The notes beneath the pieces are model-generated. The model worked only from the letters and a program-made list of their open reading frames with translations. It made no database searches and was not told the DNA's origin. Of a stretch of DNA of 64,000 bases, positions 1 through 64,000 are shown in pieces. The translations under genes were made by a program, and so were the position numbers. The DNA is from Candidatus Moraniibacteriota bacterium. Its GTDB lineage: Bacteria; Patescibacteriota; Minisyncoccia; Moranbacterales; UBA1568. Numbering within the stretch: position 1 is the first letter of the stretch; the number at the start of each line of letters is the position of its first letter. The DNA lies in the NCBI GenBank assembly GCA_013334245.1, contig JAAXXZ010000004.1:127-64126 (forward strand). Direction: 5' to 3'.

Positions 1-2
1 CG

Positions 3-1220
3 GTGGTCCGTATCGTGGATACGCTCCTGAAGCATGCTATCCTGCAATCAGCATCCGATATCCATATCGAACCTTCGGAGAAAGAAGTATTGGTCCGGTA
101 TCGGATCGACGGTGTTTTGCACGATGCGATGAAACTGCCCCGTGACGCGGCGACCGGTATAGTCGCTCGCATAAAGGTGCTGTCGAACCTCAAGCTCGAT
201 GAACATCGGCAGCCGCAGGACGGACGCTTCAAGATCGAGAAGGACGGTTATCGTATCTCGTTCCGGGTGAGTATTCTTCCCGTTTTCGACGGGGAGAAGA
301 TCGTCATGCGACTTCTCGACGAATCATCGAAAGGTCTGACGCTCGAGAAGATGGGGCTCTCCGGACGCGCACTCGAGGCGGCGCATCGGGAGATACGGAA
401 ACCGAATGGTATCATCCTTGTGACCGGTCCGACGGGTTCGGGAAAGACGACGACGCTCTATACCGTCATGGACATCCTGAACACTCCCGAGGTGAACATA
501 TCGACCGTCGAGGATCCGGTCGAATATCGCATGCCCCGGGTGAATCAGACCCAGATAAATCCGAAGGTCGGCATGACGTTCGCGGCCGCGCTCCGGTCGC
601 TGCTCCGTCAGGACCCGGACATCCTCATGGTCGGCGAGATCCGCGATCAGGAAACGTTGGAAATCGCGCTGCATGCGGCGATGACCGGGCACCTTGTCCT
701 TTCGACCCTGCATACGAACAGCGCTGCGGCGACGCTTCCACGTATGCTCGATATGGGCGCCGAACCGTTTCTTATCGCATCCACGACGAATGTCATCATC
801 GCCCAGCGGCTCGTTCGGAAACTTTGTCCGGAATGTCGGAAACCATACCAACTCGATCCGAAGGAGGCGGAATCTTTCGGCAAACATATCGATGTCGGGG
901 AAATCGTCGCGTATCTGAAGTCCGCGGAGGCGGGCGGATCCGCAAGAGGGAAAGCGATGTCTCTCAGTGATTTCACCTTCTATCGTCCTGGCGGATGCGA
1001 ACAGTGCGGTGGAGAGGGGTATCGGGGCCGTGTCGGCATCTACGAAGTGCTCGAGATGGATGCCGATATCCAGAAGCTTGTCGCGCAATCCGGAACGTCC
1101 GAGGAAATCGAGTCGAAAGCCAAACAAAACGGCATGCTTTCCATGTCGATGGACGGATTCGGAAAGGCGGCTGCGGGCATTACGACACTTGAAGAGGTGC
1201 TCCGCGTGACCAAGGAATAA
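3..1220 (+). CDS. Type II/IV secretion-system ATPase, PilB/GspE family (5' end outside window)
   Basis: Walker A GPTGSGKTTT, Asp box and His box (LSTLHTN), and a C-terminal CxxC...CxxC motif typical of GspE/PilB. Confidence 0.85.
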   Translation: MVRIVDTLLKHAILQSASDIHIEPSEKEVLVRYRIDGVLHDAMKLPRDAATGIVARIKVLSNLKLDEHRQPQDGRFKIEKDGYRISFRVSILPVFDGEKIVMRLLDESSKGLTLEKMGLSGRALEAAHREIRKPNGIILVTGPTGSGKTTTLYTVMDILNTPEVNISTVEDPVEYRMPRVNQTQINPKVGMTFAAALRSLLRQDPDILMVGEIRDQETLEIALHAAMTGHLVLSTLHTNSAAATLPRMLDMGAEPFLIASTTNVIIAQRLVRKLCPECRKPYQLDPKEAESFGKHIDVGEIVAYLKSAEAGGSARGKAMSLSDFTFYRPGGCEQCGGEGYRGRVGIYEVLEMDADIQKLVAQSGTSEEIESKAKQNGMLSMSMDGFGKAAAGITTLEEVLRVTKE

Positions 1221-1448
1221 GTTCGGTGGGGTCGAATCATCCGCCGATGGGGTCACATGATTTTCTTCGTGTGGAAAAGATTCAATATTCTTTGCTTATA
1301 TAAGCCAAGAATAGTTTCTTTTTGGGTTTGCCAGGATTTGAAAAACGCGCTATCATGATGAGTGGAAGTGAACGCACCCGGATGCGGGGAATCCGTATCT
1401 CTAAGCAGCTTCCGTGATGGAATACATGGGAGAAAACAGAGGGAACCT

Positions 1449-1835
1449 ATGAAATTCCAGAAACTCCTTTTCGGGGTCCGTTTTTTTACCGTTCTCTCCC
1501 TGACGGCGTGGGTTTCGGTGCTTTTTTTCGTCGATCCGGAGACGTCAGGCCTTCCCGGAGCGGCGATTTTTCTGGGGACGTTATTCTCCGGGCTGTCCGG
1601 GGTCTTTACGCTCATCCTCGTTTCTCTTGCCCGAAGGTTTCTCGGCGAGTCCGGGGCGTCTGCGTCGTTTCATGCGCTGTTTCGTCAGGGATTCATCCTT
1701 TCCGCGTATGTCGTGGCACTGCTCGCATTGTCGAGATTCGGCATACTGGCATGGTGGAACGCACTTCTTGGGCTCGCGACGGCACTGTTGGTGGAGTTTA
1801 CGGCCCGAAGGGTATCGATGCGGGAGGAAGCGTGA
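1449..1835 (+). CDS. Hypothetical multi-pass membrane protein
   Basis: ORF with 4 hydrophobic segments; putative -35/-10 (TTGCCA-17-TATCAT) at about 1329-1357. Confidence 0.4.
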   Translation: MKFQKLLFGVRFFTVLSLTAWVSVLFFVDPETSGLPGAAIFLGTLFSGLSGVFTLILVSLARRFLGESGASASFHALFRQGFILSAYVVALLALSRFGILAWWNALLGLATALLVEFTARRVSMREEA

Positions 1836-1906
1836 TATGACGGTAGTTGCGATGTCCTGGCCGGTTGTTCCGATATGTGAATCTTGAACCTGATATCTTA
1901 CCGATT

Positions 1907-3961
1907 ATGGCAAAGAAAGATACCGAAAAATCAAACTACGGCGCGAAGTCCATTCAGGTCCTCGAAGGACTTGATCCGGTGCGTAAGCGCCCGGGCATGT
2001 ATATCGGCGGCACCTCGACCGAGGGTCTTCACCATCTGATCTGGGAGATCGTGAACAACTCGATCGACGAGGCGATGGCCGGGCACTGTACTGATGTCGT
2101 GGTCAGACTCCTTCCCGATAACGTCGTGGAAGTCGAAGACAATGGGCGAGGCATTCCGGTCGAGATTCATCCGCAGACGAAGAAGTCCACGCTTGAGACG
2201 GTGCTTACCGTGCTGCATGCCGGAGGGAAGTTCGGCGGCGATGGGTACAAGATTTCCGGGGGTCTGCACGGGGTCGGCGTCTCGGTCGTGAACGCGCTCT
2301 CGGAATGGACCCGGGCGACCGTCCGTCGTGACGGAAAATTATGGATGCAGGAATTCAAGCGCGGTATCCCGCAGGGGTCCGTGAAAGCGATCGGCAAGGC
2401 GACCGATACCGGTACGACCATCACGTTCAAGGCGGATTCGGAAATCTTCCCGGAAATCGAGTACGGTTGGGAGAAGATCCTCGAGTATCTGCGGTATCAG
2501 GCATATCTCACGAAAGGCGTCCGTATCCAGGTCGAGGACCTGCGTGAAGCGGACGCGCCGGGAAGCGCCCATCTCGCGAAGCGGTACGGTTTCTATTTCG
2601 ATTCCGGCATCATCTCGTTCGTGAAATTCCTGAACCGTCGCAAGGACGTGAAGAACGAGGTTCCCGTCTATATCGAGAAGACCGTGGACGGCGTCTACGT
2701 CGAGATCTCGCTCCAGTATACCGACAGCTACAAGGAGCATCTTTTCGCGTTCGCGAACAATATCTACAATCCCGAAGGCGGCATGCACGTCACGGGATTC
2801 AAGATGGCGCTGACACGGGTCCTGAACGACTATGCCAAGAAGAACGGCCTCCTGAAGGAGAAGGACGGGGCGATGACATCGGACGATCTGCGCGAGGGGC
2901 TGACGGCGGTCATCTCGGTCAAGCTCGCGAACCCGCAGTTCGAGGGTCAGACGAAGGCGAAACTCGGCAACAACGAGGTGAGGGGCATCGTCTCGTCGGT
3001 GCTTTCGGAAGGGCTGAACGAATATCTCGAGACTCGGCCGGCGGACGCCAAGGCGATCCTTGAAAAATGTCTCCTGACGGTCCGGGCGCGCATCGCCGCA
3101 CGCGCTGCCAAGGACGCGGTCATCCGCAAGGGCGCGCTCGAGGGCATGACGCTTCCGGGCAAACTCGCCGACTGTTCGACCAAGGACACGCAGCGCAGCG
3201 AACTCTACATCGTCGAGGGCGATTCCGCAGGCGGCTCGGCCAAGCAGGGGCGGAACCGCGAGTTCCAGGCCATCCTGCCGCTTCGCGGCAAGCTTGTGAA
3301 CGTGGAAAAGACCACGCTCGACAAGGTCGTGAAATCCGATACCCTGAAGCCGATCATCATCGCCCTTGGTGCGGGTATCGGGGAAACGTTCGATATCTCG
3401 CGGCTCCGGTACGGCAAGATCATCGTCATGGCGGATGCCGACGTCGACGGTTCGCATATCCGGACGCTTTTGCTGACATTCTTCTATCGGTACTACGAGG
3501 AACTGGTCCGCAACGGGAACATCTATATCGCCCAGCCACCGCTCTATCGTCTGCAGAAAGGAAAGACCGTCCGATACGCGTACAATGACGACGAGAAGAT
3601 GCGTATCCTTGAAGAAATCAAGAAAGAAGCCGATCTCCGCGCGGAGAAGAAAGGAAAGGTTGCCGCCGTAAAGAAAGTCGAAGTGGACGAGCCTGGTGAG
3701 GAGACGGACGAGGCGCCTTCGGAGGGTGAAGAGAAGGTCGGGGGCGTTTCGATCCAGCGGTACAAAGGTCTCGGAGAAATGAACCCGGAGCAGCTCTGGG
3801 AGACGACCATGAACCCCGCAAGCCGTCTTATGCTCCAGGTCAAGATAGAAGACGCGGAAGCGGCCGACGAACTGTTCGACATTCTCATGGGGAACGAGGT
3901 CGAGCCGCGTCGCAAGTTCATCCAGACGCATGCGAAGACGGTGAAGAATCTCGATGTCTAG
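1907..3961 (+). CDS. gyrB: DNA gyrase subunit B
   Basis: N-terminus MAKKDTEKSNYGAKSIQVLEGLDPVRKRPGMYIGG, the GHKL ATPase motifs, Toprim EGDSAGG and the PLRGK motif; start moved to ATG 1907. Confidence 0.95.
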   Translation: MAKKDTEKSNYGAKSIQVLEGLDPVRKRPGMYIGGTSTEGLHHLIWEIVNNSIDEAMAGHCTDVVVRLLPDNVVEVEDNGRGIPVEIHPQTKKSTLETVLTVLHAGGKFGGDGYKISGGLHGVGVSVVNALSEWTRATVRRDGKLWMQEFKRGIPQGSVKAIGKATDTGTTITFKADSEIFPEIEYGWEKILEYLRYQAYLTKGVRIQVEDLREADAPGSAHLAKRYGFYFDSGIISFVKFLNRRKDVKNEVPVYIEKTVDGVYVEISLQYTDSYKEHLFAFANNIYNPEGGMHVTGFKMALTRVLNDYAKKNGLLKEKDGAMTSDDLREGLTAVISVKLANPQFEGQTKAKLGNNEVRGIVSSVLSEGLNEYLETRPADAKAILEKCLLTVRARIAARAAKDAVIRKGALEGMTLPGKLADCSTKDTQRSELYIVEGDSAGGSAKQGRNREFQAILPLRGKLVNVEKTTLDKVVKSDTLKPIIIALGAGIGETFDISRLRYGKIIVMADADVDGSHIRTLLLTFFYRYYEELVRNGNIYIAQPPLYRLQKGKTVRYAYNDDEKMRILEEIKKEADLRAEKKGKVAAVKKVEVDEPGEETDEAPSEGEEKVGGVSIQRYKGLGEMNPEQLWETTMNPASRLMLQVKIEDAEAADELFDILMGNEVEPRRKFIQTHAKTVKNLDV

Positions 3962-4063
3962 CGCACGGTTTCCGGCTCTCCGGACGGGATTGACGGCCTG
4001 ACGGAGCCGTGTTATCATCGTGGAACGTTTCCCGGGTTCTTTTTTCGAAGCTTTCCGAAGGCT

Positions 4064-4396
4064 ATGGGACACTCCCTGGAAAACCTGAAGCCGCTTATCC
4101 GCTGCCCGGTCTGCCAGAAGAAGTACGATCCGTCGAAGGTCGTACTCTTGTCGGAGGATGACCGGAAGACGGTGCTTCATATCGCCTGCGAGTCGTGCGG
4201 CATCTCTTCGCTCGTGTTCGTCTCCCTCGGGAAGATGGGCGCGGTCAGCTTCGGAATGCTGACCGATCTCGGGCGCGACGAGGTCCGTTCGTTCTACGGA
4301 GGCGAGCCGGTCTCGGCGGACGATGCGCTTGCCGCGCATAGCTTTCTGAAGGGATTTCGCGGCGGCGCGAAGGAATGTTTCGAGAATAAATGTTGA
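4064..4396 (+). CDS. Hypothetical zinc-ribbon protein
   Basis: CPVC...CESC pairs; candidate promoter TTGACG-17-TATCAT at 3991-4019. Confidence 0.4.
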   Translation: MGHSLENLKPLIRCPVCQKKYDPSKVVLLSEDDRKTVLHIACESCGISSLVFVSLGKMGAVSFGMLTDLGRDEVRSFYGGEPVSADDALAAHSFLKGFRGGAKECFENKC

Positions 4397-4444
4397 TCCG
4401 CGGTTCCGTTACGGATACCATAATCGCTTTATCATACACAGCAT

Positions 4445-5107
4445 ATGTCCGACACGATCACGCTCAAGGCTTCGGTCCGCGAGGCCGGAAAGGGGCTGCA
4501 GACGCTTCGGAAGAGCGGATTCATCCCGGGGTCCGTCCATGGCCACGGCATCGAGCCGACTAACCTTTCCCTGGAGAGCCGGGAATTCACCCGCGCGTTC
4601 AAGGCGGCCGGTGAGAACACGATCATCGCGTTGACTATCGACGGCGCCAAGCCGGTGAACGTGCTCGTGAAGGAGGCACAGATGCACCCGCTCACGAACC
4701 GCTACACGCATGCCGATTTTTTCCAAGTCCGCATGGACGAGGTGATCGAGGCGACCGTGCCGTTCGAATTCGTCGGTGATTCCGCGGCGGTCAGCGAATT
4801 GGGCGGCGTACTTATCAAGGCGTCCGATGAGGTTGACGTGAAGGCGCTCCCGGCCGATCTTCCGCATACGATCCAGATCGATCTGTCCGCGCTCAAGACG
4901 TTCGACGACGTCATCAAGATCGGGGATATCGTACTGCCGAAGGGCGTGACCGTCGACGCCGATGTCGAGACGGTGATCGCGCTCGTGGAGGCTCCGCGAA
5001 CGACGGCTGAAATCGAGGCGCTTGACGAGAAGGTCGATGCCGATGTGACGAAGGTCGAGAAGGCCGGAAAGCCGGCCGAGGAGTCGGCGGAAGAGGCCGC
5101 GAAATAG
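4445..5107 (+). CDS. rplY: 50S ribosomal protein L25 / general stress protein Ctc
   Basis: N-terminal L25 beta-barrel region (TITLKASVRE...GFIPGSVHG...) followed by an acidic Ctc-type C-terminal extension. Confidence 0.8.
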   Translation: MSDTITLKASVREAGKGLQTLRKSGFIPGSVHGHGIEPTNLSLESREFTRAFKAAGENTIIALTIDGAKPVNVLVKEAQMHPLTNRYTHADFFQVRMDEVIEATVPFEFVGDSAAVSELGGVLIKASDEVDVKALPADLPHTIQIDLSALKTFDDVIKIGDIVLPKGVTVDADVETVIALVEAPRTTAEIEALDEKVDADVTKVEKAGKPAEESAEEAAK

Positions 5108-5177
5108 GGATTTCCGCCGGTTTTCTTCCTTGACGGATTCGCGTCGACTCGCTACCATGGTAAGAGCTTGGACGGTC

Positions 5178-5300
5178 GGGAATCCGATTTCCGGCTGGAG
5201 GCTGAAAGCCGGTCACCCCTCCTACGCCGGCCGAGGTGAAAACGGATGAAGCGGGCTTGCCCGCGGATTCCGAGCTCCAACCGGAAATCGGATTCCTGAC
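5178..5300 (+). other. Long inverted-repeat hairpin element (about 22-bp closing stem with GAAA-tetraloop and GC hairpins inside)
   Basis: 5179-5194 GGAATCCGATTTCCGG is the exact reverse complement of 5281-5296; the interior has GGCUGAAAGCC and GCGGGCUUGCCCGC hairpins. Confidence 0.4.
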
Positions 5301-5310
5301 ATACGTTCGG

Positions 5311-5350
5311 AAAAAGAACGCCCCGTATACGCGGGGCGTTCTTTCGTTTT
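5311..5350. terminator. Bidirectional rho-independent terminator
   Basis: AAAAAGAACGCCCCG-tatac-CGGGGCGTTCTTTCGTTTT, with an A-tract and a T-tract flanking a 12-bp GC-rich stem between convergent genes. Confidence 0.6.
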
Positions 5351-5428
5351 CGGCTGAAATCGAAAAGTAATCGATTTCGTGGCTTATCCAAGCGCAATAG
5401 TTTTCACGAAATCGAAAACCAAGAAGTT

Positions 5429-6385
5429 TCAGGACTTGTATCGTGTCGGTGTCACCGAAACGATGCAGGCATTCTTCCTTTTATTGGCAGTGAAGAAATC
5501 GATCCTGAAGCCTATGTTGTTGAACGTTTCGACGATGGTTTCTTCCGCGAACTTCTTGCTGATGGCGAGCAGGATTTCCTCACCCTTTTCGAACTCGACG
5601 CGGTGTCCTGCGATGTTAATCGCCTTATCCGAGTTCATGGTCAGTACCATCTCTATCTGTTTCAGGTTTCTGTTCCACCGGACGGAGTATTCCTCGAAGG
5701 AGCAGTCCATGTCGTATCCCTTCAACGTCGCCGATACGAGATTGAACACCTCTTCCGTCCGATAATATTCGATGAATTTCTGGGAGGCGAGCAGGTTCGA
5801 TATCTGATTCCCGATGATGAGCGTATCGTTCGGAAACATCGAAAGCTTGATATCGGTCAGGATCTTCTCCGTATTCTCGAAATTTCCGAGCGTGTTTCCG
5901 AGCAGGAAGAAATAGTTCTTGGTACGCTTCTCCTTCGTAAGTTTGAGGATCTGTTCCAAAATCTCCCCCTTTTCAAAATCAAACAGCACCTTGATGATCT
6001 GGACGTCCGGAAACCGTTCCGTAAGATTCTTTTCCGCCTCATCCAACATCTTCGGACTGATGTCGACCGGGATATACCTGACCGTCGCCTTCGTTCTGAG
6101 AAACTCGAGAACCGGAATCATCGGGATGCCGTCGCCGCACCCGAAGTCGACGATATTCACCGTGTCGACGTCCGAATCGACTTCGCGCAACATGTACGGA
6201 AGGGATTCCGTTTTCAGGAGGTTTTCCTCGAATTGGATGGAGTGTTCCGATCGGCTTTTTTCGGCGATCTCGATCCATCTCCGGTACCCGTCTCCGACGT
6301 AGGCGAATTTCAACGGCGATACGGCTCGGGAATCGAGCGCGGAAAGGAGTTCGAGTTCCTGGTTTTCATTGAGATAACCCCGCAT
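5429..6385 (-). CDS. SAM-dependent methyltransferase, EgtD-like (Methyltransf_33-type)
   Basis: DFGCGDG SAM motif and FLLGNTLGNF motif; GC about 47%, clearly below the flanking 60%. Confidence 0.55.
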   Translation of the reverse strand: MRGYLNENQELELLSALDSRAVSPLKFAYVGDGYRRWIEIAEKSRSEHSIQFEENLLKTESLPYMLREVDSDVDTVNIVDFGCGDGIPMIPVLEFLRTKATVRYIPVDISPKMLDEAEKNLTERFPDVQIIKVLFDFEKGEILEQILKLTKEKRTKNYFFLLGNTLGNFENTEKILTDIKLSMFPNDTLIIGNQISNLLASQKFIEYYRTEEVFNLVSATLKGYDMDCSFEEYSVRWNRNLKQIEMVLTMNSDKAINIAGHRVEFEKGEEILLAISKKFAEETIVETFNNIGFRIDFFTANKRKNACIVSVTPTRYKS

Positions 6386-6432
6386 ATTCGTTGTCGATAA
6401 GAAAAGAGTTACTGGTCACCCTACCGCGTTCA

Positions 6433-8913
6433 TTATTTCGTGTCGACATGAACGGTTCCGGTCGAAGTCCCGCCGGAGACGGCGACGGTCGATCCGTTAC
6501 CGGAGAGGGCGCAGGCGGTCGCGGAGGCGAACGCTTCGTTGAAGAGTTGGGAGACGAGCGTACCGGTTCCGCTTACGATGAGTATGCGCTTCGCCGGAGC
6601 GTCGAGCACGACAAGCCTGTCGGAGACATCGGAGTTCGCACAGACCGAGGTGATGGAGAACGGGGTGGCGGGCTGCTGAAGGGAAAAGTCGCTCACGGGG
6701 TTTCCCCGGAAGAACGCCGTCAGGGCGGATCCGGCTCCGTAGATATTCTCGCTGACCGCGATGCGGTTGGTGTCGACGGGCATCGTGGATTTCGTCCACT
6801 GGATACCCTCGCCGAATCCGCCGTCTGCGCGCGGGAAGCGATATATCCGTCCGGTTCCTTCCTCAAGGAAATAGAGATATGTCAGGAAGTCGCCCATGGC
6901 TGCCGCCTTGAATCCGGACGGGAACGGGATGGAGTTTTTCACGAACGTCCTGTTTCCCGGCGCGAAGGAATACAGATCGCCGCCGTCGGTCAGGAGGAAG
7001 ATGAGCCCAAGATCTTCCATGCCTCCGGCCAGGCGGACCGCATCCGAAGTCGGTAACGCGGCCGTCGTATTTTTCGCCGTATCGAACACCCCGTTTCTCG
7101 TCACGAGAAACAGCGAGTCGCCGAGATAGACCGGTGAGACGATATCGTGATCCGCCATCGGCAACGCGGCGACCGATGTAAGCGAGGCATTCGTTTCCTC
7201 GGACGGCGGGAACGGAGTGACGACGGGCGTTTCCACGACGACGACCGGTGCCGGCTCAGGCTTCTTTTCCGGCGCGTTTTTCCAGATGACGATTCCGAGC
7301 CCGGTCACGAGAAATGCGGCAATCGTGGCGAGGATGATCTGCTGTTTCTGCGGAAGGGAAAGGAACCGGTCCCATGCGGCTTTGCCGAGCACGGCCGTCC
7401 GTTTCGCCCCCCAGATCGTCAGTCGTTTCGTGAATCGATAGGCGTTCTTGGATGCGGGAACCGCATATCGTACGGTAAGTTCCCTTGTCGTCTTCGCTGC
7501 CTGTGAAAGGAATGATGCGGTCGCGACGGCCGCCTCACTCGCGCGTTTCATGAATGTCGATTCCGGTCGGGGAACGGGGAATGTCGACGTGTTCCGCGGC
7601 GTTTCTTTTCGGAGTAGTGCCGCGAGCCGGGCTTCCTTTTCGGCTCGATCCGACGGTTTGGTCGCGCTCCGGACTGTCGAGGTCGTCATGGCCGCGGCTT
7701 CCGTTCTCGGTCTTTCCGGACGTCGTTCAACCGGTTTCGGTTCGGTGCATCGTTCCGGCGCGATGTTCACGATGGGCGCCGCGGATTCTTTTTCCGGTCG
7801 GGAAGCGGACTTGTTCTGACGGTTTTCCATGGAAGCGGACGCGGCTTCGGATAAAGAACCGAATGCCGCTTCGCTTCTTTTCCGCGTCTTTCGGACGGAA
7901 TGGGTGACCGAATTCCGGACGGAACGGACGGTATCCTCGATCATCCATCTGAACTTGGTCACTATCGGATGCTCGTCGGCGTTTTCAAGAGCCTCGCCCT
8001 GGATGCGGATTTCGTGGGTCGGGGGTGCGTCGCGGTCCGGCTCGGCCGCGATGTCGGCTTCGGGGTCATGCGATTCGAGGATGGACTTCGTCCGTTCCGC
8101 CGCCGCTTCGCGGAATGTCTTTTCACTCCAGGCGTTCACCGGTTCGGTTTTCGTCGGTCGCTTCTTCGGACGCTTCGTCTCCGATCCGGATACGCCCGTT
8201 TTTTTCACTCCGTCGACGTCGAGTATGATCGCGCCTCCGACGCGAAGCTCGTTGACCATCGCGGTTTCCAGGAATCGCGTGAATTTTTTTTCCGGAAGGA
8301 GACGATTGGCGTTTCGTTCCAGGTCCCGCGCCGAGAAAAGGCCGAACAGTTCCGGTGTCGAGAGCAGGACACAGTCGCCCGGCATCAGCCGGCCACTCGA
8401 AATCTCCAAGAACGTTTTCAACGGATGTTCCCCTGCTTCCTCCGAAGCGAGTCCGTCCCCGATGTCCGAGATCGTCGCTTCCCGAAAAAGAAAGACACCG
8501 CCGTTTCCGGTCGCGGAGAAATGGATGTTCCTTTTTTCCACCACCGCGATGGCTCCGTGCAGGCTTCCCATCCAGTCCGTCTGCCCGTTCTTCACCAGTT
8601 CGGACAGGGCAAGGTTGATGCGGTGAAGGGTCGATTCGAAACTTTCGATGGCTCCGCGACGCGGGTTGGCATAATATTCCTTCTTCGCGACGGATGCGAT
8701 GACGTTCACGGTGTATGCGGAGGATTCGGAGCGATCGAATACGGAAAAAACCCCGACAAGCGTTCCCAGGTGTTCTTGGGTGACGTTTTCGGGGCGAAAG
8801 GCGAAAGTCTTTATGTACGGTTCGACGGCGCGACTTCTGGCGACGGGAATCTCGGTCGCATGCACCGCGATATCCGGGAGCGGTTCGACGGCCCCAGGTT
8901 TTTTCTCTGTCAT
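6433..8913 (-). CDS. Membrane-anchored hypothetical protein (cytoplasmic N-domain, Lys/Arg/Glu-rich linker, one TM, large extracytoplasmic C-domain)
   Basis: TM segment IILATIAAFLVTGLGIVIW. The N-domain shows weak SpoIIE/PP2C-like motifs (PGDCVLLSTPELFG). The C-terminus is Ser/Thr/Gly-rich. Confidence 0.45.
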   Translation of the reverse strand: MTEKKPGAVEPLPDIAVHATEIPVARSRAVEPYIKTFAFRPENVTQEHLGTLVGVFSVFDRSESSAYTVNVIASVAKKEYYANPRRGAIESFESTLHRINLALSELVKNGQTDWMGSLHGAIAVVEKRNIHFSATGNGGVFLFREATISDIGDGLASEEAGEHPLKTFLEISSGRLMPGDCVLLSTPELFGLFSARDLERNANRLLPEKKFTRFLETAMVNELRVGGAIILDVDGVKKTGVSGSETKRPKKRPTKTEPVNAWSEKTFREAAAERTKSILESHDPEADIAAEPDRDAPPTHEIRIQGEALENADEHPIVTKFRWMIEDTVRSVRNSVTHSVRKTRKRSEAAFGSLSEAASASMENRQNKSASRPEKESAAPIVNIAPERCTEPKPVERRPERPRTEAAAMTTSTVRSATKPSDRAEKEARLAALLRKETPRNTSTFPVPRPESTFMKRASEAAVATASFLSQAAKTTRELTVRYAVPASKNAYRFTKRLTIWGAKRTAVLGKAAWDRFLSLPQKQQIILATIAAFLVTGLGIVIWKNAPEKKPEPAPVVVVETPVVTPFPPSEETNASLTSVAALPMADHDIVSPVYLGDSLFLVTRNGVFDTAKNTTAALPTSDAVRLAGGMEDLGLIFLLTDGGDLYSFAPGNRTFVKNSIPFPSGFKAAAMGDFLTYLYFLEEGTGRIYRFPRADGGFGEGIQWTKSTMPVDTNRIAVSENIYGAGSALTAFFRGNPVSDFSLQQPATPFSITSVCANSDVSDRLVVLDAPAKRILIVSGTGTLVSQLFNEAFASATACALSGNGSTVAVSGGTSTGTVHVDTK

Positions 8914-9119
8914 ATGGTCGGCTTCATTATAGCACAATCTTCCTCTGATACGTCCGTTCCCGTGACATCCGTTCGGACCGTTTACCTCATGTTTCGGTCC
9001 GGTTCCCGTTCATTCCATCCAACCCGGTGTCGGGTCGGGCTTCGGGACCGTTTTGACTTCCGGTCCGCTCTCGGGTACAGTGGAGAGAGGAGGGGAGAGT
9101 TCGTCCATTTTCCGATACT

Positions 9120-9725
9120 ATGTCTTTTTCCCTGTTCGAATCCCTGTTCGGTTCAAGAGTCCGCGCCCGTCTTATCCGCCTCTTCGTACTGAATCCGGAA
9201 GGCGAGTACACGACTACCGACATTGCCGCGAAGACGCTCCTCCCTAAAGCCGAGGTTTTCCACGAAGTGCTCCGTCTCCAGAAGATGGGATTTCTTCGGA
9301 CGGTCCCGCGCCGGAAGGTGAAGACATATCAGATGCGGCCGGATTTTTCGTTTTTCCCGGAACTTCAGAGTCTCGTGCTGAAATCCAATGTCGGTGTTTC
9401 CCACCGGATGTTCCAGAAACTGCAGACGGCCGGAGAGGTAAAACTCATACTCATCAGCGGATTGTTCCTGAACCATCCGAAGAGCAAGGCGGACATGCTG
9501 CTCGTCATCAACAACGCCCACAGGCTCCGTCTGAAGGCCGCGATGGAAAAACTCGAGGCGGAAATCGGCCGTGAGATCCGGTTCGTCCTCATGGACACCG
9601 ACGAGCTTCATTACCGACTCAACATGCTGGACCGGTTCCTGATCGAGTTCCTCGAAGGTCCGTACCAGGAGGTTCAGAACCGCGTGCCGGAGATCAAGCG
9701 CTTCATAGCCGGGCTGAAGAAGTAA
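9120..9725 (+). CDS. Hypothetical protein
   Basis: 201-aa ORF with a compositionally normal codon pattern; no motif recognised. Confidence 0.4.
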   Translation: MSFSLFESLFGSRVRARLIRLFVLNPEGEYTTTDIAAKTLLPKAEVFHEVLRLQKMGFLRTVPRRKVKTYQMRPDFSFFPELQSLVLKSNVGVSHRMFQKLQTAGEVKLILISGLFLNHPKSKADMLLVINNAHRLRLKAAMEKLEAEIGREIRFVLMDTDELHYRLNMLDRFLIEFLEGPYQEVQNRVPEIKRFIAGLKK

Positions 9726-9772
9726 ACGGCCTCGGCGGTCTTCGTTCCGACATGAGATAACGGCTCGTTCTT

Positions 9773-10882
9773 ATGTCTCCAATCGTTCTTATCGTGATCG
9801 TACTCGTCCTGGTCGCCGTGGCGGCCGTTTTCGTCATATCGTCTTCCAAGGAATCCCGCCGTCAGACCGCGGAAGACCGGAAATTCATGCTCGACCGGAT
9901 GGAAACGCTCGACCGTCGGTTGAGCCAGGAGATGCATCAGTTTTCCACGTCGGTATCGGGGCAGATCGGGACGCTGAATACGGCGCTCGACCGTCGGCTC
10001 GGCGAGAATACGGAACGGCTCGATTCCCGTCTCGACGGCGCGGCACGATCGTTCGCCGAGGTCCGTGCGGCGCTTGCCGAAGTGCGCGCCTCGAACAAAC
10101 AGATTCTCGAAGTGGGCAAGGAAGTCTCTTCGCTTCAGGAAATCCTACGCGCACCGAAGATGCGCGGCGGTTTCGGCGAGCTCATGCTTGGCAACCTGCT
10201 CTCGCAGATGCTTCCCAAGGAACACTTCGATCTCCAATACGGTTTCAAGAGCGGGGAGGCGGTGGATGCGGTCATCCGGCTCAAGGGCGGACTTATCAGC
10301 GTGGACTCCAAGTTCCCACTCGAGAATTTCAAGCGCATGATCGAGGCGAAAGGGGACGACGAGCGTCGTATCGCCAGGAGGCAATTCGTTTCCGACGTAA
10401 AAAAACACGCCGATTCCATCGCATCGAAATACATACTCCCGGAAGAGGGGACACTCGGGTTCGCGCTCATGTACATTCCCGCCGAAAACGTGTACTACGA
10501 GATCATCATCAAGGACGAGGACGGGACCGGATTGTCCGAATATTTCTTCGGGAAGCGGGTGATTCCCGTATCGCCGAATTCGTTCTATTCGTATCTCCAG
10601 ACGATCGCCATCGGGCTGCAGGGGATGCAGATCGAGAAGCGGGCGAAGGAGATCCTGGGACAGCTCGGCAAACTTTCGGTCGAGCATGGGAAGTTCCTCC
10701 GGGAATTCGAGGTGCTTGGCGGCCATATCGGGAGCGCGCACAAGAAATACGATGACGCGGAAAAGCGGCTCGGCAAGGTGGCCGATCAGCTCGAGCGGGT
10801 CCAAACATCGTCGGTCATCGTCGCGGAGGGAGACGAGCTGCTTCCTGCCGAGGTCGAATCCCTATCCGAACCGAACCTATGA
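9773..10882 (+). CDS. rmuC: DNA recombination protein RmuC
   Basis: N-terminal TM, a long coiled coil, and a C-terminal RmuC nuclease-like block ([13 protein letters not shown]). Confidence 0.8.
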
Positions 10883-11331
10883 ATCCGATGCCGTTCCAAA
10901 GAAAAAAGGAGTATGCCGACGTTGCCCATTCCGCGAAGACGGTGGAAAACGGCGTTACGGAAGAGATTCCGGACGCGGACGAGGGAGCGACATTTTTCGG
11001 GAATCCGCTGGTCCGTTCGCTGATTGCCGCCTCGTCGGCCATCATCCTGTTCTCGTTCGCGGCGATCTACCTCTTCGTCATCCGCGGGGCGAGCGGTACG
11101 ATCGTGCTCCACTTCAACGTGTACTTCGGCGTCGATATCGTCGGGAACCCGTGGCAGGCGCTCCTTATTCCCGCCATGTCGCTCCTGTTCCTTCTTCTGA
11201 ATATCGGTCTCGCGTACCGGTTCTACGTCGTGCGCGAGCGTGTTGCGGCGCATATCCTCCTGTTCGCGGCGTTCCTCTCCGCACTTTCCGCCGGAGTGGT
11301 CACCGCGGCCCTCTCGTTCATCAATTCCTGA
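10879..11331 (+). CDS. Hypothetical membrane protein
   Basis: 4 TM segments; start overlaps the rmuC stop (ATGA). Confidence 0.4.
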
Positions 11332-11343
11332 CCGAAAAGCGAC

Positions 11344-13065
11344 ATGAGCAGTCCGATCACTACGGAATCAGAATATGGGGCGTTCCGTTTCCCTGATCCC
11401 CGCGACCCCGATCCCAGGAAACATCGCATCCAGCGGGCACTCGAGATCATTCCGGGGTCGCTGTCGTGGACGGTCGTTTCGGGCATCCTGCTCGCGTCAT
11501 GGCTCGCTCCGATCGCGGCGGCGGTCTTCGTCATCCTTTACGATATCTACTGGCTGTTCCTGACAGCGTACGTGACCCTTTTTTCCACGCTGTCATACCG
11601 GGATCTCCGCAGGGGGATGCGGACCAACTGGTGGGAACGGCTGGTACGTTCGCATGAAGTGGAACGGTACCGGACCGAGCTTATCGATCGCGGTGAATAT
11701 CTGAGGCGGATGTTGCGCGAGGAACGGATGACCCTGCGACAGCGAAGGCTTGTCCGACGGGAGAGGAGGGAAGTCCTTCGTCATGTCCGCGAGCTAACGG
11801 AACTCTCCGCCCGCAAGGACGAGATCATGGACCATCGGGAGATCATCCACGCGGTGCTCCTTCCTACGGCGGGCGAGGATGCGGATATCATCGAGCCGGC
11901 CATCCGCTCCATCGCCGAGTCGACGTTTCCGAAATCGCAGATCATCGTCATTCTCGCGACGGAAGAGCGCGAACCGGAATCGACCCGGTTGCCGAAGGTC
12001 GAGACGCTCCGAAAGAAGTTCGACGGCGTGTTCAGGGATTTCATCGTGACGACGCACGAAGTCGCGGAAGGGGAACTCAAGTGCAAGGCGTCGAACGCGG
12101 CATACGCCGCGAAGAAGCTCCGCACGTATCTCGACGAGCACGGCATCCCGTACGATCGGGTCATATTCTCGAACTTCGATTGCGATACCGTGGCGCATCC
12201 GGAATACTTCTCCGCACTCGCGTATTCCTATGTCACCGATCCGGACCGGCTCCGCCGGGCGTACCAGCCGTTGCCGATGTATCATAACAATCTGTGGGAC
12301 ACGAACGCGTTCGTGCGCGTCACGGTCACGGGATCGTCGTTCTGGCACATGTATCAGGGGACACGGCGCGAGATGGTCACCTTCTCGTCACACTCCGAAC
12401 CGTTCGATACGCTCGTGCGTGTCGGATATTGGCCCGTCAACATGATTTCGGAGGATTCCGTCATCTATTGGAAGGCGTTCTCGTATTTTCACGGAGACTA
12501 CAAGGTGAAACTTATCCCGCTTCCCGTGTCGCTCGATGCGGTCCTCGCGGATACGTACGTGAAGACCCTTGGAAACGCCTACAAGCAGAACCGACGGTGG
12601 GCATACGGCATCGAGAATTTCCCGGTCATGATGCGCGCGTTCTGGCCGGACAAGAAGATGCCTTTCTTCCACAAACTCCGGGTCACCGAGGAAATCCTCG
12701 AGGGGCACCTGTCGTGGGCGACCGCTCCGCTGATCCTCTCGTTCCTCGGATGGCTGCCGCTCTTTCTCGGCGGGACGGCGTTCAATGAGAGCGTCCTTGC
12801 CCATAATCTGCCGGTCGTCACGCGGACGCTCATGACGCTTTCCATGGGAGGATTGGTCACGCTCGTCTTCCTCTCGTTCCTGATGCTTCCGAAACGTCCG
12901 AAGCGATACGGCCGCTGGCGGACCGTGTTCATGTTCGCGCAGTGGTTCCTGGCACCGTTCGTGGCGCTTCTTATGGCGACTCCGGCGCTCGACGCTCAGA
13001 CACGTATCCTGACGAAGAACTATTTCGGCGAATTCTGGGTCACCGCGAAGGTGAGACGGAAGTGA
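11344..13065 (+). CDS. Family-2-like membrane glycosyltransferase (cellulose-synthase-like architecture)
   Basis: N-terminal TM, a cytoplasmic domain with an FDCD (DxD) motif, and C-terminal TM bundle. Confidence 0.55.
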   Translation: MSSPITTESEYGAFRFPDPRDPDPRKHRIQRALEIIPGSLSWTVVSGILLASWLAPIAAAVFVILYDIYWLFLTAYVTLFSTLSYRDLRRGMRTNWWERLVRSHEVERYRTELIDRGEYLRRMLREERMTLRQRRLVRRERREVLRHVRELTELSARKDEIMDHREIIHAVLLPTAGEDADIIEPAIRSIAESTFPKSQIIVILATEEREPESTRLPKVETLRKKFDGVFRDFIVTTHEVAEGELKCKASNAAYAAKKLRTYLDEHGIPYDRVIFSNFDCDTVAHPEYFSALAYSYVTDPDRLRRAYQPLPMYHNNLWDTNAFVRVTVTGSSFWHMYQGTRREMVTFSSHSEPFDTLVRVGYWPVNMISEDSVIYWKAFSYFHGDYKVKLIPLPVSLDAVLADTYVKTLGNAYKQNRRWAYGIENFPVMMRAFWPDKKMPFFHKLRVTEEILEGHLSWATAPLILSFLGWLPLFLGGTAFNESVLAHNLPVVTRTLMTLSMGGLVTLVFLSFLMLPKRPKRYGRWRTVFMFAQWFLAPFVALLMATPALDAQTRILTKNYFGEFWVTAKVRRK

Positions 13066-13101
13066 TTCGGGGTTCGGCCTCCACGAAATCGCGAAACACG
13101 T

Positions 13102-14118
13102 ATGTCCGAGCAATTTCTCTTTCCGTTTCTGATCGCCTTTATTCTGTCTGTCCTGCTGCTGTCGGTCGTTCCTGCGCTTTCGAGGCGTTTCGCCGGCGAG
13201 AGGAACGAGCGTGACCGGACGCACAAGACGATGCCGCGGCTCGGCGGTGTGGCGCTCATCGCCGCGTTTCTTGTCGCCGTTCTTTTGAATGCGGACCTCG
13301 CGTCTTCCGGACCACTGTTCGGTTTGGTGGCGGGTTCCTGTCTTATTCTTCTTATCGGTACCTTGGATGACGTTTTTCCTCTCTCTTGGGAGCCGCAGCT
13401 CCTGTTCCAGGTCGTGCTTGCCGGCATCATTTTTTTCTCCGGTATGCGGGCATGGGTCCTGACGAACCCCTTCGGAAGCTCCTGGTTTCTTCATCCCGAA
13501 ACGTCTCTATTTCCGAGTCTTTTCGTCGGTATCCTTTTTACGCTGCTCATCGTCAATGCGATGAATTGGGTCGACGGCGTGGATGGTCTCCTGGGAGGGG
13601 TTTCTTTTTCGGCATTTGTCACGCTCTTTTTCGTCAGTCTCCGGCCCGAGGTGGGTCAGCCGACGATCGCCATCCTGGCGTCCATATTCGCCGGACTCTC
13701 ACTCGGCTTTCTCATATATAATGTTCCTCCGGCACGATTATTGGCTGGAACGTCCGGGTCCTATTTTCTCGGGTTCGGCGTAACCGCTCTCGCTCTTTTT
13801 TCCGGAGCGAAAATAGCCACAACTCTGTTGGTACTTTCGGTTCCCGTTCTGGATGCTTGTTTCGTGATCGTTGCCCGTATCCGGGCTGGGTATTCTCCGT
13901 TTCGCGGTGGGGATGAGCGGCACCTGCATGACCGGCTTCGGAACGCCGGATGGTCCGATCGGGCCATCATGATGTTTTTCACGCTCATTTCCGTCCTTTC
14001 GGGCGTCGCAGCGCTCGTTTTGCCGGCCACGGGGAAAGCGTTCTTTCTCCTCGCACTCGTGGCGGGATTCGTATTCCTCGTGTCCGGTCTCGGAAACGTG
14101 ACAAAAAAGGAGATATGA
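13102..14118 (+). CDS. MraY/WecA-family polyprenol-phosphate sugar-1-phosphate transferase
   Basis: Hallmark NAMNWVDGVDGL motif; about 10 TM segments. Confidence 0.8.
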   Translation: MSEQFLFPFLIAFILSVLLLSVVPALSRRFAGERNERDRTHKTMPRLGGVALIAAFLVAVLLNADLASSGPLFGLVAGSCLILLIGTLDDVFPLSWEPQLLFQVVLAGIIFFSGMRAWVLTNPFGSSWFLHPETSLFPSLFVGILFTLLIVNAMNWVDGVDGLLGGVSFSAFVTLFFVSLRPEVGQPTIAILASIFAGLSLGFLIYNVPPARLLAGTSGSYFLGFGVTALALFSGAKIATTLLVLSVPVLDACFVIVARIRAGYSPFRGGDERHLHDRLRNAGWSDRAIMMFFTLISVLSGVAALVLPATGKAFFLLALVAGFVFLVSGLGNVTKKEI

Positions 14119-14603
14119 TACAGATCGATCAAAAGGCACTCCGTCTCTACGCGCTTGTCATGCTACCGGTCGCGATCGCCGCGGCGTGGTTCGTGTTCCG
14201 ATCGGACCGCACATCGACGGCGGGGATGGTCCGCGTTCCGACCGGAAAAGTGAGCGTGATGGTCAATGGCCGTGAGTTTTCGGCCGAGGTCGCGGACACG
14301 CCGTCATCGCGGGAACTCGGACTCGGTGGTCGCGACTCGCTCTGTGCTTCGTGCGCGATGCTATTCCGATTCGATACGCCCGGGAACTATGGCTTCTGGA
14401 TGAAAGGGATGCGTTTCCCGCTGGACCTCGTCTGGATCCGCGAGGGGATAGTCGTCCATGTGGAGCAAAACGTCTCTGCGGACTCGATCCGGACCATGTA
14501 TCCCGGCACGGATGCGACCGAAGTGCTCGAGACGAACGCTGACGCGTTGTCCGGTGTCCTTGTCGGGGATCGCATCGAAGTAGGCGCCGCTTCCGAACGG
14601 TAG
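14115..14603 (+). CDS. DUF192-family protein
   Basis: Signal/TM N-terminus; FPLDLVWI motif typical of DUF192; start trimmed to ATG 14115 after the MraY-like stop. Confidence 0.5.
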   Translation: MIQIDQKALRLYALVMLPVAIAAAWFVFRSDRTSTAGMVRVPTGKVSVMVNGREFSAEVADTPSSRELGLGGRDSLCASCAMLFRFDTPGNYGFWMKGMRFPLDLVWIREGIVVHVEQNVSADSIRTMYPGTDATEVLETNADALSGVLVGDRIEVGAASER

Positions 14604-14715
14604 AAAAACCGTCTGGAAGATGACGTATGAACGCCAAAAACAGACGACGACCCGGTCAGTCGCGGTCGTCGTTCTATGACGGCTCAGGGTGTTCGGATTC
14701 CGAGCCGCGACGCGG

Positions 14716-16233
14716 TCACTTCTTTTCCTTCTCTTTCTCCTCTTCTTCCCGTATGGTCCGGCGGATCTTGGACTTGGCGGTCGAGGTCTTCACGAAGCGG
14801 AGCCAGTCCGCGTTCGGCTTCTTTCGGTCCTTGGCAACGAGGATCTCGACGACCTGACCGTTCTTTATGACGGAATCGAGCGAGGACATCTTGCCGTCGA
14901 TCTTCGCCCCGACGGCGTGCTCGCCGACCTCGGTATGGATCGCGTAGGCGAAGTCGATCGGAGTCGCCTCTTCGGGAAGCTCGATGATGTCGCCCTTCGG
15001 GGTGAAGGCGAAGATATGATTTTTGAAGAATTCGATCTTGAGTCCGGAAAGAAATTCCGCGTCGTCGCGACCGACCTCCTTCTGCCATTCCTTGAGCTGC
15101 GCGACCCATGCGACTTCCTTGGGTTTTGCGGCGGGCGTCGGTTTTCTCCCGAAGACGAACGAACGCCATCCGCCGCGTTCCTTCTCGGTATAGACCCAGT
15201 GCGCGGCGATGCCGTATTCCGCCTCGTCGTGCATTTTCGGCGTCCGTATCTGAAGTTCGAAGATCCTTCCCTCGGGGCCGAAAACGGTGGTGTGGAGCGA
15301 CTGGTACCCGTTCGGTTTCGGAAGCGAGATGTAATCCTTGATGCGGCCGACGAGCGGTCGGTACCGTTTGTGGATGGCGCCGAGCGTCTCGTAGCAGTCG
15401 ACGATTTCGGGAACGATGATCCGTACGGCGACGAGGTCGTACACCCGGCCAATTTCCATGTCGTGTTTTTGCAGCTTCCGGAAGAGACGGTAGAGGTGTT
15501 TGGTCCGTCCGTCGATGTCGACGATCTTGATGCCGTCGCCGCCGAGTTCCTTGCGGAGCAGTTTTATGACGCGCTCGAGATAGGTTTTTCCTTCCCGCAC
15601 GTAGGTCTCCTCGATCTGCCGCATTTCCTCGTAGTGTTCCGGGTCGAGATACTTGAAGGAAAGGTCCTCGAGTTCGCCCTTGATCTCGCTGATACCGAGA
15701 CGGTTCGCGATTTGGGCATAGATTTCCATCGTTTCTCGGGCGATCCGCTGCTGTTTTTCCGGCGGAAGGGCGTCGAGCGTGCGCATGTTGTGGAGCCGGT
15801 CGGCCAGCTTAATGATGACGACGCGGATATCGGCGGCCATCGCGAGGAACATTTTCCGAAGATTCTCCAGGAAGTATTCCTCGTGCGAACCGCGGAGCTT
15901 GATCCGACCGAGCTTGGTGATGCCGTCTACGAGCGATTCGACTTCCGAACCGAACCGCTTCCCGACCTCGGCAAGGGTGTGTTCCGTGTCTTCTGGGACG
16001 TCGTGCAACAGGCCGGCGGCGAGGGTTTCCTTGTCCATGCCGATTTCGGCGAGGATTTTCGTGACCGCGATCGAGTGCGTCACGTAGGGCTCGCCGGATT
16101 TCCGGTTCTGCCCCTCATGCGCTTTCAGGGCGAATGCGAATGCGTCCTCGATGAACCGCCGTTCCTCGGCCGAGAACGGGCGACGGGATGATTTGAGGAT
16201 ATCGTCGAGGGTGGCGATGTCAGGATTGCTCAT
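14716..16233 (-). CDS. (p)ppGpp synthetase/hydrolase, RelA/SpoT family (short, lacks C-terminal regulatory domains)
   Basis: HD hydrolase domain (HDVPED) plus the RelA/SpoT nucleotidyltransferase domain (GRIKDYIS...YQSLHTTV). Confidence 0.85.
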   Translation of the reverse strand: MSNPDIATLDDILKSSRRPFSAEERRFIEDAFAFALKAHEGQNRKSGEPYVTHSIAVTKILAEIGMDKETLAAGLLHDVPEDTEHTLAEVGKRFGSEVESLVDGITKLGRIKLRGSHEEYFLENLRKMFLAMAADIRVVIIKLADRLHNMRTLDALPPEKQQRIARETMEIYAQIANRLGISEIKGELEDLSFKYLDPEHYEEMRQIEETYVREGKTYLERVIKLLRKELGGDGIKIVDIDGRTKHLYRLFRKLQKHDMEIGRVYDLVAVRIIVPEIVDCYETLGAIHKRYRPLVGRIKDYISLPKPNGYQSLHTTVFGPEGRIFELQIRTPKMHDEAEYGIAAHWVYTEKERGGWRSFVFGRKPTPAAKPKEVAWVAQLKEWQKEVGRDDAEFLSGLKIEFFKNHIFAFTPKGDIIELPEEATPIDFAYAIHTEVGEHAVGAKIDGKMSSLDSVIKNGQVVEILVAKDRKKPNADWLRFVKTSTAKSKIRRTIREEEEKEKEKK

Positions 16234-16380
16234 AGAAGCGTTGATTCGGGGTCTGCCTTCCCATTTAATGCCCAAAGAGGTTTTTGGGCAAGTTTCGGTA
16301 TTTTATGGCCGTTTCCACTTGATTTATTTCCGGAAGAAGAGTATCATCCTCGATTATGTTCAGTATTAACCGAACGGCAT

Positions 16381-17799
16381 ATGCAGATGACGAAGAAGAC
16401 GAAAATCGTGGCGACCATCGGCCCCGTCACGACCAGCGAGGCCATGCTGACGAAGCTCGTGAAGTCGGGACTCAACGTGATGCGACTCAACTTCTCGCAC
16501 GGTGATTTCGCCGAGCATCAGGAGAAGGTCGATAATCTTCGAAAAGTCACGGAGAAGCTTGGGACGCCCGTCGCGATCCTGCAGGACCTGTCGGGGCCCA
16601 AGATCCGCATCGGCGAATTCTACAAGGAGCGCGTGATACTGAAGGAGGGGGACGAGTTCGTCCTCACCACGGAGAAGTGTATCGGCGACGAGCATCGGGC
16701 GTCCATCAACTATCCGAAACTCCCGCAGGAGATAAAGCCGGGTGCGTTCATCATGGTGGACGACGGCAAGAAGAAACTCGAGGTGCTCTCGATCAAGGGA
16801 AACGAGATCAAGACGAAGATCATTGTCGGTGGCGAGACGAAGGGGCGCCGCGGCGTGAACCTGCCGGGTACCGACCTCTCCATAAGCTCGCTTACCGCGA
16901 AGGACCGGAAGGATATCGAGTTCGGCGTGAGGAACCAGGTGGACTTCGTGGCGCTCTCGTTCGTGCGGCGTGCGGGTGACGTTCATGAGCTTCGCCGGAT
17001 CCTCGAAAAGAAGGGTCTTCCGGCGCAGATCATCGTGAAGATCGAGACGACACAGGCGATCGACAATCTCGAGGAGATCATCCGGGCGACCGACGCGGTC
17101 ATGGTGGCGCGCGGCGACCTCGCGGTGGAAGTGCCGATGGAACAGGTACCACTTCTCCAGAAGCGGATGGTGCAGATGGCGCGCGAGCTCGGCAAACCGG
17201 TCATCGTCGCGACGCAGATGCTCGAATCCATGATCAATGCCCCGGTGCCGACGCGTGCCGAGGTGAACGATATCGCGAACGCGATCCTCGACGGGGCCGA
17301 TGCCGTAATGCTTTCCGAGGAGACCACGCTTGGGAAGTTCCCGCTCGAGGCGGTTTCCACGATGGCGAAGATCGCCGCGGAAGTGGAGGAGGCGCCGTAT
17401 ACCCGTCCGGTCATCAACGGCGACGAGCTCGGCCTCGATTCGATCGCGGAATCCGTCTCCGAGGCGGTGGAGTCGGTCGCGTACTCTGTAGATGCGGCGG
17501 CGATCGTCGCGTTGTCCGAGTCCGGATTCACCATGCGGGCCATTTCCCGCTATCGTCCCGATCAGCCGATCATCGTTCTGACGCCGAACGAGCGGACGGT
17601 TCGCCGCGCCTGTCTTTCGTACGGGTGCTACGGATACCATGTGGATTCCTTCAAGGAGATCGCACAGGCGGTCGCCGAGGCGTCTTCTCTTCTCAAGAAG
17701 GAGAAAGTCGCGAAGAAGGGTGACCGGTTCGTCGTTTGTGGCGGCGCTCCGCTCGGCAAGGGCGGTGAGACGAACTTCCTCATGGTGAGGACGGCGTAA
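16381..17799 (+). CDS. pyk: Pyruvate kinase
   Basis: KIVATIGP, MVARGDLAVE and full PK barrel/C-domain; upstream TTGATT-17-TATCAT at about 16318-16346. Confidence 0.9.
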   Translation: MQMTKKTKIVATIGPVTTSEAMLTKLVKSGLNVMRLNFSHGDFAEHQEKVDNLRKVTEKLGTPVAILQDLSGPKIRIGEFYKERVILKEGDEFVLTTEKCIGDEHRASINYPKLPQEIKPGAFIMVDDGKKKLEVLSIKGNEIKTKIIVGGETKGRRGVNLPGTDLSISSLTAKDRKDIEFGVRNQVDFVALSFVRRAGDVHELRRILEKKGLPAQIIVKIETTQAIDNLEEIIRATDAVMVARGDLAVEVPMEQVPLLQKRMVQMARELGKPVIVATQMLESMINAPVPTRAEVNDIANAILDGADAVMLSEETTLGKFPLEAVSTMAKIAAEVEEAPYTRPVINGDELGLDSIAESVSEAVESVAYSVDAAAIVALSESGFTMRAISRYRPDQPIIVLTPNERTVRRACLSYGCYGYHVDSFKEIAQAVAEASSLLKKEKVAKKGDRFVVCGGAPLGKGGETNFLMVRTA

Positions 17800-17837
17800 A
17801 CGCGGAGTCATAAGTCGAAAACCTGAAAGCCGAACAG

Positions 17838-17864
17838 AAAGACGCCCCATAGGGGGCGTCTTTT
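17838..17864 (+). terminator. Rho-independent terminator after pyk
   Basis: AAAGACGCCCCATAGGGGGCGTCTTTT. Confidence 0.55.
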
Positions 17865-17997
17865 CGAATCCTTCGATTTTTCTGAGCCGTGTTTTTAGAT
17901 GAAATCGATAAAATATAACATAAACGGCTTATAATAGACATTATATTCGGATGAAATGTGATTCGTGAATTCGAAAAAACATGTCACGTCCGTCAGA

Positions 17998-18026
17998 TTG
18001 ACAGATACAGTTTCTCATGCTATAAT
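17998..18026 (+). promoter_or_regulatory. Consensus sigma70-type promoter (TTGACA-17-TATAAT)
   Basis: Perfect hexamers with a 17-nt spacer in an AT-rich intergenic region, about 50 nt upstream of small ORF 18077. Confidence 0.45.
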
Positions 18027-18076
18027 ATAAGTAGAGAATTTGTTCAATTTAAAAGAATCCAAGAAGGGGGGGTCAC

Positions 18077-18295
18077 GTGGACATATGGACAGAGGCAATC
18101 GACCTCATAGTGGCACATCCGTTTTATTCCGTAGCGGCGTTCATTTTCGCGCTGTGCTGCATAGGAAGCGGCACCAGGATCTTGCGGAGCGTTGTGTTCG
18201 TGGCGGGACTCGCTATCGTCTATGTCGCCGCCCGGCACTTCCTTGCGGAAGTCGACGCCGTATTCGCACCTGTTCGTGAGGTGCTTGCGAGGTAG
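18077..18295 (+). CDS. Small hydrophobic protein (72 aa, 2 TM)
   Basis: Own consensus promoter upstream and a terminator hairpin (AGAGAGCG...GCTCTCTTTTTT) at 18301-18336. Confidence 0.4.
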   Translation: MDIWTEAIDLIVAHPFYSVAAFIFALCCIGSGTRILRSVVFVAGLAIVYVAARHFLAEVDAVFAPVREVLAR

Positions 18296-18363
18296 TAACG
18301 GAAAAGAGAGCGTCTGAACCCAGTGCTCTCTTTTTTGATTTTCGGATATATTTTGGGGAAGCG

Positions 18364-20517
18364 TCATTTCAGCTTGTGCGGGTTGTGGTTCGGACAGGTC
18401 TTGTCCGAACAGCGGTCGGGGATGGTCTTGGTTCCCTGCATCATGAGCGCGCCGCACGTCGGGCAGAGGCTTCCTGTCGGCTTGGCCTTGATGGCGTTCT
18501 TGCAGTCGGGGTAGTTGGAGCAGGAATAGAACGTGCCGAAGCGGCCGCGTTTCTCGACCATCTCTCCCTTGCCGCACTTCGGGCATTTCACGCCGGTGCC
18601 GCTTTGTTGTCCCGCATCCTTCTTGATGTATTTGCACTTCGGATATTTCGAACAGGAAACGAACTTGCCGTAGCGTCCCTCGCGCTCCACGAGCGGACTT
18701 CCGCAATCCGGGCACGGTTCGCCGGTCTCCTTCGGTCCCTCGATCTCGCGGCCTTCCATGGTGAGCGCGCCGGTGCAGTCCGGGAATTTCGAACAGGAGA
18801 GGAACTTCCCGGATCGGCCGAGCTTGATGACCATGGATGATCCGCATTTCGGACATTTATGTGTCTCGTCGGCTTCGCCGAGGTTCGTCGCCTTGCCGGT
18901 GGCTTTGTCTTTCGCCTTCACTTCCTTGCTGAACGGACCGTAGAAATCCGACAGGGTTTTCACGTACTCGCGCTTCCCGTCGGCGATCTCGTCGAGCTCG
19001 TTTTCCATTTCCGCGGTCAGCGTGTCGGAAACGACGTCCGGAAAGTGCTCGGAAAGGAATCCGTCCACGACTTCTCCGGTCTCGGTCGCCTTGAGGGACC
19101 GACCTTCCTTTTCGACATACTGGCGGTCAAGCAGCGTCTTGATGATGGACGCGTAGGTGGACGGGCGTCCGAGTCCGCGCTTTTCGAGTTCCTTCACGAG
19201 TCCGGCTTCGGAATAGCGCTTCGGCGGTTCGGTCTCCTTTTTTTCGTCCCGGATGTCACGAAGCGTGAGCGGTTTGCCTGGAACAAGCTTCGGAAGCTCG
19301 ATGTCGTCCTTTCTCGCGTCGGGATCCGCCTCCAACCAGCCCGCGGTCGTGAGGCGGGATCCGGTGACCGAGAAATCCGGAAGTGCGCGGTCGGTCGTAT
19401 TCGCGGAAACCTTGGTACGCAGTAGTTCGGCTGGAATCATCTGCGAGGCGAGGGTGCGGGTGCGGATCAGTCGATACAGCCTCAGCTGGTCGTCCGGAAG
19501 CTTCGGGAGCTTGCCGAAGGATGTGGGTCGGATCGCCTCGTGCGCTTCCTGGGCATTCTTGGACTTGGTCTTGAAGCGGCGTATCTGGACGGCCCGTTCG
19601 CCGTATGCGGATTTCACCGCGGCCGCGGCGTGTCCGATCGCTTCCTCGGAAAGGGAAACGCTATCGGTACGCATGTAGGTGATGTGTCCCGCCTCGTAGA
19701 GCCGCTGCGCGAGGCGCATGGTGTTGCTCGGCGAGAAGCCGAGACGCGAGCTCGCCGTCTGTTGCAGGGTCGAGGTAGTGAAGGGCGGCAGGGGATTCCG
19801 GACGACCTCGGTTTCTTTTACTTCGACGACCTCCCATTTCTTGGAACGGGCAAGGGAGAGGATTTCCTCGGTTCGTTTTTCCTCTCGGGGTTCTTCCGAA
19901 CAGAGCAGTTCGAGCACGTCCTTCTTTCCCGTTTCGAACGTTCCGGAAAGCCTCCAGAAGGTTTCGGGGATGAACGCGGCTATTTCCCGCTCCCGCTCGG
20001 CGATGATGTGCAGCGCCGGGGATTGGACCCTGCCGGCCGAAAGCCCGTATCGGACCTTCTTCCAAATAAGTCCCGAAAGGTCATAGCCGACAAGCCGGTC
20101 CAGGACGCGGCGTGCTTCCTGCGCGCGACGAAGGTTCTCGTCGAGCTCCCGTGGTTCCTTGAGCGCGGCGCGGATACCGTTCTCCGTGATCTCGTGAAAC
20201 AGGACGCGCTTCGGCTTCTTCAGGTCGCATGCTTCCACGAGGTGCCAGGCAATGGCTTCACCCTCGCGGTCGGGGTCGGTGGCGAGCAGGATTTCCGAAT
20301 TCCGTTTCGCGAGACTCTTTATGCTGCTGATGATCTTTTCCTTCCCGGGAATCGTCTGATATTTCGCGACGAAACCGCCCGCGATATCGATGGCGTTCTT
20401 GTTCGACTTCGGCAGATCACGCACGTGTCCGACCGAAGCGACGACGGTATAGTCTTTGCCAAGATACTTTCCGATGGTCTTGGCTTTCGAAGGGGACTCG
20501 ACGATGAGGAGGGGCAT
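18364..20517 (-). CDS. topA: DNA topoisomerase I
   Basis: MPLLIVESPSKAKTI Toprim start, active-site region, C-terminal run of CxxC zinc ribbons. Confidence 0.95.
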   Translation of the reverse strand: MPLLIVESPSKAKTIGKYLGKDYTVVASVGHVRDLPKSNKNAIDIAGGFVAKYQTIPGKEKIISSIKSLAKRNSEILLATDPDREGEAIAWHLVEACDLKKPKRVLFHEITENGIRAALKEPRELDENLRRAQEARRVLDRLVGYDLSGLIWKKVRYGLSAGRVQSPALHIIAEREREIAAFIPETFWRLSGTFETGKKDVLELLCSEEPREEKRTEEILSLARSKKWEVVEVKETEVVRNPLPPFTTSTLQQTASSRLGFSPSNTMRLAQRLYEAGHITYMRTDSVSLSEEAIGHAAAAVKSAYGERAVQIRRFKTKSKNAQEAHEAIRPTSFGKLPKLPDDQLRLYRLIRTRTLASQMIPAELLRTKVSANTTDRALPDFSVTGSRLTTAGWLEADPDARKDDIELPKLVPGKPLTLRDIRDEKKETEPPKRYSEAGLVKELEKRGLGRPSTYASIIKTLLDRQYVEKEGRSLKATETGEVVDGFLSEHFPDVVSDTLTAEMENELDEIADGKREYVKTLSDFYGPFSKEVKAKDKATGKATNLGEADETHKCPKCGSSMVIKLGRSGKFLSCSKFPDCTGALTMEGREIEGPKETGEPCPDCGSPLVEREGRYGKFVSCSKYPKCKYIKKDAGQQSGTGVKCPKCGKGEMVEKRGRFGTFYSCSNYPDCKNAIKAKPTGSLCPTCGALMMQGTKTIPDRCSDKTCPNHNPHKLK

Positions 20518-20520
20518 GAT

Positions 20521-20640
20521 TCACGAACTTATAACTTACAACTGACAACTTACAACAATCCCATCCCCATGACAAATCATGATCAGAATCCGGTGTGAGT
20601 TGTGAGTTATTAGTTGATGGTTGTTAGTTAGCTTCGGATG
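20521..20640. repeat. AT-rich imperfect palindromic repeat element built from GTTGT(A/G)AGTT / AACTTACAAC units
   Basis: AACTTACAACTGACAACTTACAAC is followed by its approximate reverse complement GTGAGTTGTGAGTT...; it is one of three similar loci. Confidence 0.5.
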
Positions 20641-21734
20641 TAGTTCATCCCGCCGATGTTTTTCGCGAGTCCTTTTATCTCGAGCATCGTAAGGGCTGAG
20701 CCGGCTTCGCTTGTTCCAAGATGCGATGATTTGATGATTTCGTCAACATGAGCCGCTTCGTGCGTGAGCAGCGAAAGGATTTTTTCTTCCGACGGGGAGA
20801 GGTTTTTCGGTGTCGGTTTCGTGGCCGTTCCGGTGTCCGGTATCGGAGCGTCCTGATTCCCGCGGAGCGGGAGTTCCTCAAGTATGTCCCCGATGCCTCG
20901 CACGAGTTTCGCCCCGTCACGGATCAGGCGGTGCGTACCTGTCGAAGCGGGGGAGAATATGGATCCGGGCACGGCAAACACCTCGCGGCCGCATTCGAGC
21001 GCGTGGGTCGCCGTGATGAGCGAGCCGCTCTTCTCGGTTGCCTCCACGACGACCACGCCCAGGGAGAGCGCGGCTATGATCCGGTTACGGGCCGGAAAGG
21101 TACCGCGACCTGCCGCGGTGCCTGGCGGGTACTCCGAAATGAGGCATCCCGATTCCATGATCCGTTTCGCGAGGGGAAGGTGATCCTTGGGATGGATGGA
21201 TGCGTCATCGAGACCGTTGCCGAGGACAGCGATCGTCTTGTCGTCCGCCCGGAGCGTGGCGCCGTGCGCGACCGAGTCTATGCCGTATGCGAGGCCGGAC
21301 ACGACGACGATTCCGGCTCGCGACAGATCCTCGGCGATACGTTCGGCGGCCTGACGGCCGTACGCGGTGTGGTTGCGCGAACCGACGATGGATACCATGG
21401 GAACGTTCCAATCGTCGAAAGACCCGCGTACATAGAGGAGTGATATCGGGAACGGCGCCTCGCGGAGAAGCGTTGGGAATGTCTTGTCCGTCGACGGAAG
21501 GATGCGGATGTCATCGCGATCAAGAATCGGCCGTTCCCGTTCGGGATTGATCGTGTTTCGTCCCGCGATTATCGCGTCCAGCGTGTCTCGGCTCATCCCG
21601 GTCCGCTCCAAGGTCGAGGCATCCGCGTGCCATGCCTCCTCCCCGGATTCGAACGCCGCCATGAGCGAGCGGAGCCGGGTCTGTCCGATGCCGGGGATTT
21701 TCCGAAAACAGTGCCAATAGATCGAATCTTCCAT
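20628..21734 (-). CDS. dprA: DNA processing protein DprA
   Basis: Rossmann-like DprA core (GLAYGIDSVAHGATL, GSLITA) plus a C-terminal winged-helix region. Confidence 0.85.
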   Translation of the reverse strand: MEDSIYWHCFRKIPGIGQTRLRSLMAAFESGEEAWHADASTLERTGMSRDTLDAIIAGRNTINPERERPILDRDDIRILPSTDKTFPTLLREAPFPISLLYVRGSFDDWNVPMVSIVGSRNHTAYGRQAAERIAEDLSRAGIVVVSGLAYGIDSVAHGATLRADDKTIAVLGNGLDDASIHPKDHLPLAKRIMESGCLISEYPPGTAAGRGTFPARNRIIAALSLGVVVVEATEKSGSLITATHALECGREVFAVPGSIFSPASTGTHRLIRDGAKLVRGIGDILEELPLRGNQDAPIPDTGTATKPTPKNLSPSEEKILSLLTHEAAHVDEIIKSSHLGTSEAGSALTMLEIKGLAKNIGGMNYIRS

Positions 21735-21740
21735 TTTCTG

Positions 21741-21840
21741 TAACTTACAACTTACCACTGATAACTTACAACAGGAGTCAGAAAAAGTTCCCCTTTTCTC
21801 GTTGTTGGTTGTGAGTCGTCAGTTGTCAGTTCTAATAATA
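21741..21840. repeat. Second copy of the GTTGTAAGTT-unit palindromic element
   Basis: AACTTACAACTTACCACTGATAACTTACAAC ... GGTTGTGAGTCGTCAGTTGTCAGTT. Confidence 0.5.
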
Positions 21841-21879
21841 GACAAAACCTTTCCATTGGGCTAGGATATCTGGGAATAT

Positions 21880-21955
21880 GGGCCGTTAGCTCAGTTGGTT
21901 AGAGCGCCGCATTTGCAATGCGGAGGTCGCCGGTTCGAATCCGGCACGGTCCACC
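21880..21955 (+). tRNA. tRNA-Ala (TGC)
   Basis: Cloverleaf readable by eye: G3-U70 pair, anticodon loop TTTGCAA, T-loop GGTTCGAATCC, encoded CCA. Confidence 0.85.
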
Positions 21956-21979
21956 ACAATCCATCGGGAGTTGTGTCCC

Positions 21980-22040
21980 GGAGGTCGCCGGCCCGTCTCG
22001 CCGTTCGCGAACGGCAGGGTTCGAATCCGGCACGGTCCAC
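21980..22040 (+). other. Duplicated partial tRNA-Ala 3' segment (T-arm/acceptor copy with a 26-nt insertion)
   Basis: GGAGGTCGCCGG...GGTTCGAATCCGGCACGGTCCAC repeats the 3' part of the adjacent tRNA. Confidence 0.45.
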
Positions 22041-22052
22041 ATTGATCATCCG

Positions 22053-22695
22053 TATGGATATCGAAGAAATTCATTCCACAGTAGAGTGGGCGAAAGGCCT
22101 GACGGGCGGTGACGTTTCAGTTTCGAAGGAAAAGTATGGCGATCAGAGCTCGGTGCTCAGGCTGAATCTTTTGACGGATACCTTTTTCCTGAAAATCGGC
22201 AAGGGATTGGCGATGGAACGTGACCGGCTCGAATGGCTGGGGAAAAAAGTCTCCGTCCCGAGGGTGATTGGCTACACGGAAATCGACGGTAATGAGGCCT
22301 TGTTGCTGTCGGCAATCGAAGGAAAAAATCTCGCGGAACTGAAGAAGGAATGGCGAGCTGAAAAAGTGGTTGACGCTTTGGTTTTGTCGCTCAAGCGATT
22401 TCATTCTGTCGACGTGAAGGATTTCCCGTTCGGTGGCGCAGGAAAAGTGCTCGTGCACGGAGACGCCTGCCTTCCTAACTTCATTTTTAACGGAGATGAA
22501 CTTTCCGGTTATGTCGATGTGGGAGGTACGGCAGTCGATGACGTAGAGGCCGATTTTTCGGCGGCTATCTGGAGCTTGCACTATAATCTCGGTCCGGGAT
22601 ACGGGGCGATGTTCTTGAAACGGTATGGAATAGGGAATGTCGCGGACGAGTACGTGGAAATACTGAGGTTGCGTTACGAAGATAAGCAGGATTAG
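22053..22695 (+). CDS. Aminoglycoside 3'-phosphotransferase-like kinase (APH(3') family, short form)
   Basis: VHGDACLPNFIF...SGYVDVGGTAVDD closely matches the APH(3') catalytic/activation segment (HGDACLPN...SGFID.GRLGVAD). Confidence 0.65.
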
Positions 22696-22733
22696 TGGGA
22701 ACTCATATGATAGCGGATGTTGAGACGAGAAAA

Positions 22734-23360
22734 ATGAACGCAAAGGAGGCGCTCCGGCGGCTGCGGAAAGCGTACAAGGTGACGGGACCGTTCGTGGAAT
22801 GGTCGAACCCGCTCGAGTTGGTCGTGGGGACGGCGCTTTCGGCGCAGTGTACCGATGAGCGGGTGAACATGGTCACGCTGGAGCTGTTCAGGAAATACAA
22901 GACGGCGCATGACTATGCCGATGCCGACCAGTCGACCCTTGAAAAGGAAATCTACTCGACCGGCTTCTTCCGCAACAAGGCGAAGAATCTTCGCGGAATG
23001 GGAAGGGTGCTGGTCGAACGTTTCGGCGGCGAAGTTCCGGATACGCTCGAGGAGCTTCTCGCTCTCCCCGGAATCTCGAACAAGACTGCCTATATCGTGC
23101 TTGCCAAGGCGTTCGGGAAGATGGAGGGACTCGCGGTCGATACGCACGTGTTCCGACTGGCGCCACGGCTTGGCTGGAGTAACGCGAAGACGCCGGAAAA
23201 GATGTCGCGGGAATTGGGCGAGCTCTTCCCGAGGGAGGACTATCTCGACGTGAACGAATACCTCATCACACATGGTCGTGCGGTCTGTTCGCCTCGGAGT
23301 CCGAAGTGCGGCGAATGCGTCCTCTCGGATATCTGTCCTTCGTCGGGGACATTCGCCTAG
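22734..23360 (+). CDS. nth: Endonuclease III (DNA glycosylase/AP lyase)
   Basis: HhH-GPD fold (LPGISNKTAYIVL), FeS cluster CSPRSPKCGECVLSDIC; N-terminus aligns with E. coli Nth. Confidence 0.9.
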   Translation: MNAKEALRRLRKAYKVTGPFVEWSNPLELVVGTALSAQCTDERVNMVTLELFRKYKTAHDYADADQSTLEKEIYSTGFFRNKAKNLRGMGRVLVERFGGEVPDTLEELLALPGISNKTAYIVLAKAFGKMEGLAVDTHVFRLAPRLGWSNAKTPEKMSRELGELFPREDYLDVNEYLITHGRAVCSPRSPKCGECVLSDICPSSGTFA

Positions 23361-23449
23361 CGGATGTGGTATACTCCCGGTAATGAATCGGACATCTCCG
23401 CCGTTTCGCGTCGTTGGTCGTCCGTCATATAAACCGTGTCCTGCGGACT

Positions 23450-26110
23450 ATGTTGTTTCTCGTCTTCGTGGTCGGTCTCATCGGATTCAAGGTTCTTTTG
23501 TCGAGAGTGCAGGTGCTTGAGCGTAAGGTGACGGAATTGGAACATTCGGCTCCGATAGGGAGTCGGGAGACGGCGCGTCCCGTTCCCGTGCAATCGGTTC
23601 CGAATGCTATGCCAGCGTCATCCGGGGGCGCGCCGGTGACACTTGCACGGACCGCGGCACAAGAAACGATCGCACCGGCAGCTTCGATGTCGCAACCGAA
23701 AAAGTCGGAACCCGTTTCGATTCCCGAATCGGCAGGTTTCATGAAGACGACGTTGAACCGAATGGAGTCCGGCTCTTCCGAAAAGGGAACTCTCGAATCG
23801 AATATCGGAGGAAAACTTTTCACAGGCATCGGAGCCATCGCGGTCCTATTGGGAGTCGGATTCTTTTTCCGTTACGCGATCGAGGTCGGAATCATAACTG
23901 AGCCGGTCCGCGTCCTGCTCGGTATCCTTGCCGGCGTGGCGCTTCTCGTCGTCGGTCAGGTGCTGATGGGGAAATATGCCCGCTACTCCCAGATCTTGAC
24001 CGGCACGGGAATCGGCATGCTCTATCTTTCGCTTTACTTCGGATACGCGTCGTACGACCTCCTGTCTCAGGCGTTCGCGTTCGTACTCATGATCCTCGTG
24101 ACGGTCGTCGGTATCGCCCTTGCGCTCCGTCACGACTCGGTCTATCTCGCCCTCTTCGCGCAGATAGGCGGATTCCTTACCCCGTTGCTCGTGTCGGACG
24201 GTGGAAGCGCGACGCATCAGCTGTTCCTCTATATGCTGCTGCTTGACGCCGGCATGGTCGTGGTTGCCTGGAAGAAGCTGTGGATGCCGCTCACGTTGGT
24301 GAGTTTCATCGGAACGGCGCTTTTGTACTCCATGTGGTTTTCCAATTCTTTCGGTCCTTCACAAGCGGGGGTCGCTTCCATATACGCGTCGTTGTTCTTC
24401 ATTTTCTTCTTCGCGGTATCCGTGCTCCGTCAGACGCGGCATCACGAGCCTTCGGAAGCCAAGGAGGCGATACTCGTGCTTTTAAACGCGGGATATTTCC
24501 TTTTCATCGGTCTGGCGATACTCGAGCAGGTCCGCCCGGAACTCCGCGGAACATTCGCGTTCATCTTCGCCGCGTTGCACGGAATCGCCGCCTTCATGTT
24601 CCGCGAATACGGTGAGCGATTCAGGATGTTCACCAAGTTTCTCGCAAGCATCTCGGTCGTCACGTTGGCCATCGGTATCCCGATCCAGTTCGATCGGATG
24701 TACGTGACCATCGGTTGGGCGGCCCAGGGCGCCGTGCTGGCGTATCTCGGTTTCGCTCTCCGTTCGCGTCTCTTGCGCTCGTTCTCGCTGATCGCGTTCC
24801 TTCTGGTCTTCCTTCGTCTCCTTTCCGTCGATACGTTCGGCATCGCGGCCTCGGAGCCGTGGCTGAACGGCCGGATGATCAGCCTCCTGTTTTCCGTGAT
24901 TGCCTACGGCGTGGCGATATTCTTTTTCCATAAAGGGAAGGGAGACGCTTCTCCCGAGGAGTCGTCGTCGGTTTCCTTCCTGCTTCTCACCGGCCTTTTC
25001 ATGACTTTCGTTACCGGAAGCGCGCAGTCGTTCGGATATCATCCCGCCTGGGTGACGATCCTGTTCTGGTCGGTACTCGCGTTCGGTTCGGCGGTCGTTT
25101 CCTTCGGATTGAAGAACCGCGTCGGTCGCGTCTTCTCGCTTGTCCTGACCATGGCAATCCTCCTCGGGACGGTTTCATGGAGCGGACTTTTGTCGGCTTC
25201 GGTATCGGTCGGATTTCCGGGAAGCAGGATATTGGCGGCCGCGTTCGGACTGATCGTGATGGCGGGCATATTCTTCCTGTATCGTACTTCCGAAGGGGAG
25301 GATCGTCCGGAGGAACGGGACATAGCGACGACATTGCTGCTTCTTGAGGCATATCTGCTTACTGTATGGGTCGGGAGCGCCGAAATCGACCGTGTCGGTC
25401 CGTCATTCTGGATTCCCTTGTTCGCGGCCGCCGCATCGACGTTCGCCGGATGGATCTCATCGCGGTTCCGCGAATCGGCCGTACTCGGGGTGAACTATGC
25501 CGGTCTCATGATTTCGGGAATCGCGGCGATATTCATGAATCACGACGCCGCGGTCGCTTTTTCCGGCATGCCTATCCTCAATGCCCGAGTTCTCGTATTT
25601 CTCGTGGTGATCTTGTCCATGCTCCTGTTCCGGCAACTGTTGCGGCGGGAAGGAAAGAATACGCGGGTGTGGTCGGTTCCCGCCCGGAAGGCGCTTTCCT
25701 TCTTCCTGCACGCGCTCGGTTTTTTCCTCATGAATGTCGAGATATACGATGCCTTGTCTCCGACGTTGAGGCCGGTTTCCGGAGCTAAAACCGATTCGGT
25801 TCGACACGCGCAAAGCATGCGCAACGCGGCCCTGTCCGTGGCGTGGTCCGCGTACGCTATCGCGACCCTCGCATACGGGATCGTCAGGAAAAGCTCCGCA
25901 CATCGGCTGGCGGCAATGTTCCTGTTCGGTGCCGCGATATTGAAGGTATTTCTCTATGATGCGGCCGGTCTGGATACGTTCTACCGCTTCGTATCCTATT
26001 TTTCGCTCGGCGTCCTCTTGCTGCTTGCCGGGTATGCCTATAACCGGTACCGGGACCGAATCTCCGAATTTGTCCGCGATACCGGTAGTAGCGACGTGCT
26101 TAAAGGCTGA
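23450..26110 (+). CDS. Large polytopic membrane protein (DUF2339-like)
   Basis: More than 20 predicted TM segments after a coiled-coil N-terminal region. Confidence 0.5.
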   Translation: MLFLVFVVGLIGFKVLLSRVQVLERKVTELEHSAPIGSRETARPVPVQSVPNAMPASSGGAPVTLARTAAQETIAPAASMSQPKKSEPVSIPESAGFMKTTLNRMESGSSEKGTLESNIGGKLFTGIGAIAVLLGVGFFFRYAIEVGIITEPVRVLLGILAGVALLVVGQVLMGKYARYSQILTGTGIGMLYLSLYFGYASYDLLSQAFAFVLMILVTVVGIALALRHDSVYLALFAQIGGFLTPLLVSDGGSATHQLFLYMLLLDAGMVVVAWKKLWMPLTLVSFIGTALLYSMWFSNSFGPSQAGVASIYASLFFIFFFAVSVLRQTRHHEPSEAKEAILVLLNAGYFLFIGLAILEQVRPELRGTFAFIFAALHGIAAFMFREYGERFRMFTKFLASISVVTLAIGIPIQFDRMYVTIGWAAQGAVLAYLGFALRSRLLRSFSLIAFLLVFLRLLSVDTFGIAASEPWLNGRMISLLFSVIAYGVAIFFFHKGKGDASPEESSSVSFLLLTGLFMTFVTGSAQSFGYHPAWVTILFWSVLAFGSAVVSFGLKNRVGRVFSLVLTMAILLGTVSWSGLLSASVSVGFPGSRILAAAFGLIVMAGIFFLYRTSEGEDRPEERDIATTLLLLEAYLLTVWVGSAEIDRVGPSFWIPLFAAAASTFAGWISSRFRESAVLGVNYAGLMISGIAAIFMNHDAAVAFSGMPILNARVLVFLVVILSMLLFRQLLRREGKNTRVWSVPARKALSFFLHALGFFLMNVEIYDALSPTLRPVSGAKTDSVRHAQSMRNAALSVAWSAYAIATLAYGIVRKSSAHRLAAMFLFGAAILKVFLYDAAGLDTFYRFVSYFSLGVLLLLAGYAYNRYRDRISEFVRDTGSSDVLKG

Positions 26111-26200
26111 TACGGTACTTGATTCTTTTTTCGGCTCATGGTATCCTGTCGGGGACCTCTTCGGAGGCGTTGCTCCTGTCCAGTTTGAGCCGATTCTTTC

Positions 26201-26277
26201 GGGCGATTAGCTCAGTTGGTTAGAGCGCGTCACTGATAATGACGAGGTCCCAAGTTCGAATCTTGGATCGCCCACAC
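26201..26277 (+). tRNA. tRNA-Ile (GAT)
   Basis: Anticodon arm CGTCA-CTGATAA-TGACG and the canonical D and T arms. Confidence 0.85.
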
Positions 26278-26376
26278 TGCCGCCGACAGGCGGTAAGCAC
26301 CAAGCACCAAATAACAAGGACCAAAAGATCAGTCTATGTTTGGTATTTGGAGTTTGGAACGCGAAAGCGTTAGATA

Positions 26377-26448
26377 GCGGGGTAGAGCAGTCTGGCAGCT
26401 CGTCTGGCTCATAACCAGGAGGTCGTGGGTTCGAATCCCACCCCCGCA
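26377..26448 (+). tRNA. tRNA with CAT anticodon (elongator Met or Ile2)
   Basis: GCGGGGT acceptor, anticodon loop CTCATAA, G1-C72 pair so not an initiator. Confidence 0.8.
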
Positions 26449-26692
26449 ACAAGGAATGAAATGACGCAGTGAAGGGGAGCGAGTGAACTGCTTCACTCGC
26501 GAGTGGGATGAGAACGGATTTCCCCTGAAAGGGAAATCAGTGGCTCGAAGAGGAATCCCACCCCCGCAACAAGGAATGAAATGACGCAGTGAAGGGGAGC
26601 GAGTGAACTGCTTCACTCGCGAGTGGGATGAGAACGGATTTCCCCTGAAAGGGAAATCAGTGGCTCGAAGAGGAATCCTACCCCCGCAACCA
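26449..26692. repeat. Two perfect 122-bp tandem units, each ending in a copy of the tRNA-CAT 3' end, plus a third degenerate 3'-end copy
   Basis: 26461-26520 is identical to 26581-26640; each unit has two 8-bp hairpins (CGAGTGAA/TTCACTCG and GATTTCCC/GGGAAATC) and ends GAATCCCACCCCCGCAAC. Confidence 0.75.
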
Positions 26693-26815
26693 CGAAAAAC
26701 ATGCTATGCATGTCTCGTGGCACGGCGGAATCGTCAAGATGTTTTGTAGCGGAAATCTTTTTGAATTTCGTGGCCACGTGGCGAGCGAAACGAGTTTTGC
26801 GTGGCAAAAGACGAT

Positions 26816-27093
26816 ATGGCGTATTTTGTCTACGTTCTTGAGAGCTATGGTGACGGAAGTCTGTATATCGGATATACGGAGAACCTGAAGCGGCGATATG
26901 CCGAGCATCTTTCCGGGAAAGGAGGAAGACGACCCGAAGGAAGGACGATTGGAAGTTGATATATTTTGAAGGTTATTCCGATAAGTCCGATGCTCTCGGA
27001 AGGGAGAAATTTCTCAAGAGCGGTTCCGGAAGAAGATACCTGAAGAAACAATTGTCCCATTTTTTTTACGCTGGGAGATCGAAATCCCGATAA
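26816..27093 (+). pseudogene. GIY-YIG (YhbQ-like) nuclease gene disrupted by a frameshift near 26935
   Basis: N-terminal half YVLESYGDGSLYIGYTENLKRRYAEHLSGKGGRRP is in one frame; C-terminal half WKLIYFEGYSDKSDALGREKFLK is in another. Confidence 0.4.
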
Positions 27094-28967
27094 TGCGGAA
27101 AGTTGAAGAACGATGTATGTCTGGTCAGACGAATGATAAAAAGACGAAACTCCCGGCGAAGCGGATCTTCGCCTGGTATTGGAAGGTGTTGCGAACATAT
27201 CGACACGTGTTTTTTTTCGCGGTCGTCTTTTACGGGTTCGCGGCCGTTTCGGGGAGCGTCATTCCGCCGATCATCTACAAGGGTCTGACGGATGCGTTGT
27301 CTGGAACCGGTACCTTGACGATTTTCGGACATGCCGGGGCATGGGCCTGGGTCACCGCGCTCGGTTTCAACTACCTGTCGACCTATATATTGTTCAGGAT
27401 CGGAGATATCTTCTATTTCCGTCCGTATAGTCGGGCGGCGAAGGATCTCATCGACTTCACTTTCGATCGTATCGAATCACGCTCGCATGGATTCTTCGCC
27501 GATCATTTCTCCGGAAGTCTCGTATCGCAGGCGAGGCGGTATGTCGATGCGTTTGGATCCCTGTCGGATACGATCATCTACAATATCTGGATGCCGATCG
27601 TAAACCTTGTCGGAAGCCTGATCGGCCTGTTCATCTTCTCTCCTCCTCTGGCGGCGCTCTTCCTGACCAGCATGGCCATCATACTGCTGCTTCCGCTTCC
27701 GCTTCTCCGCAAGAGGATGTCGTTCGACGCGCTCGAAAGCGAGGAGGATTCGAAGGTGACCGGACGGCTGGCCGATGTCATCACGAATATCCTGACGGTG
27801 AAGATGTTCGCTTCCGGATCTGGCGAACGGAAGTCGTTCCGGGAGTTCACCGATCGCCAGGAGCATTCCCGGGGCAGGGCGGCTCGCGCGCTTCTGCATA
27901 TGATCATGTTGCAGAACGGCCTCGTCCTCGTCTTTCAGTTCGTGGGAATGGCCGTGTCGGTATGGCTCTGGTCGCGCGGGACGATCACGGTCGGAACGGT
28001 CATTCTCATGCAGGCCTATCTGATGGGCGTTTTCAGCATCGCGAACCAGTTCAACCGGTCCGTCTCCGAGATACTCCGATCGCTTGCGCGCGCGTCCGAG
28101 ATGGTGGAAATCTTCGAGTTGCCTCAGGACTTGACCGATCCGGAGCATCCCGAGACGTGCCGGATTTCCCGCGGTTCCATCGAGTTTCGTGATCTGTCGT
28201 TCCGGTATGCCGGCGGGAACGTCGTCTTTTCCCGCTTTTCGTTCGCGGTCCGCGCCGGGGAGAAGGTCGGACTCGTCGGACCTTCCGGCGGCGGAAAGTC
28301 GACGATTACGAAGCTCCTGCTCCGTTTCGCGGATCCTCAGGAGGGGGCGGTGCATATCGACGGACAGGATATCAGGAATATCCGTCAGGACGATCTCCGG
28401 AACGCCATCGCCTATGTCCCGCAGGATCCGCTCCTGTTTCATCGATCGCTGCGAGAGAACATCGCCTACGGCGATCCGAGCGCGACGGAAGCGGAAATTC
28501 TTTCCGCATCGAAGCGGGCTCATGCGCACGAATTCATCTCCAAACTGCACGAAGGATACGGTACGTTGGTCGGCGAACGCGGCGTAAAACTTTCCGGCGG
28601 CCAACGTCAGCGGATCGCCATCGCCCGAGCCATTCTCAAGAACGCTCCAATTCTCATTCTCGACGAGGCGACAAGCGCCTTGGATTCCGAGAGCGAGCAT
28701 GCGATTCAGGAAGCGCTTGCCGAGCTGATGAAAGGAAAGACGGCCATCGTCATCGCGCACCGGCTGAGTACCATCCGTCGGATGGATCGGATCGTCGTCT
28801 TGGGCGAGAACGGAACCGTCGAGGAAGAAGGTACGCACGAGGATCTGCTTGCCCGAAACGGTCACTACGCGGCACTCTGGGCCCGACAAACGGGGGGATT
28901 CATTGATGCCGATCCGGACGAGACCGATCCGCAGGACCATCCGATCCGCGACGTGCTTGATGTCTGA
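27093..28967 (+). CDS. ABC exporter, fused permease/ATPase (MsbA/multidrug type)
   Basis: 6-TM domain followed by Walker A GPSGGGKST, signature LSGGQRQR and Walker B ILILDEATSALD. Confidence 0.85.
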   Translation: MRKVEERCMSGQTNDKKTKLPAKRIFAWYWKVLRTYRHVFFFAVVFYGFAAVSGSVIPPIIYKGLTDALSGTGTLTIFGHAGAWAWVTALGFNYLSTYILFRIGDIFYFRPYSRAAKDLIDFTFDRIESRSHGFFADHFSGSLVSQARRYVDAFGSLSDTIIYNIWMPIVNLVGSLIGLFIFSPPLAALFLTSMAIILLLPLPLLRKRMSFDALESEEDSKVTGRLADVITNILTVKMFASGSGERKSFREFTDRQEHSRGRAARALLHMIMLQNGLVLVFQFVGMAVSVWLWSRGTITVGTVILMQAYLMGVFSIANQFNRSVSEILRSLARASEMVEIFELPQDLTDPEHPETCRISRGSIEFRDLSFRYAGGNVVFSRFSFAVRAGEKVGLVGPSGGGKSTITKLLLRFADPQEGAVHIDGQDIRNIRQDDLRNAIAYVPQDPLLFHRSLRENIAYGDPSATEAEILSASKRAHAHEFISKLHEGYGTLVGERGVKLSGGQRQRIAIARAILKNAPILILDEATSALDSESEHAIQEALAELMKGKTAIVIAHRLSTIRRMDRIVVLGENGTVEEEGTHEDLLARNGHYAALWARQTGGFIDADPDETDPQDHPIRDVLDV

Positions 28968-29139
28968 AGATGACGTTTTTCCTCGTATCGTTCCATTATT
29001 GAGGGCCGCCCGGATGGGCGGCCTTCGTTTTTACCCCTTGACATTTTCAGAAAAAGGACTATAATATGCGGTTTTATCGAACAGGGGCGTTTATGTGCGC
29101 CCGTGTCCGAAAAACGCCTAATCAGTGATACGAAGCAGT

Positions 29140-29640
29140 ATGAAGCGGGTGAATCTGTCGGTAGCCGCTCTCGCCGCGGTCGGCTTGCTTATGGCCGCAT
29201 CGGCGTCCGCGTGCGAAACCCCGAGGCCGATCGTGTGTGCGCCGGGAACCGTGCAAGATCACGGGATATGTCAGCCGAAGCCGGAGAATCCGGTCTGCGG
29301 GAATGGCAAGGTTGAACGCGGGGAGGCCTGCGACGACGGGAACACGAACGATAACGACTCGTGCACAAACAAGTGCGAGAAACAGATCGTGAAGGAAGTT
29401 CCGGTCGAGACGGTCGTGACCAAGGAGGTTCCGGTCATTACGACTGTGACCAATACGGTCGAGAAAGTCGTGTACAAGTACAAGCATCATCATGATAAGG
29501 ATCATGACAAGAAGGACAAGAAAAAGTCCTCGGTGAAGGATGTCCTTCCGGCGACCGGTCTGCCGGCAGTAGCCGTCGCGGGAGTCGCGCTGTCCGCTGC
29601 GGGCGTTTCCGTCGCGAGCAGAAAGTTGCGCAGGAAGTAA
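29140..29640 (+). CDS. LPXTG-type cell-wall-anchored protein with a Myxococcus-type cysteine-rich repeat
   Basis: Signal peptide; CGNGKVERGEACDDGNTNDNDSCTNKC; His/Lys-rich stalk; LPATG followed by a hydrophobic stretch and a KLRRK tail. Confidence 0.65.
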   Translation: MKRVNLSVAALAAVGLLMAASASACETPRPIVCAPGTVQDHGICQPKPENPVCGNGKVERGEACDDGNTNDNDSCTNKCEKQIVKEVPVETVVTKEVPVITTVTNTVEKVVYKYKHHHDKDHDKKDKKKSSVKDVLPATGLPAVAVAGVALSAAGVSVASRKLRRK

Positions 29641-29642
29641 CG

Positions 29643-30830
29643 ATGTTCGGGAAGTCGGCGTCTTCGGACGCCTTCTCCCTTTCGCCCTGTTGTATGGCAA
29701 GGAGGCGGAAGGGAGAACGGCATATGAGGGAACAGGAAATATTCATCAAGAGGGGACTGAACTTTTCCGGTCGTGAGAATCGGTTTGTTCCGCCTGTGGT
29801 CGAAAGCGTTTCCGTATGGCGACGCTTCGTTCCATATGTCGTTTTCATCGCCGCGTTCTCTGTGATATTTTTCGCGGTGAATGCGGACTTTGCGGCTTTC
29901 GAGAATATCGCCGCCCGTTTTCGGGGTGAGACTGTGGCGAAGGAGACGCTCGCTCCGGATTGGCTTGCCAGGTATTCCATCGTCTTGAACGGTCGCATCC
30001 GTAAGGATGACGATGCCGACCATGACGGCCTCGGATTCCTTGAGGAGCAAACTGCCGGAACGAATCCGTACGATGCCGATACCGATCACGACGGTACATC
30101 GGATAAAGACGAGCTGAATCGCGGCACCGATCCTCTTGGGTCGGGCGATCTTGATACGGACAGGGATGGCATGCCGGATCCGTGGGAAATGGCCAATGGG
30201 ACGGATCCCAAGAGGGCTGATGTGGACGTGGACTTGGACGGAGACGGGCTTCCGAATATCGGCGAATACGCGTACGGTACTGATCCGAAGCGTGCCGATA
30301 CCGACGGTGACGGATTCGGTGACGCGCAGGAAATCGGGAACGGATACGATCCGGACGCAGCCGGCGATTTTAAACCGTCCGTCACGGTGCTCGTGGAGCG
30401 GATCGGCGTCGCCGCGCCGATGATCTGGGCCGGTTCCGAAGACCAGAAATCGATGCTTCGCGACCTGGAGAACGGAGTCATCCGTTATCCAGAGTCGGGG
30501 ATTCCCGGCCAATCCGGCAATGTGATTATCGCGGGGCATAGCAGCAACTATGCCTGGGCGAAGGGGGACTACAATTCCGTATTCCGACGTCTGGGGGAAC
30601 TCGGTCCCGGCGATTCGATCGTGCTTCGTATGCGTCAGGCGAACGGGAAGACGTTCGATTACGCGTACAGGCTGACCGAAAAGCGCGTGACCGTGCCTGA
30701 CGACCCGTGGATATTCGAGGACAGCGGCGGGGACGAGGTGACCTTGAGTACCTGTTGGCCGCTCGGTACCGCCTTCAAGCGGCTTATCGTCCGTGGCGAG
30801 CTCGTCTCGGATGGTCCTGCGACCTCCTAA
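29643..30830 (+). CDS. Sortase with an N-terminal acidic thrombospondin-type-3-like calcium-binding repeat region
   Basis: Catalytic TLSTCWP (TLxTC) with upstream His (IIAGHSSN) and downstream Arg; repeated DxDxDGxxD segments N-terminal to the fold. Confidence 0.75.
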   Translation: MFGKSASSDAFSLSPCCMARRRKGERHMREQEIFIKRGLNFSGRENRFVPPVVESVSVWRRFVPYVVFIAAFSVIFFAVNADFAAFENIAARFRGETVAKETLAPDWLARYSIVLNGRIRKDDDADHDGLGFLEEQTAGTNPYDADTDHDGTSDKDELNRGTDPLGSGDLDTDRDGMPDPWEMANGTDPKRADVDVDLDGDGLPNIGEYAYGTDPKRADTDGDGFGDAQEIGNGYDPDAAGDFKPSVTVLVERIGVAAPMIWAGSEDQKSMLRDLENGVIRYPESGIPGQSGNVIIAGHSSNYAWAKGDYNSVFRRLGELGPGDSIVLRMRQANGKTFDYAYRLTEKRVTVPDDPWIFEDSGGDEVTLSTCWPLGTAFKRLIVRGELVSDGPATS

Positions 30831-30931
30831 TGGCCGGGCACCATCCGATGTTTGACGGGGCGTGGAAAATCGGGTATCGTTCAGAGGAATCCGGTTTCGA
30901 GTGAATCGGAGCGGTTCCCTGTCCCACGTAT

Positions 30932-31005
30932 GCCAGGGTAGCTCAGTTGGTTAGAGCACGGGACTCATAAGCCCGGGGTCGAGAGTTCGAATCTCTCCCC
31001 TGGTA
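30932..31005 (+). tRNA. tRNA with CAT anticodon (Met/Ile2), second copy type
   Basis: GCCAGGGTAGCTCAGTTGGTTAGAGC..CTCATAA..GGTTCGAATC; one mismatched pair at the base of the anticodon stem. Confidence 0.7.
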
Positions 31006-31058
31006 CCAAGTCGGCATGGGACGGCTCTCGTTCGGGTTCGGTTCGGACAATATGCGTT

Positions 31059-31132
31059 GGATCGGTAGCTCAGTTGGTTAGAGCGCCGCCCTGTCACGGC
31101 GGAGGTCGCGAGTTCGAGTCTCGTCCGGTCCG
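31059..31132 (+). tRNA. tRNA-Asp (GTC)
   Basis: Anticodon arm CCGCC-CTGTCAC-GGCGG. Confidence 0.85.
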
Positions 31133-31226
31133 CAGAAAAAACAGCCCCTACGCGGGCTGTTTTCGTTTCTGATCGGATCCGGCATGGTATAATCCGGTCG
31201 TAATAACCGGTGCAATACCAGGTCAT

Positions 31227-31610
31227 ATGTCCGATACGCAACTGTTCCAACTGCTCGGGCTCGCGATGTTTCCGATCGGAGTAGGGATGTTGGCGCATCC
31301 CGATGTGCTCAAGAAGATATTCAAGAACCTGGAGCATGATCCCGCGGCCGTCTATCTGAGCGGATTCGTGAGTCTTTTCCTCGGGTACGCGTTGGTCGCG
31401 TTTCATAACACATGGCAGTTCGACCGGTCCCTCATCATTACGCTCGTCGGATGGTCGGCGCTCATCAAAGGACTGTCGCTTCTCCTGTTTCCGACTTCGC
31501 TTTTCGGCGCGACCCGGAAATTCACCGACAGCGATCGATATCGGAAATGCTTTCCCTGGTATCCGATCCTGTTCGGGCTCGTCCTCCTGTATTTCGGATT
31601 CTTCGCATAG
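31227..31610 (+). CDS. Hypothetical membrane protein
   Basis: 4 hydrophobic helices. Confidence 0.4.
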   Translation: MSDTQLFQLLGLAMFPIGVGMLAHPDVLKKIFKNLEHDPAAVYLSGFVSLFLGYALVAFHNTWQFDRSLIITLVGWSALIKGLSLLLFPTSLFGATRKFTDSDRYRKCFPWYPILFGLVLLYFGFFA

Positions 31611-31612
31611 AT

Positions 31613-32155
31613 ATGCCGAACTATTGCTGTACGACCCTTTTCGCCGAACACGTGACGCTGAAGCCCGTCTCTTCCGCGTACGAAACGGAACTGTTCCGGG
31701 AACTGACCGCCGAGGTGGCCAGGTATCTTGTCTTCCAGCCGACGGGCGATATCGATGACACGCGGGATTTCATCGCCCGCTCCCGGATGGAAATGGATCA
31801 GGGTACGGCGATCAAGATGGTCATTCTCGATCGGGTCAGCGGAGCGTTTCTGGGGTATATCAATCTGAGATCCGTCGACACGCGGGAACCGGGCGTCGGC
31901 ATATGGATCGCGAAGCCCCACCAGGGAAAGGGCGTCGGAAAACAGGCACTGCGGGCGATGATGACATGGGCGGACCAGAACCTGTCATATGATTTTCTCC
32001 GATATCCGGTTGCAGCCGAAAATATTCTGAGTCGGCGGCTGGCGGAGTCGCTCGGCGGCGTTGTCGCGGGTACGGGAACGTTTCGGAATACGAACGGCGA
32101 AGAGCTGGAAGAGGTCGAATATCGGATCCCGAAAGGCCCGGTTGATCGACTTTGA
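31613..32155 (+). CDS. GNAT-family N-acetyltransferase (RimJ/RimL-like)
   Basis: Acetyl-CoA-binding motif QGKGVGKQALRAMM; start set at ATG 31613 after the upstream stop. Confidence 0.7.
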   Translation: MPNYCCTTLFAEHVTLKPVSSAYETELFRELTAEVARYLVFQPTGDIDDTRDFIARSRMEMDQGTAIKMVILDRVSGAFLGYINLRSVDTREPGVGIWIAKPHQGKGVGKQALRAMMTWADQNLSYDFLRYPVAAENILSRRLAESLGGVVAGTGTFRNTNGEELEEVEYRIPKGPVDRL

Positions 32156-32235
32156 AGACGACCGGCATATCGCGGAATTTCGTCGATGTCCGACGCTTGA
32201 CGCCGGAATCGCGTTTTTATATACTCTAGGGGAGT

Positions 32236-32547
32236 ATGAAAACGGGAACACGGGCGAAGGAAAAACCGAACAGGAAATCCGGCGCGGAAACGGGCCGGGT
32301 CTTGTTGGATTCCGAATCGCGTGACTGCCTGCTTCGCCGTCTCTCGCGCATCGAGGGGCAGTTCCGGGGCATCCGGAAGATGGTTGGAGAGGGGAGGGAG
32401 TGTCTTGATGTCATACAGCAGATTACCGCGGTTCGTGAGGCGATTTCGATGCTCGGCATCGAGCTTCTCAAGGACGATTTCGTCTGTCATCGTACAGGGA
32501 AAAATATCGACGAGAAGTTTCTGAAAACGCTGTTCAAGATGCGGTAG
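32236..32547 (+). CDS. CsoR/RcnR/FrmR-family metal- or stress-sensing repressor
   Basis: RLSRIEGQFRGIRKMV helix and conserved Cys/His positions (C...H...C pattern). Confidence 0.65.
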   Translation: MKTGTRAKEKPNRKSGAETGRVLLDSESRDCLLRRLSRIEGQFRGIRKMVGEGRECLDVIQQITAVREAISMLGIELLKDDFVCHRTGKNIDEKFLKTLFKMR

Positions 32548-32657
32548 TCGTCGGGTCGGATGACGGTTGTGCGATTGGGGTGTATACTACATGATACGAA
32601 TAATGTAAAAGGGGTTCGTAATTCGGACGGTTCCGAGGGGCGTCTCCTGAAAAAAGT

Positions 32658-32990
32658 ATGAGCCAGGCACTGAGTCTGACGGAGGTGACATTCGAGGCGG
32701 AAGTCTTGAAGAGCGATATTCCGGTCCTCGTTGATTTCTGGGCCCCGTGGTGCGGGCCGTGCCGCATGATGGCACCGGTGCTCGACGAACTTGCCGAGTC
32801 GATGGCAGGCAAAGTTAAGATTGCCAAGCTCGACGTGGACGATCCGGCACATCGTGAGCTCGCCATGAAATATAAGATTCAGAGCATCCCGGCCATGAAA
32901 CTCTTCAAGGGCGGCGAAGTGGTGAAGGAGTTCGTCGGCTTCCGTCCGAAAGACGTCCTGGAAGTCGAGCTCGGTAAGGAGATCCAGTAG
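32658..32990 (+). CDS. trxA: Thioredoxin
   Basis: WAPWCGPC active site. Confidence 0.9.
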   Translation: MSQALSLTEVTFEAEVLKSDIPVLVDFWAPWCGPCRMMAPVLDELAESMAGKVKIAKLDVDDPAHRELAMKYKIQSIPAMKLFKGGEVVKEFVGFRPKDVLEVELGKEIQ

Positions 32991-33011
32991 GCCGTTATCC
33001 CCGATATCGCC

Positions 33012-33941
33012 ATGAATACGGACAAGACATACCCGCTCGCCATCATCGGGGCCGGGCCGGCGGGTCTGTCGGCTTCCATCTACGCTTCCCGCTACGGAGT
33101 CGATCACATCGTGATCGGTCATCTTCCTGGCGGACAGATTTCCGAGACGCACGAGATAGACAATTATCCGGGCGTCGATGCTGCGGGCGGGTTCGAGTTT
33201 GCCGAGTCGCTGGTGGCGCATGCGCGAAAGTACGGTGCCCCCATCGAGAACAGGATGGTGAAAAATATCCGGAAAGAGGATGGCGGGTTCGTCGTGACCC
33301 TCGATGGGGGAGCGTCCGTCCGAAGCCGGATGATCCTTCTGGCGACCGGTACAAAGCGCCGGGTACTCGGGCTGGATCGCGAGGGCGAGTTTCTCGGCCG
33401 CGGCGTTTCCTATTGCGCGACCTGCGACGGATTTTTCTATCGTGATCGGATCGTGACCGTGATCGGAGGAAACAACAGCGCCGCCGGCGCCGCCGCGTAT
33501 CTTTCCGGAATCGCTTCCAAGGTCCATATCGTGTACCGCGGCAAGGAGCTCCGCGCGGAAGAGCATATCCTCAAATCGCTCCGGAACGATCCGAAGGTGA
33601 GGATCATCCTGGAGACGAACGTCGTTTCGCTCGTGGGCGATGACGCGCTTACGGCCGTGAAACTCGACCGACCGTACGAGGGATCGGACACGCTTCCGAC
33701 GGACGGACTGTTCATAGAGATCGGTTCCGATCCGAATGCCGATTTCGCGCGCGACCTCGGGGTCGCGACGGACGAGAACGGATATGTGCATGTCGGATCG
33801 GACATGTCGACCTCGGTTCCCGGCGTTTTTGCCGCCGGTGACATTACCGACGGGTCGGACAAGTTCCGTCAGGTGGTTACCGCCGCCGCGGAAGGCGCTA
33901 TCGCCGCGCGGAGTATTCACGCCGCGCTCGCGAAGGAATAA
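33012..33941 (+). CDS. trxB: Thioredoxin-disulfide reductase
   Basis: FAD GxGxxG (IIGAGPAG), redox CATCDG, NADPH site GGNNSAAGAAAY. Confidence 0.9.
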   Translation: MNTDKTYPLAIIGAGPAGLSASIYASRYGVDHIVIGHLPGGQISETHEIDNYPGVDAAGGFEFAESLVAHARKYGAPIENRMVKNIRKEDGGFVVTLDGGASVRSRMILLATGTKRRVLGLDREGEFLGRGVSYCATCDGFFYRDRIVTVIGGNNSAAGAAAYLSGIASKVHIVYRGKELRAEEHILKSLRNDPKVRIILETNVVSLVGDDALTAVKLDRPYEGSDTLPTDGLFIEIGSDPNADFARDLGVATDENGYVHVGSDMSTSVPGVFAAGDITDGSDKFRQVVTAAAEGAIAARSIHAALAKE

Positions 33942-34116
33942 TATCGGAAACACTTGTGAAGCACGCGCAAAAGGACCGTCATCGGTCCTTTTATTGAACA
34001 CGCATCGTTATCGGCATCATCGCTACGGTGATGTGGCGCACGAATCGTTATGGGTAGTACGTATTTTGAGGCTTTCCTCGAAATGGGCTAAAATGGGGTA
34101 TACCTATTAGACGAAA

Positions 34117-35007
34117 ATGATGAGGAAAGAACGAACCAAGCAGAAGAAAGACCGGCAAAAATCGATTGGCGGCGTAAGGGTCGGTTTGGCGCTTTCGGGT
34201 GGGTCGGCTGTCGGAATCGCCCACGTCGGCGCGGTACGCGCGCTCCGTGAAGCGGATGTCGTCATCGGTTCCGTCGCCGGCACCAGCGCGGGAGCGGTCG
34301 TCGCCGCCTGCGTCGCGTTCGGAATTCCCGAGGAACGGATGATCGAGGCATCGAGGCGGCTCAGCTGGTCGAATATCTCCGACTTCGGATACTCCAAGCT
34401 CGGGTTGAACTCTAATAAACCGGTCGGGAAGTTGATCGAGGAGCTGATCGGTGACGTTTCGATAGAGGATGCCCCGATACCGCTTGCCATTGTCGCGACG
34501 GATATCGACACCGGCGAGAAGGTCGTGTTCCGGAAGGGGAATCTTGCCGAAGCGGTTATGGCGAGTACCTGCATCCCGGGATTCTTCGTGCCGGTCGAGA
34601 TCGGCGGGCGCCGGCTCGTCGACGGCGGGATCGTCGAGAACCTGCCTCTTCCGTCTTTGTCACAGTCGCGTGTCGATGTCCGGATCGGTATCGATCTCGG
34701 GTACTGGCGCACGATCCACACGGCGAAGAATGTCCTCGACGTCGTCACGAACTCCTATGCGATCCTGGTTCGGAACCAGAGTGGCGGCTCTCCTATAGCG
34801 TTCGACGAAGGCATTGTTATCCGGCCCCATCTCGAGGGCTTTACCATATCCGATTTCAAGCGCATGGACGAACTTATCGATATCGGTTTCCGGGCGACGC
34901 GCGCGCGGATTCCCGCCGTGCGCCGACGCATAGTCGCGAAGCGGCTTTCTCCGGTCAGGTTCTTCCGTCGGCTTCGGAAGGTGTTCCGGTTCAAGGGGGG
35001 CGTATGA
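34117..35007 (+). CDS. Patatin-like phospholipase
   Basis: Gly-rich loop GGSAVGIAHVG, nucleophile GTSAG, catalytic DGG. Confidence 0.75.
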   Translation: MMRKERTKQKKDRQKSIGGVRVGLALSGGSAVGIAHVGAVRALREADVVIGSVAGTSAGAVVAACVAFGIPEERMIEASRRLSWSNISDFGYSKLGLNSNKPVGKLIEELIGDVSIEDAPIPLAIVATDIDTGEKVVFRKGNLAEAVMASTCIPGFFVPVEIGGRRLVDGGIVENLPLPSLSQSRVDVRIGIDLGYWRTIHTAKNVLDVVTNSYAILVRNQSGGSPIAFDEGIVIRPHLEGFTISDFKRMDELIDIGFRATRARIPAVRRRIVAKRLSPVRFFRRLRKVFRFKGGV

Positions 35008-36290
35008 TGAAGCGCGTGAAGACCGTCGGTCGCGACGCGTTCTCGTCGCTTCAGGTCCGAAATTTCCGACTCTATTTCATCGGGCAGGGGCTTTCGGTTT
35101 CCGGGACCTTCATGCAGGCCGTCGCTTTGCCGTGGCTGGTTCTCCGTATGACCGGGTCCGGAACGGCACTCGGGGTCGTCTCGGCGCTTCAATTTCTCCC
35201 CATACTCTTGTTCGCTCCGCTCGGCGGCGCGATTGCCGATCGGTTCCCAAAGAGAAATCTGATCATTTTCACGCAGTGCGTTTTCGGTATCCTGGCGTTG
35301 ACGCTTGGCGTTCTCGTGCTGACCGATCTCGTACGTCTCTGGATGGTCTATGGCATCGCGTTCTGTCTCGGACTCTTCGCCGCGCTCGATAGTCCCACCC
35401 GCCATACGTTCATCTCGGAACTCGTCGGCGAGAAAGGACTGAAAAACGCCATCACGCTCAATTCGGGCATCATGAACGCGGCGCGTATCGTCGGTCCGAC
35501 GATCGCGGGCATCCTCATCGCGGAAGTCGGCATCGCGTCGTGTTTCATCCTGAACGGGCTGTCGTATGTCGTCGTCATCGTGATGCTATTCCTCATGCGA
35601 AAGGAAGAGCTTGCCGTTGCCGAGCGGGAGTCCGGGAAATCGCGGTACTTCGACGGGCTCCGATACATATTTTCGAAACCGGATCTTCGGTTGATTTTCA
35701 TCATGGTCGCGGTCATCGGCACCCTTGCCTATGAGTTTCAGGTCAGCCTTCCCTTATTGGCAAAAATCACCTTCGGTGGCGATGCGAGGAGTTATGCGGC
35801 GCTCTCTTCCGCGTTCGGCCTCGGTGCGGTCATCGGAGGCCTGCTTTTTGCCGGAAAAAAACACGTCGACCGTATCGGCCTCGTCCGGCTTGCCGCTCTC
35901 TTAGGGGTCTCCTTATTGTTGGTATCGGTATCTCCGAATCACGCGACGGCCGTCGTCGTGATGGTCGCGGCCGGTATCTTTTCCATCGGTTTCACGTCCG
36001 CCGGCAATACGATGATGCAGCTCGGAAGTACGCCGGGTATGCGGGGACGGGTGATGGCGTTCTGGTCGATGGCGATGATGGGATCGACGGCAATCGGCGG
36101 TCCGATCATCGGATGGATAGGGGAGCATGTCGGACCGCGGTACGGTCTTGGTCTCGGCGGATTGGTGACCGTTCTTGCGGCGTCCTACGGATATCTGACC
36201 ATCCTCCGGCCCCGTCTCGGACGGATGTTCCCGTTTGAACGCGTGCCGGAAGCGGTGACTGACGAACCGGATGATCCGAAACGCGTATGA
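35004..36290 (+). CDS. MFS transporter
   Basis: 12 TM; MFS motif A-like GGAIADRFPKR; ATGA overlap with the patatin stop. Confidence 0.75.
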   Translation: MMKRVKTVGRDAFSSLQVRNFRLYFIGQGLSVSGTFMQAVALPWLVLRMTGSGTALGVVSALQFLPILLFAPLGGAIADRFPKRNLIIFTQCVFGILALTLGVLVLTDLVRLWMVYGIAFCLGLFAALDSPTRHTFISELVGEKGLKNAITLNSGIMNAARIVGPTIAGILIAEVGIASCFILNGLSYVVVIVMLFLMRKEELAVAERESGKSRYFDGLRYIFSKPDLRLIFIMVAVIGTLAYEFQVSLPLLAKITFGGDARSYAALSSAFGLGAVIGGLLFAGKKHVDRIGLVRLAALLGVSLLLVSVSPNHATAVVVMVAAGIFSIGFTSAGNTMMQLGSTPGMRGRVMAFWSMAMMGSTAIGGPIIGWIGEHVGPRYGLGLGGLVTVLAASYGYLTILRPRLGRMFPFERVPEAVTDEPDDPKRV

Positions 36291-37252
36291 ACGGTACCGA
36301 CATCGCGTCGATAGTCGCCTCGTACGGGATCGTTTTCGGGAAACTTCGCGAGGATATCCCGCTCTTTGGCAGTCCCGAGCGGACGGAATATCGTGTAGCA
36401 TTCGAGGACACGGAAGCGAGACCATATATTTTCGAGGAAGTCGCGGAAGCGAGACTCGTAAAAAAAAGAGCCATTGCGCGGACGCTCTCGGCGCTGGCTT
36501 CAGCGGATCCGTCGCTTCCCGCCGTTCCGTATCTGCATCTCTCCGACTCCTCGCATATCCTTGAACGTGATGGGCGATTCTTCCAGGTCGTGCCGTATAT
36601 CGAAGGCGTCGCGCTCGATCGCGAGTGCTATCTTGGGGACGACTGGCGCGGGGTCGTGGCGGCGGAGTTCCTGATAGCCATGCGACGCGCGTCGGCTTCG
36701 CTTCGTCCGGACGAGATGGGTCCGATACCGGGGCTATTTCTTCTTCGAGAATATGTCGCCGAACTCGTCGGGAAAATCAGACGGAACGAACCCGCCCTCC
36801 TTTTGGGAATCGGCCCGGTACTCTCACATCTCGAGTCGGATTTCTTCCCATCGGAGCATTCCGTTCCGACCGCGTTCTGTCACGGGGACTATCACCCGGT
36901 AAACGTCATCTGGAGCGAACACGGCGTGGCGGGCGTAATCGATTGGGAATTCGCCGGGATGAAGGCCGGGCTCTACGACGCGGCGAACATGGTCGGATGC
37001 CTTGGTATGGAGGATCCGGACGCGTTGAAGGGCGGGATGGCGCTTTCATTTCTGCGGATGCTCCGGGAATCGGATGTGTTTTCCGGGGACGATTGGAATG
37101 GGTTTCCCGACCTGCTGCTCGCGACGCGGTTCGCGTGGCTTTCGGAATGGCTCCGGTTCAAGGAACGCGGACTGATCGAGCTTGAGGCGGAATACATGAA
37201 TCTCATCCTTGAAAACCGGGATTTTCTGACGCGTATCTGGAACATCGCGTGA
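36287..37252 (+). CDS. APH-family phosphotransferase (aminoglycoside/homoserine-kinase-II type kinase fold)
   Basis: Catalytic loop FCHGDYHPVNVIW and the IDWEFAG Mg-binding motif; ATGA overlap with the MFS stop. Confidence 0.6.
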   Translation: MNGTDIASIVASYGIVFGKLREDIPLFGSPERTEYRVAFEDTEARPYIFEEVAEARLVKKRAIARTLSALASADPSLPAVPYLHLSDSSHILERDGRFFQVVPYIEGVALDRECYLGDDWRGVVAAEFLIAMRRASASLRPDEMGPIPGLFLLREYVAELVGKIRRNEPALLLGIGPVLSHLESDFFPSEHSVPTAFCHGDYHPVNVIWSEHGVAGVIDWEFAGMKAGLYDAANMVGCLGMEDPDALKGGMALSFLRMLRESDVFSGDDWNGFPDLLLATRFAWLSEWLRFKERGLIELEAEYMNLILENRDFLTRIWNIA

Positions 37253-37342
37253 TATCCGCTCGGTGGACAAGCCTGGCCCGTAAAGGGTATCATTCGATGG
37301 GATACGGTCGATTTCAGGCGTCATATATTTGAGTAAAAACAC

Positions 37343-37720
37343 ATGAGCAAAAGAATAGTCAAAAAAATAGCGAATACGCATATCGGCGGTTTCATGCAGT
37401 TCGTCCGCGAGCAGGGCGTCGTCGGATTGGCGACCGGTTTCCTCCTTGGCGGTGCGGTGTCCAAGGTCGTCACCGCCCTGGTGACGGATATCATCAATCC
37501 GGTGATCAGCATCGTGTTCGGCTCGGCAGAGGGCTTCAAGCTGGCCGCGATACAGGTGGGCGATTCGAAGATCATGTGGGGGGATTTCGTGAGCGTGCTG
37601 ATCGACTTCCTGATCGTCGCGGCAGTCGTCTATTTCGGGTTCAAGGGACTCGGACTCGAGAAGCTGGATAAGAAGAAGGAAAAGCCGGAAGAAAAGCCGA
37701 AAGAAGCGGCGAAGAAGTGA
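37343..37720 (+). CDS. mscL: Large-conductance mechanosensitive channel
   Basis: FREQGVVGLATGFLLGGA..., two TM and a C-terminal charged helix. Confidence 0.85.
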   Translation: MSKRIVKKIANTHIGGFMQFVREQGVVGLATGFLLGGAVSKVVTALVTDIINPVISIVFGSAEGFKLAAIQVGDSKIMWGDFVSVLIDFLIVAAVVYFGFKGLGLEKLDKKKEKPEEKPKEAAKK

Positions 37721-37860
37721 TATTTCCGCGAGACGCGCATATGCCGCTCCGGTCGTTTCCGGAGCGGTTTCCGCTTGATAACCCCCGGAAACGGTGTTAC
37801 CATGGGTCTGTTTCCGAATTGCGGTCGTGGCGGGTCTCAGGACCGTGCTTGTGGGGGGGC

Positions 37861-37912
37861 ATGGATGTGGTTGGTTGTTGTCAGTTGTTCGTTGTCGGTT
37901 GTAAGTTCAGAC
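37861..37912. repeat. GTTGTCAGTT / GTTGTAAGTT repeat-unit block upstream of the tRNA-Ser fragment
   Basis: GGTTGGTTGTTGTCAGTTGTTCGTTGTCGGTTGTAAGTT. Confidence 0.45.
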
Positions 37913-37916
37913 AAAG

Positions 37917-37980
37917 GAGAGATGGCCGAGCGGCTGCCAGCTAGATGCCGGCCACCCTTTGGGTGAAAGGTGGCTCGCTA
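37917..37980 (+). other. Truncated duplicate of the tRNA-Ser 5' end (21 nt identical to the start of the downstream tRNA-Ser, then diverges; no matching 3' acceptor strand)
   Basis: GGAGAGATGGCCGAGCGGCTG at 37917 and at 38044; no TCTCTCC acceptor complement follows the first copy. Confidence 0.45.
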
Positions 37981-37984
37981 TTAA

Positions 37985-38040
37985 CGAATAGTTGTTCGTC
38001 GTTCGTCGTTCGTGGTAAGTTGTCAGTTATTAGTTAAATA
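37985..38040. repeat. Third GTTGTxAGTT-unit repeat block
   Basis: AGTTGTTCGTCGTTCGTCGTTCGTGGTAAGTTGTCAGTTATTAGTTAA. Confidence 0.45.
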
Positions 38041-38043
38041 TTC

Positions 38044-38130
38044 GGAGAGATGGCCGAGCGGCTGAAGGCACCACACTGCTAACGTGGCATGGGGTAACAC
38101 CCATCGAGGGTTCGAATCCCTCTCTCTCCG
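38044..38130 (+). tRNA. tRNA-Ser (GCT), class II with a long variable arm
   Basis: GGAGAGA acceptor, anticodon loop CTGCTAA, long variable arm, T-loop GGTTCGAATCC. Confidence 0.85.
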
Positions 38131-38365
38131 CACAGAGGGACAAGCGACTCCGAGAGGGTCGCTTTTCCTTTTCCTTGCGGCGCTTTCGGCGGTTCGAAGG
38201 TGCCGTTTCCGGCACGGAGGGATGTTGCGTCTTTTGCGGGACTGTTTTTTCTTGCGTTACGGTATCGGCAGGAATCGTCTATTCTTATGGCATGATAACT
38301 GCTAAAATGAAATCAAAGGAAAACAAGAGCATTCGGAATACGTTATAGTACCTGAAAGGAAACAT

Positions 38366-39079
38366 ATGAAAACGATTATGCAAAACCGATCCTTTTTGTC
38401 CGGAATCCGTTTCGTGGCTTTCGCGTCCGCCGTTTTGGCGTTCACGCCGACGCCGTTTTCCAGTCACGCATCCGCAGCAACCACATGCTCTCCAACGGTT
38501 ACGGTTACGGATACCGGGAAAACGTCCGTCAAACTCAAGGTCGCCTGTAGCAATCTCGTCAGTACGAAAGTAAGCGTGCGGTTATTGGCTACCAATGAGG
38601 AAACCGACAAGGATTCAAAAAAAACGGTTACGGCGAAGCTTGGAAAAAAAGGGACGGTTACCATTAAGCTCTCGGGACTTGATTCGGCCACGGGCTATTC
38701 CTTCAAGGCGAAAGTGAAAAAGAACGGAGGTGCGTACGGGGCCTATTCCGATGTGGTCGAGGCGACGACCGAAGGGGCTGATTACGATGTATCGATCGAC
38801 AAGATTAGTAGCATTACCGAGAGCTCTGCGAAACTCCGCATCACGTGCGAGGATCTCGAAGATGAGGATGTGACGTTGATGGTCGCATACAAGAAAAAGA
38901 CGTCCTGGTCGACGAAGACGTATACGCTGACTTTGGACGGCGACGGCGAAGGGGTGGTCACGGTCGACGGACTCAAGTCGGATACGACATACAGCTTCAA
39001 GACGCGAATTAAGAAGGACGACGATTCGATATATTCCCAGTATTCGGAAGAGAAGTCAGCGACGACCGACGAAGATTGA
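38366..39079 (+). CDS. Secreted protein with fibronectin-type-III-like repeats
   Basis: Signal peptide; two repeated about 100-aa beta-sandwich-like modules (TV..T..SVKLKV.C / SAKLRITCEDL); GC about 50%. Confidence 0.5.
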   Translation: MKTIMQNRSFLSGIRFVAFASAVLAFTPTPFSSHASAATTCSPTVTVTDTGKTSVKLKVACSNLVSTKVSVRLLATNEETDKDSKKTVTAKLGKKGTVTIKLSGLDSATGYSFKAKVKKNGGAYGAYSDVVEATTEGADYDVSIDKISSITESSAKLRITCEDLEDEDVTLMVAYKKKTSWSTKTYTLTLDGDGEGVVTVDGLKSDTTYSFKTRIKKDDDSIYSQYSEEKSATTDED

Positions 39080-39101
39080 GGTACTCATTAAACAAACGCA
39101 T

Positions 39102-39452
39102 ATGACCGCTTCGCCCAGATGGCTCTCGTTCGCTGCCGCAGGCATCGTCATAACGGCACTCATTATCGGCGGATGGTATGTCGTATTCAGAGATACCGAT
39201 ACGGTGAAAACCGGCTCAGTCGGCAAGGAGCGGTTTTCGGAAACGACTTCGGAAACAACTCCCTCATCCGCTGTTTCCTCCGAGTCGGAACCGCAGGAGA
39301 AGGAGCTCCCGGCGAAAAGTACCGGTGTGCTCGTCGGTGCGACGGCAAGCCATGATGAGTCCGACGATTTTTCCCGAGGAACACAGGAGGACGATGATGA
39401 GATCGATACCGATGACAGTATCTCCGTCGATGTGGAGACCGAGGAAGAATAG
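39102..39452 (+). CDS. Small membrane-anchored acidic protein
   Basis: One TM followed by a Ser/Glu/Asp-rich tail. Confidence 0.35.
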   Translation: MTASPRWLSFAAAGIVITALIIGGWYVVFRDTDTVKTGSVGKERFSETTSETTPSSAVSSESEPQEKELPAKSTGVLVGATASHDESDDFSRGTQEDDDEIDTDDSISVDVETEEE

Positions 39453-39676
39453 CGGATAGGACTTTTTCGTGGTTCCTGACGACGATACCGAGCCTCTTTT
39501 TCTCAGGATAAGAAGGGGTCGGTATCGTTATAAATGGCGGGTCCGGAGAGGGTGTCAGAAAATTTTTTTCTTGTCGCCGAGAGGCGATAGCACGACGCGC
39601 CTGCCCGTAAACGGGTTGGCGTTTTTCAAAAACCCCTAAATTCTTAGTAATCCTTGCCTTTTCGCCCCAGAGGGGT

Positions 39677-42445
39677 ATGGTGGAGGTGTTAGTATCAGTA
39701 AAAAGGTACCTGATCCCTTTTCTGCTAAGCAATATGGCCACTGTATTGGACAAAATTGAAGTAATAAACGAAAAGATCAATAAGAATATTAGCATTCTTG
39801 GAAGTAGTCAGAGAGGTCTTGCATCTCAGGATATTCTTAAAAGCCTGCGTGATTTAATCGAGCATACTGCTGTTTTGATTCATGTGGGAAGTGAAGCAGA
39901 ATTCAACCGTGTTACAAAAGATGCGGGTATGTCCCACATCAAACAAGATCCAGGTAGGTATAGTTTTTTGTACAGATTTCACGACAGAATACAGCTAGCC
40001 TTGTCTCACTATGAGCCAAATGAGAGTGACGCGGAAATGCTTATGCTGGGCTACATGCACGACTTGTTTCTAGTAAAAAAATTTTACATTGAAAACTACA
40101 AACATAGCCTATTGCAGGAGTTGCGGAATTATCCGCTAAACCTTGATCCTGGTTTGTCGGAATACTACAAGGCGGTAATTGAAAAACTAAATAATGGTGA
40201 ATATGAAAAAGAGGCAGATAGAGCTGATTTTTACATTGATAGAGTAAAGCCTTTAATTATTGATGACGAACTGTATTACGAAGTAACCTTTCGTCCTGCG
40301 ACAAACAATTTTGCAAAGTTCAATAAAACAGTTGCCTTTACAAGGCAGAGAATTACAACAAATTACGCCCTCCGACTTAGATTGGCACGTACCCAAATAA
40401 ATGTATTTGACACTAAATCGCGCGCTTTGATTATTTTGGATTACGAAATATCGATACGACCTTGTGAGATACAACACCTTGGGATGATATTTGATCGAGG
40501 CTTTACATTCAATAGCAGAGACAAAGAGTACCAGAATTTAATGAGCGCTCTTAAGGTGAGTCAACTTACACTTTTGGAAATAGCCATTTTGTCCGAGGAG
40601 AGGTATGAAAAGTTTAAGCAGTATATAAGTGCTGGTACGAGTTCTGTAAACATCAAAAATGTCATTGAAAAATGTCGACAGGTAATTTTGAATAACAACG
40701 ACGGTGCAAATATACTCAGGTATCTCCTTACCAACCTAAACAATGTTGTATTAAAGAAACAACTCTTTCAAGAACCATGCGGTATTCTTTCCAATCTATA
40801 CTTGAAAAATAGTTGCAAAGTATTCGATACCATGCCTTTTTGCTCATCGTTGAAGGAACACAATCCAACGAAACTTTCATTAATCAATTGCATATCTCCA
40901 GAGGGCAGGCATCATGAATTTTTGGCAAGGCGCGTGAATCAAAACACAAGAACTCGGAAAATTCTCTATACTCCGTTAGATGAAGTTGAAAAAGTTTATG
41001 CTGTAGACAAGGAGATTGAGACCTTCAATTCAAAAGTGTGGTGGGGACATAAACCTAAGCGATTACTAAGAAAATACTCTAAATATATATACGAGCATGG
41101 TGCAGAGAGTGATTGTTACGAAATATATACCAAATTATTAAGTTTTACCGATTCTTGTATTAAAGACTATCAAACACTTATTGATTTGTGGCTTGATCAG
41201 CAAGTTGAAAATGTAATTGATTCAGAGCAGAAGAAACAGGCGCTACGGCAGCTCTTTGCTAAATCTAGCGTAGCTCTGATTTATGGATCAGCAGGTACAG
41301 GTAAAACAAAGATGATCGAATATATCGACAGTGTTTTTCTTGGCGAAAAGAAAGTTTTTTTATCCAACACATGGGCATCAGTGAATAACCTTAGACATAG
41401 AATTGGTGAAAGCGACAGACGTTTTTTTTCGACAGTTTCTTCCTACTTATGCCACATAGATCATTACGATGAGGCGGAAATACTTTTTATAGATGAGTGT
41501 AGTACGGTGTGTAATGACGATCTGCTGAAAGTATTAAAACATAAGAAGTTTAAGAAAATTGTGCTAGTTGGTGATGTGTACCAAATTGAAGCAATAGATT
41601 TTGGAAATTGGTTTTATCTCTGTAAGAATTTATTGCCCGAGCATTGTATTTTTGAACTAGATGACACACATCGAACTAAGAAAGAAGATCTGAAATTATA
41701 CTGGTCAGCTGTTCGGAATGCTGTTTATGAGGTTCGTGAAATTGCATCCAGAGGACAATTCTCTCAGCCAATCGACCAATTTATAAAAAGTTACAAAGAT
41801 AGCGAAGATCAAATTGTACTGTGTTTAAATTATGATGGATTGTACGGAATTAACAATTTAAACAAATTACTACAAGAAAAAAACCCAAATGAGGGAATAG
41901 ATTGGGGAAGTGTTCATACATATAAAGCTGGAGATCCGATTATTTTCACTGAGACATCGAAATATGCTCCTGTTTTGTACAACAATCTAAAAGGACGTAT
42001 AACAAAAATTACTGCTAGTAGTGACGAAATACAATTTGAAATAATAATTGATTATTCGCCCAACCCGTTTGATGCGCAGAGTCGCGGTATTAAATTTTTA
42101 GAAAATCTTCCAGAGGGAAAGTCCAAGATAGGTTTATCCGTCAGCAAACTAGAGAATGTCGATGAAGATTTAGATGATTCTGACAGATTAGTTCCATTCC
42201 AAGTATCCTATGCCACGTCTATTCATAAGGCTCAGGGTTTAGAGTATAAAACTGTAAAGCTTGTTTTTGTTGATGAAGTTCAAGATATGGTTACTCATAG
42301 CATCTTTTACACAGCTATAACCAGAGCAAAGGAAAGGTTAGAGATATATTGGTCGCCTGAAACTGCAAGCAAGGTATATGAGCGCATTAAATCAAATTTA
42401 AACAAAAAAGATGCGTGCATTTTTAAAAGCAAATTTAAGCTATAG
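39677..42445 (+). CDS. 922-aa protein: about 500-aa N-terminal domain of unknown function fused to a C-terminal RecD/Dda-like SF1 helicase core
   Basis: Walker A GSAGTGKT, Walker B ILFIDECS, motif III VLVGDVYQ, motif V/VI SYATSIHKAQGLEYKTV; about 35% GC versus a 60% backbone; alternative start ATG 39743. Confidence 0.7.
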   Translation: MVEVLVSVKRYLIPFLLSNMATVLDKIEVINEKINKNISILGSSQRGLASQDILKSLRDLIEHTAVLIHVGSEAEFNRVTKDAGMSHIKQDPGRYSFLYRFHDRIQLALSHYEPNESDAEMLMLGYMHDLFLVKKFYIENYKHSLLQELRNYPLNLDPGLSEYYKAVIEKLNNGEYEKEADRADFYIDRVKPLIIDDELYYEVTFRPATNNFAKFNKTVAFTRQRITTNYALRLRLARTQINVFDTKSRALIILDYEISIRPCEIQHLGMIFDRGFTFNSRDKEYQNLMSALKVSQLTLLEIAILSEERYEKFKQYISAGTSSVNIKNVIEKCRQVILNNNDGANILRYLLTNLNNVVLKKQLFQEPCGILSNLYLKNSCKVFDTMPFCSSLKEHNPTKLSLINCISPEGRHHEFLARRVNQNTRTRKILYTPLDEVEKVYAVDKEIETFNSKVWWGHKPKRLLRKYSKYIYEHGAESDCYEIYTKLLSFTDSCIKDYQTLIDLWLDQQVENVIDSEQKKQALRQLFAKSSVALIYGSAGTGKTKMIEYIDSVFLGEKKVFLSNTWASVNNLRHRIGESDRRFFSTVSSYLCHIDHYDEAEILFIDECSTVCNDDLLKVLKHKKFKKIVLVGDVYQIEAIDFGNWFYLCKNLLPEHCIFELDDTHRTKKEDLKLYWSAVRNAVYEVREIASRGQFSQPIDQFIKSYKDSEDQIVLCLNYDGLYGINNLNKLLQEKNPNEGIDWGSVHTYKAGDPIIFTETSKYAPVLYNNLKGRITKITASSDEIQFEIIIDYSPNPFDAQSRGIKFLENLPEGKSKIGLSVSKLENVDEDLDDSDRLVPFQVSYATSIHKAQGLEYKTVKLVFVDEVQDMVTHSIFYTAITRAKERLEIYWSPETASKVYERIKSNLNKKDACIFKSKFKL

Positions 42446-42530
42446 TAGAAACTTACGACATTAACATGAGTTACACAAAATCATTTTAAAAAATTGCACC
42501 AACAGCTTTTTAAAAATGAAGCGGAGAGTC

Positions 42531-42555
42531 AGAAAAGGGGTCAGGCACTTTTTTA
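42531..42555 (+). other. 24-nt motif GAAAAGGGGTCAGGCACTTTTTTA, 85 bp downstream of the helicase-like gene (copy A)
   Basis: 22 of 24 positions identical to 61014-61037 (copy B) downstream of the OLD-family gene. Confidence 0.5.
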
Positions 42556-42830
42556 TTCTCATCATTGATCTAATCAATTGAAATAATTTTCCAATGAGTT
42601 GTTGAGGCGATGCGGATGCGTTTTCCCTCAACCCAGCCCTTTCCCAACGGGAGAGGAGGTACAAGGTCGGTTTTCTGATATTGGGGCAAAGATTCCCGTT
42701 TCCACGGGAATGACAAAAACTGAATCGGATTCGAGAGTCGGAATATTGGAAGATGTGGTGTCGAATTGCCGAATTACCGATCTGTTATTATTCCGGTAGA
42801 TTGATTTCGATATCCTGAAATGAAAACGTT

Positions 42831-43445
42831 ATGGATCTCGATGACATCATACGACGCATGCGGTCCTCACACGGCATTCTCTATATCCTGTGCGGTCTTC
42901 CGTATTCCGGAAAGACGTATGCGGCTCGGAAGATCCTCGATGCCGTCCCGTGCGTGTACGTGAGCGTGGACGATATCCTGGAAGCGCTCGGGTATGACTG
43001 GAACGCGGGAAAACTGCCCGACGAAAAGGGATGGGAATCGGTCATGGATATCTCGTATCGACGGACCCGTGAAGCCCTCTGGGATTCCAAGAACGTGCTG
43101 TACGATTCGACGAATCACACGAAAATCAGTCGTGACGAGCTGCGGAAGGTCGCGGACGATGCGGGTGCCGGTTCGCGGGTGGTGTTTGTCGATGCGCCGG
43201 CCGGGGTTGTGAGGCGACGCTGGGAGGAAAACAAGACCAGCAGGAAACGATTCGTTTTAAGCGAAGAGCTTCTAGACATGACCATCGACGCTTTGGAAGT
43301 TCCCGGATCGGACGAAGATCCATGGATCGTGGCTCGATGGTATGATCCGTATCCAGGGGGCGGGGACCGTGCGTGGGGCGGAATGTACCCCATGTTTTTC
43401 TCCGCTTTCGTAAACGGTGGCTTTATAGTAAGCTTGACGCAGTGA
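42831..43445 (+). CDS. P-loop kinase-like protein (AAA_33 / zeta-toxin-like fold)
   Basis: P-loop GLPYSGKTY and a Walker-B-like VVFVDAP. Confidence 0.5.
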   Translation: MDLDDIIRRMRSSHGILYILCGLPYSGKTYAARKILDAVPCVYVSVDDILEALGYDWNAGKLPDEKGWESVMDISYRRTREALWDSKNVLYDSTNHTKISRDELRKVADDAGAGSRVVFVDAPAGVVRRRWEENKTSRKRFVLSEELLDMTIDALEVPGSDEDPWIVARWYDPYPGGGDRAWGGMYPMFFSAFVNGGFIVSLTQ

Positions 43446-43461
43446 ACGAACCCTTCCGCTT

Positions 43462-44850
43462 ATGACCGACAAGTCGATAAATCATCCCGAAAAGAAAGGG
43501 AACGGCATCCTCCGGGGGTTGAGCAAGACCGAGCACATCGCGCTCAATATCTTCAAAACCATGCTGAGCCGGAAGCGGTTCAACCGGTTTCTGCATATCC
43601 TGGGACCCGGACTGGTGACCGGTGCCGCCGACGACGACCCATCCGGAATTGCGACCTATTCGCAGGCGGGTGCAGGGAACGGACTCGGGCTCCTGTGGGC
43701 GTTCCCGCTCATGTATCCGTTTCTCCTGGCCGTGCAGGAAAGCTGCTCCCGTATCGGGGCCATCACCGGCAAGGGCCTTGCGGCAGTCATCAAGGAGCAT
43801 TACGGACGGCCGCTCCTGGTCATGTCGGTCGGATTGGTGGTCGTCGCGAATACGGTCAATATCGGTGCGGATCTCGGCGCGATGGCCGCGACAACGCAAC
43901 TCTTCGTAAATATCCCGTTCGCGCTCCTGGCGATCTTCTATGCCGTCGTCATCGTCTTGCTGGTCATTTTCGTCAGTTACAAGCAGTATGCGAAACTGTT
44001 GAAGTGGCTCGCCTTGGCATTGTTTTCCTATCCTATCGCGGCATTCATGGTCGGACAGGACTGGATGGACGTGTTCCGGAACACGTTCACCCTGACCCCG
44101 AGAATTGATTTCGAAACCATGTACCTGTTCGTGGGCATGCTTGGGACGACCATTTCTCCCTATCTCTTCTTCTGGGACACGTCGGAAGTCGTCGAAGAGG
44201 AGATCGCGAATCACAACCGTTCCAAGATCGGCGAGGACCCGAAGCGAACCAAGCGGTTTCTGCACAACCTTCGCGTCGACAATTTCGTCGGTATGACGCT
44301 CGCGAGCGTGACCGCGTGGTTCATCGTGATCGCCTGCGCGTCCACCCTGCATGCGGGCGGCATTACGGAAATCAACACGGCCGCGGACGCCGCACAGGCG
44401 CTCGAACCGCTGGTCCGGAATTTCCCGAACTCCGGCTTCGTGGCGAAGCTCATCTTTTCCGTCGGTATCATCGGCCTCGGGCTTCTGGCCGTGCCGGTGC
44501 TTGCCGGTTCGTCCTCGTATGCGATTAGCGAGGCGTGCGGGCTGAAGGAAGGCCTGTATCGGAAGTTCCGGAAGGCGAAGGGTTTCTATATGATCATCAT
44601 CATCGCGACGGTCGTCGGACTGGCGATGAACTTCATCGGACTCGATCCGATCAAGGCGCTCGTCTTCACCGCCGTATTCAACGGTGTCGCCGCGGTGCCG
44701 CTCCTTTTCATGATCGCCAAGGTCGGCAACAACGCGGACATCATGGGCGAATACAAAAACGGCCGCGTCTCGAACGTGTTCGTCCGGCTTGCCTTCGCCA
44801 TCATGACGCTCGCGACGCTGGTCCTGTTCTACTCGTTTTTCCGAGCGTAA
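43462..44850 (+). CDS. mntH: NRAMP-family divalent metal transporter
   Basis: 11-12 TM; DDDPSGIATYSQAGA at the position of the DPGN metal-binding motif. Confidence 0.75.
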   Translation: MTDKSINHPEKKGNGILRGLSKTEHIALNIFKTMLSRKRFNRFLHILGPGLVTGAADDDPSGIATYSQAGAGNGLGLLWAFPLMYPFLLAVQESCSRIGAITGKGLAAVIKEHYGRPLLVMSVGLVVVANTVNIGADLGAMAATTQLFVNIPFALLAIFYAVVIVLLVIFVSYKQYAKLLKWLALALFSYPIAAFMVGQDWMDVFRNTFTLTPRIDFETMYLFVGMLGTTISPYLFFWDTSEVVEEEIANHNRSKIGEDPKRTKRFLHNLRVDNFVGMTLASVTAWFIVIACASTLHAGGITEINTAADAAQALEPLVRNFPNSGFVAKLIFSVGIIGLGLLAVPVLAGSSSYAISEACGLKEGLYRKFRKAKGFYMIIIIATVVGLAMNFIGLDPIKALVFTAVFNGVAAVPLLFMIAKVGNNADIMGEYKNGRVSNVFVRLAFAIMTLATLVLFYSFFRA

Positions 44851-45021
44851 TAAGCACTTCGAATTGGGATAATGCCCTTTGGTTTTTTCTTTCGATATGA
44901 TTACGTCAGAATGGATAAGTGGGGTCTGCTGTCTGTCATGAAAAAATGGTTTTTGCTTTCTTGTCTCCCGAAGACGGTATATACTAGGGTAGATTTCCGA
45001 TTGACTGTGCCGTTCCTGCGT

Positions 45022-48000
45022 ATGAAGATAAACCGAGTCGTCTTAGTTCCGATTTTACTGGGTGGGTTGTTCATGTTTTCGTGCTCCGCTTCGGCGGCAA
45101 CGTTATGGGAAGACACCTTCGATCGCGCCGATGGTGCGGTGGGGAACGGGTGGGTCGGAACGGGTGACACCACAGCCGAAATTTCCAGCAACGCTCTTCA
45201 TAGGACCTCTTCCGACGGGTATACTATCTATTATAATCCAGCCGGTGGCACGCTTCCGGCAGATTATTATATTACGGTTACATTGCCGAATTCTCAAATC
45301 AGGAGTCATTTTTGGGGGATTATTGGAAGATATCTTCCGCCGGGTTCAGGCATGGGAAGCGGTAATAAGATTTTTTGGACCGATCAAGGCTTTATGTCAT
45401 CGGGTGTCGGAAATGCCGAGTATGAGAACAATTTTTCTTTGACGATGACAGGCGGATATCCGGAAAGCTGGTCGCTTGATCAGGATCATTCCGTGACTCT
45501 CCATTATCAGGATTCGAGGGTCACGGCCTATCTCGATGGGGAAGAATTGGGCTATTTTACAGACACAACGAATGATCAGGTCGGAACTGGAGTCGGGTTT
45601 GTTGGTGACAATGGAACCTTCCGTGATATTCGCGTGACTGATGATCTTCCAAAATATCTCCCGTTTGGGTCGGATGCGGTGGACCCGATCGTTTCAAATA
45701 TCTTCTCGACGACCACGGAGTCCGACGCGACAATTGTGTGGAATACGGATGAATTGACCCAGGTGACGATCGAATATGGCCTTACCGACGCATATGGAAG
45801 TTCCGTTTCCACCGAGGCCTGGACAACCAATCACTTGATGACGGTTAGCGGGCTCTCTGCTGGAACGACTTATCACTACCGCATCGTCTCGAACGATTTC
45901 GCCGGTAACGTAGCCGAGTCCTCAGACTATATATTATCAACGATAGCTTCCGGAGACGTGTATTGGACTGATGATTTTCATCGGGAATATGGTGCCGTGG
46001 AAAACGGATGGGTCGGTGTCAATTCGGCGGTTGGCCTCATTTCAAATGATATCTTGGAACGAACCGACGAATATCAATACCGGATTCTTTATAACCCAGC
46101 TGGTGGAGCTTTGCCGCAAAATTATTATCTGACGATGTTCGTTCCGCAGTCGACACTGGATGGAACTTTTTGGGGACTTATTGGCCGGTATTTTTCACCC
46201 GGTTCTGGTATGGGTACCGGAAACAAGGTGTTTTGGATGGATGGTGGAATTCAGTCGGCCGGAGTAGGAAATGCCGAGTTTGAGAATAATTTTTCTTTGA
46301 CGGTTACGGGGGGATATCCGGAAAGCTGGTCGCAAGATCGTGTGCATATGGTGACACTTGGCTATAATGGAAACACCGTTACCGTTTATCTTGACGGAGA
46401 AGAGCTCGGATATTTCACGGATACGACGAACAATCAGACTGGCACGGGAATCGGATTGGTCGGAGATGGCGGTGGTGACTTTTTTGTGCTCGGGACGAAA
46501 GTGACGCAAGCACTACCGGTTTTTTTGGCAGCCGGAGCAGAGCCGGACACAAATCCACCCACATTGTCACTGATAAGTGTCAATCCTGCCGAAACGACCG
46601 CCGCCGTTTCTTGGACGACAGATGAAGAAGCCAATTCATTTGTCGAATATGGATTGACGGACACATATGGGAACACCGCTTCTTCGGTTTCAATGACGAT
46701 GTCACATACTCTCGCACTTTCCGGGCTCACGGCTGGGACGACCTATCATTATCGTGTCGCTTCGACCGACGCTTCCAGCAATACGGCAACTTCAGAAGAT
46801 GCGACGTTTACGACCGATCCAGAAGGATCTACTCCGGAGGAAGTGGTGTTTCACACAACGGGTGCGACATTTTCCCCGATTTTGACAGTTGCGGACGGAG
46901 CCGTGATTGAATGGACTTTTCACGACGGGACTACGTCTAATTCAGCCTCGCCAACCAAAGCTTATGGGAGTACGGGAAACAGGGAAAACCGTTTGACGGT
47001 GACTCCGTGGAGTGCGCTGACCGAGGTGAATATCGGGTATGACGGAGGGGACGATGGGACGTTGCCAAATCCACACCTAGTACAACAAAATGTTACTGCG
47101 GTGGATGGTATGGAATATATGGCGCCGTATCTTCGCGTCTGGGCTTCATCGCAGAACCCCATAGCATCGCTTGATTTTTCCGATTTCATCTCCCTACGCA
47201 CCATTGAGTGTTTTCTCTGTCAGCAGATGACCTCAGTTGATCTTTCAAACACTCCATCGCTTGTCCGTGCGAATTTCGAGGATAATAACTTGCAGAGTCT
47301 CAATCTCTCGGAAAGTCCGGCTCTTGAGGATCTTCGCGGAGCGAACAATGGATATACGGAAATTGTCTGGGGGGATACCGGAGATAATGTGTGGCATATT
47401 TGCACGAGAGATAATCCTCAATTGAATGTAAATTTTCCTGATATGTCCCGATATCCACTTCTTGAGGAACTGTGGATCTGGAACGATAATCAAACTGGAA
47501 CGCTTGCTCCGACATCGTCCGCTCTCCGCTCGGTTCAGGCATTTGACAATCACTATACGGCAGCAGATTTTTCTGGGTTGTTTCCGTCCGGCCGGGCCGC
47601 CGAGGTGAATGTAAGCGGGAATGATCTGACGCATCTTGATGTTTCCGATAATCCTGGGCTTATGTGGCTTTATGCACAGGACAACGATCTTGATCAGGCG
47701 ACGGTTGATGCCGTACTCCACGATCTTGCAACGGTGCCAAACGGTCATAATTCCGGAGTGCTTGATTTGACTGGAAATGCGGAGCCATCGTTTTCAGGGC
47801 TTGATGACGTCTCCATTCTTGAAGCTCGAGGGTGGACGGTATCCGTGGACGGTGACGGTGTCCCCAGCGAGCCTATCGACATCTTGTACCTCAATACGTC
47901 TGCTGGATCTACGAGTGCGATTGTTTTTTGGAATACTACCAGGGAAGGGACATCGGTTATTGAGTATGGGACCGATACTCATTTTGGGTCGACTGTTTCT

Positions 48001-49647
48001 TCCGATGTAATGACTACATCGCACCATATTCTGTTGGAAAATTTACTTCCAGATACCTCGTATGTCTTCCGTGTGACGTCCGAAGATAGTGAAGGAGGCA
48101 TATTCAGTATATCAGAGAGTACTTTCCGAACGAGAGCCACGGGAGTGACCTATTGGGAAGACGACTTTCATCGGGCAGACGGATCCGTTTCGAACGGGTG
48201 GGTTTCGGTGAACGGCGCGGTGGGCGAGATCGAAAGCGAGTCACTGCTCCGCTCCGATCAGGATGACTATCGTATTTTGTATCATCAGACGGACGGGGAT
48301 TTGCCTGCGGACTATTTTGTCACCATGACGATACCGAATTTGACCGCCGGCCGTAGCTTTTGGGGACTGGTCGGACGGTATCTGCCACCGGGTGCGGATA
48401 ACGGGACCGGTACGCAGGTGTTTTGGGGCGATCAGGGTCGCGATGTGTTGAACCCGGGCAATCCGTATTGGGATAGCGTCTTGCCGATTACGGTGACGGG
48501 TGGGATTCCGGAAACATGGAACGAAAATCGTGTACATGCGGTCACGCTCGGATATGCCGGCGATGCGGTGACGATTTACCTTGACGGCGAGGCGTATGGA
48601 ACGCTCCAGAATAACACGAATATACAGACAGGGACCGGTATCGGTATCGTCGGTGACGGCCGCGGAACGGCATTCGGCGTGCTTGATGTTCGTGTGACGG
48701 ATTTTCTTCCGGATTATTCGGAACAGGTCGGCGACGAAGCTCCAGAGGTGACTTCTTTTGTCCTTCCTGAGACGTCTAATTCTTTGGTCGTTCCGATTTC
48801 CCTATTTACCGCAACGGACGATATCGGCATCACAGGATACCTGATTACGGAATCGCCGGACAATCCCGCATACGATGATCCGATGTGGAGCGTGTCGGTT
48901 CCTACCATGTTCAATTTTTCAACTGAGGGGGAGAAGACCCTTTATGCGTGGGTGAAGGACGGGTCGGGGTCGATATCGTCTTCTCTGAGCGAAACGGTTA
49001 TCGTGCGGATCGTTGATTCCGTGGCAGATGACGATACGGAAGATGACGGTGAAGAACGCGAGGAAGCGCCCGATGACTTCGAGATATCGAACGTGAAATA
49101 CGGGGTAATTGGTTCGGATAGCGTTCGGATATCGTTTTTGACGAGTAATGAGACGCGGGCGACTATCCGATATGGGACGGAATCGAACCGGTTACATCGG
49201 AAGCGAACCGAAGATCGGAAAGGGAAGCGACACACTGTTATCTTGCGAGATCTTGTCCCTGGAAAACGGTATTTCTTTCGGGTTTCCGCCGAAGACGATT
49301 ATGACCAGGATGATCGGAGCAGGATTCATTCCGTTGAACTCCCATCGCTTTCGAAAGCAGCGCCAGTCGTTTCATCCGCAGTTTCGGTGGGAAAGCCTGT
49401 GAAGATTCCGGTTTCAGTTCCGGGCGACACCCCGGTTTTTCCCGATGTTTTGCCTGAATCCGCGCCGCAGGACCTTGATAGCGAAACGCATAATACAGAG
49501 GATGTTGGTTCGGAAAGTAAAGGAATGGAGTTGACCGATAGAAATGAAAATACGGTGTCATCGTCGCCGGACGATTTGATCCCATCCACCTCGAGTGGAG
49601 CCTCGTCATTTGTCTGGTGGAACCCTTTCACCTGGTTTAAAAAATAA
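45022..49647 (+). CDS. Giant secreted surface protein with three LamG/ConA-like lectin modules alternating with FN3 domains and an LRR-like segment
   Basis: Signal peptide; three copies of W.DDFHR.DG.V.NGWVG...FWGL.GRY..PG...G.G...FW.D.G; FN3 blocks (YHYRV); LRR-like LSNTPSL..NLSESPALEDL; GC about 48%. Confidence 0.6.
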   Translation: MKINRVVLVPILLGGLFMFSCSASAATLWEDTFDRADGAVGNGWVGTGDTTAEISSNALHRTSSDGYTIYYNPAGGTLPADYYITVTLPNSQIRSHFWGIIGRYLPPGSGMGSGNKIFWTDQGFMSSGVGNAEYENNFSLTMTGGYPESWSLDQDHSVTLHYQDSRVTAYLDGEELGYFTDTTNDQVGTGVGFVGDNGTFRDIRVTDDLPKYLPFGSDAVDPIVSNIFSTTTESDATIVWNTDELTQVTIEYGLTDAYGSSVSTEAWTTNHLMTVSGLSAGTTYHYRIVSNDFAGNVAESSDYILSTIASGDVYWTDDFHREYGAVENGWVGVNSAVGLISNDILERTDEYQYRILYNPAGGALPQNYYLTMFVPQSTLDGTFWGLIGRYFSPGSGMGTGNKVFWMDGGIQSAGVGNAEFENNFSLTVTGGYPESWSQDRVHMVTLGYNGNTVTVYLDGEELGYFTDTTNNQTGTGIGLVGDGGGDFFVLGTKVTQALPVFLAAGAEPDTNPPTLSLISVNPAETTAAVSWTTDEEANSFVEYGLTDTYGNTASSVSMTMSHTLALSGLTAGTTYHYRVASTDASSNTATSEDATFTTDPEGSTPEEVVFHTTGATFSPILTVADGAVIEWTFHDGTTSNSASPTKAYGSTGNRENRLTVTPWSALTEVNIGYDGGDDGTLPNPHLVQQNVTAVDGMEYMAPYLRVWASSQNPIASLDFSDFISLRTIECFLCQQMTSVDLSNTPSLVRANFEDNNLQSLNLSESPALEDLRGANNGYTEIVWGDTGDNVWHICTRDNPQLNVNFPDMSRYPLLEELWIWNDNQTGTLAPTSSALRSVQAFDNHYTAADFSGLFPSGRAAEVNVSGNDLTHLDVSDNPGLMWLYAQDNDLDQATVDAVLHDLATVPNGHNSGVLDLTGNAEPSFSGLDDVSILEARGWTVSVDGDGVPSEPIDILYLNTSAGSTSAIVFWNTTREGTSVIEYGTDTHFGSTVSSDVMTTSHHILLENLLPDTSYVFRVTSEDSEGGIFSISESTFRTRATGVTYWEDDFHRADGSVSNGWVSVNGAVGEIESESLLRSDQDDYRILYHQTDGDLPADYFVTMTIPNLTAGRSFWGLVGRYLPPGADNGTGTQVFWGDQGRDVLNPGNPYWDSVLPITVTGGIPETWNENRVHAVTLGYAGDAVTIYLDGEAYGTLQNNTNIQTGTGIGIVGDGRGTAFGVLDVRVTDFLPDYSEQVGDEAPEVTSFVLPETSNSLVVPISLFTATDDIGITGYLITESPDNPAYDDPMWSVSVPTMFNFSTEGEKTLYAWVKDGSGSISSSLSETVIVRIVDSVADDDTEDDGEEREEAPDDFEISNVKYGVIGSDSVRISFLTSNETRATIRYGTESNRLHRKRTEDRKGKRHTVILRDLVPGKRYFFRVSAEDDYDQDDRSRIHSVELPSLSKAAPVVSSAVSVGKPVKIPVSVPGDTPVFPDVLPESAPQDLDSETHNTEDVGSESKGMELTDRNENTVSSSPDDLIPSTSSGASSFVWWNPFTWFKK
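45098..48690 (+). repeat. Three copies of an about 530-bp coding repeat (LamG-like module) at about 45098, 45960 and 48150
   Basis: About 75% nucleotide identity between modules 1 and 2, readable directly from the sequence. Confidence 0.5.
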
Positions 49648-49697
49648 GGGGAATACGTATGCTGACGATTTTATAGATGATATGTTTTAAATTCGCT

Positions 49698-50240
49698 ATG
49701 AAAACCGAATTCGAAGCCCGGATACTGGAGATCAATGTGGATGCGATCGTGGAGAAACTCGAATCGCTGGGGGCCGAGAAGGTCGCGGAGCGGAAACTGC
49801 GGCGACTCGTCTACGACCTCGAGCCCGGAAACGAGACGTCGTGGATCCGTCTGCGGACGGACGGGACCAAGTCGACCCTGACCGTGAAGGAACACCAAGT
49901 GGAAGGGATCGATGGCATGAAGGAACTGGAGGTCGTCGTGGACGACTTCGATATGGCGAACCTGTTCCTTTCGAAGATCGGCCGGGAGCCGAGGTGGTAC
50001 CAGGAAAACCGTCGGACGAGCTATGTTCTCGACGGTACCGAGATCGAAATCGATTCGTGGCCGCTCATTCCGACGTATCTTGAGATAGAGGGGCGGTCGG
50101 TCGGCGAGGTGGAAGCGATGATCGGGCGACTCGGTTTCTCGCTTGCCGACATGACCACACTCTGTACGAAGGACATCTATTCGAAATACGGCATCGACCT
50201 GCACTCGATCGCGGATCTGCGGTTCGAACAAAACGTTTGA
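49698..50240 (+). CDS. CYTH-domain protein (CyaB/thiamine-triphosphatase-like triphosphate tunnel enzyme), paralogue 1
   Basis: N-terminal E.E.R/K block (EFEARIL) and an eight-strand pattern with acidic clusters. Confidence 0.6.
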   Translation: MKTEFEARILEINVDAIVEKLESLGAEKVAERKLRRLVYDLEPGNETSWIRLRTDGTKSTLTVKEHQVEGIDGMKELEVVVDDFDMANLFLSKIGREPRWYQENRRTSYVLDGTEIEIDSWPLIPTYLEIEGRSVGEVEAMIGRLGFSLADMTTLCTKDIYSKYGIDLHSIADLRFEQNV

Positions 50241-50243
50241 CGT

Positions 50244-50870
50244 ATGATACGAGCGGTCATCTTCGATGTGGACGGGGTGCTGTTGGATTCTTTCGAGGGG
50301 AATCTGAAGTTTTTCGGAGACCTGCTGGAGCACGCGGGATATCCTGCGCCGACGCGGGAGGAATACGCCACGATGATGCATCTTTCCATGTGGGACGTCA
50401 TAAAGGAACGGACCGGTCTGACGGATGACGGGAGGATCCGCGAGATATACGACATCGGGAAGCGGCGTGAGATTCCGTACCCGCTCGACCTTCTGAATGT
50501 GCCGGACGATATCGGTCCGGTGATCGGTGCCTTGGATGAACGATACCTGCTCGGTGTCGTCACGAGCCGTGTCCGGTCGAGCGTTTTCGAGGCGCCGAAA
50601 CTGGTCGAATTGGAAGGGTATTTCAGGACAACGGTCTCGTACGAGGATACGGACGAGCATAAGCCCGCTCCGGAATCGCTCTTGCTCGCGGCAAAGCTCC
50701 TCGGGGTGGCGCCGGGTGAGTCGGTCTATGTCGGGGATACCGAAAGCGACGTGATTGCGGCGCGGGCAGCGGGAATGAAGATCGTACTCTACTCGAAAAC
50801 GGACCGGTTCGGGGCGGACGCATATGCCCGGACCCTTTCCGATATACCAGCTTTGATCGAGTGCTGGTAG
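50244..50870 (+). CDS. HAD-superfamily hydrolase (beta-phosphoglucomutase-like subfamily)
   Basis: Motif I VIFDVDGVLLDS, motif II VTS, motif IV VGDTESD. Confidence 0.75.
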   Translation: MIRAVIFDVDGVLLDSFEGNLKFFGDLLEHAGYPAPTREEYATMMHLSMWDVIKERTGLTDDGRIREIYDIGKRREIPYPLDLLNVPDDIGPVIGALDERYLLGVVTSRVRSSVFEAPKLVELEGYFRTTVSYEDTDEHKPAPESLLLAAKLLGVAPGESVYVGDTESDVIAARAAGMKIVLYSKTDRFGADAYARTLSDIPALIECW

Positions 50871-50996
50871 ATGGGGGGTGAAAGAAACCTATCGGGGAAA
50901 TCGTAACACCCATATGATGCCTGCCGTTTCGGTTTGGCGTTGGTGGTGAAAATCCGCCATTAATTCGAAAAAGCCTGTACGCAGGAAAAAAAGCGT

Positions 50997-51707
50997 ATGA
51001 ATACGAAGAAGATATCCGTCGGTATTATTGCGGCGACCCTGACGCTGTCGGCGCCGCTCGTTGCCGTACATGCTTTTTCTCGCGGTGCCGGTATGGGACA
51101 GGGGAATGATCGTGGAGCTGATCGCGGCGCGATGCGAGGCGGATTACCGTTCCGGACATCGGACGAAGCGGTGTCTGCCTGTTCGGGAAAGAGCAAGGAC
51201 GATTCGTGCTCGTTTACTACCACCATGCCCGGGAACAGCGACCAGTCGGTGACGCTCGACGGGACCTGCCAGAATGTGCGGAAGAGTGAGACCGATAGTA
51301 CGGAGACGCTTTCGTGCCTGCCGGAGAAAAAGGGTGTGCGTGATTTCCGCGGAGAGCAAAACGGTGCCGAGCTGACCCGTTTGCAGAAGGCGGAACAGCT
51401 GAAGACGCGAAAGAGCAGGGAGGTCGCCCAGATCGAAACCCGCATCGGGAAACTGATTGATTTTCTCGGGTCGAAGAACGTCGATACGACTGCCCTCGAG
51501 AGTGAACTTTCGACCCTGAAGGCGAAGGGCCAGACACTTCTGGACAAGACGGACGCGTATGTGACGCTCCAGAAGAACAATGGAAGCGATGCCGATGTCG
51601 CCACTGCGCTTGAGGCGGTGAAAGCGGCCGGCAAGGACATGTGGACCTACTTCCATGATACGCTCCGTCCGGATATCAAGAAGGCCATCGACGGACTTCA
51701 CGACTAG
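50997..51707 (+). CDS. Secreted hypothetical protein
   Basis: Signal peptide and coiled-coil-rich sequence. Confidence 0.4.
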   Translation: MNTKKISVGIIAATLTLSAPLVAVHAFSRGAGMGQGNDRGADRGAMRGGLPFRTSDEAVSACSGKSKDDSCSFTTTMPGNSDQSVTLDGTCQNVRKSETDSTETLSCLPEKKGVRDFRGEQNGAELTRLQKAEQLKTRKSREVAQIETRIGKLIDFLGSKNVDTTALESELSTLKAKGQTLLDKTDAYVTLQKNNGSDADVATALEAVKAAGKDMWTYFHDTLRPDIKKAIDGLHD

Positions 51708-51749
51708 CGCGACAAAAGTCCGACATATCACCATTTTGTGTAATTCCGT

Positions 51750-52070
51750 ATGAAATTGGAAAAGAAACAGATCGTCATCCTTTCAGTCGGTACGGTTGCC
51801 GTACTGGCATTGGTCGGAGGAGCATGGCTCTTGGTATCTTCCCGGCCGAATACGGTCGCGAAGCTGAACCGGACTGCTGCCGAAAATTCCGCCGGTTTTC
51901 CCGGTGATAGGGGAGCGGGTGATGCCACGGACTCCGCCGACGCGGTACAGGATCCGGTCGCTGCGGCTCTGGACGCTCCGGTTACGGATGTCAAAACCAA
52001 GGCCGAGGCGACGAAGGCGATGGGAGATCTCGACACGCTCGTCGATTCCGCCGGTAACGATACGGAGTAG
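51750..52070 (+). CDS. Small membrane-anchored acidic protein
   Basis: N-terminal TM followed by an Asp/Ala-rich tail. Confidence 0.3.
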   Translation: MKLEKKQIVILSVGTVAVLALVGGAWLLVSSRPNTVAKLNRTAAENSAGFPGDRGAGDATDSADAVQDPVAAALDAPVTDVKTKAEATKAMGDLDTLVDSAGNDTE

Positions 52071-52305
52071 GGACGGGTTTCGAAGGCGGCCCGGACATGA
52101 TCCGGGCCGTTTTTGTTTCGCAAATACCCTTGATAATCTTTCTGTTCCGTGGTATCGTTTAATATGCGCAACCGGGACAGGCCGTTTTCGGCCCGGTCAT
52201 ATGGTTGAACTTTCCGCCATTTGAAAATGACCGAGGGTTTCGGTTTTCTTCCGTACCCGATGCGGATCCCTGCGAATCTACCGACGTATGTGCTTTCTTA
52301 ATGAG

Positions 52306-53394
52306 ATGCGTATGAGGAAATTGCGGATCGCCCTGTTGGCACCGGTCGAAGAACGGGTGCCCCCGCCGAAATACGGTGGGACGGAAGTCGTGGTCTATAA
52401 CCTCGCGCAGCACCTGACCCGGATGGGTCACGAGGTGGTATTGTTCGCCACGGGCGATTCCGTGACCGATGCCACGCTCGTCCCGATATTTCCTGAGCCC
52501 ATCCGGACATTGCCGATATCGCGCAATCCGAAAGTCCGGCAGGTGCTGACGATCACGGGCATCGGACGGATGCTCGGATACCTGTCGCAATACGAGTTCG
52601 ACGTGGTGCATAATCATATCGGGTGGCTGTTTCTGCCGTTCGTGCAGACACTGCGCATGCCGGTCGTGACGACCCTGCATGGGTCGCTCGGCAATCCTGA
52701 CGAATCCGAAATCTACCGGTTGTTCGCGGGGGAGAACTATATAAGTATCAGCGACAAGCAACGGGAGTCGGGGCCGTCGGGGATGAACTATATCGCGAAC
52801 ATCTATAACGGGATAGAGATCCCGAGTTTCACGTTCGTTCCGGAACCGGGCCGCTACCTCGCCTTTCTCGCGCGAATCTCCAACGAGAAGGGAGCGCTTG
52901 AAGCCATACGGATCGCCAAAGCGTCGGGAGAGAGGCTCGTCATGGCGGGTAAGGTCGATCCGGCTGACGCGACCTATTTCGAGGAGCAGATCAAGCCGCT
53001 CATCGACGGCGAACAGATAAGATTCATCGGTGAGATCGGACACAAGGACAAAGTGAAGCTGCTTGGGCACGCGAAAGCGATTCTGTGTCCGATCCAGTGG
53101 GACGAACCGTTCGGTCTGTATTTCATCGAGGCGATGGCGTGTGGTACGCCGGTCATCGCGAACCGGCGAGGATCGGTTCCCGAGGTGATTGTCGACGGGG
53201 TGACCGGATACATCGTCGACTCCGTCGACGAAGCTATCGCCCGGGTCGCGGATATCGGTGATATCGACCGCCTGGCGTGTCGCCGGCACGTGGAAGAACA
53301 TTTTTCCGCCGAGGCCATGGCTGCCGGGTATGTCGCCGCCTACGAGGCAGTTCTGGATTGTCGTCACGAGACCGCGTGTTCCGTAATGTTCTGA
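52306..53394 (+). CDS. Family-1 glycosyltransferase (GT4-like, retaining)
   Basis: N-terminal G-rich substrate domain and C-terminal EPFGLYFIEAMACGTPVIA (E-X7-E region). Confidence 0.75.
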   Translation: MRMRKLRIALLAPVEERVPPPKYGGTEVVVYNLAQHLTRMGHEVVLFATGDSVTDATLVPIFPEPIRTLPISRNPKVRQVLTITGIGRMLGYLSQYEFDVVHNHIGWLFLPFVQTLRMPVVTTLHGSLGNPDESEIYRLFAGENYISISDKQRESGPSGMNYIANIYNGIEIPSFTFVPEPGRYLAFLARISNEKGALEAIRIAKASGERLVMAGKVDPADATYFEEQIKPLIDGEQIRFIGEIGHKDKVKLLGHAKAILCPIQWDEPFGLYFIEAMACGTPVIANRRGSVPEVIVDGVTGYIVDSVDEAIARVADIGDIDRLACRRHVEEHFSAEAMAAGYVAAYEAVLDCRHETACSVMF

Positions 53395-53398
53395 TCGG

Positions 53399-53413
53399 CC
53401 CGCTTTACAATAG
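53399..53413 (+). promoter_or_regulatory. CCGCTTTACAATAG motif copy 1 (upstream of rubrerythrin)
   Basis: One of four copies in 5 kb; contains TTTACA / TACAAT promoter-like hexamers. Confidence 0.4.
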
Positions 53414-53466
53414 GCGGTTCTTGCGGGAAAATTGTCGATGGGCGAAGTAATTTTGTTGAAAAGCAT

Positions 53467-53967
53467 ATGGCATCTCATGAAGACCTGATGGCGGCGTTCG
53501 CGGGCGAAAGCCAGGCGAACCGTAAGTACCTCGCGTTCGCGAAGAAGGCGGAAGCCGAAGGCTATCCGGCCGTGGCGAAGCTTTTCCGTGCGGCGGCCGA
53601 GGCCGAGACGGTACACGCGCACGCGCATCTTGCCGCGGCCGGCGGCGTGCAGGATACCGCCGCGAATCTCGAGGCGGCGATTGCAGGGGAACAGTACGAG
53701 TTCACGGATATGTATCCGGGGTTCATCGCGACTGCCGAGGCGGAGGGGAACGTGGCGGCACTCAAGTCTTTCAGGAACGCCGATGCGGTCGAGCACGAGC
53801 ACTACGAGCTCTATCGACAGGCACTCGAGGCAATCAAGGCCGGGCACGATATCGAGGACCTTGCGATCTACGTCTGTCCTGTCTGCGGGCATACCGAGGT
53901 CGGCGTCCGGTCGGAGAAGTGTCCGATTTGCGGCGTCCCGGGAAGCACGTTCATCGAGGTGAAGTAA
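53467..53967 (+). CDS. Rubrerythrin
   Basis: Di-iron four-helix E..H motifs and a C-terminal rubredoxin-like CPVCG...CPICG domain. Confidence 0.85.
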   Translation: MASHEDLMAAFAGESQANRKYLAFAKKAEAEGYPAVAKLFRAAAEAETVHAHAHLAAAGGVQDTAANLEAAIAGEQYEFTDMYPGFIATAEAEGNVAALKSFRNADAVEHEHYELYRQALEAIKAGHDIEDLAIYVCPVCGHTEVGVRSEKCPICGVPGSTFIEVK

Positions 53968-53995
53968 TCTCGCAGATTTCTTTGGAAAAGCGAAA

Positions 53996-54026
53996 AGCCA
54001 TGAAGGTGCGCCTTCATGGCTTTCGT
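53996..54026 (+). terminator. Rho-independent terminator after rubrerythrin
   Basis: AGCCATGAAGG-tgcg-CCTTCATGGCT followed by TTTCG. Confidence 0.6.
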
Positions 54027-54340
54027 GATTGCTGGGATAGTTTTGGGTCACTTGTTTCCGGGAAGTCGCACGCTTTTGTACTGCACGTTTCGCACATACT
54101 TCGATCCGGAACAGAGGATATGGTGGAGAAGGACTATGAGTCCTACTCCGAACAGGGTCCATTTTTTCATGATCAGAGATGGTTGCGTTAAAGAAAAGAG
54201 GGACAATCAGGCGAAAGAGAGGATATCACGCTCTGCAGATGTGTCAAAGATTTCGACGTATGAGGTAAGGAGATGATCGGCTCATATATGCGTGCGCTTC
54301 TTTTTCGGCCGGAACGGACATCCCGCTCGGGATACCGCTG

Positions 54341-54354
54341 TTCGCTTTACAATA
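54341..54354 (+). promoter_or_regulatory. CGCTTTACAATAG motif copy 2
   Basis: Directly upstream of a GGGGAGAGG RBS and the small ORF at 54373. Confidence 0.4.
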
Positions 54355-54372
54355 GTGTCCGGGGAGAGGAAA

Positions 54373-54480
54373 ATGAAGCAGGAAATCATGGCGGAAATTC
54401 ATGGCTATACGCCCGCTACATGTTGCCGATGCCATCACAGGAGTGACGCGAGCGGACGGCCGTCCATTCGCGTCACCTGA
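54373..54480 (+). CDS. Possible 35-aa Cys/His-rich peptide (MKQEIMAEIHGYTPATCCRCHHRSDASGRPSIRVT)
   Basis: Strong SD 5 nt upstream and motif copy 2 upstream; the 3' end is encoded inside the 34-bp palindrome, so it may be a non-coding leader instead. Confidence 0.25.
   Translation: MKQEIMAEIHGYTPATCCRCHHRSDASGRPSIRVT
54443..54476. promoter_or_regulatory. 34-bp nested palindrome GTGACGCGAGCGGACGGCCGTCCATTCGCGTCAC, candidate operator, copy 1
   Basis: 9-bp outer arms GTGACGCGA/TCGCGTCAC and inner GGACGG/CCGTCC arms; 25 bp upstream of the PaaX-like gene start. Confidence 0.45.
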
Positions 54481-54502
54481 TTGAATGATAATGGAGGGAA
54501 AT

Positions 54503-55081
54503 ATGAAACGACTGGGACCGGTGCAGGAAAAGACGCTTCTCATCCTTCTTGGTGTCATCGCGCTTGGGGGTTCGCGCACGATCGTGCGGCAGGCCAGGCT
54601 GGTTTCGGAGCTCCGAAAGGAATGGAAAAAGATCGACCGGAGGAGCGTCGCGCGTTCGCTGAGGCGCCTTTCCGAGGAGAAGCTCATTTCCGAGAAGGTC
54701 TTGCCGGATGAGACCGTCCATTTCGCGCTCACCTCGGAAGGGCGTCGGAAAGCGAGTTTTCTGAACCTGTTCGGTTCGGCCATCACATTCAGGAAGCCGA
54801 AAAAATGGGATGGAAAATGGCGGGTTGTCGCGTTCGATATTCCCGAGAAGAGCCGGTCATTCCGCCGCATCTTGCGCGAGCATCTTCATGAAGCGGAATT
54901 CTATCAGTTGCAGCAAAGCGTGTTCGTATCGCCATATCCTTTCGAGGAGCCGTTTGCGAAGCTCGTGCGGCTGTATGATGCCGAGCCGTACGTCAGGATC
55001 ATGACGGTTTCCTGGATGGATGACGAACTGAAATTGAGGCGCATATTTTTCGGACGTCGCAGGAATCCTTCGAAAGGGTGA
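54503..55081 (+). CDS. PaaX-like winged-helix transcriptional regulator
   Basis: C-terminal block KWDGKWRVVAFDIPEKSRSFRRILREHL...QQSVFVSPYP matches the PaaX C-domain pattern; SD GGAGGG upstream. Confidence 0.55.
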   Translation: MKRLGPVQEKTLLILLGVIALGGSRTIVRQARLVSELRKEWKKIDRRSVARSLRRLSEEKLISEKVLPDETVHFALTSEGRRKASFLNLFGSAITFRKPKKWDGKWRVVAFDIPEKSRSFRRILREHLHEAEFYQLQQSVFVSPYPFEEPFAKLVRLYDAEPYVRIMTVSWMDDELKLRRIFFGRRRNPSKG

Positions 55082-55111
55082 CGTGAGCGGACGGTCGTCA
55101 TTTCGCGCCAC
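55078..55111. promoter_or_regulatory. 34-bp palindrome copy 2 (GTGACGTGAGCGGACGGTCGTCATTTCGCGCCAC), overlapping the regulator stop codon
   Basis: 28 of 34 positions identical to copy 1. Confidence 0.4.
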
Positions 55112-55147
55112 ACTTTTGAGAAGAGTGTGATTTTTCGAATACGGATA

Positions 55148-55162
55148 CCCGCTTTACAATAG
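55148..55162 (+). promoter_or_regulatory. CCCGCTTTACAATAG motif copy 3 with G-rich leader GGGGAGTAGAAAGGGGGTGAAAGGGG
   Basis: Shares the motif and an extended leader with copy 4. Confidence 0.4.
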
Positions 55163-55200
55163 GGTAATTGGGGAGTAGAAAGGGGGTGAAAGGGGTGGGG

Positions 55201-55390
55201 ATGAAGGCATCCGATCTCGTTTTGGGTTAGGGCTGCTCATCGAGGTCGAGCGATTGTCGGACGCAGAAAACGACGAAGCGGTCCAGGAAGACCTGAAAGC
55301 CTTTCTCCTGTCACTCGGCATCGGCAAAATGGACATCGTCACCAAGGGCTACGATACGCTTTTGTATGAGGCGGGAAAATTCGCTTGTTA
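55201..55390 (+). pseudogene. Internally deleted duplicate of the CYTH gene: promoter, leader and first codons fused to the last about 160 bp
   Basis: 55233-55390 is about 90% identical at nucleotide level to 58969-59124; the reading frame is closed after 9 codons (MKASDLVLG*). Confidence 0.6.
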
Positions 55391-55451
55391 AAGGAGTTGG
55401 AGGGGAGGAAAACAGGGGTGTAGGTCTATCGTGATGCTTTCTTCATTGACT

Positions 55452-57839
55452 ATGAAATACGTCAGCTCCCTTTGGAATATCGAGAAAGAAGATAGCGCTA
55501 TCGCTGGAGGAAAAGGCGCTTCGCTTGGTGAGATGATTCGGGCGGGCTTCCCTGTCCCGCCAGGATTTGTCGTTCTTTCAAGTGCTTTTGACGTTTTCTT
55601 GAAGGGGACGGGCTTGAATGCCAAGGTGGAATTGATACTGGAGTCAGTTATTCCCGAAGACACAGGGACAATCGAAAAAGCTTCTGAAAACATCCGATCG
55701 ATTATCCTTGCGGCGGCGATGCCAAGGGAAATTGAAGAGGAAATCAGGAAATCATTCAATGAACTCGGTTCGGAATATGTCGCTGTCAGGTCTTCGGCTA
55801 CCGCCGAGGATTCTGCTGTAGCGGCATGGGCAGGACAGCTCGAAAGCTTTCTTAATACCAATTCGGAAGACTTGCCGAAAAACGTGAAGAGTTGTTGGGC
55901 TTCGCTCTTTACGCCGCGCGCCATAACATATCGGCTCGAAAAAGGATTGGGTTCGCAAAGCATATCAGTCGCTGTCGTCGTTCAGGAAATGGTGGAGAGT
56001 GATACGTCAGGTATTGCCTTTTCCGTCCATCCCGTAACACATGACGTCGACCGTATGTTTATCGAAGCGGGGTACGGGCTTGGTGAAGCGATCGTGTCGG
56101 GGCAGGTTACCCCGGACAGTTATGAGGTGAGAAAAGATCCGATGGAAATAGTGGATAAGAATATTCAATCACCAGCGCGTGGATTATATCGGTCTGATCG
56201 CGGAGGAAACGAATGGCACGATGTGCCTGCGGAGCGGAAGGGGAAGGCGGTTTTGTCGGACGCTGAAATCATAAAGCTGTCGGATATTGTTGTCGGCATA
56301 GAGGGACACTATGGGTTCCCATGCGATATCGAGTGGGCAATCGCAGACGGGCGGCTGTATGTTGTCCAAAGTCGACCGATAACGACACTTGCTGAAAAGC
56401 TCGTGACCGTAGAAAAATTGTTGCTCATGTACAAGGAAGTCAATGTCTGTGGATTGACGATGTCCGTGAACGTCTCGGGTTGGATAGACGAATGGCTGAG
56501 TCGGACCTGCCGCGTAGGCAGTTTCGGGTCGATGGCTTGCCGGTTCCGCGGATATGAGATGGATTTCTATGTGGATAAGGGTCAGTACGAAAAAGCGCAT
56601 TTCGAAATAGTGCGACAGATCGAGGCTGGCACGTATCCCATCGAGTTTTCGACCGAGCGCTCGATGGCGTTGGGTGATCGGATCCTATCGATTGTCCGTT
56701 CGGGTCGTTCGGTATGGGAGGCTATGGACCCTGGGAAAGTCTGCGAAATATTCTCTGAAGTATTCGATTGTAGTCGGAAGCTTTGTTCTTATGGATACAT
56801 TGCCCCCTTATCCGATTTCCCGTACACCTTCATTTCTTCCCGGATGCAGGAGATACTCGAGGCGCGTCACGCTTCGGATGCGGCTGGTCTGAAAATCTTT
56901 TTGAGTACCCCGGAGGCTAGGCGCCCGATGATGCTTGCAAACGAAGAGATGTTTCGGATTATCGCCGAGCAAGGGGACCTCGGATCGTGGCTACAGCGGT
57001 GGTTTTGGATCGATTTCGGTCACATCGGTGCGGTGCTGACCGACGCGTCGGTTCGTGAGAAGTACAAGTTATTATTTGACGATCCCAAACGCGCGACGAC
57101 AGAGCTGCAAAATATCTCTGCAGAATACGGTTCTTTGGAGGAGAAACAGGAAAAAAATATTGGAGAGCTCGGGTTTTCAGATGAAGAGAGACGGATTTTT
57201 CGATATGCACGGGAGATCACGTTTCTGAAGGGGTATCGTGCCGATGTGCTTTCGGCGGCAAACGCATTTTTTGACGCGGTTTTCGAAATCTATTCGAAAA
57301 GACTCGGTATCGGGAAAGACGTTTTCAGGTTTGCGACAAAAGAGGAAGTGGTTGCGCTCATATCGGGAAGCGATATCAATGTCGCGGAAATCCTTGAAAG
57401 GAAAGACTATTCCATTTGGCTTTATACGGACAACGCCTCTGGAATCTTGATACATACCGGCGAACAGGCACGACAGTTTGAAGCAGATCATCTGGCGGAA
57501 GAGCATGTCGTTCATGAGGGAAAAGTTATAAAAGGAAATGTCGCGTACCCCGGTATCGTTGAAGGTACTGTTCGGATTGTGAACTCTCTGGAGGACCTTA
57601 AGAAGATGAATCGCGGAGAAATCCTGGTATCGACGCAGACCACACCGGAACTGCTTCCCGCGATGAGCAAGGCGGCCGCCTTTATTGCCGATGTTGGGGG
57701 GATTATTTCCCATGCCGCCATCGTCGCGAGAGAGATGAAGAAGCCTTGTATCATTGGGACCGAAATCGCATCCAAGGTCCTCAGGGATGGCGATCGGGTT
57801 CGTGTCGATGCCAACTCCGGGGTGATAGAGATAATATGA
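55452..57839 (+). CDS. PEP-utilising enzyme with N-terminal PEP-synthase-type ATP-grasp domain and C-terminal phospho-His swivel domain, with no PEP/pyruvate TIM-barrel domain (rifampin-phosphotransferase-like architecture)
   Basis: N-terminal GGKGASLGEM and ATP-grasp motifs; C-terminal GGIISHAAIVAREMKKPCIIGT mobile domain at the very end of the protein. Confidence 0.7.
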   Translation: MKYVSSLWNIEKEDSAIAGGKGASLGEMIRAGFPVPPGFVVLSSAFDVFLKGTGLNAKVELILESVIPEDTGTIEKASENIRSIILAAAMPREIEEEIRKSFNELGSEYVAVRSSATAEDSAVAAWAGQLESFLNTNSEDLPKNVKSCWASLFTPRAITYRLEKGLGSQSISVAVVVQEMVESDTSGIAFSVHPVTHDVDRMFIEAGYGLGEAIVSGQVTPDSYEVRKDPMEIVDKNIQSPARGLYRSDRGGNEWHDVPAERKGKAVLSDAEIIKLSDIVVGIEGHYGFPCDIEWAIADGRLYVVQSRPITTLAEKLVTVEKLLLMYKEVNVCGLTMSVNVSGWIDEWLSRTCRVGSFGSMACRFRGYEMDFYVDKGQYEKAHFEIVRQIEAGTYPIEFSTERSMALGDRILSIVRSGRSVWEAMDPGKVCEIFSEVFDCSRKLCSYGYIAPLSDFPYTFISSRMQEILEARHASDAAGLKIFLSTPEARRPMMLANEEMFRIIAEQGDLGSWLQRWFWIDFGHIGAVLTDASVREKYKLLFDDPKRATTELQNISAEYGSLEEKQEKNIGELGFSDEERRIFRYAREITFLKGYRADVLSAANAFFDAVFEIYSKRLGIGKDVFRFATKEEVVALISGSDINVAEILERKDYSIWLYTDNASGILIHTGEQARQFEADHLAEEHVVHEGKVIKGNVAYPGIVEGTVRIVNSLEDLKKMNRGEILVSTQTTPELLPAMSKAAAFIADVGGIISHAAIVAREMKKPCIIGTEIASKVLRDGDRVRVDANSGVIEII

Positions 57840-58474
57840 CCACGTTCCCTATGAGACTTATACTTGGCTCGGATATGAGCTTTCTTCTGAAATACGGGTA
57901 CGACCTGACCGGAATTTCGAAGGCGGATATGCGGATCGGGTATGTGACGACAGGGATAAAGGGAGTGCGCACGAAGGAATTTTTCGAGAACGTGGAACGA
58001 CAGATCGTGGAGATCGGATACGATTTCGAGAAGTTCGATATTGAAGGAAAAAGCGTGGAAGAAATGAGGTCGTTCTTCGCGGACAAGAACGTGATCCATA
58101 TCGAAGGCGGTAATACGTTCTATCTATTGAAAGCCATCCGGGAAACCGGTTTCGCCCCAGTGCTTGATGAGCTCCTCAAAGAGGGGAAAGTCTATATCGG
58201 TACGAGTGCGGGATCCTATATAATGTGCCCGTCGATCGAAGTGGCGGATTGGGACGAAACCGGAAAAAGCCGGTTCGGAATGACCGACTTCACCGCTCTC
58301 GGGTATGTCCCATTCGTTCTGAAAGTGCATTACAAGGATGAGAAGGAAGAAACCGTGAGGGAAAAGATGAAGACTGTGCACCATCCGCTCCGATTACTTC
58401 GTGACGGGCAAGGCATCCTCGTCGACAACGGCGTCGAAACCTTCGTCGGTGACGGAGAAGAAACGGTGTTATAG
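57835..58474 (+). CDS. Peptidase E (S51 family)
   Basis: GTSAGS nucleophile region and IHIEGGNTFYLL; ATGA overlap with the preceding stop codon. Confidence 0.75.
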
Positions 58475-58484
58475 GTGAATTATA

Positions 58485-58499
58485 TCCGCTTTACAACGG
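58485..58499 (+). promoter_or_regulatory. TCCGCTTTACAACGG motif copy 4 with the same G-rich leader as copy 3
   Basis: Upstream of the CYTH gene at 58549. Confidence 0.4.
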
Positions 58500-58548
58500 C
58501 GTGTTTGGGGAGTAGAAAGGGGGTGAAAGGGATGGATATTCCGTTCCG

Positions 58549-59124
58549 ATGGTGGGGTATGTCATTAGTACCGAAATGAAGGAAATCGAGGTCAAAGCAC
58601 GGATACGCGATATCGACACGCTGACCGGAGTGCTTGCCGCCAAGGGGTTCGTATTCGGCGAACCCGCGGTCCAAAACGACGTGATATTCCTGCCGGCCGG
58701 GATCGAGTTCCCGGAAATCACCAAAGGGGTGCCGGTCGTGCGTGTGCGGAACGCGGACGGCGTTTTTACCCTGACACTCAAGATGCGCGTCATCGCCGGG
58801 AAGGAACTCATAAAGCTGGAGAAGGAAGTGAATGTGAGCGACGACAAGACGGCCATCGAGATCGTCTCGCTCATGGGATTTCACGAGGTGATACGAGTCG
58901 GCAAGAAACGGATGGAATGCGAACACGACGGCGTGACCGTCTGTATCGACGATGTGACCGGACTCGGGGCGTTCATCGAGGTCGAGCGATTGTCGGACGC
59001 AGAAAACGGCGAAGCGGTCCAGGAAGACCTGAAAGCCTTCCTCCTGTCGCTTGGCATCGGCACAGACGACATCATCACCAAAGGCTACGACACGCTTTTG
59101 TATGAGAAGAAGAAACCGTGTTAA
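58549..59124 (+). CDS. CYTH-domain protein (CyaB-like), paralogue 2
   Basis: MKEIEVKARI E.E.K motif; intact parent of the 55201-55390 fragment; a short 15-codon uORF in another frame starts at 58533. Confidence 0.65.
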   Translation: MVGYVISTEMKEIEVKARIRDIDTLTGVLAAKGFVFGEPAVQNDVIFLPAGIEFPEITKGVPVVRVRNADGVFTLTLKMRVIAGKELIKLEKEVNVSDDKTAIEIVSLMGFHEVIRVGKKRMECEHDGVTVCIDDVTGLGAFIEVERLSDAENGEAVQEDLKAFLLSLGIGTDDIITKGYDTLLYEKKKPC

Positions 59125-59179
59125 AACGCGATTGGAAGAGTATGAATGAATATAATCCATAATACAGTTTCATGAGTCT

Positions 59180-60946
59180 ATGCGATATATAAAGTTTCTG
59201 ATTCGTAATTATAAAGGAATAAAGTCATTAGAGTTGGATTTAGATTTATTCCCCGATCATAAAATCTATACACTAGTTGGTCTAAATGAATCGGGGAAAA
59301 CAACCATACTTGAAGCAATAAATGATTTTGAATTTGATGTCTCAGTTAATAAGCGGCATCTGTTAATACCGAAGAGTTCGGCGGGAGGTTTTACTGGAGA
59401 TATCGCAATAAAAGCAACGCTTCAATTTTCTGAAGATGATAAAGGGAGAATAATTGCCTTCATTCGGTCGAGGATTAAGGTAAGTGAAGTGTTTGTCTCT
59501 GAAACTTTAATCATAGAACGAAAATATAGTTTTAAAAACTCTACGCCGTATGAGTCTAAAAGAACATACGAAAAATATGTAAAAATAAAAAAGACTGCAA
59601 AAGGAAAGCCAGTTGATTTGGATGAAAGTATATCCAAAGAACTGTGGAGTTTTATTAAGGAAACGATGTTTCCTGAGATAATCTTTTATCGTGATTTCCT
59701 TTCTAAATTTCCGGAGAAGATTTACTTAGATGCAGAAGATCCTAAAGATAAGAACTATCTATCAATTATTGAAGATATTCTTACTGCTATAAATCCTGAT
59801 TATAACGTTCAAAATAGTCTCTTAGACAGACTGGACGATTCAACTGATGCTGCAAAAAAACAAGCGCTTGAAGCAGTCGAGAATGACATGGGCGCGAAGA
59901 TTTCTAAAGTAGTGTTTGACGCATGGAACAAGATACTAAACGTAAGTAAGAAAGAAATTGTTGTTAAGGCAGAATATGATGCCGAGAAGGGAAGATATTA
60001 TCTTCGATTGAGCGTAAAAGATGGTCATCAAACTTACGCCGTTGCTGAGCGGAGTCTAGGATTTCGATGGTTTTTCACTTTTCTTTTATACACAGAATTT
60101 CGAAAGGAAAGGATAAAAACTTCAGGAGAAATCTTGTTTATTTTGGATGAGCCAGCATCAAATCTTCATCAGACTGCGCAACAAAGCTTACTTGAAACAT
60201 TTCGTACAATAACAAGCAAATCACGACTAATATATACAACACATAGTCATCATTTGGTGAATCCAGAATGGTTAAGTTCCGCATATATTATTCGAAACAA
60301 AGGTCTTAAGTATAATGAGAGTGATGATTATAATCTAACGAAGACGGAAATTGAAGCATTTAAGTACAAGCAATTTGTTTCAAAATACCCGACCGAAACC
60401 TCGTATTTTCAGCCGATTTTGGATGTGTTGGATTATAAGCCAGGCTTACTTGAGCTGATTCCCAATATCGTAATAACAGAAGGAAAATTCGACTATTTTA
60501 CCTTTAGATATTTTAAAGAGATAGTTTTCTCGGACTTGACTGATGGCTATAGATTTTATCCTGGAATGGGCGCTTCAAGCTTAGACCTACCTATTTCCTT
60601 ATATGAATCATGGGGTAAAGGATATTTGGTTTTACTTGATTCGGATAAGGAGGGCCGTGATCAAAAGGAGCGTTATATTAAAGATATAAGCGATACTCAG
60701 CATATCTATACTCTTGAGGATTGTTTTTCAGATTTAAAAAATTCAACGACTGAAAAAGTATTTACTGAAACGGAAAAAATTGAAATCTCTAAGGAGTTTA
60801 ACAGTGAGCTTACTGAATATAATAAAAACGCTTTTAATACGGGAATTCAGATTCTGTTAATGCAAAAACGTATTCCTGACTATTTAACTGATGAAACAAA
60901 GAAAAAGATGAGGAAGATTATCGAATTTATCAACGGTAAAATATAA
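59180..60946 (+). CDS. OLD-family nuclease (N-terminal ABC-type ATPase plus C-terminal Toprim)
   Basis: Walker A GLNESGKTT, Walker B ILFILDEPASNLH, H-loop TTHSHH; Toprim Glu (ITEGKFD) and DxD (LLDSDKEG); about 33% GC. Confidence 0.7.
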   Translation: MRYIKFLIRNYKGIKSLELDLDLFPDHKIYTLVGLNESGKTTILEAINDFEFDVSVNKRHLLIPKSSAGGFTGDIAIKATLQFSEDDKGRIIAFIRSRIKVSEVFVSETLIIERKYSFKNSTPYESKRTYEKYVKIKKTAKGKPVDLDESISKELWSFIKETMFPEIIFYRDFLSKFPEKIYLDAEDPKDKNYLSIIEDILTAINPDYNVQNSLLDRLDDSTDAAKKQALEAVENDMGAKISKVVFDAWNKILNVSKKEIVVKAEYDAEKGRYYLRLSVKDGHQTYAVAERSLGFRWFFTFLLYTEFRKERIKTSGEILFILDEPASNLHQTAQQSLLETFRTITSKSRLIYTTHSHHLVNPEWLSSAYIIRNKGLKYNESDDYNLTKTEIEAFKYKQFVSKYPTETSYFQPILDVLDYKPGLLELIPNIVITEGKFDYFTFRYFKEIVFSDLTDGYRFYPGMGASSLDLPISLYESWGKGYLVLLDSDKEGRDQKERYIKDISDTQHIYTLEDCFSDLKNSTTEKVFTETEKIEISKEFNSELTEYNKNAFNTGIQILLMQKRIPDYLTDETKKKMRKIIEFINGKI

Positions 60947-61013
60947 TTTGGACATTCAGATAATGGTCTATATTCAATATTTCGAATAAATTCCCCCTAC
61001 TTGTCGCGTATCC

Positions 61014-61037
61014 GAAAAGGGGTCAAGTACTTTTTTA
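61014..61037 (+). other. 24-nt motif GAAAAGGGGTCAAGTACTTTTTTA (copy B), 68 bp downstream of the OLD gene
   Basis: Matches copy A at 42531-42555 at 22 of 24 positions. Confidence 0.5.
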
Positions 61038-61140
61038 ACGTCTTCTCGACAGACCATCGGAAATATGCCGGATATTAAGATGTGAAAAATGCAGGCGATG
61101 ATTGATAAATATTTCTATAATTAAATTGTAATTAAAAAGT

Positions 61141-61773
61141 ATGTCATATTGCTCGATGTGTGGAACCAAGGCAAATGATGGCGCAATCTTTTGTTCTAAG
61201 TGTGGATCGAATTTGCAAAAGGGCCAACCCTCTGATCTTGAGGTAAAAGAAATTCGGTCAGAAAGTAATATCAGTTTTTTTTCCATATCAAACAAGCGTC
61301 TTGCTCTGTTTTCTGTTATCACGTTCGGCCTATACGAGATATTTTGGTTTTATAAAAATTGGAGTGCAGTAAAAATGGCCGAAGGCAAGAAGATCGCACC
61401 ATTCTGGAGAGCTATATTTGCTGTATTTTTCTGTCACTCACTTTTTAAGAAAGTTCTTGAATCAGCTAAAAGTCATTCATATACCAAATCGTATTCTCCT
61501 GGTTGGCTAGCTGCAGGGTATATTATTATTCTTTTTATTAATAATGCTTTGAGTAAAGCAGAATCTACTGATATAAGTACTCTTTTGTTGTTACTGTTTT
61601 CTTTGATTTCATTTTTGCCTTTGTTGCCAGTCCAAAATGCGATTAACTATAATAATGAACAATTAAAGGGTGCGATGCCGTTGAAACATGGTTTCTCTGG
61701 TGGGGAAGTTACAATTATAGTAGTGGGTATCATTTGGTTTTTTCTGGTACTCGTTGGTACGTTCTCGGCGTGA
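61141..61773 (+). CDS. Zinc-ribbon-anchored membrane protein (DUF4234-like)
   Basis: N-terminal CSMCG...CSKCG ribbon, GLYEIFWFYKNW motif, 4 TM; AT-rich like the OLD gene. Confidence 0.5.
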   Translation: MSYCSMCGTKANDGAIFCSKCGSNLQKGQPSDLEVKEIRSESNISFFSISNKRLALFSVITFGLYEIFWFYKNWSAVKMAEGKKIAPFWRAIFAVFFCHSLFKKVLESAKSHSYTKSYSPGWLAAGYIIILFINNALSKAESTDISTLLLLLFSLISFLPLLPVQNAINYNNEQLKGAMPLKHGFSGGEVTIIVVGIIWFFLVLVGTFSA

Positions 61774-62081
61774 TCGGAAAAGATTAAGGTTCCTTTTTAG
61801 CCTCCCTCTCGCCATACCGCCGGAAACATCTCAGGTGCACGGAAGAGGGGATTCGAATGCAGACGGAAGGGAAGGAATGTGCGATACTATCGATATGACA
61901 CAGGACGAGACATACGAGCGGATACTGGAAGCAGCGAGGAACGATTCCAAAGTCCTCGGTTTTGTGCTGACCGGAGGAGGTTGGAAATTTATCTGACTCA
62001 ATGATGCATAGACGATCGCCGTCACGGATGACAGTATGAGAATCTTGGAGACGTGAATGAATAAAGTGTTTCTGAACCGTT

Positions 62082-62741
62082 ATGAATAACAACGACTATC
62101 GCAACAGGATCGTGGAGTCATACCTGCCGGAATCGTACCGGGTCTGGTTTGAAGAAGAGGCGAAATACCTCGCCGCTCATGTTGCCCGTTCGGCCGTCGT
62201 GCTCGATGTCGGCTCCGGGGACGGCCGTACCATAAATGATCTGCTGCCGGTCACGAAGAATATAACGGGTATCGATCACGACACTGCCGCTATCGAGCGG
62301 GCCAAGGAACGGTTCAAGGATTTCCCATCGGTGCATGTTGAAACTGCGGACGCGACGAAGATTCCGTTTGAAGATGGGCGATTCGATTTTGTCACGTGCA
62401 TGGGGGTGCTCATGAACCTTGGGGAACACAGGACGGAGGCGCTTCGGGAAATGAAACGGGTAGTGAAGGATGGCGGAAAGATCATTTTGGATTCCTTTTC
62501 GGAACGATCGTTAATGGAGCGTCTGAAAGCGTATGAGGCTGCCGGTGTCCCGGTGAAACGAATCGAGGGCGGAGCGGTGTTTTTCGACGAGAGTATCGGT
62601 GATAATATTTCGGAGCAGTTTACCGAAGGAGAATTGAGAAATATTTTTGATCGGGAGGGATTGATCATCGAAGATATGTATGATGGTGGAATCGTATACA
62701 TATTTACCGTTTCGAAGAAAAATACCAGTCTCATACAATAA
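62082..62741 (+). CDS. Class-I SAM-dependent methyltransferase
   Basis: Motif I VLDVGSGDGRT, motif post-I GIDHD, motif II FDFVTCMGVL. Confidence 0.75.
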   Translation: MNNNDYRNRIVESYLPESYRVWFEEEAKYLAAHVARSAVVLDVGSGDGRTINDLLPVTKNITGIDHDTAAIERAKERFKDFPSVHVETADATKIPFEDGRFDFVTCMGVLMNLGEHRTEALREMKRVVKDGGKIILDSFSERSLMERLKAYEAAGVPVKRIEGGAVFFDESIGDNISEQFTEGELRNIFDREGLIIEDMYDGGIVYIFTVSKKNTSLIQ

Positions 62742-62759
62742 TCCGTTAGCCGTAATCGT

Positions 62760-62924
62760 ATGGAAAGGATAAAGGTGGAGCAGCACGGGTTCACGGCGTT
62801 CTCGTGGTGCGCCGGGTGGCTGTTCACACTCGGGTTTTTGCACCTCACTTTTTGGAAGGGGGTGCTGGCGATCGCGCTGTGGCCGTACTTCATCGGCCTC
62901 GCGGTGAGTGCCTTGGCGAAGTAG
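62760..62924 (+). CDS. Possible 54-aa two-TM peptide
   Basis: Short ORF between the methyltransferase and the CDPS-like gene; two hydrophobic helices. Confidence 0.25.
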   Translation: MERIKVEQHGFTAFSWCAGWLFTLGFLHLTFWKGVLAIALWPYFIGLAVSALAK

Positions 62925-62985
62925 CTGGACTTGCATATCTTTTCGGGATGGTCGATGATTGAGTCATCGCATTATTGTTGTACGT

Positions 62986-64000
62986 ATGGAAGGAAACCAG
63001 GCTGGTACATACCACATCATCGGGATGAGTCCCGGAAATAGCTATTTTAAGGATCAGGAGATTTCGTATCTTCTGAAAACGGTTGTTGGGAAGTTCGGGA
63101 AAGTCGGAATACTGATAGCGGATATACCGGCGGTTTCGACCTATGTCGCGCTTGGATATCCGGAGAACCGCGCGCGTCGCGACAAGGCTATTCCCAAGGG
63201 AAATGCTCTAAAAAACCGTGTCCGAAAGGTCATGGAAGAGCTTGGATATTCGGAAGAAATCGTCAGAATCTTCGACTGGGAGCACGAAGTCGAGGGGAAC
63301 GCGGAGTATCGGGAGTCGTATCGGAAAATCAAGGAACTGTATGAAGGGAACGAATCGTTCCATGAATCTGCCGCATCTACGACGCGGGTGGTTCTCGATG
63401 GTTCGCGCAAGAATATTCCAGACATGGAAGCCGCGACGGAGACAGCCGTTCATTATCTTCTTTCCGAGTTGGCGTTTCTGGAGTTTGCCGTTTCGTATCT
63501 CGGAGCGGATCAAATCGTATATGTCTATCATAAGAACTGGAGGGTTTTCGAGGACTATATTTCAGGTACATTTGATAATATCTTCCGGCCATATTTGGAT
63601 TTCCTGCTTTTGGAAAATCCGTATGAGACCTTCAACCCGATATGGGGTCTTGAGGATGAGGAAAACGGATACGAGGATGCTTTGGATCGCGTCGAGAAGA
63701 GCGGAGTATTGCGGGTCGGTTTTTTTGAGTATCCTACGGCTTTGGAACGCGACGAGAATAGCGGGACCTTTTCCGGAATCTTCCATGATGTTATCTCACA
63801 CATCGCGATGAAACACGGGTGGAACCTGAAGTGGGTCGAGGAAACCGGCTACGGGGTGATCCTCGATGGCCTGAATGCGGACCGCTTTGACGTATTCGGC
63901 AGTACGGTCTGGCCGACGGATGAGCGGGATGCCGAGTTTTCGGTTTCGCTCTATGGCAGCCCGGTATATTCCTGGGTCAGAGAAGGATTCGGAAAGGGCG
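62986..64000 (+). CDS. Cyclodipeptide synthase (AlbC-like) domain fused in frame to an SBP_bac_3-like periplasmic-binding domain (3' end outside window)
   Basis: IIGMSPGNSYF matches the AlbC catalytic-Ser region IGISAGNSYF; YLLSE matches the AlbC Y178/E182 pair; from about 63690 the sequence GVLRVGFFEYP...FDVFGSTVWPTDERDAEFSVSLYGSPVY is PBP-type-2-like; the ORF is not in the supplied track because it runs off the window end. Confidence 0.6.
   Translation, partial: MEGNQAGTYHIIGMSPGNSYFKDQEISYLLKTVVGKFGKVGILIADIPAVSTYVALGYPENRARRDKAIPKGNALKNRVRKVMEELGYSEEIVRIFDWEHEVEGNAEYRESYRKIKELYEGNESFHESAASTTRVVLDGSRKNIPDMEAATETAVHYLLSELAFLEFAVSYLGADQIVYVYHKNWRVFEDYISGTFDNIFRPYLDFLLLENPYETFNPIWGLEDEENGYEDALDRVEKSGVLRVGFFEYPTALERDENSGTFSGIFHDVISHIAMKHGWNLKWVEETGYGVILDGLNADRFDVFGSTVWPTDERDAEFSVSLYGSPVYSWVREGFGKG

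Follow-up and report, generated by a model that had tools for sequence, protein, structure and literature searches.

The tRNA-linked repeats (TLRs, represented in Rfam by RtT) of E. coli were reportedly dealt with by Egan and Landy in 1978 and by Rudd in 1999. First described in 1978 and listed without a function as a class, these repeats are recognised by 18–19 bp at their 3' end that are identical to those of the upstream tRNA or 5S gene, and E. coli K-12 contains 22 of them at 10 loci, with one to five per locus (PMC8144298). In the rrn operons, TLRs undergo transcription and processing, and in vitro they bind both Hfq and CsrA; the repeat has been proposed to be an RNase processing signal (PMC8144298). 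Between Salmonella strains, the RtT array represents a VNTR (PMC2658671).

In the E. coli sequences used here for comparison, the tyrT region has the order tyrT, one RtT copy, tyrV and three RtT copies, with a period of 178 bp. The copies following tyrT and tyrV score 133–137 bits with the Rfam RtT model, and the 3' end of each is the 3' end of tRNA-Tyr. The lysT operon contains five RtT copies of 47–60 bits, each ending as the 3' end of tRNA-Lys, so that the E. coli controls span 47–137 bits. The rttR RNA is annotated as stopping exactly at the tRNA-like CCA end of the repeat, and the rrnB trailer carries a 5S version of it; in metZWV, the RtT model had no match.

Herein, we consider a locus from a 64-kb window (the whole stretch of DNA that was analysed, 64,000 nucleotides) of a genome of Moranbacteria, which belong to the candidate phyla radiation (CPR). 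It is likely, in our opinion, that the initiator-tRNA operon of this genome carries two divergent TLRs, for which we also propose a mechanism. A search of the literature on CPR and tRNA-like tandem elements found nothing relevant.

The array behind the initiator tRNA

The array and its surroundings comprise the following elements:

26201–26275, + strand: tRNA-Ile(GAT), first in the tRNA cluster (ARAGORN; Rfam tRNA model, 74.5 bits)
26376–26450, + strand: initiator tRNA-Met(CAT) (ARAGORN and Rfam)
26451–26570, + strand: candidate TLR unit 1, 120 nt (R1 covariance model, 113.8 bits; Rfam RtT, 22.2 bits, E = 0.03)
26571–26690, + strand: candidate TLR unit 2 (R1, 109.9 bits; Rfam RtT, 21.2 bits, E = 0.05)
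26691–26725, + strand: trailer CACGAAAAACATGCTATGCATGTCTCGTGGCACGG after the array, with a small hairpin read from the sequence
26801–27093, + strand: frameshifted GIY-YIG (YhbQ-like) pseudogene, ORFs 26801–26959 and 26956–27093, outside the repeat

The tRNA-Met(CAT) gene starts 100 nt after tRNA-Ile(GAT). It is of the initiator type, having a 1:72 mismatch (A1×A72 in the Rfam alignment), and is identical to E. coli metZ at 64 of 75 positions. The 3' 18 nt of this tRNA (26433–26450, spanning T-loop G57 to C74) are the first occurrence of the repeated end. An earlier note on this DNA had described two perfect copies and a third, degenerate one, and this is what we found: the 18-mer GAATCCCACCCCCGCAAC lies at 26433 and 26553, and a third copy, at 26673, differs by a single mismatch (C>T at 26679). 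There is no further site in the 64-kb window, for which 0.09 matches were expected by chance. The spacing, given in that note as 122 bp, was measured as 120 bp both directly and by TRF (2.2 copies, 99% matches).

The 102 nt separating the copies of the 18-mer occur exactly twice and are identical in both units. Unit 2 departs from unit 1 solely in the C>T at 26679, by which a G-C pair of helix P2 becomes G·U. Unit 1 begins on the same strand with the base directly after tRNA-Met (26451), leaving zero gap, and the identity of the unit ends to the 3' end of tRNA-Met is 18/18 in unit 1 and 17/18 in unit 2. Each unit consists of an RNA module of about 97 nt and a 23-nt spacer. The number of units in the window, two, is that of the assembly.

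At gathering thresholds, Rfam recovered six tRNAs in the window and nothing else. Neither ARAGORN nor the Rfam tRNA model made a call on either unit, which therefore lack a recognisable cloverleaf; the units keep no more of the tRNA than its T-stem and, of the acceptor stem, 4 bp. Prediction of canonical terminators and strong promoters in the window gave none. The trailer has the layout CACGAAAAA-CATGC-TAT-GCATG-TCTCGTGGCACG. It is kept 3' of the last unit in L005, L006, L002 and L012 with a varying inner stem (GCGC..GCGC, TGCGC..GCGTA), and may be another small structured element.

Species-representative genomes were scanned for two tRNA-end copies 89–119 nt apart, which yielded eight MAGs labelled Moranbacteria or, in some cases, “Bdellovibrionales”. 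A metagenome scan with the pattern GTGGGATGAGAA...GAATCCCACCCCC returned 14 contigs. Overall, at least 16 other assemblies of the Moranbacteria type (eight GTDB MAGs and eight metagenome contigs) contain the unit 3' of the orthologous initiator tRNA, the related loci having been collected by patterns that require the repeat. Thus, the search in related genomes that the earlier note had called for placed the unit at the orthologous initiator-tRNA locus. That note had also considered a common interspersed repeat unrelated to tRNA sites; with the R1 model, no copy away from a tRNA was found. The gene order of the fMet-type loci is constant (tRNA-Ile, initiator tRNA, one or more units, sometimes GIY-YIG, then an ABC transporter), with the Ile–fMet tRNA pair upstream of the repeats in related loci too, and their flanking DNA is 68–98% identical to the window. 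Rho-independent terminators lie 3' of the arrays in L001, L004, L006, L007, L008 and L009. An exact look-up of the neighbouring ABC transporter returned no record.

The fMet-type loci contain from one to four or more copies. Locus L005, 93–98% identical to the window, has one unit compared to the window's two, and, judged by these assemblies, the copy number is polymorphic. Some arrays, for example L002, L007 and L014, mix unit subtypes with different stems, and for those arrays assembly duplication is impossible. In the window, the second copy might be an assembly artefact of one real unit, given that the units were counted as 100% identical, that 120 bp is about a short-read length and that the closest relative, L005, has a single unit. 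However, independent assemblies also contain multi-unit arrays, including ones with non-identical neighbours (L007, L009, L002 and L014), and the spacers of the two window units differ from that of L005 in the same four places, as expected of a real recent duplication. We consider such an artefact improbable; if true, it would alter the copy number alone and not the identity of the element.

The earlier note was right about a frameshifted GIY-YIG gene downstream: a +1 frameshift lies near 26925, and the repaired protein matches PF01541 (6.7e-19). L005, an independent assembly, has this very frameshift, which is therefore probably real. L006 carries an intact 80-aa copy, while most related loci have none. 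We considered the GIY-YIG protein as the agent of duplication and rejected it because its gene is absent at most unit-bearing loci.

Another difference between these loci concerns an 898-aa DUF2339 membrane-protein gene (23414–26110), which is present in the window, L003 and L014. L005, L016 and L022 lack it, although they are collinear in other respects, and in their alignment ~23338 is followed directly by ~26118. This amounts to a 2.8-kb indel adjoining the tRNA cluster.

Fold of the unit and its variation

Unit 1 can be divided as follows:

26451–26473, + strand: spacer
26474–77, + strand: 5' strand of helix P1, GGGG
26479–26487 with 26492–26500, + strand: hairpin HP1, a perfect 9-bp stem
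26503–09, + strand: 5' strand of helix P2, GTGGGAT
26510–15, + strand: GA-rich motif GAGAAC
26517–24 with 26531–38, + strand: hairpin HP2, a perfect 8-bp stem
26544–46 with 26550–52, + strand: hairpin HP3, 3 bp, CTC/GAG
26553–70, + strand: tRNA-identical 18-mer, consisting of G-A, the P2 3' strand ATCCCAC, the P1 3' strand CCCC and the tail GCAAC

In the predicted fold, GTGGGAT (26503–09) and GGGG (26474–77) form a long-range helix with the tRNA-derived ATCCCACCCCC (26555–65), and the energy of a single unit is −44.8 kcal/mol (z = −3.6). Where the earlier note had reported two perfect 8-bp hairpins, the length holds for HP2; HP1 has 9 bp, and there is a third hairpin of 3 bp.

From an alignment of 16 distinct fMet-type units, RNAalifold derived five helices. 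Standard pairing occupies 98.7% of the helix cells, and double-sided changes affect 15 of the 29 pairs: seven of nine in HP1, six of six in HP2 and two of three in HP3, for which the variants CCC/GGG, CTC/GAG and CCT/AGG exist. None of 500 shuffles was as good, and slid partners left 2–4 such pairs. There are seven G·U cells and no A·C cells, which favours folding of the tRNA-sense strand. P1 (GGGG/CCCC) and P2 (GTGGGAT/ATCCCAC) are invariant in this alignment because one of their strands is the tRNA end, and support for their pairing comes only from the comparison across tRNA types. The substitutions found in terminal copies (C>T at 26679 in the window, CCCC>CCCT in L006) give G·U with the unit's own 5' strand. 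The motif GGATGAGAA is invariant in 16/16 units. Such a pattern of sequence variation indicates that the structure of the unit is under selection.

The fold accounts for the whole 18-mer: G57-A58 stand opposite the G-A of GAGAA, seven bases belong to P2, four to P1 and five to the tail. As we model it, the 5' strand and the tRNA-derived 3' end rebuild a coaxial T-stem/acceptor-stem helix and thus a mimic of this part of the tRNA. In the same model, a GA-rich internal loop together with two hairpins takes the place of the T-loop, and at the position of the D and anticodon arms there is a third hairpin. The G-A of GAGAA and G57-A58 could form a tandem G·A motif, as has been reported for RtT.

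The GAUGAGAA region was also compared by eye with the hammerhead and kink-turn consensus, and neither fits.

In several arrays, HP3 and the tRNA-like end of the last unit are separated by one more hairpin, GAGAGATTCCC-TGGGA-GGGAATTTCTC; an additional hairpin stands at the corresponding position in the tyrT and rrnB TLRs of E. coli. The GAGAGATTCCC-TGGGA-GGGAATTTCTC hairpin is found in these last units:

L002, 446–564
L012, 900–1018
L022, 6715–6833
L014, 5671–5772

The unit could also be read as encoding a small basic peptide like Tpr of E. coli, from the ATG of the conserved GGATGAGAAG. The protamine-like tpr CDS of E. coli K-12 (L023 1288–1377) begins exactly at the GGATGAGAAG ATG and runs to a TGA just before the tRNA-like end, and the ATG is invariant in all aligned units. 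However, the ORF ends after six codons in 5/16 units, the window's included, indels shift the frame between units, and the variation is compensatory in stems and not codon-wise. With an ORF lacking conservation among the 16 units, we rejected Tpr-like coding and give it practically no credence. Keeping in mind that GGATGAGAAG is conserved in the TLRs of both phyla without a conserved ORF, the comparison of sequences suggests that tpr may be the annotation of an RNA motif.

At classical T-loop attB sites of tRNA-targeting integrases, the identity block extends from the T-loop to the tRNA 3' end, and the attL/attR of prophages, ICEs and CIMEs are, like the repeats described here, direct copies of this tRNA segment. 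The earlier note had preferred to read the array as the scar of repeated site-specific integration and excision at a tRNA attachment site. On this reading, the 18-mers would be attL/attR cores and the 102 nt the remnant of the ends of the element. It is consistent with such a scar that the repeated block starts in the T-loop and ends at the tRNA 3' end, and that the outermost copy has degenerated slightly, which is common among displaced attR copies. However, attL and attR bracket kilobases including a recombinase, whereas merely 102 nt of conserved structured sequence without a recombinase lie between the repeats here. Pfam on the ORFs between 22.0 and 32.2 kb identified APH, endonuclease III, DUF2339, GIY-YIG, ABC transporter, DUF4215, sortase and GNAT proteins and no recombinase, the earlier note having likewise seen no integrase; there is none within about 5 kb of the array, and none adjoins any locus examined. 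In addition, the 102 nt are conserved at the orthologous site with 15 pairs covarying across many genomes, and the 5' strand of the unit is complementary to the core, for which att arms have no reason. The same layout forms a chromosomal, non-integrative repeat class in E. coli, and no phage or viral contig with the module was found. Taken together, these observations make an integration scar very improbable.

The viral contigs gave no match to hairpin 2. A single match to the core pattern lay inside a coding region with no tRNA near and was dismissed as a chance match.

Units behind other tRNAs

Modules with the GGATGAGAA core also follow Asp, Asn, Ser(TGA, GGA, GCT) and Gln tRNAs. The 3' end of each module is that of its own tRNA, and its 5' strand is matched to it. 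The R1 covariance model, built from fMet-type units, detected further units after tRNA-Asp in L006 and L013, and the strands of the Asp type covary (GGTTCGG/CCGATCC compared to GGTCCGG/CCGGTCC). The metagenome hits included a tRNA-Asn unit (L020) and tRNA-Ser(TGA/GGA) units (L010, L015, L017, L019 and L021). Short units in L017 and L019, located 3' of Ser(GGA), Ser(GCT) and Gln tRNAs, have the same AT-GAGAAGTTTAT insert within a copy of the T-arm, together with host-matched strands (GTGGG/CCCAC, GAGAG/CTCTC and CAGG/CCTGG). A generic scan of 84 tRNAs in the compared sequences found downstream repeats to be common.

The tRNA-Asp of the window (31059–31133) has a terminator directly 3' and no unit. 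An Asp-fitted unit is present in L006 (5883–6066) and in L013 (3000–3262), the latter with one unit and a truncated second, and tRNA-Asp of L018 is followed by the 5' spacer of the unit only (769–870). As far as these sequences go, the tRNA-Asp site is subject to a presence/absence polymorphism of repeats.

The window contains one more repeat linked to a tRNA:

21957–22040, + strand: a second, different tRNA-linked repeat, after tRNA-Ala(TGC) (21880–21956)

It is a 33-nt copy of tRNA positions 21922–21954 (variable region, T-arm and 3' end), split between T-stem G53 and T54 by a 28-nt hairpin (21992–22019). L005 and L016 have two Ala-type units, where the inserted hairpin shows compensatory variants and one L016 unit is uninterrupted. 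A listed 266-aa ORF (21895–22695) starts inside tRNA-Ala and spans the Ala-linked repeat; the true start of this APH-family gene (PF01636) is most likely near 22050.

The distribution over different tRNAs brings up a selfish origin, namely a non-autonomous DNA-level mini-element that targets the T-loop/3' end of tRNAs, uses its hairpins, acting as ssDNA or RNA, for its own mobility, and has no host function; the tRNA 3' end would be brought along or duplicated on insertion. The same core does stand behind at least seven tRNA species and in every case ends like its host tRNA, and its presence varies (at tRNA-Asp, none in the window, one in L006 and L013, the spacer in L018). Long-lived unit subtypes are mixed within arrays, and in L019 the duplicated flank extends past the tRNA end, resembling a target duplication. 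However, no transposase, integrase or reverse transcriptase lies beside any examined locus, every copy found is next to a tRNA, and the two scans of viral contigs gave nothing relevant. The persistence of units at the orthologous site under purifying selection on structure, as well as G·U without A·C pairs pointing to a sense RNA, also speak against a purely selfish element, which we hold to be unlikely.

Probable place among TLRs and proposed mechanism

At permissive thresholds, Rfam RtT (RF00391) was the top non-tRNA match to both units, although their scores fall short of the gathering threshold of 45 bits. The aligned blocks are the T-stem-like strand with AUGAGAA, and AAUCC with the T-stem 3' strand and the acceptor 3' end; in the consensus alignment, the window units have the outer helix expected of RtT. 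A unit of L014 scored 17.2 bits (E = 1), and the RtT model had no match to the Asp-type unit. In the reverse direction, R1 had no match among the E. coli TLRs. A search of the window by nhmmer with a rough E. coli TLR profile gave no match either, a weak negative because the profile alignment was contaminated with whole tRNAs. With a sub-threshold RtT match, none for the Asp type and a negative nhmmer search, the case for homology to the E. coli TLRs consists of two short motifs and the architecture, and convergence may also account for the likeness. The motifs, GGAUGAGAA and GGCCCGAAGGG, are common to the window units and the E. coli TLRs. As for the architecture, the tyrT and lysT TLRs have the layout seen here: the 5' strand of the T-stem, AU(GAGAA), hairpins, G[GA]CCCGNAGGG and the 3' 18–19 nt of the tRNA. 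In 237 kb of compared sequence, 25 of the 28 occurrences of G[GA]CCCGNAGGG are inside such repeats.

What defines a TLR at the level of sequence is found at these loci: a position 3' of a tRNA on the same strand, an 18–19-bp end and one to five units in variable number. As all the features that sequence can address are present and the RtT threshold is missed, we file the units as a divergent TLR variant. Like the E. coli TLRs (the 178-bp tyrT/tyrV repeat, rttR), they stand directly 3' of a tRNA on the same strand, and their last 18–19 nt are the tRNA 3' end, beginning in the T-loop. AUGAGAA comes straight after the T-stem strand, the G[GA]CCCGNAGGG hairpin precedes the 3' end, and there are one to five tandem copies, the number of which varies. 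The 5' strand pairs as GGGGAAGGAU/AUCCUUCCCC in the E. coli TLRs and as GGGG...GUGGGAU/AUCCCACCCCC here. Unlike the E. coli TLRs, those considered here belong to a CPR host and not to an enterobacterium, have an initiator tRNA as partner, have their 5' strand split into its two halves by an extra 9-bp hairpin, measure 120 bp instead of 178 bp, and have neither an encoded CCA nor a conserved tpr-like ORF.

Among other systems, rrA/rrB/rrF (the TLRs after 5S rRNA in rrnA, rrnB and rrnD) likewise repeat the 3' 18 nt of the upstream stable RNA. They contain GGCCCGGAGGG and flanking hairpins and are made by read-through transcription and subsequent processing. Unlike the units described here, they follow 5S rRNA and lie between two terminators. 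They also bind Hfq and CsrA in vitro through GGA motifs, of which the CPR units give no sign. With 3'ETS-leuZ, the units would share release from a tRNA operon transcript by processing (proposed here; PMC8144298 for 3'ETS-leuZ), whereas 3'ETS-leuZ base-pairs with sRNAs and has no copy of the tRNA 3' end. The tRNA-like domain of tmRNA and viral tRNA-like structures are comparable in having an acceptor/T-arm stack without an anticodon arm; the units differ from these by a replaced T-loop and an acceptor-like helix of only 4 bp. ARAGORN made no tmRNA call, and the Rfam Tymo tRNA-like model gave only a sub-threshold match (12 bits), on the tRNA itself.

Probably, by analogy with E. coli, the units are transcribed together with the tRNA, and processing of tRNA 3' ends releases them. 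The zero gap after the tRNA, the terminators after the arrays in relatives and the E. coli precedent are indirect indications of this. According to the mechanism that we propose, the units would be transcribed as the 3' trailer of the Ile–fMet tRNA precursor. Each of them would recreate the 3' processing determinant of the tRNA (acceptor/T-arm), and for this reason the same tRNA 3'-maturation enzymes would cut after each unit, giving rise to discrete tRNA-like RNAs. The array might expand and contract by unequal recombination or slippage through the homology of the 18-mer and the 120-bp unit, and recombination through this shared homology would maintain the identity between the internal ends and the tRNA. 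The earlier note had mentioned, as its alternative, a small structured RNA expressed in tandem, and this idea appears to fit both the covariation and the case of E. coli rttR, a processed RNA with a tRNA-like 3' end.

The window locus and its relatives represent a second, distant example set of TLRs. In CPR genomes, the stems covary strongly, which the near-identical E. coli copies cannot show, and the acceptor/T-arm-like helix follows the host tRNA in both of its strands. What selection preserves would be the mimic of the tRNA 3' processing determinant, the GA-rich loop and the small CCC-GAA-GGG hairpin, and with conserved parts defined in this way the question of function becomes testable with processing enzymes. 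Annotators of CPR genomes should not take short direct repeats of a tRNA 3' end for integration scars, and should note that Rfam RtT misses the CPR elements.

Finally, it is tempting to suppose, if only tentatively, that TLRs are an ancient or horizontally spreading class of tRNA-3'-end mimics extending from Gammaproteobacteria to CPR. A shared core of T-stem copy, AUGAGAA, hairpins and GGCCCGAAGGG may have been re-fitted on both strands to at least eight tRNAs. If this were true, either the class would have a conserved function tied to the recognition of tRNA 3' ends, for instance as a decoy or substrate for a 3'-end-processing, CCA-adding or tRNA-targeting enzyme, or it would be a new kind of RNA-structured element that copies itself behind stable-RNA genes.

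Follow-up and report, generated by a model that had tools for sequence, protein, structure and literature searches.

Nhi and the group III Schlafens combine a nuclease and an SF1 helicase in one antiviral polypeptide, the nuclease of Nhi being a DNA nuclease and that of the Schlafens the slfn-core RNase. Fusions of a HEPN domain with an SF1 helicase and a wHTH have also been described and offer a precedent in modification-independent defence, in which, it has been proposed, the wHTH recognises DNA and the RNase is suicidal. More widely, HEPN RNase effectors are found alongside ABC ATPases or CARF domains. Their catalytic residues are a His at the end of helix-3 or in the loop to helix-4 and an acidic residue in helix-2, and in the motif Rx4-6H an Arg, usually followed by a polar residue, precedes the His by four to six positions (PMC3710099). 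Non-catalytic HEPN domains are nevertheless common, and families which retain only the His, with a basic residue elsewhere substituting for the Arg, have been documented (PMC3710099).

A further source of candidate systems is guilt-by-embedding, in which genes are nominated because they are embedded in, or adjacent to, known defence systems; the resulting PDCs are by definition candidates prior to testing. PDC-S53 is a single-gene phage defence candidate of this kind (Payne et al., bioRxiv 10.1101/2024.01.29.577857). Four of the eight PDC/HEC candidates that were assayed protected E. coli, PDC-S53 lying outside those eight (PMC12881386). The searchable papers and supplements contain no mention of PDC-S53, and in them we found no published domain dissection of, or experiment on, the family.

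We report the analysis of a compositionally foreign gene from a Candidatus Moraniibacteriota bacterium which, as judged from its sequence, is a member of the PDC-S53 family. The N-terminal half of the protein, previously unassigned, is resolved by structural modelling into three predicted parts: a bundle of HEPN type, an OB-like fold and a pair of winged helices in tandem.

A single foreign gene downstream of tRNA-Ser

The gene lies in a 64-kb window (the whole stretch of DNA that was analysed, 64,000 nucleotides), around 1.6 kb downstream of a tRNA-Ser(GCT) that is found where a preliminary description of the region had placed it (Table 1). The GC content of the gene is 0.361 and its GC3 0.336, compared to a mean of 0.548 +/- 0.053 for the 1-kb windows that exclude it, a backbone GC of roughly 0.55-0.58 and a backbone GC3 of 0.62-0.80. 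GC drops at about 39700 and returns at about 42600, that is, the AT-rich DNA runs on past the stop codon before the recovery that the preliminary description had noted. The single low-GC ORF of 922 aa (39677-42445) of that description is confirmed as the maximal ORF, but not as to its start: M20 (39734) is the first residue in all homologues, in the PADLOC profile and in an identical 903-aa NCBI protein, and the product is therefore probably 903 aa in length. Residue numbers below refer to this shorter protein unless stated.

Two ORFs separate the tRNA from the gene. The first (38366-39079, 237 aa) begins with a signal-peptide-like sequence and contains FN3-like repeats, scoring above the cut-off for CRLF2-like_D2 and slightly under it for fn3; the second (39102-39452, 116 aa) combines a single hydrophobic helix with a tail of acidic character (26 D/E against 8 K/R). 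Both agree with the secreted FN3 protein and small acidic membrane protein previously proposed. Their GC of about 50% had been read as a step within a foreign block, but their GC3 (0.64 and 0.62, respectively) resembles that of the kinase gene downstream (0.65) and not that of the helicase gene (0.34), stretches of backbone elsewhere in the window also reach 0.49-0.53 GC, and neither ORF is present at any of the homologous helicase loci examined. Since the GC3 of these ORFs is backbone-like, there is no stepwise island, and the helicase gene is the only compositionally foreign gene of the segment.

A genomic island integrated at the tRNA, as the earlier framing implied, was considered and rejected: the ORFs from 36 to 45 kb include no integrase, the 3' end of the tRNA occurs once in the window, there is no att repeat, and the foreign composition is not continuous. 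The truncated duplicate of the 5' end of this tRNA, thought to directly precede the segment, in fact lies upstream of the tRNA itself (37916-37936, within a 67-nt repeat). No mobile-element genes were found among the ORFs around the gene in the window and no defence genes adjoin it, the flanking genes encoding the acidic membrane protein on one side and an AAA_33 kinase on the other.

Table 1. Coordinates of the features of the locus, counted from the first nucleotide of the window
Feature	Position	Strand	Basis or remark
tRNA-Ser(GCT), context only	38044..38131	+	tRNA call; 3' end single-copy in window
FN3-like secreted protein and small acidic membrane protein, backbone-like context	38366..39452	+	GC3
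Element X, dispersed sequence of the host lineage, about 155 nt	39573..39726	-	REP core at gene-proximal end
REP-like core, upstream copy, CAGAAAAGGGATCAGGTACCTTTTTA on minus strand	39699..39724	-	9 nt before M20 codon
Helicase-fusion gene, PDC-S53 member, 903 aa and stop (probable start)	39734..42445	+	PADLOC profile, homologues, GC
Predicted HEPN-like four-helix bundle, aa 1-155	39734..40198	+	Predicted fold, conserved residues
Predicted OB-fold-like beta module, aa 160-240	40211..40453	+	Conserved Y167, Y182, E183, K195, Y211
Predicted tandem winged-helix region, aa 243-470	40460..41143	+	Fold match
SF1B helicase core (RecD2/RecD/Pif1/Dda-like), aa 480-903	41171..42442	+	Pfam, NCBIfam, PDB, motifs
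Walker A	41285-41308	+	GSAGTGKT
REP-like core, downstream copy	42530..42555	+	84 nt past stop codon

Domain architecture and the putative effector

The RecD/Dda-like SF1 core recognised in the preliminary description is complete, with the Walker A, DE, III and V/VI motifs all intact (GSAGTGKT at 518, DECS at 587, GDVYQ at 613, HKAQGLE at 831 and TAITRA at 860); these motifs are invariant among 53 homologues and are the most strictly conserved region of the protein. In Pfam, AAA_30 and UvrD_C_2 score above their cut-offs, Viral_helicase1 is also matched and SLFN-g3_helicase is matched weakly, whilst the helicase half bears a weak similarity to the helicase domain of the TraA relaxase. Among solved structures the best matches by sequence are RecD2 (3e1s), RecD (1w36_D) and Pif1, and by analogy with these relatives the helicase would translocate 5'->3' on ssDNA.

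For the first 480 aa there is no match to a Pfam family even at E<=10, in keeping with the earlier remark that some 500 aa lack a recognisable motif. At the level of the predicted fold, however, the suggestion that a HEPN or sensor fold might be found here holds good. The model of the N-terminus is an up-down bundle of four helices similar to HEPN domains of known structure, the beta module at residues 160-240 may resemble the five-stranded barrels of the OB folds of SSB, RPA or RecO, and the predicted fold of residues 243-470 matches solved winged-helix domains, with invariant polar residues at R242, E245, R315, N326, Y330, N337, Q343, H376, E395, R399 and N432. Within the bundle, H92 (40007-40009) is retained in 214 of 216 members (99%) and stands at the end of helix-3; in the model, helices 73-92 and 97-122 are joined by a loop at 93-96, such that H92 begins the helix-3/helix-4 loop. 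Helix-2 (32-51) carries the invariant R39 (39848-39850) and E43, which is 93% conserved. Judged by alignment and model, H92, E43 and R39 would thus occupy the catalytic positions described for HEPN domains.

The Arg of the HEPN motif is only partly kept across the family. The protein itself has both R85-x6-H92 and R39-x4-H44, yet the first is found in 28/28 members of its own clade and in only 37/216 of the whole family, the residue following R85 is a hydrophobic I or L where canonical HEPN domains usually have a polar one, and position 44 is His in only 37% of members. By analogy with the His-only HEPN families, the invariant R39 of helix-2 may substitute for the missing Arg. There is no HEPN family in the Pfam matches at E<=10 of 43 divergent N-terminal segments, no HEPN chain in the PDB profile searches, a probability of 0.2% in hhalign against one AbiV sequence, and no sequence-profile similarity of the bundle to HEPN-MNT toxins, Csx1/Csm6, LsoA/RnlA, AbiV or PrrC/RloC.

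These observations bear on the possibility, which we consider rather unlikely, that the protein acts in defence with a non-catalytic bundle that serves as a sensor, a regulator or an oligomerisation domain, the helicase being the effector, which might, for instance, unwind or strip intermediates of phage replication or recombination, or recruit nucleases of the host. The loss of the Rx4-6H Arg in 179/216 members, the variability of position 44, the absence of a HEPN profile signal, the frequency of non-catalytic HEPN domains and the concentration of the strictest conservation in the helicase motifs are all consistent with such a protein. Against this, S91, H92, R39 and E43 are 93-100% conserved among members that are only 26-40% identical, a level for which a purely structural bundle would hardly account, H92 lies exactly at the canonical catalytic position, and there are documented families in which the His acts with a substitute basic residue.

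The architecture may be compared with the systems introduced above. The described HEPN-helicase-wHTH fusions share an N-terminal domain of HEPN type but are much larger and have their winged helices C-terminally and not, as here, between HEPN and helicase; in place of their Vsr endonuclease and transglutaminase the present protein has a predicted OB fold. An assignment to the Hhe system (helicase, HEPN and Vsr) was rejected, as Vsr and transglutaminase are absent and PADLOC returns no Hhe match. Nhi and the group III Schlafens likewise place a nuclease-type domain N-terminal to an SF1 helicase, but the folds of the nucleases differ, PADLOC returns no Nhi match to the protein and the likeness is one of analogy only. 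In contrast to the HEPN effectors that accompany ABC ATPases or CARF domains, the HEPN-like domain here is N-terminal to a helicase and its RNase activity is putative.

Family membership, carriage and flanking repeats

In the scan against defence-system profiles, PADLOC PDLC05035 (PDC-S53) is matched over its full length (E=0, 1019.2 bits, aa 20-920 in the 922-aa numbering to positions 1-894 of 900), and the protein has the length and architecture of the family with no difference at the level of sequence. The N-domain is represented by 598 cluster representatives, nearly all N-terminal in proteins of ~900 aa. Whereas PDC-S53 was nominated by its genetic embedding, the gene here sits outside any defence system; it is the relatives that are so embedded. 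In Lysobacter oculi the order is HsdRSM, McrBC, the gene and a tyrosine integrase, and at another locus (L067) it is type I RM, the gene, DUF5677, RhuM, Vsr and, further along, McrBC. One relative lies beside a 1756-aa NACHT protein, another inside an RM/methylase island, that of Erysipelothrix phage phi1605 adjoins a type IIS RE and Dam in an accessory region, and a plasmid relative is cargo adjoining a TA pair. The relatives that adjoin RM and McrBC systems or lie inside them, and likewise those beside NACHT and the phage type IIS RM, show the embedding from which PDCs are nominated. The single-gene anti-phage module of the preliminary description is thus supported, as a candidate, by the full-length profile match and by the neighbourhoods of the relatives, though not by the tRNA footprint on which it had drawn, and the compositionally foreign, lone helicase fusion stands as described.

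The distribution of the gene is patchy and crosses phyla. Its GC in relatives is 0.32-0.37 while that of the hosts is 0.34-0.47, the neighbourhood differs at each locus examined, and across these loci we found neither conserved synteny nor conserved partner genes. Such a gene could serve the integrative elements, prophages or plasmids that carry it, its helicase acting in their replication, transfer or anti-defence, and the copy here would be a remnant; we think this doubtful. Large serine recombinases adjoin the gene in L001/L002 and L066, with one ~5 kb away in L003, the position of three relatives beside such recombinases would equally fit generic cargo, and the Lysobacter integrase, the two phage genomes, the plasmids and the weak likeness to TraA point the same way. 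The gene is, however, scarce on such elements (2/50,697 phage records and, at full length, 5/72,556 plasmids), where it occupies accessory or RM regions and not replication or transfer modules; a domain search of the protein finds no relaxase, primase or replication-initiator domain, partner genes are not conserved and the window has no mobile-element genes around it.

The gene is bracketed by two REP-like cores forming a 26-nt inverted repeat, I1, that is 88% complementary. The core has three copies in the window and none in 100 shuffles; the third stands behind another AT-rich gene of defence type, which lies at a distance of 17 kb. The upstream copy belongs to element X, which has a terminator-like hairpin at 39599-39616, shares a second block, AGGCRAKGATT, with its other copies and is, over 158 nt, 87% identical to a Moraniibacteriota locus (L044) with which there is no further synteny. 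Exact matches to the core occur at 58 loci, several per MAG and in close inverted doublets, and PF01797 Y1_Tnp genes adjoin the motif at four loci (L019, L023, L038 and L061), that of L061 being bracketed by inverted copies. These features are shared with REP/RAYT systems. The motif differs from them in the weak hairpin of its copies in the window, in the 2.8 kb that separate two copies on either side of a cargo gene and in a core that is nearly identical over several phyla, although RAYTs of Patescibacteria and Planctomycetota are 49-54% identical; REPs are usually species-specific.

A REP-bounded cassette mobilised by a RAYT, with the helicase gene as cargo, is very improbable. In its favour are the exact coincidence of I1 with the limits of the low-GC DNA, the motif trailing the second AT-rich gene, the attribution of this motif, as REP, to a family of IS200-like Y1 transposases and three other loci at which REP abuts AT-rich cargo (AbiV/Panacea, HsdS or other). 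The reading is largely refuted by the nearest homologue (L102, 88% amino acid identity), which lacks element X and REP, nucleotide homology starting at the ATG. Moreover, none of the loci with 72-77% identity has flanks like those of the window, element X reaches into host-GC DNA and recurs without the gene in another Moraniibacteriota genome, the repeats are oriented around the helicase oppositely to those around the RAYT gene, the genes that REP adjoins elsewhere are for the most part ordinary, REP shows no overall association with low GC (p=0.21) and the window contains no RAYT gene. The flanking repeats belong to the RAYT/REP repertoire of the host and were not transferred with the gene.

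Finally, a housekeeping role in repair, as a RecD2-type helicase to which an accessory domain specific to the lineage is joined, is barely credible, and the preliminary description's own counter-explanation falls with it: RecD2 and RecD share the core motifs and are the best NCBIfam and PDB matches, but the equivalog cut-offs are widely missed (TIGR01448, 99.6 against 500; TIGR01447, 98.3 against 310.15), the N-terminal domain of RecD2 is unrelated to the 480-aa N-terminus here, and a repair gene sits poorly with the foreign GC3, patchy spread, variable neighbours and lack of synteny of this accessory gene.

Proposed role of the protein

With no more than moderate confidence, we favour the reading that the gene was recently acquired by horizontal transfer from a low-GC donor and that its product is a modular, single-polypeptide anti-phage candidate of the PDC-S53 family, in which HEPN-like, OB, winged-helix and SF1B modules are combined and the HEPN-like domain is an RNase effector. 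In such a protein the OB and winged-helix modules would recognise a nucleic acid structure that arises when a phage infects, for instance ssDNA, DNA ends or intermediates of replication, onto which the ATP-driven helicase would load and along which it would translocate. By this the HEPN-like domain at the N-terminus could be switched on, or brought into position, to act as an RNase, and cleavage of host or phage RNA would halt the infection in a manner resembling abortive infection. The most likely, if unproven, role of this protein is that of a single-protein anti-phage module in which the helicase would sense nucleic acid and the HEPN domain would supply the RNase effector.

The AT-rich helicase gene and its boundaries

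The long open reading frame (ORF) that follows tRNA-Ser(gct) has a GC content of 0.36, against a mean of 0.548 +/- 0.053 in 1-kb windows outside it, with a drop near 39700 and a recovery near 42600, in agreement with the preliminary description of a low-GC frame beside this tRNA after which backbone composition resumes. The maximal ORF of 922 aa described there does exist but the likely true product has 903 aa, because M20 is where all homologues, the PADLOC profile and the identical NCBI protein ("MAG: AAA family ATPase [Candidatus Moranbacteria bacterium]") start; the shorter frame (see table) is most likely the gene, and residue numbers below refer to it unless stated.

The tRNA is called by both ARAGORN and Rfam. 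A 67-nt direct repeat (72% identity, 128-nt spacing) copies the region upstream of the tRNA together with its first 21 nt, so that the truncated 5' duplicate reported earlier is present but, as the repeat coordinates show, upstream of the tRNA; neither program calls a tRNA in that copy. Three ORFs follow downstream. The product of the first, of 237 aa, combines FN3-like repeats with a signal-peptide-like start; that of the second, of 116 aa, has a single hydrophobic helix and a tail that is very acidic; the third encodes the helicase. The GC3 of the first two (0.64 and 0.62) resembles that of the kinase (AAA_33) gene downstream of the helicase gene (0.65), the helicase gene itself having 0.34, and stretches of 0.49-0.53 GC are also found elsewhere in the backbone of the window, so the supposed foreign step of intermediate, about 50% GC falls away. 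The window holds no second copy of the tRNA 3' end, and no integrase was found in it near the tRNA or the helicase gene. Since, in addition, the intervening genes are backbone-like, the tRNA was rejected as an integration site and the tRNA-island framing with it: tRNA-Ser has no visible role in the acquisition of the gene.

Close relatives (72-88% amino acid identity) sit on unrelated contigs, where the gene keeps a GC content of 0.32-0.37 in surroundings of 0.34 or 0.47 GC. In a Gracilibacteria MAG the homologue has the GC content of its locality, pointing to a donor lineage of low GC. Around the helicase gene, scans for promoters and terminators returned sites no more frequent than in shuffled sequence. 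L044, a Moraniibacteriota MAG locus considered as syntenic, was rejected, having only a 158-nt element in common with the window.

The metagenome_contigs set contained no relatives of the kinase. The 34 relatives of the nearby Nramp transporter gene (L068-L101; 62-89% identity, on contigs of 0.34-0.55 GC) have no neighbours in common with the window; either gene order is very fluid or the Nramp gene has itself been exchanged. Directly after the Nramp gene lies a 1591-aa ORF with multiple FN3, PKD and purple-acid-phosphatase-N-like repeats, encoding a large surface or secreted protein.

Coordinates of features in the window and in database loci (L handles)
Feature	Position	Details
67-nt direct repeat	37870-37936; 37998-38064	
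tRNA-Ser(gct)	38044-38131	
~155-nt element	39573-39726	
Maximal ORF	39677-42445 (+)	922 aa
Helicase gene	39734-42445 (+)	903 aa
REP core copies	39699-39724; 42530-42555; 61012-61037	
ORF after Nramp gene	44872-49647	1591 aa, ~0.50 GC
Second AT-rich island	59180-61773	GC 0.34-0.39
ABC ATPase gene	59180-60946	588 aa
Large serine recombinases	L001:10726-12009; L002:7448-8731; L066:7276-8550	homologue adjoins recombinase, amid housekeeping genes
Large serine recombinase	L003:1544-2866	homologue within RM/methylase island
XRE-type HTH gene	L005:4241-4414; L006:55-297	homologue follows this small gene
Homologue locus	L065, Lysobacter oculi	between type I RM + McrBC and integrase
Homologue locus	L067	directly after type I RM genes, before DUF5677, RhuM, Vsr ... 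McrBC
Homologue locus	another locus	adjoins 1756-aa NACHT protein
REP at GC step	L011:189-2062	AT-rich genes ending at REP: AbiV, Panacea-domain protein, unknown protein
REP at GC step	L024:1-1080	AT-rich gene ending at REP: type I RM HsdS (specificity subunit)
REP at GC step	L022:335-1579	AT-rich genes ending at REP: NUDIX, peptidase S51
REP at GC step	L007:7625-7999	

The PDC-S53 family and its predicted domains

The product matches the PADLOC family PDC-S53 over its full length (E=0, 1019 bits, profile positions 1-894 of 900), so that a defence-profile scan supports the single-gene defence module first proposed, PDC being a candidate class. The PDC class comprises 145 "phage defence candidates", untested and nominated on homologues that lie inside BREX, DISARM, type I RM or Hma loci (bioRxiv 10.1101/2024.01.29.577857); eight PDC/HEC candidates, PDC-S53 not included, have been tested and four were protective (PMC12881386). 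The literature texts and supplements searched yielded no mention of PDC-S53, nor did we find the family's domains mapped, its mechanism described or its activity tested in print. It has more than 1,200 database matches in many phyla, including Patescibacteria/CPR, and the best 120 of these are almost all of ~900 aa, three shorter entries being fragment-like. A search with just the 461 N-terminal aa brings up 598 cluster representatives (50% identity), matched nearly always at the N-terminus of ~900-aa proteins. From a family so large and uniform we infer that the fusion of the N-terminal region to the helicase is ancient and fixed.

Pfam recognises the helicase half only (AAA_30 518-681 and UvrD_C_2 844-888, in 922-aa numbering), and with all SF1 motifs invariant the helicase core previously placed in the C-terminal part is upheld. 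Its closest solved relatives by sequence, RecD2 (3e1s), RecD and Pif1, are SF1B 5'->3' helicases. The N-terminal 480 residues, said at the outset to hold no recognisable motif, indeed gave no Pfam match at E<=10 and no PDB sequence match. An AlphaFold2 model built on 23 aligned sequences is of good confidence (pLDDT 85.8, pTM 0.81) and has a helical bundle (~1-155) followed by a beta module (165-239) and then a mixed region (243-470). Foldseek of the N-domain against the PDB found nothing significant. In the ranking of fold matches, further HEPN domains, namely TTHA0636, AF0298, another HEPN toxin, LsoA, Csm6 and Roquin, appear lower down. On the fold matches of the modelled regions, the predicted architecture is a HEPN-like domain, an OB-like domain and two winged helices, followed by the SF1B helicase.

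A survey of HEPN domains locates the histidine of the Rx4-6H motif where helix-3 ends and the loop to helix-4 begins, and an acidic residue conserved in helix-2 close to the active site; some families keep the histidine with the arginine absent and other basic residues substituting (PMC3710099). Our model places helix-3 at 73-92, the loop at 93-96 and helix-4 at 97-122. Over 216 full-length family members, H92 is 99% and S91 96% conserved, as are R39 (100%) and E43 (93%) in helix-2; the motif arginine is present in only 37/216. The window's clade has R85-x6-H92 in 28/28 members and R39-x4-H44 also in 27/28. No link to a HEPN family profile emerged from Pfam (E<=10, 43 divergent N-terminal segments), from profile searches of the PDB or from hhalign with AbiV. 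A putative variant HEPN RNase site is plausible; HEPN sites in general usually arise at dimer interfaces. The alternative to be weighed on these same data, in which the HEPN-like bundle is non-catalytic and the helicase is the effector, we regard as unlikely.

Neighbourhoods of homologues and flanking REP-like repeats

The neighbourhood of the gene differs in every homologous locus examined (see table). In three independent contexts a PDC-S53 homologue has a large serine recombinase (Resolvase + Recombinase + Zn_ribbon_recom) as its neighbour or nearby, a hint that such recombinases are one vehicle moving the gene. The XRE-type HTH gene, found in one lineage and absent from the window, ends 4 nt before the helicase start and may be a dedicated regulator. 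The gene is rare in phages and plasmids, with 2 full-length matches in 50,697 sequenced phage records and 5 in 72,556 plasmid records, and lies there in accessory regions; the homologue of Erysipelothrix phage phi1605 adjoins a type IIS restriction enzyme, Dam and recombinases, and that of a 10.6-kb Lactiplantibacillus plasmid adjoins a TA pair. We think it distinctly improbable that the function of the gene serves a mobile element.

A 26-nt inverted repeat, its copies 88% complementary and located at the GC breakpoints, brackets the helicase gene, and a third copy lies 65 nt past the stop codon of another AT-rich gene; 100 shuffles gave no copy, compared with the three in the window. The core, GAAAAGGGGTCAGGTACCTTTTT, is REP-like and tied to IS200-like Y1 (RAYT) transposases. 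Its 23 nt have 58 exact matches (L007-L064) in GTDB species genomes of many phyla, often several per MAG, against a chance expectation of ~0.3 by our own estimate, and it is near-identical in Patescibacteria, Planctomycetota, Bdellovibrionales, Acidobacteriota, Polyangiales, Binatia, Omnitrophota and others. Because many copies form close inverted doublets, and the motif adjoins IS200-like Y1 transposase genes in four MAGs (PF01797, E 7e-13 to 2e-20), one such gene, in L061, being bracketed by inverted copies, we infer that it is the REP of a RAYT-type family. Conservation of a REP across phyla is unusual; the RAYTs of Patescibacteria and Planctomycetota are only 49-54% identical. The hairpin of the core is weak (z between -2.0 and +0.8).

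The upstream copy lies within a ~155-nt element, in which a terminator-like hairpin and a CCCCAGAGGGG palindrome accompany the REP core and which is 87% identical to L044:270-427, an otherwise non-syntenic place; the other two copies have in common only the core and an AGGCRAKGATT block ~50 nt away. A homologue of 88% identity (L102) has neither REP nor element and is homologous to the window from the ATG on, so the repeats are host-side and not carried with the helicase gene. By the same homologue the REP-bounded mobile cassette that the bracketing copies might suggest was rejected and is largely refuted.

A general link of REPs to low-GC or defence DNA was likewise rejected (p=0.21 for GC; neighbours elsewhere mostly ordinary genes). 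As it does in the window, a REP coincides with an abrupt change of GC at four other loci, three from Moranbacteria and one from Bdellovibrionales. Within Moranbacteria this is only a small subset, and the sample is too small for statistics; in this lineage REPs may mark a landing site for foreign or defence cargo. The second AT-rich island of the window carries, in order, an OLD/AriA/GajA/AbiL-type ABC ATPase (AAA_15/AAA_21; PADLOC AriA 5e-23) whose C-terminal 230 aa are without assignment, a REP core and a 210-aa Zn-ribbon/DUF4234 membrane protein, and is probably a second acquired defence-type module.

A candidate single-protein defence module

The finding is real and the family already catalogued as PADLOC PDC-S53; this analysis corrects the gene boundaries, discards the tRNA-island framing, maps the domains together with candidate catalytic residues and recognises the REP/RAYT elements around the gene. 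The best-supported reading, on which our confidence is evenly balanced, makes the product an anti-phage module consisting of one protein. Its SF1B motor, together with the OB-like and winged-helix domains, would recognise nucleic acid derived from phage and move along it, and the HEPN-like domain would be the RNase effector of an abortive-infection-like response. This mechanism would parallel the logic proposed for giant proteins that combine HEPN, SF-I helicase and wHTH, as well as that of PrrC/RloC, Nhi and Schlafen group III. The putative defence function is a reasonable reading. A housekeeping RecD2 is refuted, the NCBIfam equivalog scores being far under cut-off (RecD2 99.6 vs 500; RecD 98.3 vs 310).

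A wider proposition, which we put forward as doubtful when taken whole, is that PDC-S53 is a genuine, mechanistically new immune system of a single protein, in which OB and tandem winged-helix sensors direct an SF1B helicase that licenses a variant HEPN RNase and so triggers abortive infection, and that, separately, cross-phylum RAYT/REP elements mark or create Moranbacteria hotspots for AT-rich defence cargo. The active site of this RNase would combine the helix-3 histidine with arginine and glutamate donated by helix-2, and the hotspot cargo would include PDC-S53, the OLD/AriA-like ATPase, AbiV/Panacea and HsdS.

With the fold dissected, a helicase of which 500 residues were unknown becomes a testable design, in which H92, R39, E43, R85 and K524 are the residues to mutate. 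Separately, the REP/RAYT elements offer a lead on the way in which these genomes come to contain foreign defence genes. If confirmed, a HEPN–helicase single-gene system would join the defence repertoire, and symbiotic, small-genome CPR bacteria would be shown to import such systems.

Follow-up and report, generated by a model that had tools for sequence, protein, structure and literature searches.

The window, a 64-kb stretch of DNA labelled as Moranbacteria, contains two AT-rich islands. The first (approximately 39700-42600) holds the gene for a 903-aa SF1 helicase (39734-42445, plus strand), which has a GC content of 36% against approximately 57% in the host and matches the PADLOC candidate defence protein PDC-S53 over its full length. 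The second (approximately 59125-61800) holds a plus-strand gene (59180-60946; GC content of 34%) encoding a 588-aa AAA_15/AAA_21 ATPase related to AriA, OLD, and GajA, in which a Pfam search did not identify a Toprim domain. A Zn-ribbon/DUF4234 gene (61141-61773, plus strand) shares the island of the ATPase.

Three copies of a short motif in or at the islands

A sequence-only reading of this DNA reported the same 24-nt motif after the helicase and ATPase genes. Both copies were confirmed in AT-rich DNA, with 22 of 24 positions identical; the first starts at 42532 rather than 42531. Copy A (plus strand) is the 24-mer GAAAAGGGGTCAGGCACTTTTTTA at 42532-42555, or CAGAAAAGGGGTCAGGCACTTTTTTA when taken as 26 nt (42530-42555). 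It lies 86 nt 3' of the helicase stop codon (42445) and is followed by approximately 45 further AT-rich bases. Copy B (GAAAAGGGGTCAAGTACTTTTTTA; 61014-61037, plus strand) lies 67 nt 3' of the ATPase stop codon (60946), between the ATPase and Zn-ribbon genes. The distances previously given, 85 and 68 nt, were each wrong by one nucleotide. Copies A and B have AT-rich DNA on both sides and are away from the junctions between host and island DNA.

The earlier count of two copies overlooked a third, inverted copy. Copy C (39699-39724, minus strand) reads CAGAAAAGGGATCAGGTACCTTTTTA on the minus strand, with the 24-mer GAAAAGGGATCAGGTACCTTTTTA at 39699-39722. It is located 11 nt upstream of the helicase ATG (39734) and exactly on the left GC/AT boundary of the helicase island. 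Copies A and C form a 26-nt inverted repeat (88% complementary) on either side of the helicase gene; their arms differ at three of the 26 positions and represent different variants of the repeat family described below. The ATPase island has one copy only, internal to the island. No fourth copy with five or fewer mismatches was found anywhere in the 64-kb window. Approximately 6% of the intergenic DNA of the window belongs to the two AT-rich islands, and each of the three copies is in or at one of them.

Within single copies, only a 5-6-bp dyad, AAAAG(G)/(C)CTTTT, encloses an asymmetric core of 9-10 nt. The folding energies of the window copies were -1.2 to -4.8 kcal/mol, which were equalled or bettered by 11-154 of 200 shuffled sequences; the previous statement that the motif is not self-complementary was essentially right. 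A rho-independent terminator was rejected because none of the three sites was called by a terminator scan and the stems are weak and A/T-rich. A cassette recombination site had also been proposed. This option was not supported: integron attC core sites (RYYYAAC...GTTRRRY) and a palindrome are absent, one copy is inverted and precedes its gene, and the 20 window ORFs scanned around the islands included no integrase, transposase, or recombinase.

A repeat family shared with a tyrosine-transposase element

The motif belongs to a repeat of approximately 21 bp with the consensus A-AAAGGGGTCAGG[T/C]ACCTTTT-T. The 20-mer core, AAAGGGGTCAGG[T/C]ACCTTTT, showed almost no variation across at least 119 genome stretches of many phyla, including Moranbacteria, the labelled host of the window. 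Taxa among the matches listed were Patescibacteria, Planctomycetota, Acidobacteriota, Binatia, Myxococcota, Bdellovibrionota, Omnitrophota, Bacillota, and others, and two of the 16 sequences allowed by the search pattern accounted for 120 of the 161 matches listed. Conservation ends at positions -1 and +1 of the 20-mer; in the flanks of 158 copies, only A at -1 (69%) and T at +1 (44%) stood out, and no conserved tetranucleotide was detected. The conserved part of the motif is its G+C-containing core, GGGGTCAGGYAC. The core of copy A, AAAGGGGTCAGGCACTTTTT, is one of the common family variants, while copy B is the 'CAAGTAC' variant, which occurs mostly in Moranbacteria and other CPR genomes. We found no published description of the exact 20-mer, its near-invariance across phyla, or its abundance in Patescibacteria.

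Many MAGs carry several copies per genome, and several copies per 8 kb are common. Across the loci examined, the repeat was present as solo copies, (+)(-) hairpin doublets, and arrays. The consensus repeat has only a 6-8-bp A/T-rich stem with a 9-nt loop. Of 33 pairs of neighbouring copies on opposite strands and spaced by less than 120 nt, 31 were in the (+)(-) arrangement, folding at -27 to -33 kcal/mol; these doublets, the starts of which are 20-111 nt apart, are built like elements that have lost their interior but kept both inverted ends. Approximately 74% of copies were outside ORFs according to crude ORF calls. The median distance of copies past a stop codon was 47 nt, their orientation relative to genes was random, and no Rfam family matched at the examined loci of the 20-mer in other genomes. 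Genes bordered by the repeat elsewhere included recR, transketolase, a TonB receptor, and a HemQ-like gene. In GC-rich genomes, the copies sit in GC-rich DNA, and viral contigs carried the repeat at chance level only. Low-GC CPR genomes were rich in the repeat.

At least seven loci (L070, L018, L108, L119, L064, L075, and L167) contain the repeat as the two inverted ends of a unit of approximately 0.75 kb. In all seven units, a (+) copy is positioned approximately 30-50 nt before the ATG of a 222-226-aa ORF and a (-) copy over its stop codon, such that the last codons of the ORF lie within the 3' repeat. The units are oriented (+)...(-) with GGGG outermost, and the DNA outside the repeats is unrelated between loci. 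The intact element of L167, a mid-GC Moranbacteria MAG, has a repeat that differs from copy B by one base. The suggestion in the sequence-only reading that the motif may be a transposon end was right in kind, as the motif forms the terminal inverted repeats of an element with a Y1 tyrosine transposase.

The unit ORF matches Pfam Y1_Tnp (PF01797; E=6e-20, residues 12-126 of 226). No other Pfam family was identified at E<=0.01, and a C-terminal HTH domain was not detected. The best NCBIfam match was the REP-associated tyrosine transposase model NF047646 with 72.3 bits, which is below the cut-off of 80; the NCBIfam IS200 model yielded 22 bits (cut-off of 55). The unit ORFs share an NH[WF]H motif and a Y-[IV]-E-x-N(-P) motif. 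In an alignment of six proteins, N59-H60-x-H62 and Y122-x-E124-x-N126 were invariant, P127 was present in five of the six, and a C-terminal part of 100 aa followed, with an AT-hook-like terminus, RGRPKKGT, that the repeat itself encodes.

Comparison with TIRtrons and other repeat systems

The nearest named classes are TIRtrons with their TIRYT transposases (Di Nocera et al. 2013, PMC3733652), TnpAY1 subclass 2.1 (Quentin et al. 2018, PMC6006769), and RAYT Group 1 (Bertels et al. 2017, PMC5581495). TIRYT repeats share the motif GGGGWSAS (PMC3733652, also given in PMC6006769), occur as singles, dimers, and groups, and may overlap gene ends (PMC3733652). The present element similarly carries a RAYT-like Y1/HUH transposase gene between inverted repeats instead of hairpin REPs, its 3' repeat overlaps the end of the gene, and its repeats are also found singly, as dimers, and in groups with a very wide taxonomic spread. 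GGGGWSAS is present as GGGGTCAG in copy A and the family consensus, and is one base off in copies B (GGGGTCAA) and C (GGGATCAG). Proteins of TnpAY1 subclass 2.1 have a median length of 238 aa, the HuH motif NH[YF]H, and the Y motif YIELNP (PMC6006769); the unit ORFs, at approximately 225 aa with NH[WF]H and YIExNP motifs and a C-terminal extension, are similar. Based on these sequence features, the putative transposase of the element matches TIRYT (RAYT Group 1, TnpAY1 subclass 2.1), and the 20-mer family matches the known TIRtron/TIRYT class as a new example. In contrast to the published TIRtrons, which are from complete genomes, chiefly of Proteobacteria, Acidobacteria, and Planctomycetes, the window contains solo copies only, with no transposase gene.

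The family also resembles the REP/REPIN-RAYT systems of E. coli and Pseudomonas, namely, short intergenic repeats, mostly 3' of genes, that occur as singles, inverted doublets, and clusters and are linked to, and flank, a single-copy-type Y1 transposase gene. However, each classical REP unit is a G+C-rich hairpin with self-complementary arms and a GTAG (or CGTC) tag, and these repeats are lineage-specific, whereas the present repeat unit does not form a hairpin alone, lacks a tetranucleotide tag, and has nearly the same sequence in distant phyla; moreover, the unit ORF scores below the curated threshold of NF047646. The Y1/HUH catalytic core (PF01797) is shared with IS200/IS605. However, those elements have differing subterminal hairpins on one strand rather than inverted repeats, and their TnpA is approximately 150 aa and has no C-terminal extension, whereas the unit ORF has one. 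Internally deleted elements of DDE transposases differ in that the present enzyme is Y1/HUH, a target-site duplication was not seen, and the window has no doublets.

Origin of the copies next to the helicase and ATPase genes

The shared 3' motif had been taken to suggest a common delivery vehicle for the two genes or a mark of imported genes. The relatives of both genes do not support this view. Helicase relatives (73-88% identity) in five other contexts lacked the motif within up to 5 kb (to the contig ends in L122). Two ATPase relatives (73 and 70% identity) sit within type I restriction-modification operons, and the 73% relative, the only one whose DNA was examined, lacked the motif. The core-gene neighbours of the repeat, its random orientation, its chance level in viral contigs, and the bracketing of the helicase, which is inside-out relative to real elements, also argue against a common vehicle. 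The same reading had named frequent occurrence regardless of context as grounds for doubting its proposal, and the motif was frequent in this manner across other genomes.

Since the motif is a terminal inverted repeat scattered between genes in many phyla, we consider it to be an ordinary repeat and not the tag of a delivery vehicle. It is most probably a solo copy of the approximately 21-bp repeat that forms the terminal inverted repeats of TIRtrons and is scattered in a REP-like manner, and not a cassette site. We read the three window copies as neither part of helicase or ATPase cassettes nor a site for a cassette recombinase because of the relatives without the motif, the housekeeping-gene neighbours, and the inside-out bracketing of the helicase. 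Similar to REP sequences, copies of the repeat are dispersed between genes, in most cases shortly after a gene end, and the (+)(-) doublets look like internally deleted elements. By analogy with the IS200/RAYT literature, the copies are presumably made in trans by the transposase on single-stranded DNA; we found no published experimental demonstration of TIRYT proteins mobilising such repeats.

Several observations count against this interpretation. A TIRYT gene was not found in the window (best tblastn E=0.69), the NF047646 score is below the cut-off, and a C-terminal HTH domain was not detected by Pfam. The position of copy C exactly on the boundary of the helicase island also counts against it, and the confinement of all copies to the islands would not be expected for a generic intergenic repeat, copies of which sit in GC-rich DNA in GC-rich genomes. 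Two readings may account for this location. The copies may have arrived within imported AT-rich DNA from a repeat-rich donor, or a transposase of the host lineage may seed copies preferentially in AT-rich, weakly constrained DNA.

The tight bracketing of the helicase CDS by copies C and A may alternatively indicate that the helicase gene is carried as cargo by a non-autonomous transposon, the ends of which were mobilised in trans by TIRYT, with copy B as the surviving end of a second unit. The left copy on the GC/AT boundary is consistent with this possibility. So is the DNA homology to the relative in L122 (88%), which is confined to the CDS and ends at the CDS ends, as if the gene alone had moved; the left junction of L122 carries a truncated motif-like TAAAGGG-TAAAAGGGAT. 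In L057, a GC-rich genome, an AT-rich ORF likewise has copies on both sides in the (-)(+) order. However, the (-)...(+) order around the helicase is the reverse of that in all seven real elements and 31 of the 33 close doublets, the two arms are different family variants, the ATPase has a single copy internal to its island, and the relatives of both genes lack the motif. Furthermore, recR and transketolase are also bracketed elsewhere, which suggests that bracketing is due to repeat density. We consider this explanation unlikely.

Pre-existing host copies may also have served as hot spots for the integration of foreign DNA, as REPs do for some insertion sequences; REP sequences in other families are established insertion targets (PMC8450116). 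This is compatible with the location of all three copies at or in islands and with the position of copy C on the left boundary of the helicase island. In other genomes, 10.7% of copies coincided with strong GC shifts versus 4.8% of random positions, an approximately two-fold excess, and the AT-rich side was 5' of the motif in 11 of 15 such copies. In L060, a Moranbacteria genome, a copy lies 3' of AT-rich AbiV and SocA/Panacea genes. However, copies A and B are not at a host/island junction, none of the ORFs scanned next to the islands encodes an integrase or transposase, no target duplication or att-like repeat was seen at them, and the excess at GC shifts elsewhere is modest. We regard integration at such sites as improbable. 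Another idea, to which we also assign a low probability, is that solo TIRYT ends are not passive. In Patescibacteria and other phyla, they may mark events in which individual foreign genes, defence genes among them, are precisely captured or inserted, or may mediate such events through Y1 single-strand cleavage and rejoining. The bracketing of the helicase at its CDS ends, the CDS-only homology to L122, and the location of all copies in islands would then be explained.

A role for the motif as a host regulatory element (a terminator, operator, or nucleoid-protein site) acting on imported genes is very unlikely. Two copies end in a T-run 67-86 nt past stop codons, and roles in mRNA stability and termination have been assigned to REP-type repeats in other bacteria (PMC3733652). 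However, the hairpin is weak, AT-rich, and not called by the terminator scan, copy C is inverted and precedes a start codon, and the 20-mer is tied to a transposase gene in unrelated phyla with random orientation and no Rfam match. A chance resemblance between AT-rich low-complexity stretches, for which the A- and T-runs of the outer parts may speak, is ruled out for practical purposes by 100 dinucleotide-preserving shuffles of the window (no matches with three or fewer mismatches versus three observed) and by the recurrence of the conserved core in well over 100 genome stretches, mainly as two of the 16 allowed variants.

The present results indicate that the helicase and ATPase defence genes share no delivery vehicle and that the motif is unfit as a marker of imported cassettes. 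One 20-bp repeat associated with a Y1 tyrosine transposase varies very little in sequence among Patescibacteria, Planctomycetota, Acidobacteriota, and Bacillota. Since REP-type repeats are usually lineage-specific, this family may be a convenient model for DNA recognition by TIRYT, to which its conserved asymmetric core, A/T-tract arms, and AT-hook-like tail encoded by the repeat are relevant, and may also help to explain the spread of such repeats. These repeats break metagenome assemblies, which matters for binning and the calling of genomic islands in CPR genomes. Many of the transposase homologues sit on contigs of approximately 1 kb.

Copies of the motif and the islands that hold them

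Two plus-strand copies of a 24-nt motif, at 42532-42555 and 61014-61037, were identical at 22 of 24 positions. The first is located 86 nt past the stop codon of the helicase ORF (903 aa) and the second 67 nt past that of the ATPase ORF (588 aa). The sequence-only reading had reported this pair and its 22/24 match; it placed both copies correctly, except that its start for the first (42531) was one base early. Both copies are real, but they are not the only ones: a search of the window with up to 3 mismatches yielded 3 matches versus 0 in 100 dinucleotide-preserving shuffles. The third is on the minus strand (39699-39722), with the helicase ATG (39734) 11 nt downstream. A repeat finder joined 39699-39724 and 42530-42555 into a 26-nt inverted repeat (88% complementary) enclosing the helicase gene, and its arms are two different variants of the repeat family. 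The 5' partner that had been envisaged at the island edges exists for the helicase, but a search 5' of the ATPase gene did not find one. With up to 5 mismatches, the 64-kb window held no copy beyond the three and none that partners a solo copy nearby.

The host DNA has a GC content of ~57%, and both islands have 34-37%. According to the GC profile, the AT-rich helicase island spans ~39700-42600 and the AT-rich ATPase island ~59125-61800. The left helicase copy (39699-39724) is exactly at the GC/AT boundary, and 45 further AT-rich bases follow the right copy (42530-42555). The ATPase copy (61014-61037) is inside its island, with the ATPase gene on one side and a Zn-ribbon/DUF4234 gene on the other. 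The helicase matches the PADLOC candidate defence protein PDC-S53 over its full length (1019 bits, residues 1-901). The ATPase is of the AAA_15/AAA_21 type, and its nearest matches are the ATPase domains of AriA, OLD, and GajA; Pfam detected no Toprim domain in it. Proteins identical to both are on record from an NCBI MAG labelled Candidatus Moranbacteria.

Probable relationship of the motif to a Y1 transposase element

We consider it likely that the motif derives from a TIRYT/TIRtron-type Y1 transposase element and represents its terminal inverted repeat as a solo, REP-like copy. The "transposon end" among the earlier suggestions holds in kind, in that the motif forms the inverted end of such an element elsewhere. 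At six of the listed loci from other genomes and metagenomes, (+)...(-) copies (GGGG ends outermost) 706-729 nt apart flank a single ORF of 222-226 aa, and pieces of the same transposase gene adjoin the motif at six additional loci. The ORF matched Pfam Y1_Tnp (IS200-like transposase; E=6e-20), and its best NCBIfam model, "REP-associated tyrosine transposase", scored 72 bits, short of the model cut-off of 80. An alignment of six of these transposases (45-79% identity) revealed an invariant N-H-[WF]-H motif, a Y-[IV]-E-x-N(-P) motif, and a C-terminal part of ~100 aa ending in RGRP[KRQ]K[GS]T. The 3' repeat itself encodes the final codons and stop (AAA AAA GGT ACC TGA), as observed at L070:7098-7125, L018:3210-3237, and L167:6661-6688; the others are alike. 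Every TIRYT ends in an AT-hook-like RGRPKKGT, and the arms of the 3' repeat that supplies its last codons are A4/T4 tracts.

A protein search with the Moranbacteria transposase yielded 4938 relatives at E<=1e-10, many of which are on contigs of 0.9-1.6 kb; in some sources, their annotation reads "transposase" or "REP-associated tyrosine transposase". A search of solved structures gave no sequence match to the transposase at E<=0.01. A Moranbacteria MAG with 51% GC (L167) carries an intact unit, the repeats of which (AAAGGGGTCAAGTACCTTTT) are one base off the window copy at 61014-61037.

RAYT-like genes bounded by terminal inverted repeats, not by hairpin REPs, have been described as TIRtrons encoding TIRYT (Di Nocera et al. 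2013, PMC3733652). Many TIRtron repeats share GGGGWSAS; the repeats may overlap gene ends and are present in genomes singly, as dimers, or in groups (PMC3733652). The motif in the present study contains GGGGTCAG, which is consistent with GGGGWSAS. TIRYT corresponds to TnpAY1 subclass 2.1 (Quentin et al. 2018, PMC6006769), whose members have a median of 238 aa, carry the HuH motif NHVH or NH[YF]H and the Y motif YIELNP, and are extended at the C-terminus (PMC6006769). The protein features identified here agree with this subclass; Pfam gave no support for its HTH-like C-terminal domain in the present transposase. The corresponding RAYT Group 1 has the widest distribution of the RAYT groups (Bertels et al. 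2017, PMC5581495) and is one of the two most like insertion sequences (PMC5581495). Judging from the enzyme family, TIRYT would spread solo copies via single-stranded DNA. We found no mention of the 20-mer in the literature, and searches with the motif string gave unrelated primer-type matches only.

Distribution of the motif family

A scan with the pattern AAAGGGRTCARGYACYTTTT, using one genome per species, matched at least 119 stretches, and a single 8-kb block often contained several copies. The matches listed came from Patescibacteria (many Moranbacteria), Planctomycetota, Acidobacteriota, Binatia, Myxococcota, Bdellovibrionota, Omnitrophota, Bacillota, and others. The pattern allows 16 sequences, and two of them, AAAGGGGTCAGGTACCTTTT and AAAGGGGTCAGGCACCTTTT, accounted for 120 of the 161 matches listed. 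Conservation ends at positions -1 (A 69%) and +1 (T 44%), beyond which the flanks are unrelated. What retains interest is a 20-mer that is near-invariant across phyla, abundant in Patescibacteria, and clustered in the two AT-rich islands of the window.

With up to 3 mismatches, the 119 loci listed held 205 copies. Where neighbouring copies on opposite strands were separated by less than 120 nt at these loci, 31 pairs were (+)(-), as in the element itself, versus 2 (-)(+). The (+)(-) doublets form hairpins of -27 to -33 kcal/mol and resemble elements that have lost their interior. Copies on their own fold weakly; those of the window reached -1.2 to -4.8 kcal/mol, which many shuffles equalled or bettered. 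Variable complementary stems outside a conserved loop were also considered: at least 3 extra outer-stem pairs occurred in 19% of copies versus 9% of the control, a modest enrichment. According to crude ORF calls, ~74% of copies at the loci listed were outside ORFs, and those past a stop codon were at a median distance of 47 nt. No preference in orientation relative to flanking genes was noted. Genes enclosed by copies included recR, both transketolase subunits, and those for a TonB-dependent receptor, a HemQ-like protein, an esterase, and a HepT toxin.

In one Pirellulales MAG (L068:2592-2660, L114:6240-6306, and L116:1335-1400), the motif heads a longer unit of the type TTTCACATTCAAAAYCCCGCCCCAWAAGCAGGATTCC, with ~45 nt of extra conserved sequence; therefore, extended derivatives exist in some genomes. 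"Stutter" arrays were present beside some elements (L075:3223-3420 on the minus strand, L043:~4370-4430, L087:~4860-4921, L106:~280-336, L119:600-740, L030, and L111). Their unit is a locus-specific 3-5-nt prefix followed by stepwise longer 5' parts of the motif, such as GAAT-AAAGGG, GAAT-AAAGGGGTCAGG, and GAAT-AAAGGGGTCAGGTACCTTTT. The example array has approximately ten repeats immediately 5' of the transposase gene. All shortened copies keep the outer (GGGG) end.

Clustering in the islands and the two defence genes

All three window copies are in intergenic DNA of the islands, which contain ~6% of the ~6.7 kb of intergenic DNA in the window (crude gene call). Under uniform placement, the probability of three copies falling in the islands is ~2e-4, and it is ~0.06-0.14 for the sole copy outside the earlier selection. 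Across other genomes, the link of copies to compositional shifts was weak: 10.7% of copies versus 4.8% of random positions were at GC shifts >0.10, and the AT-rich side was 5' of the motif in 11 of 15 copies at such shifts. In a related genome with 50-60% GC (L143), copies are located in ordinary intergenic DNA. In another Moranbacteria MAG (L060:189-2115), AT-rich genes (29-35% GC within a 45% locus) encode HEPN/AbiV and a SocA/Panacea antitoxin with a partner gene, and a motif copy follows 30 nt later.

Two explanations fit this clustering. The copies may have been imported within AT-rich donor DNA, and the repeat is abundant in low-GC CPR genomes. Alternatively, the host lineage's own TIRYT may seed copies, chiefly where the DNA is AT-rich and weakly constrained; the Moranbacteria MAG L167, for comparison, has an intact TIRYT unit. 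We obtained no orthologous empty site: 34 metagenome loci encode relatives (<=89% identity) of the Nramp gene next to the island, but none of them shares any further neighbouring gene with the window.

The motif does not belong to the helicase and ATPase genes. Four helicase relatives (73-88% identity) at six loci (L122-L127) represent five distinct contexts in low-GC genomes, such as Gracilibacteria, and no motif copy was present within up to 5 kb of any of them (for L122, within its 3,009-nt contig, which ends 22 nt past the stop). The DNA homology between the window and L122, the 88% relative, is confined to a stretch that begins 3 nt ahead of the ATG and ends 17 nt short of the stop. The ATPase relatives (73 and 70%) are inside HsdM-HsdS-ATPase-HsdR operons with overlapping or nearly abutting gene ends. 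DNA was available for the 73% relative only, and it has no motif copy. The possibility that the motif travels with the two genes was rejected on these grounds. The proposed common vehicle for the two defence genes lacks support, and the motif is uninformative on whether they shared one. The cassette recombination site also fails; screening of 20 window ORFs around the islands revealed no gene for an integrase, recombinase, or transposase. A tblastn search of the window with two TIRYT proteins gave no match.

A large serine recombinase is nearby in two of the five helicase contexts. It comprises Resolvase, Recombinase, and Zn_ribbon_recom domains and is near or beside relatives of 76-77% identity (L123:846-2165 and L124:7726-9009); therefore, these relatives probably move on another type of element. 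At the left end of the L122 contig (L122:1-60), GC-rich DNA changes to AT-rich DNA at ...CTCTCTTGTTTTTAAAGGGTAAAAGGGATAGAC, a truncated motif-like stutter in plus orientation. The ATPase relatives (L128:1232-8640) interrupt type I restriction-modification operons, with hsdS on one side and hsdR on the other, and the window ATPase gene stands alone.

It is improbable that the helicase is the cargo of a transposon with the flanking copies as its ends. The inverted copies do enclose the gene, but their (-)gene(+) arrangement, with the T-run ends outermost, is opposite to that of all seven real elements, and the helicase relatives and the one ATPase relative with DNA lack the motif. Marginally less credible still is the proposal that the copies are hot spots at which the islands integrated, since the ATPase copy is within its island and the right helicase copy has AT-rich DNA beyond it. 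A phage origin or phage box was rejected (3 matches in 2.9 million viral contigs, close to a rough chance estimate), as were a sigma-54/sigma-70 promoter or terminator, which the sequence and scan results oppose, and a known RNA family, with Rfam at gathering thresholds reporting six tRNAs only in the window and no match at the motif.

Some further features of the window were noted. Two independent Logan assemblies with an identical ATPase gene (L120 and L121) both stop 100 nt 5' of the ATPase start (window 59080-59125), which places their ends ~45 nt 5' of the point where the ATPase island begins on the GC profile; strain heterogeneity or a break in coverage may account for this shared end point. 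A tRNA-Ser(GCT) gene (38044-38131) is located 1.6 kb 5' of the helicase island. A tRNA-Ser-linked island was rejected, as a downstream search found no repeat of the tRNA 3' end of at least 12 nt (no att-like copy). The genes 3' of this tRNA, encoding an fn3-domain protein and an unknown protein, are slightly GC-poorer. A 1591-aa ORF (44872-49647) with repeated fibronectin-III/purple-acid-phosphatase-N-type domains has a GC content of 50% versus 56-60% for most host genes.
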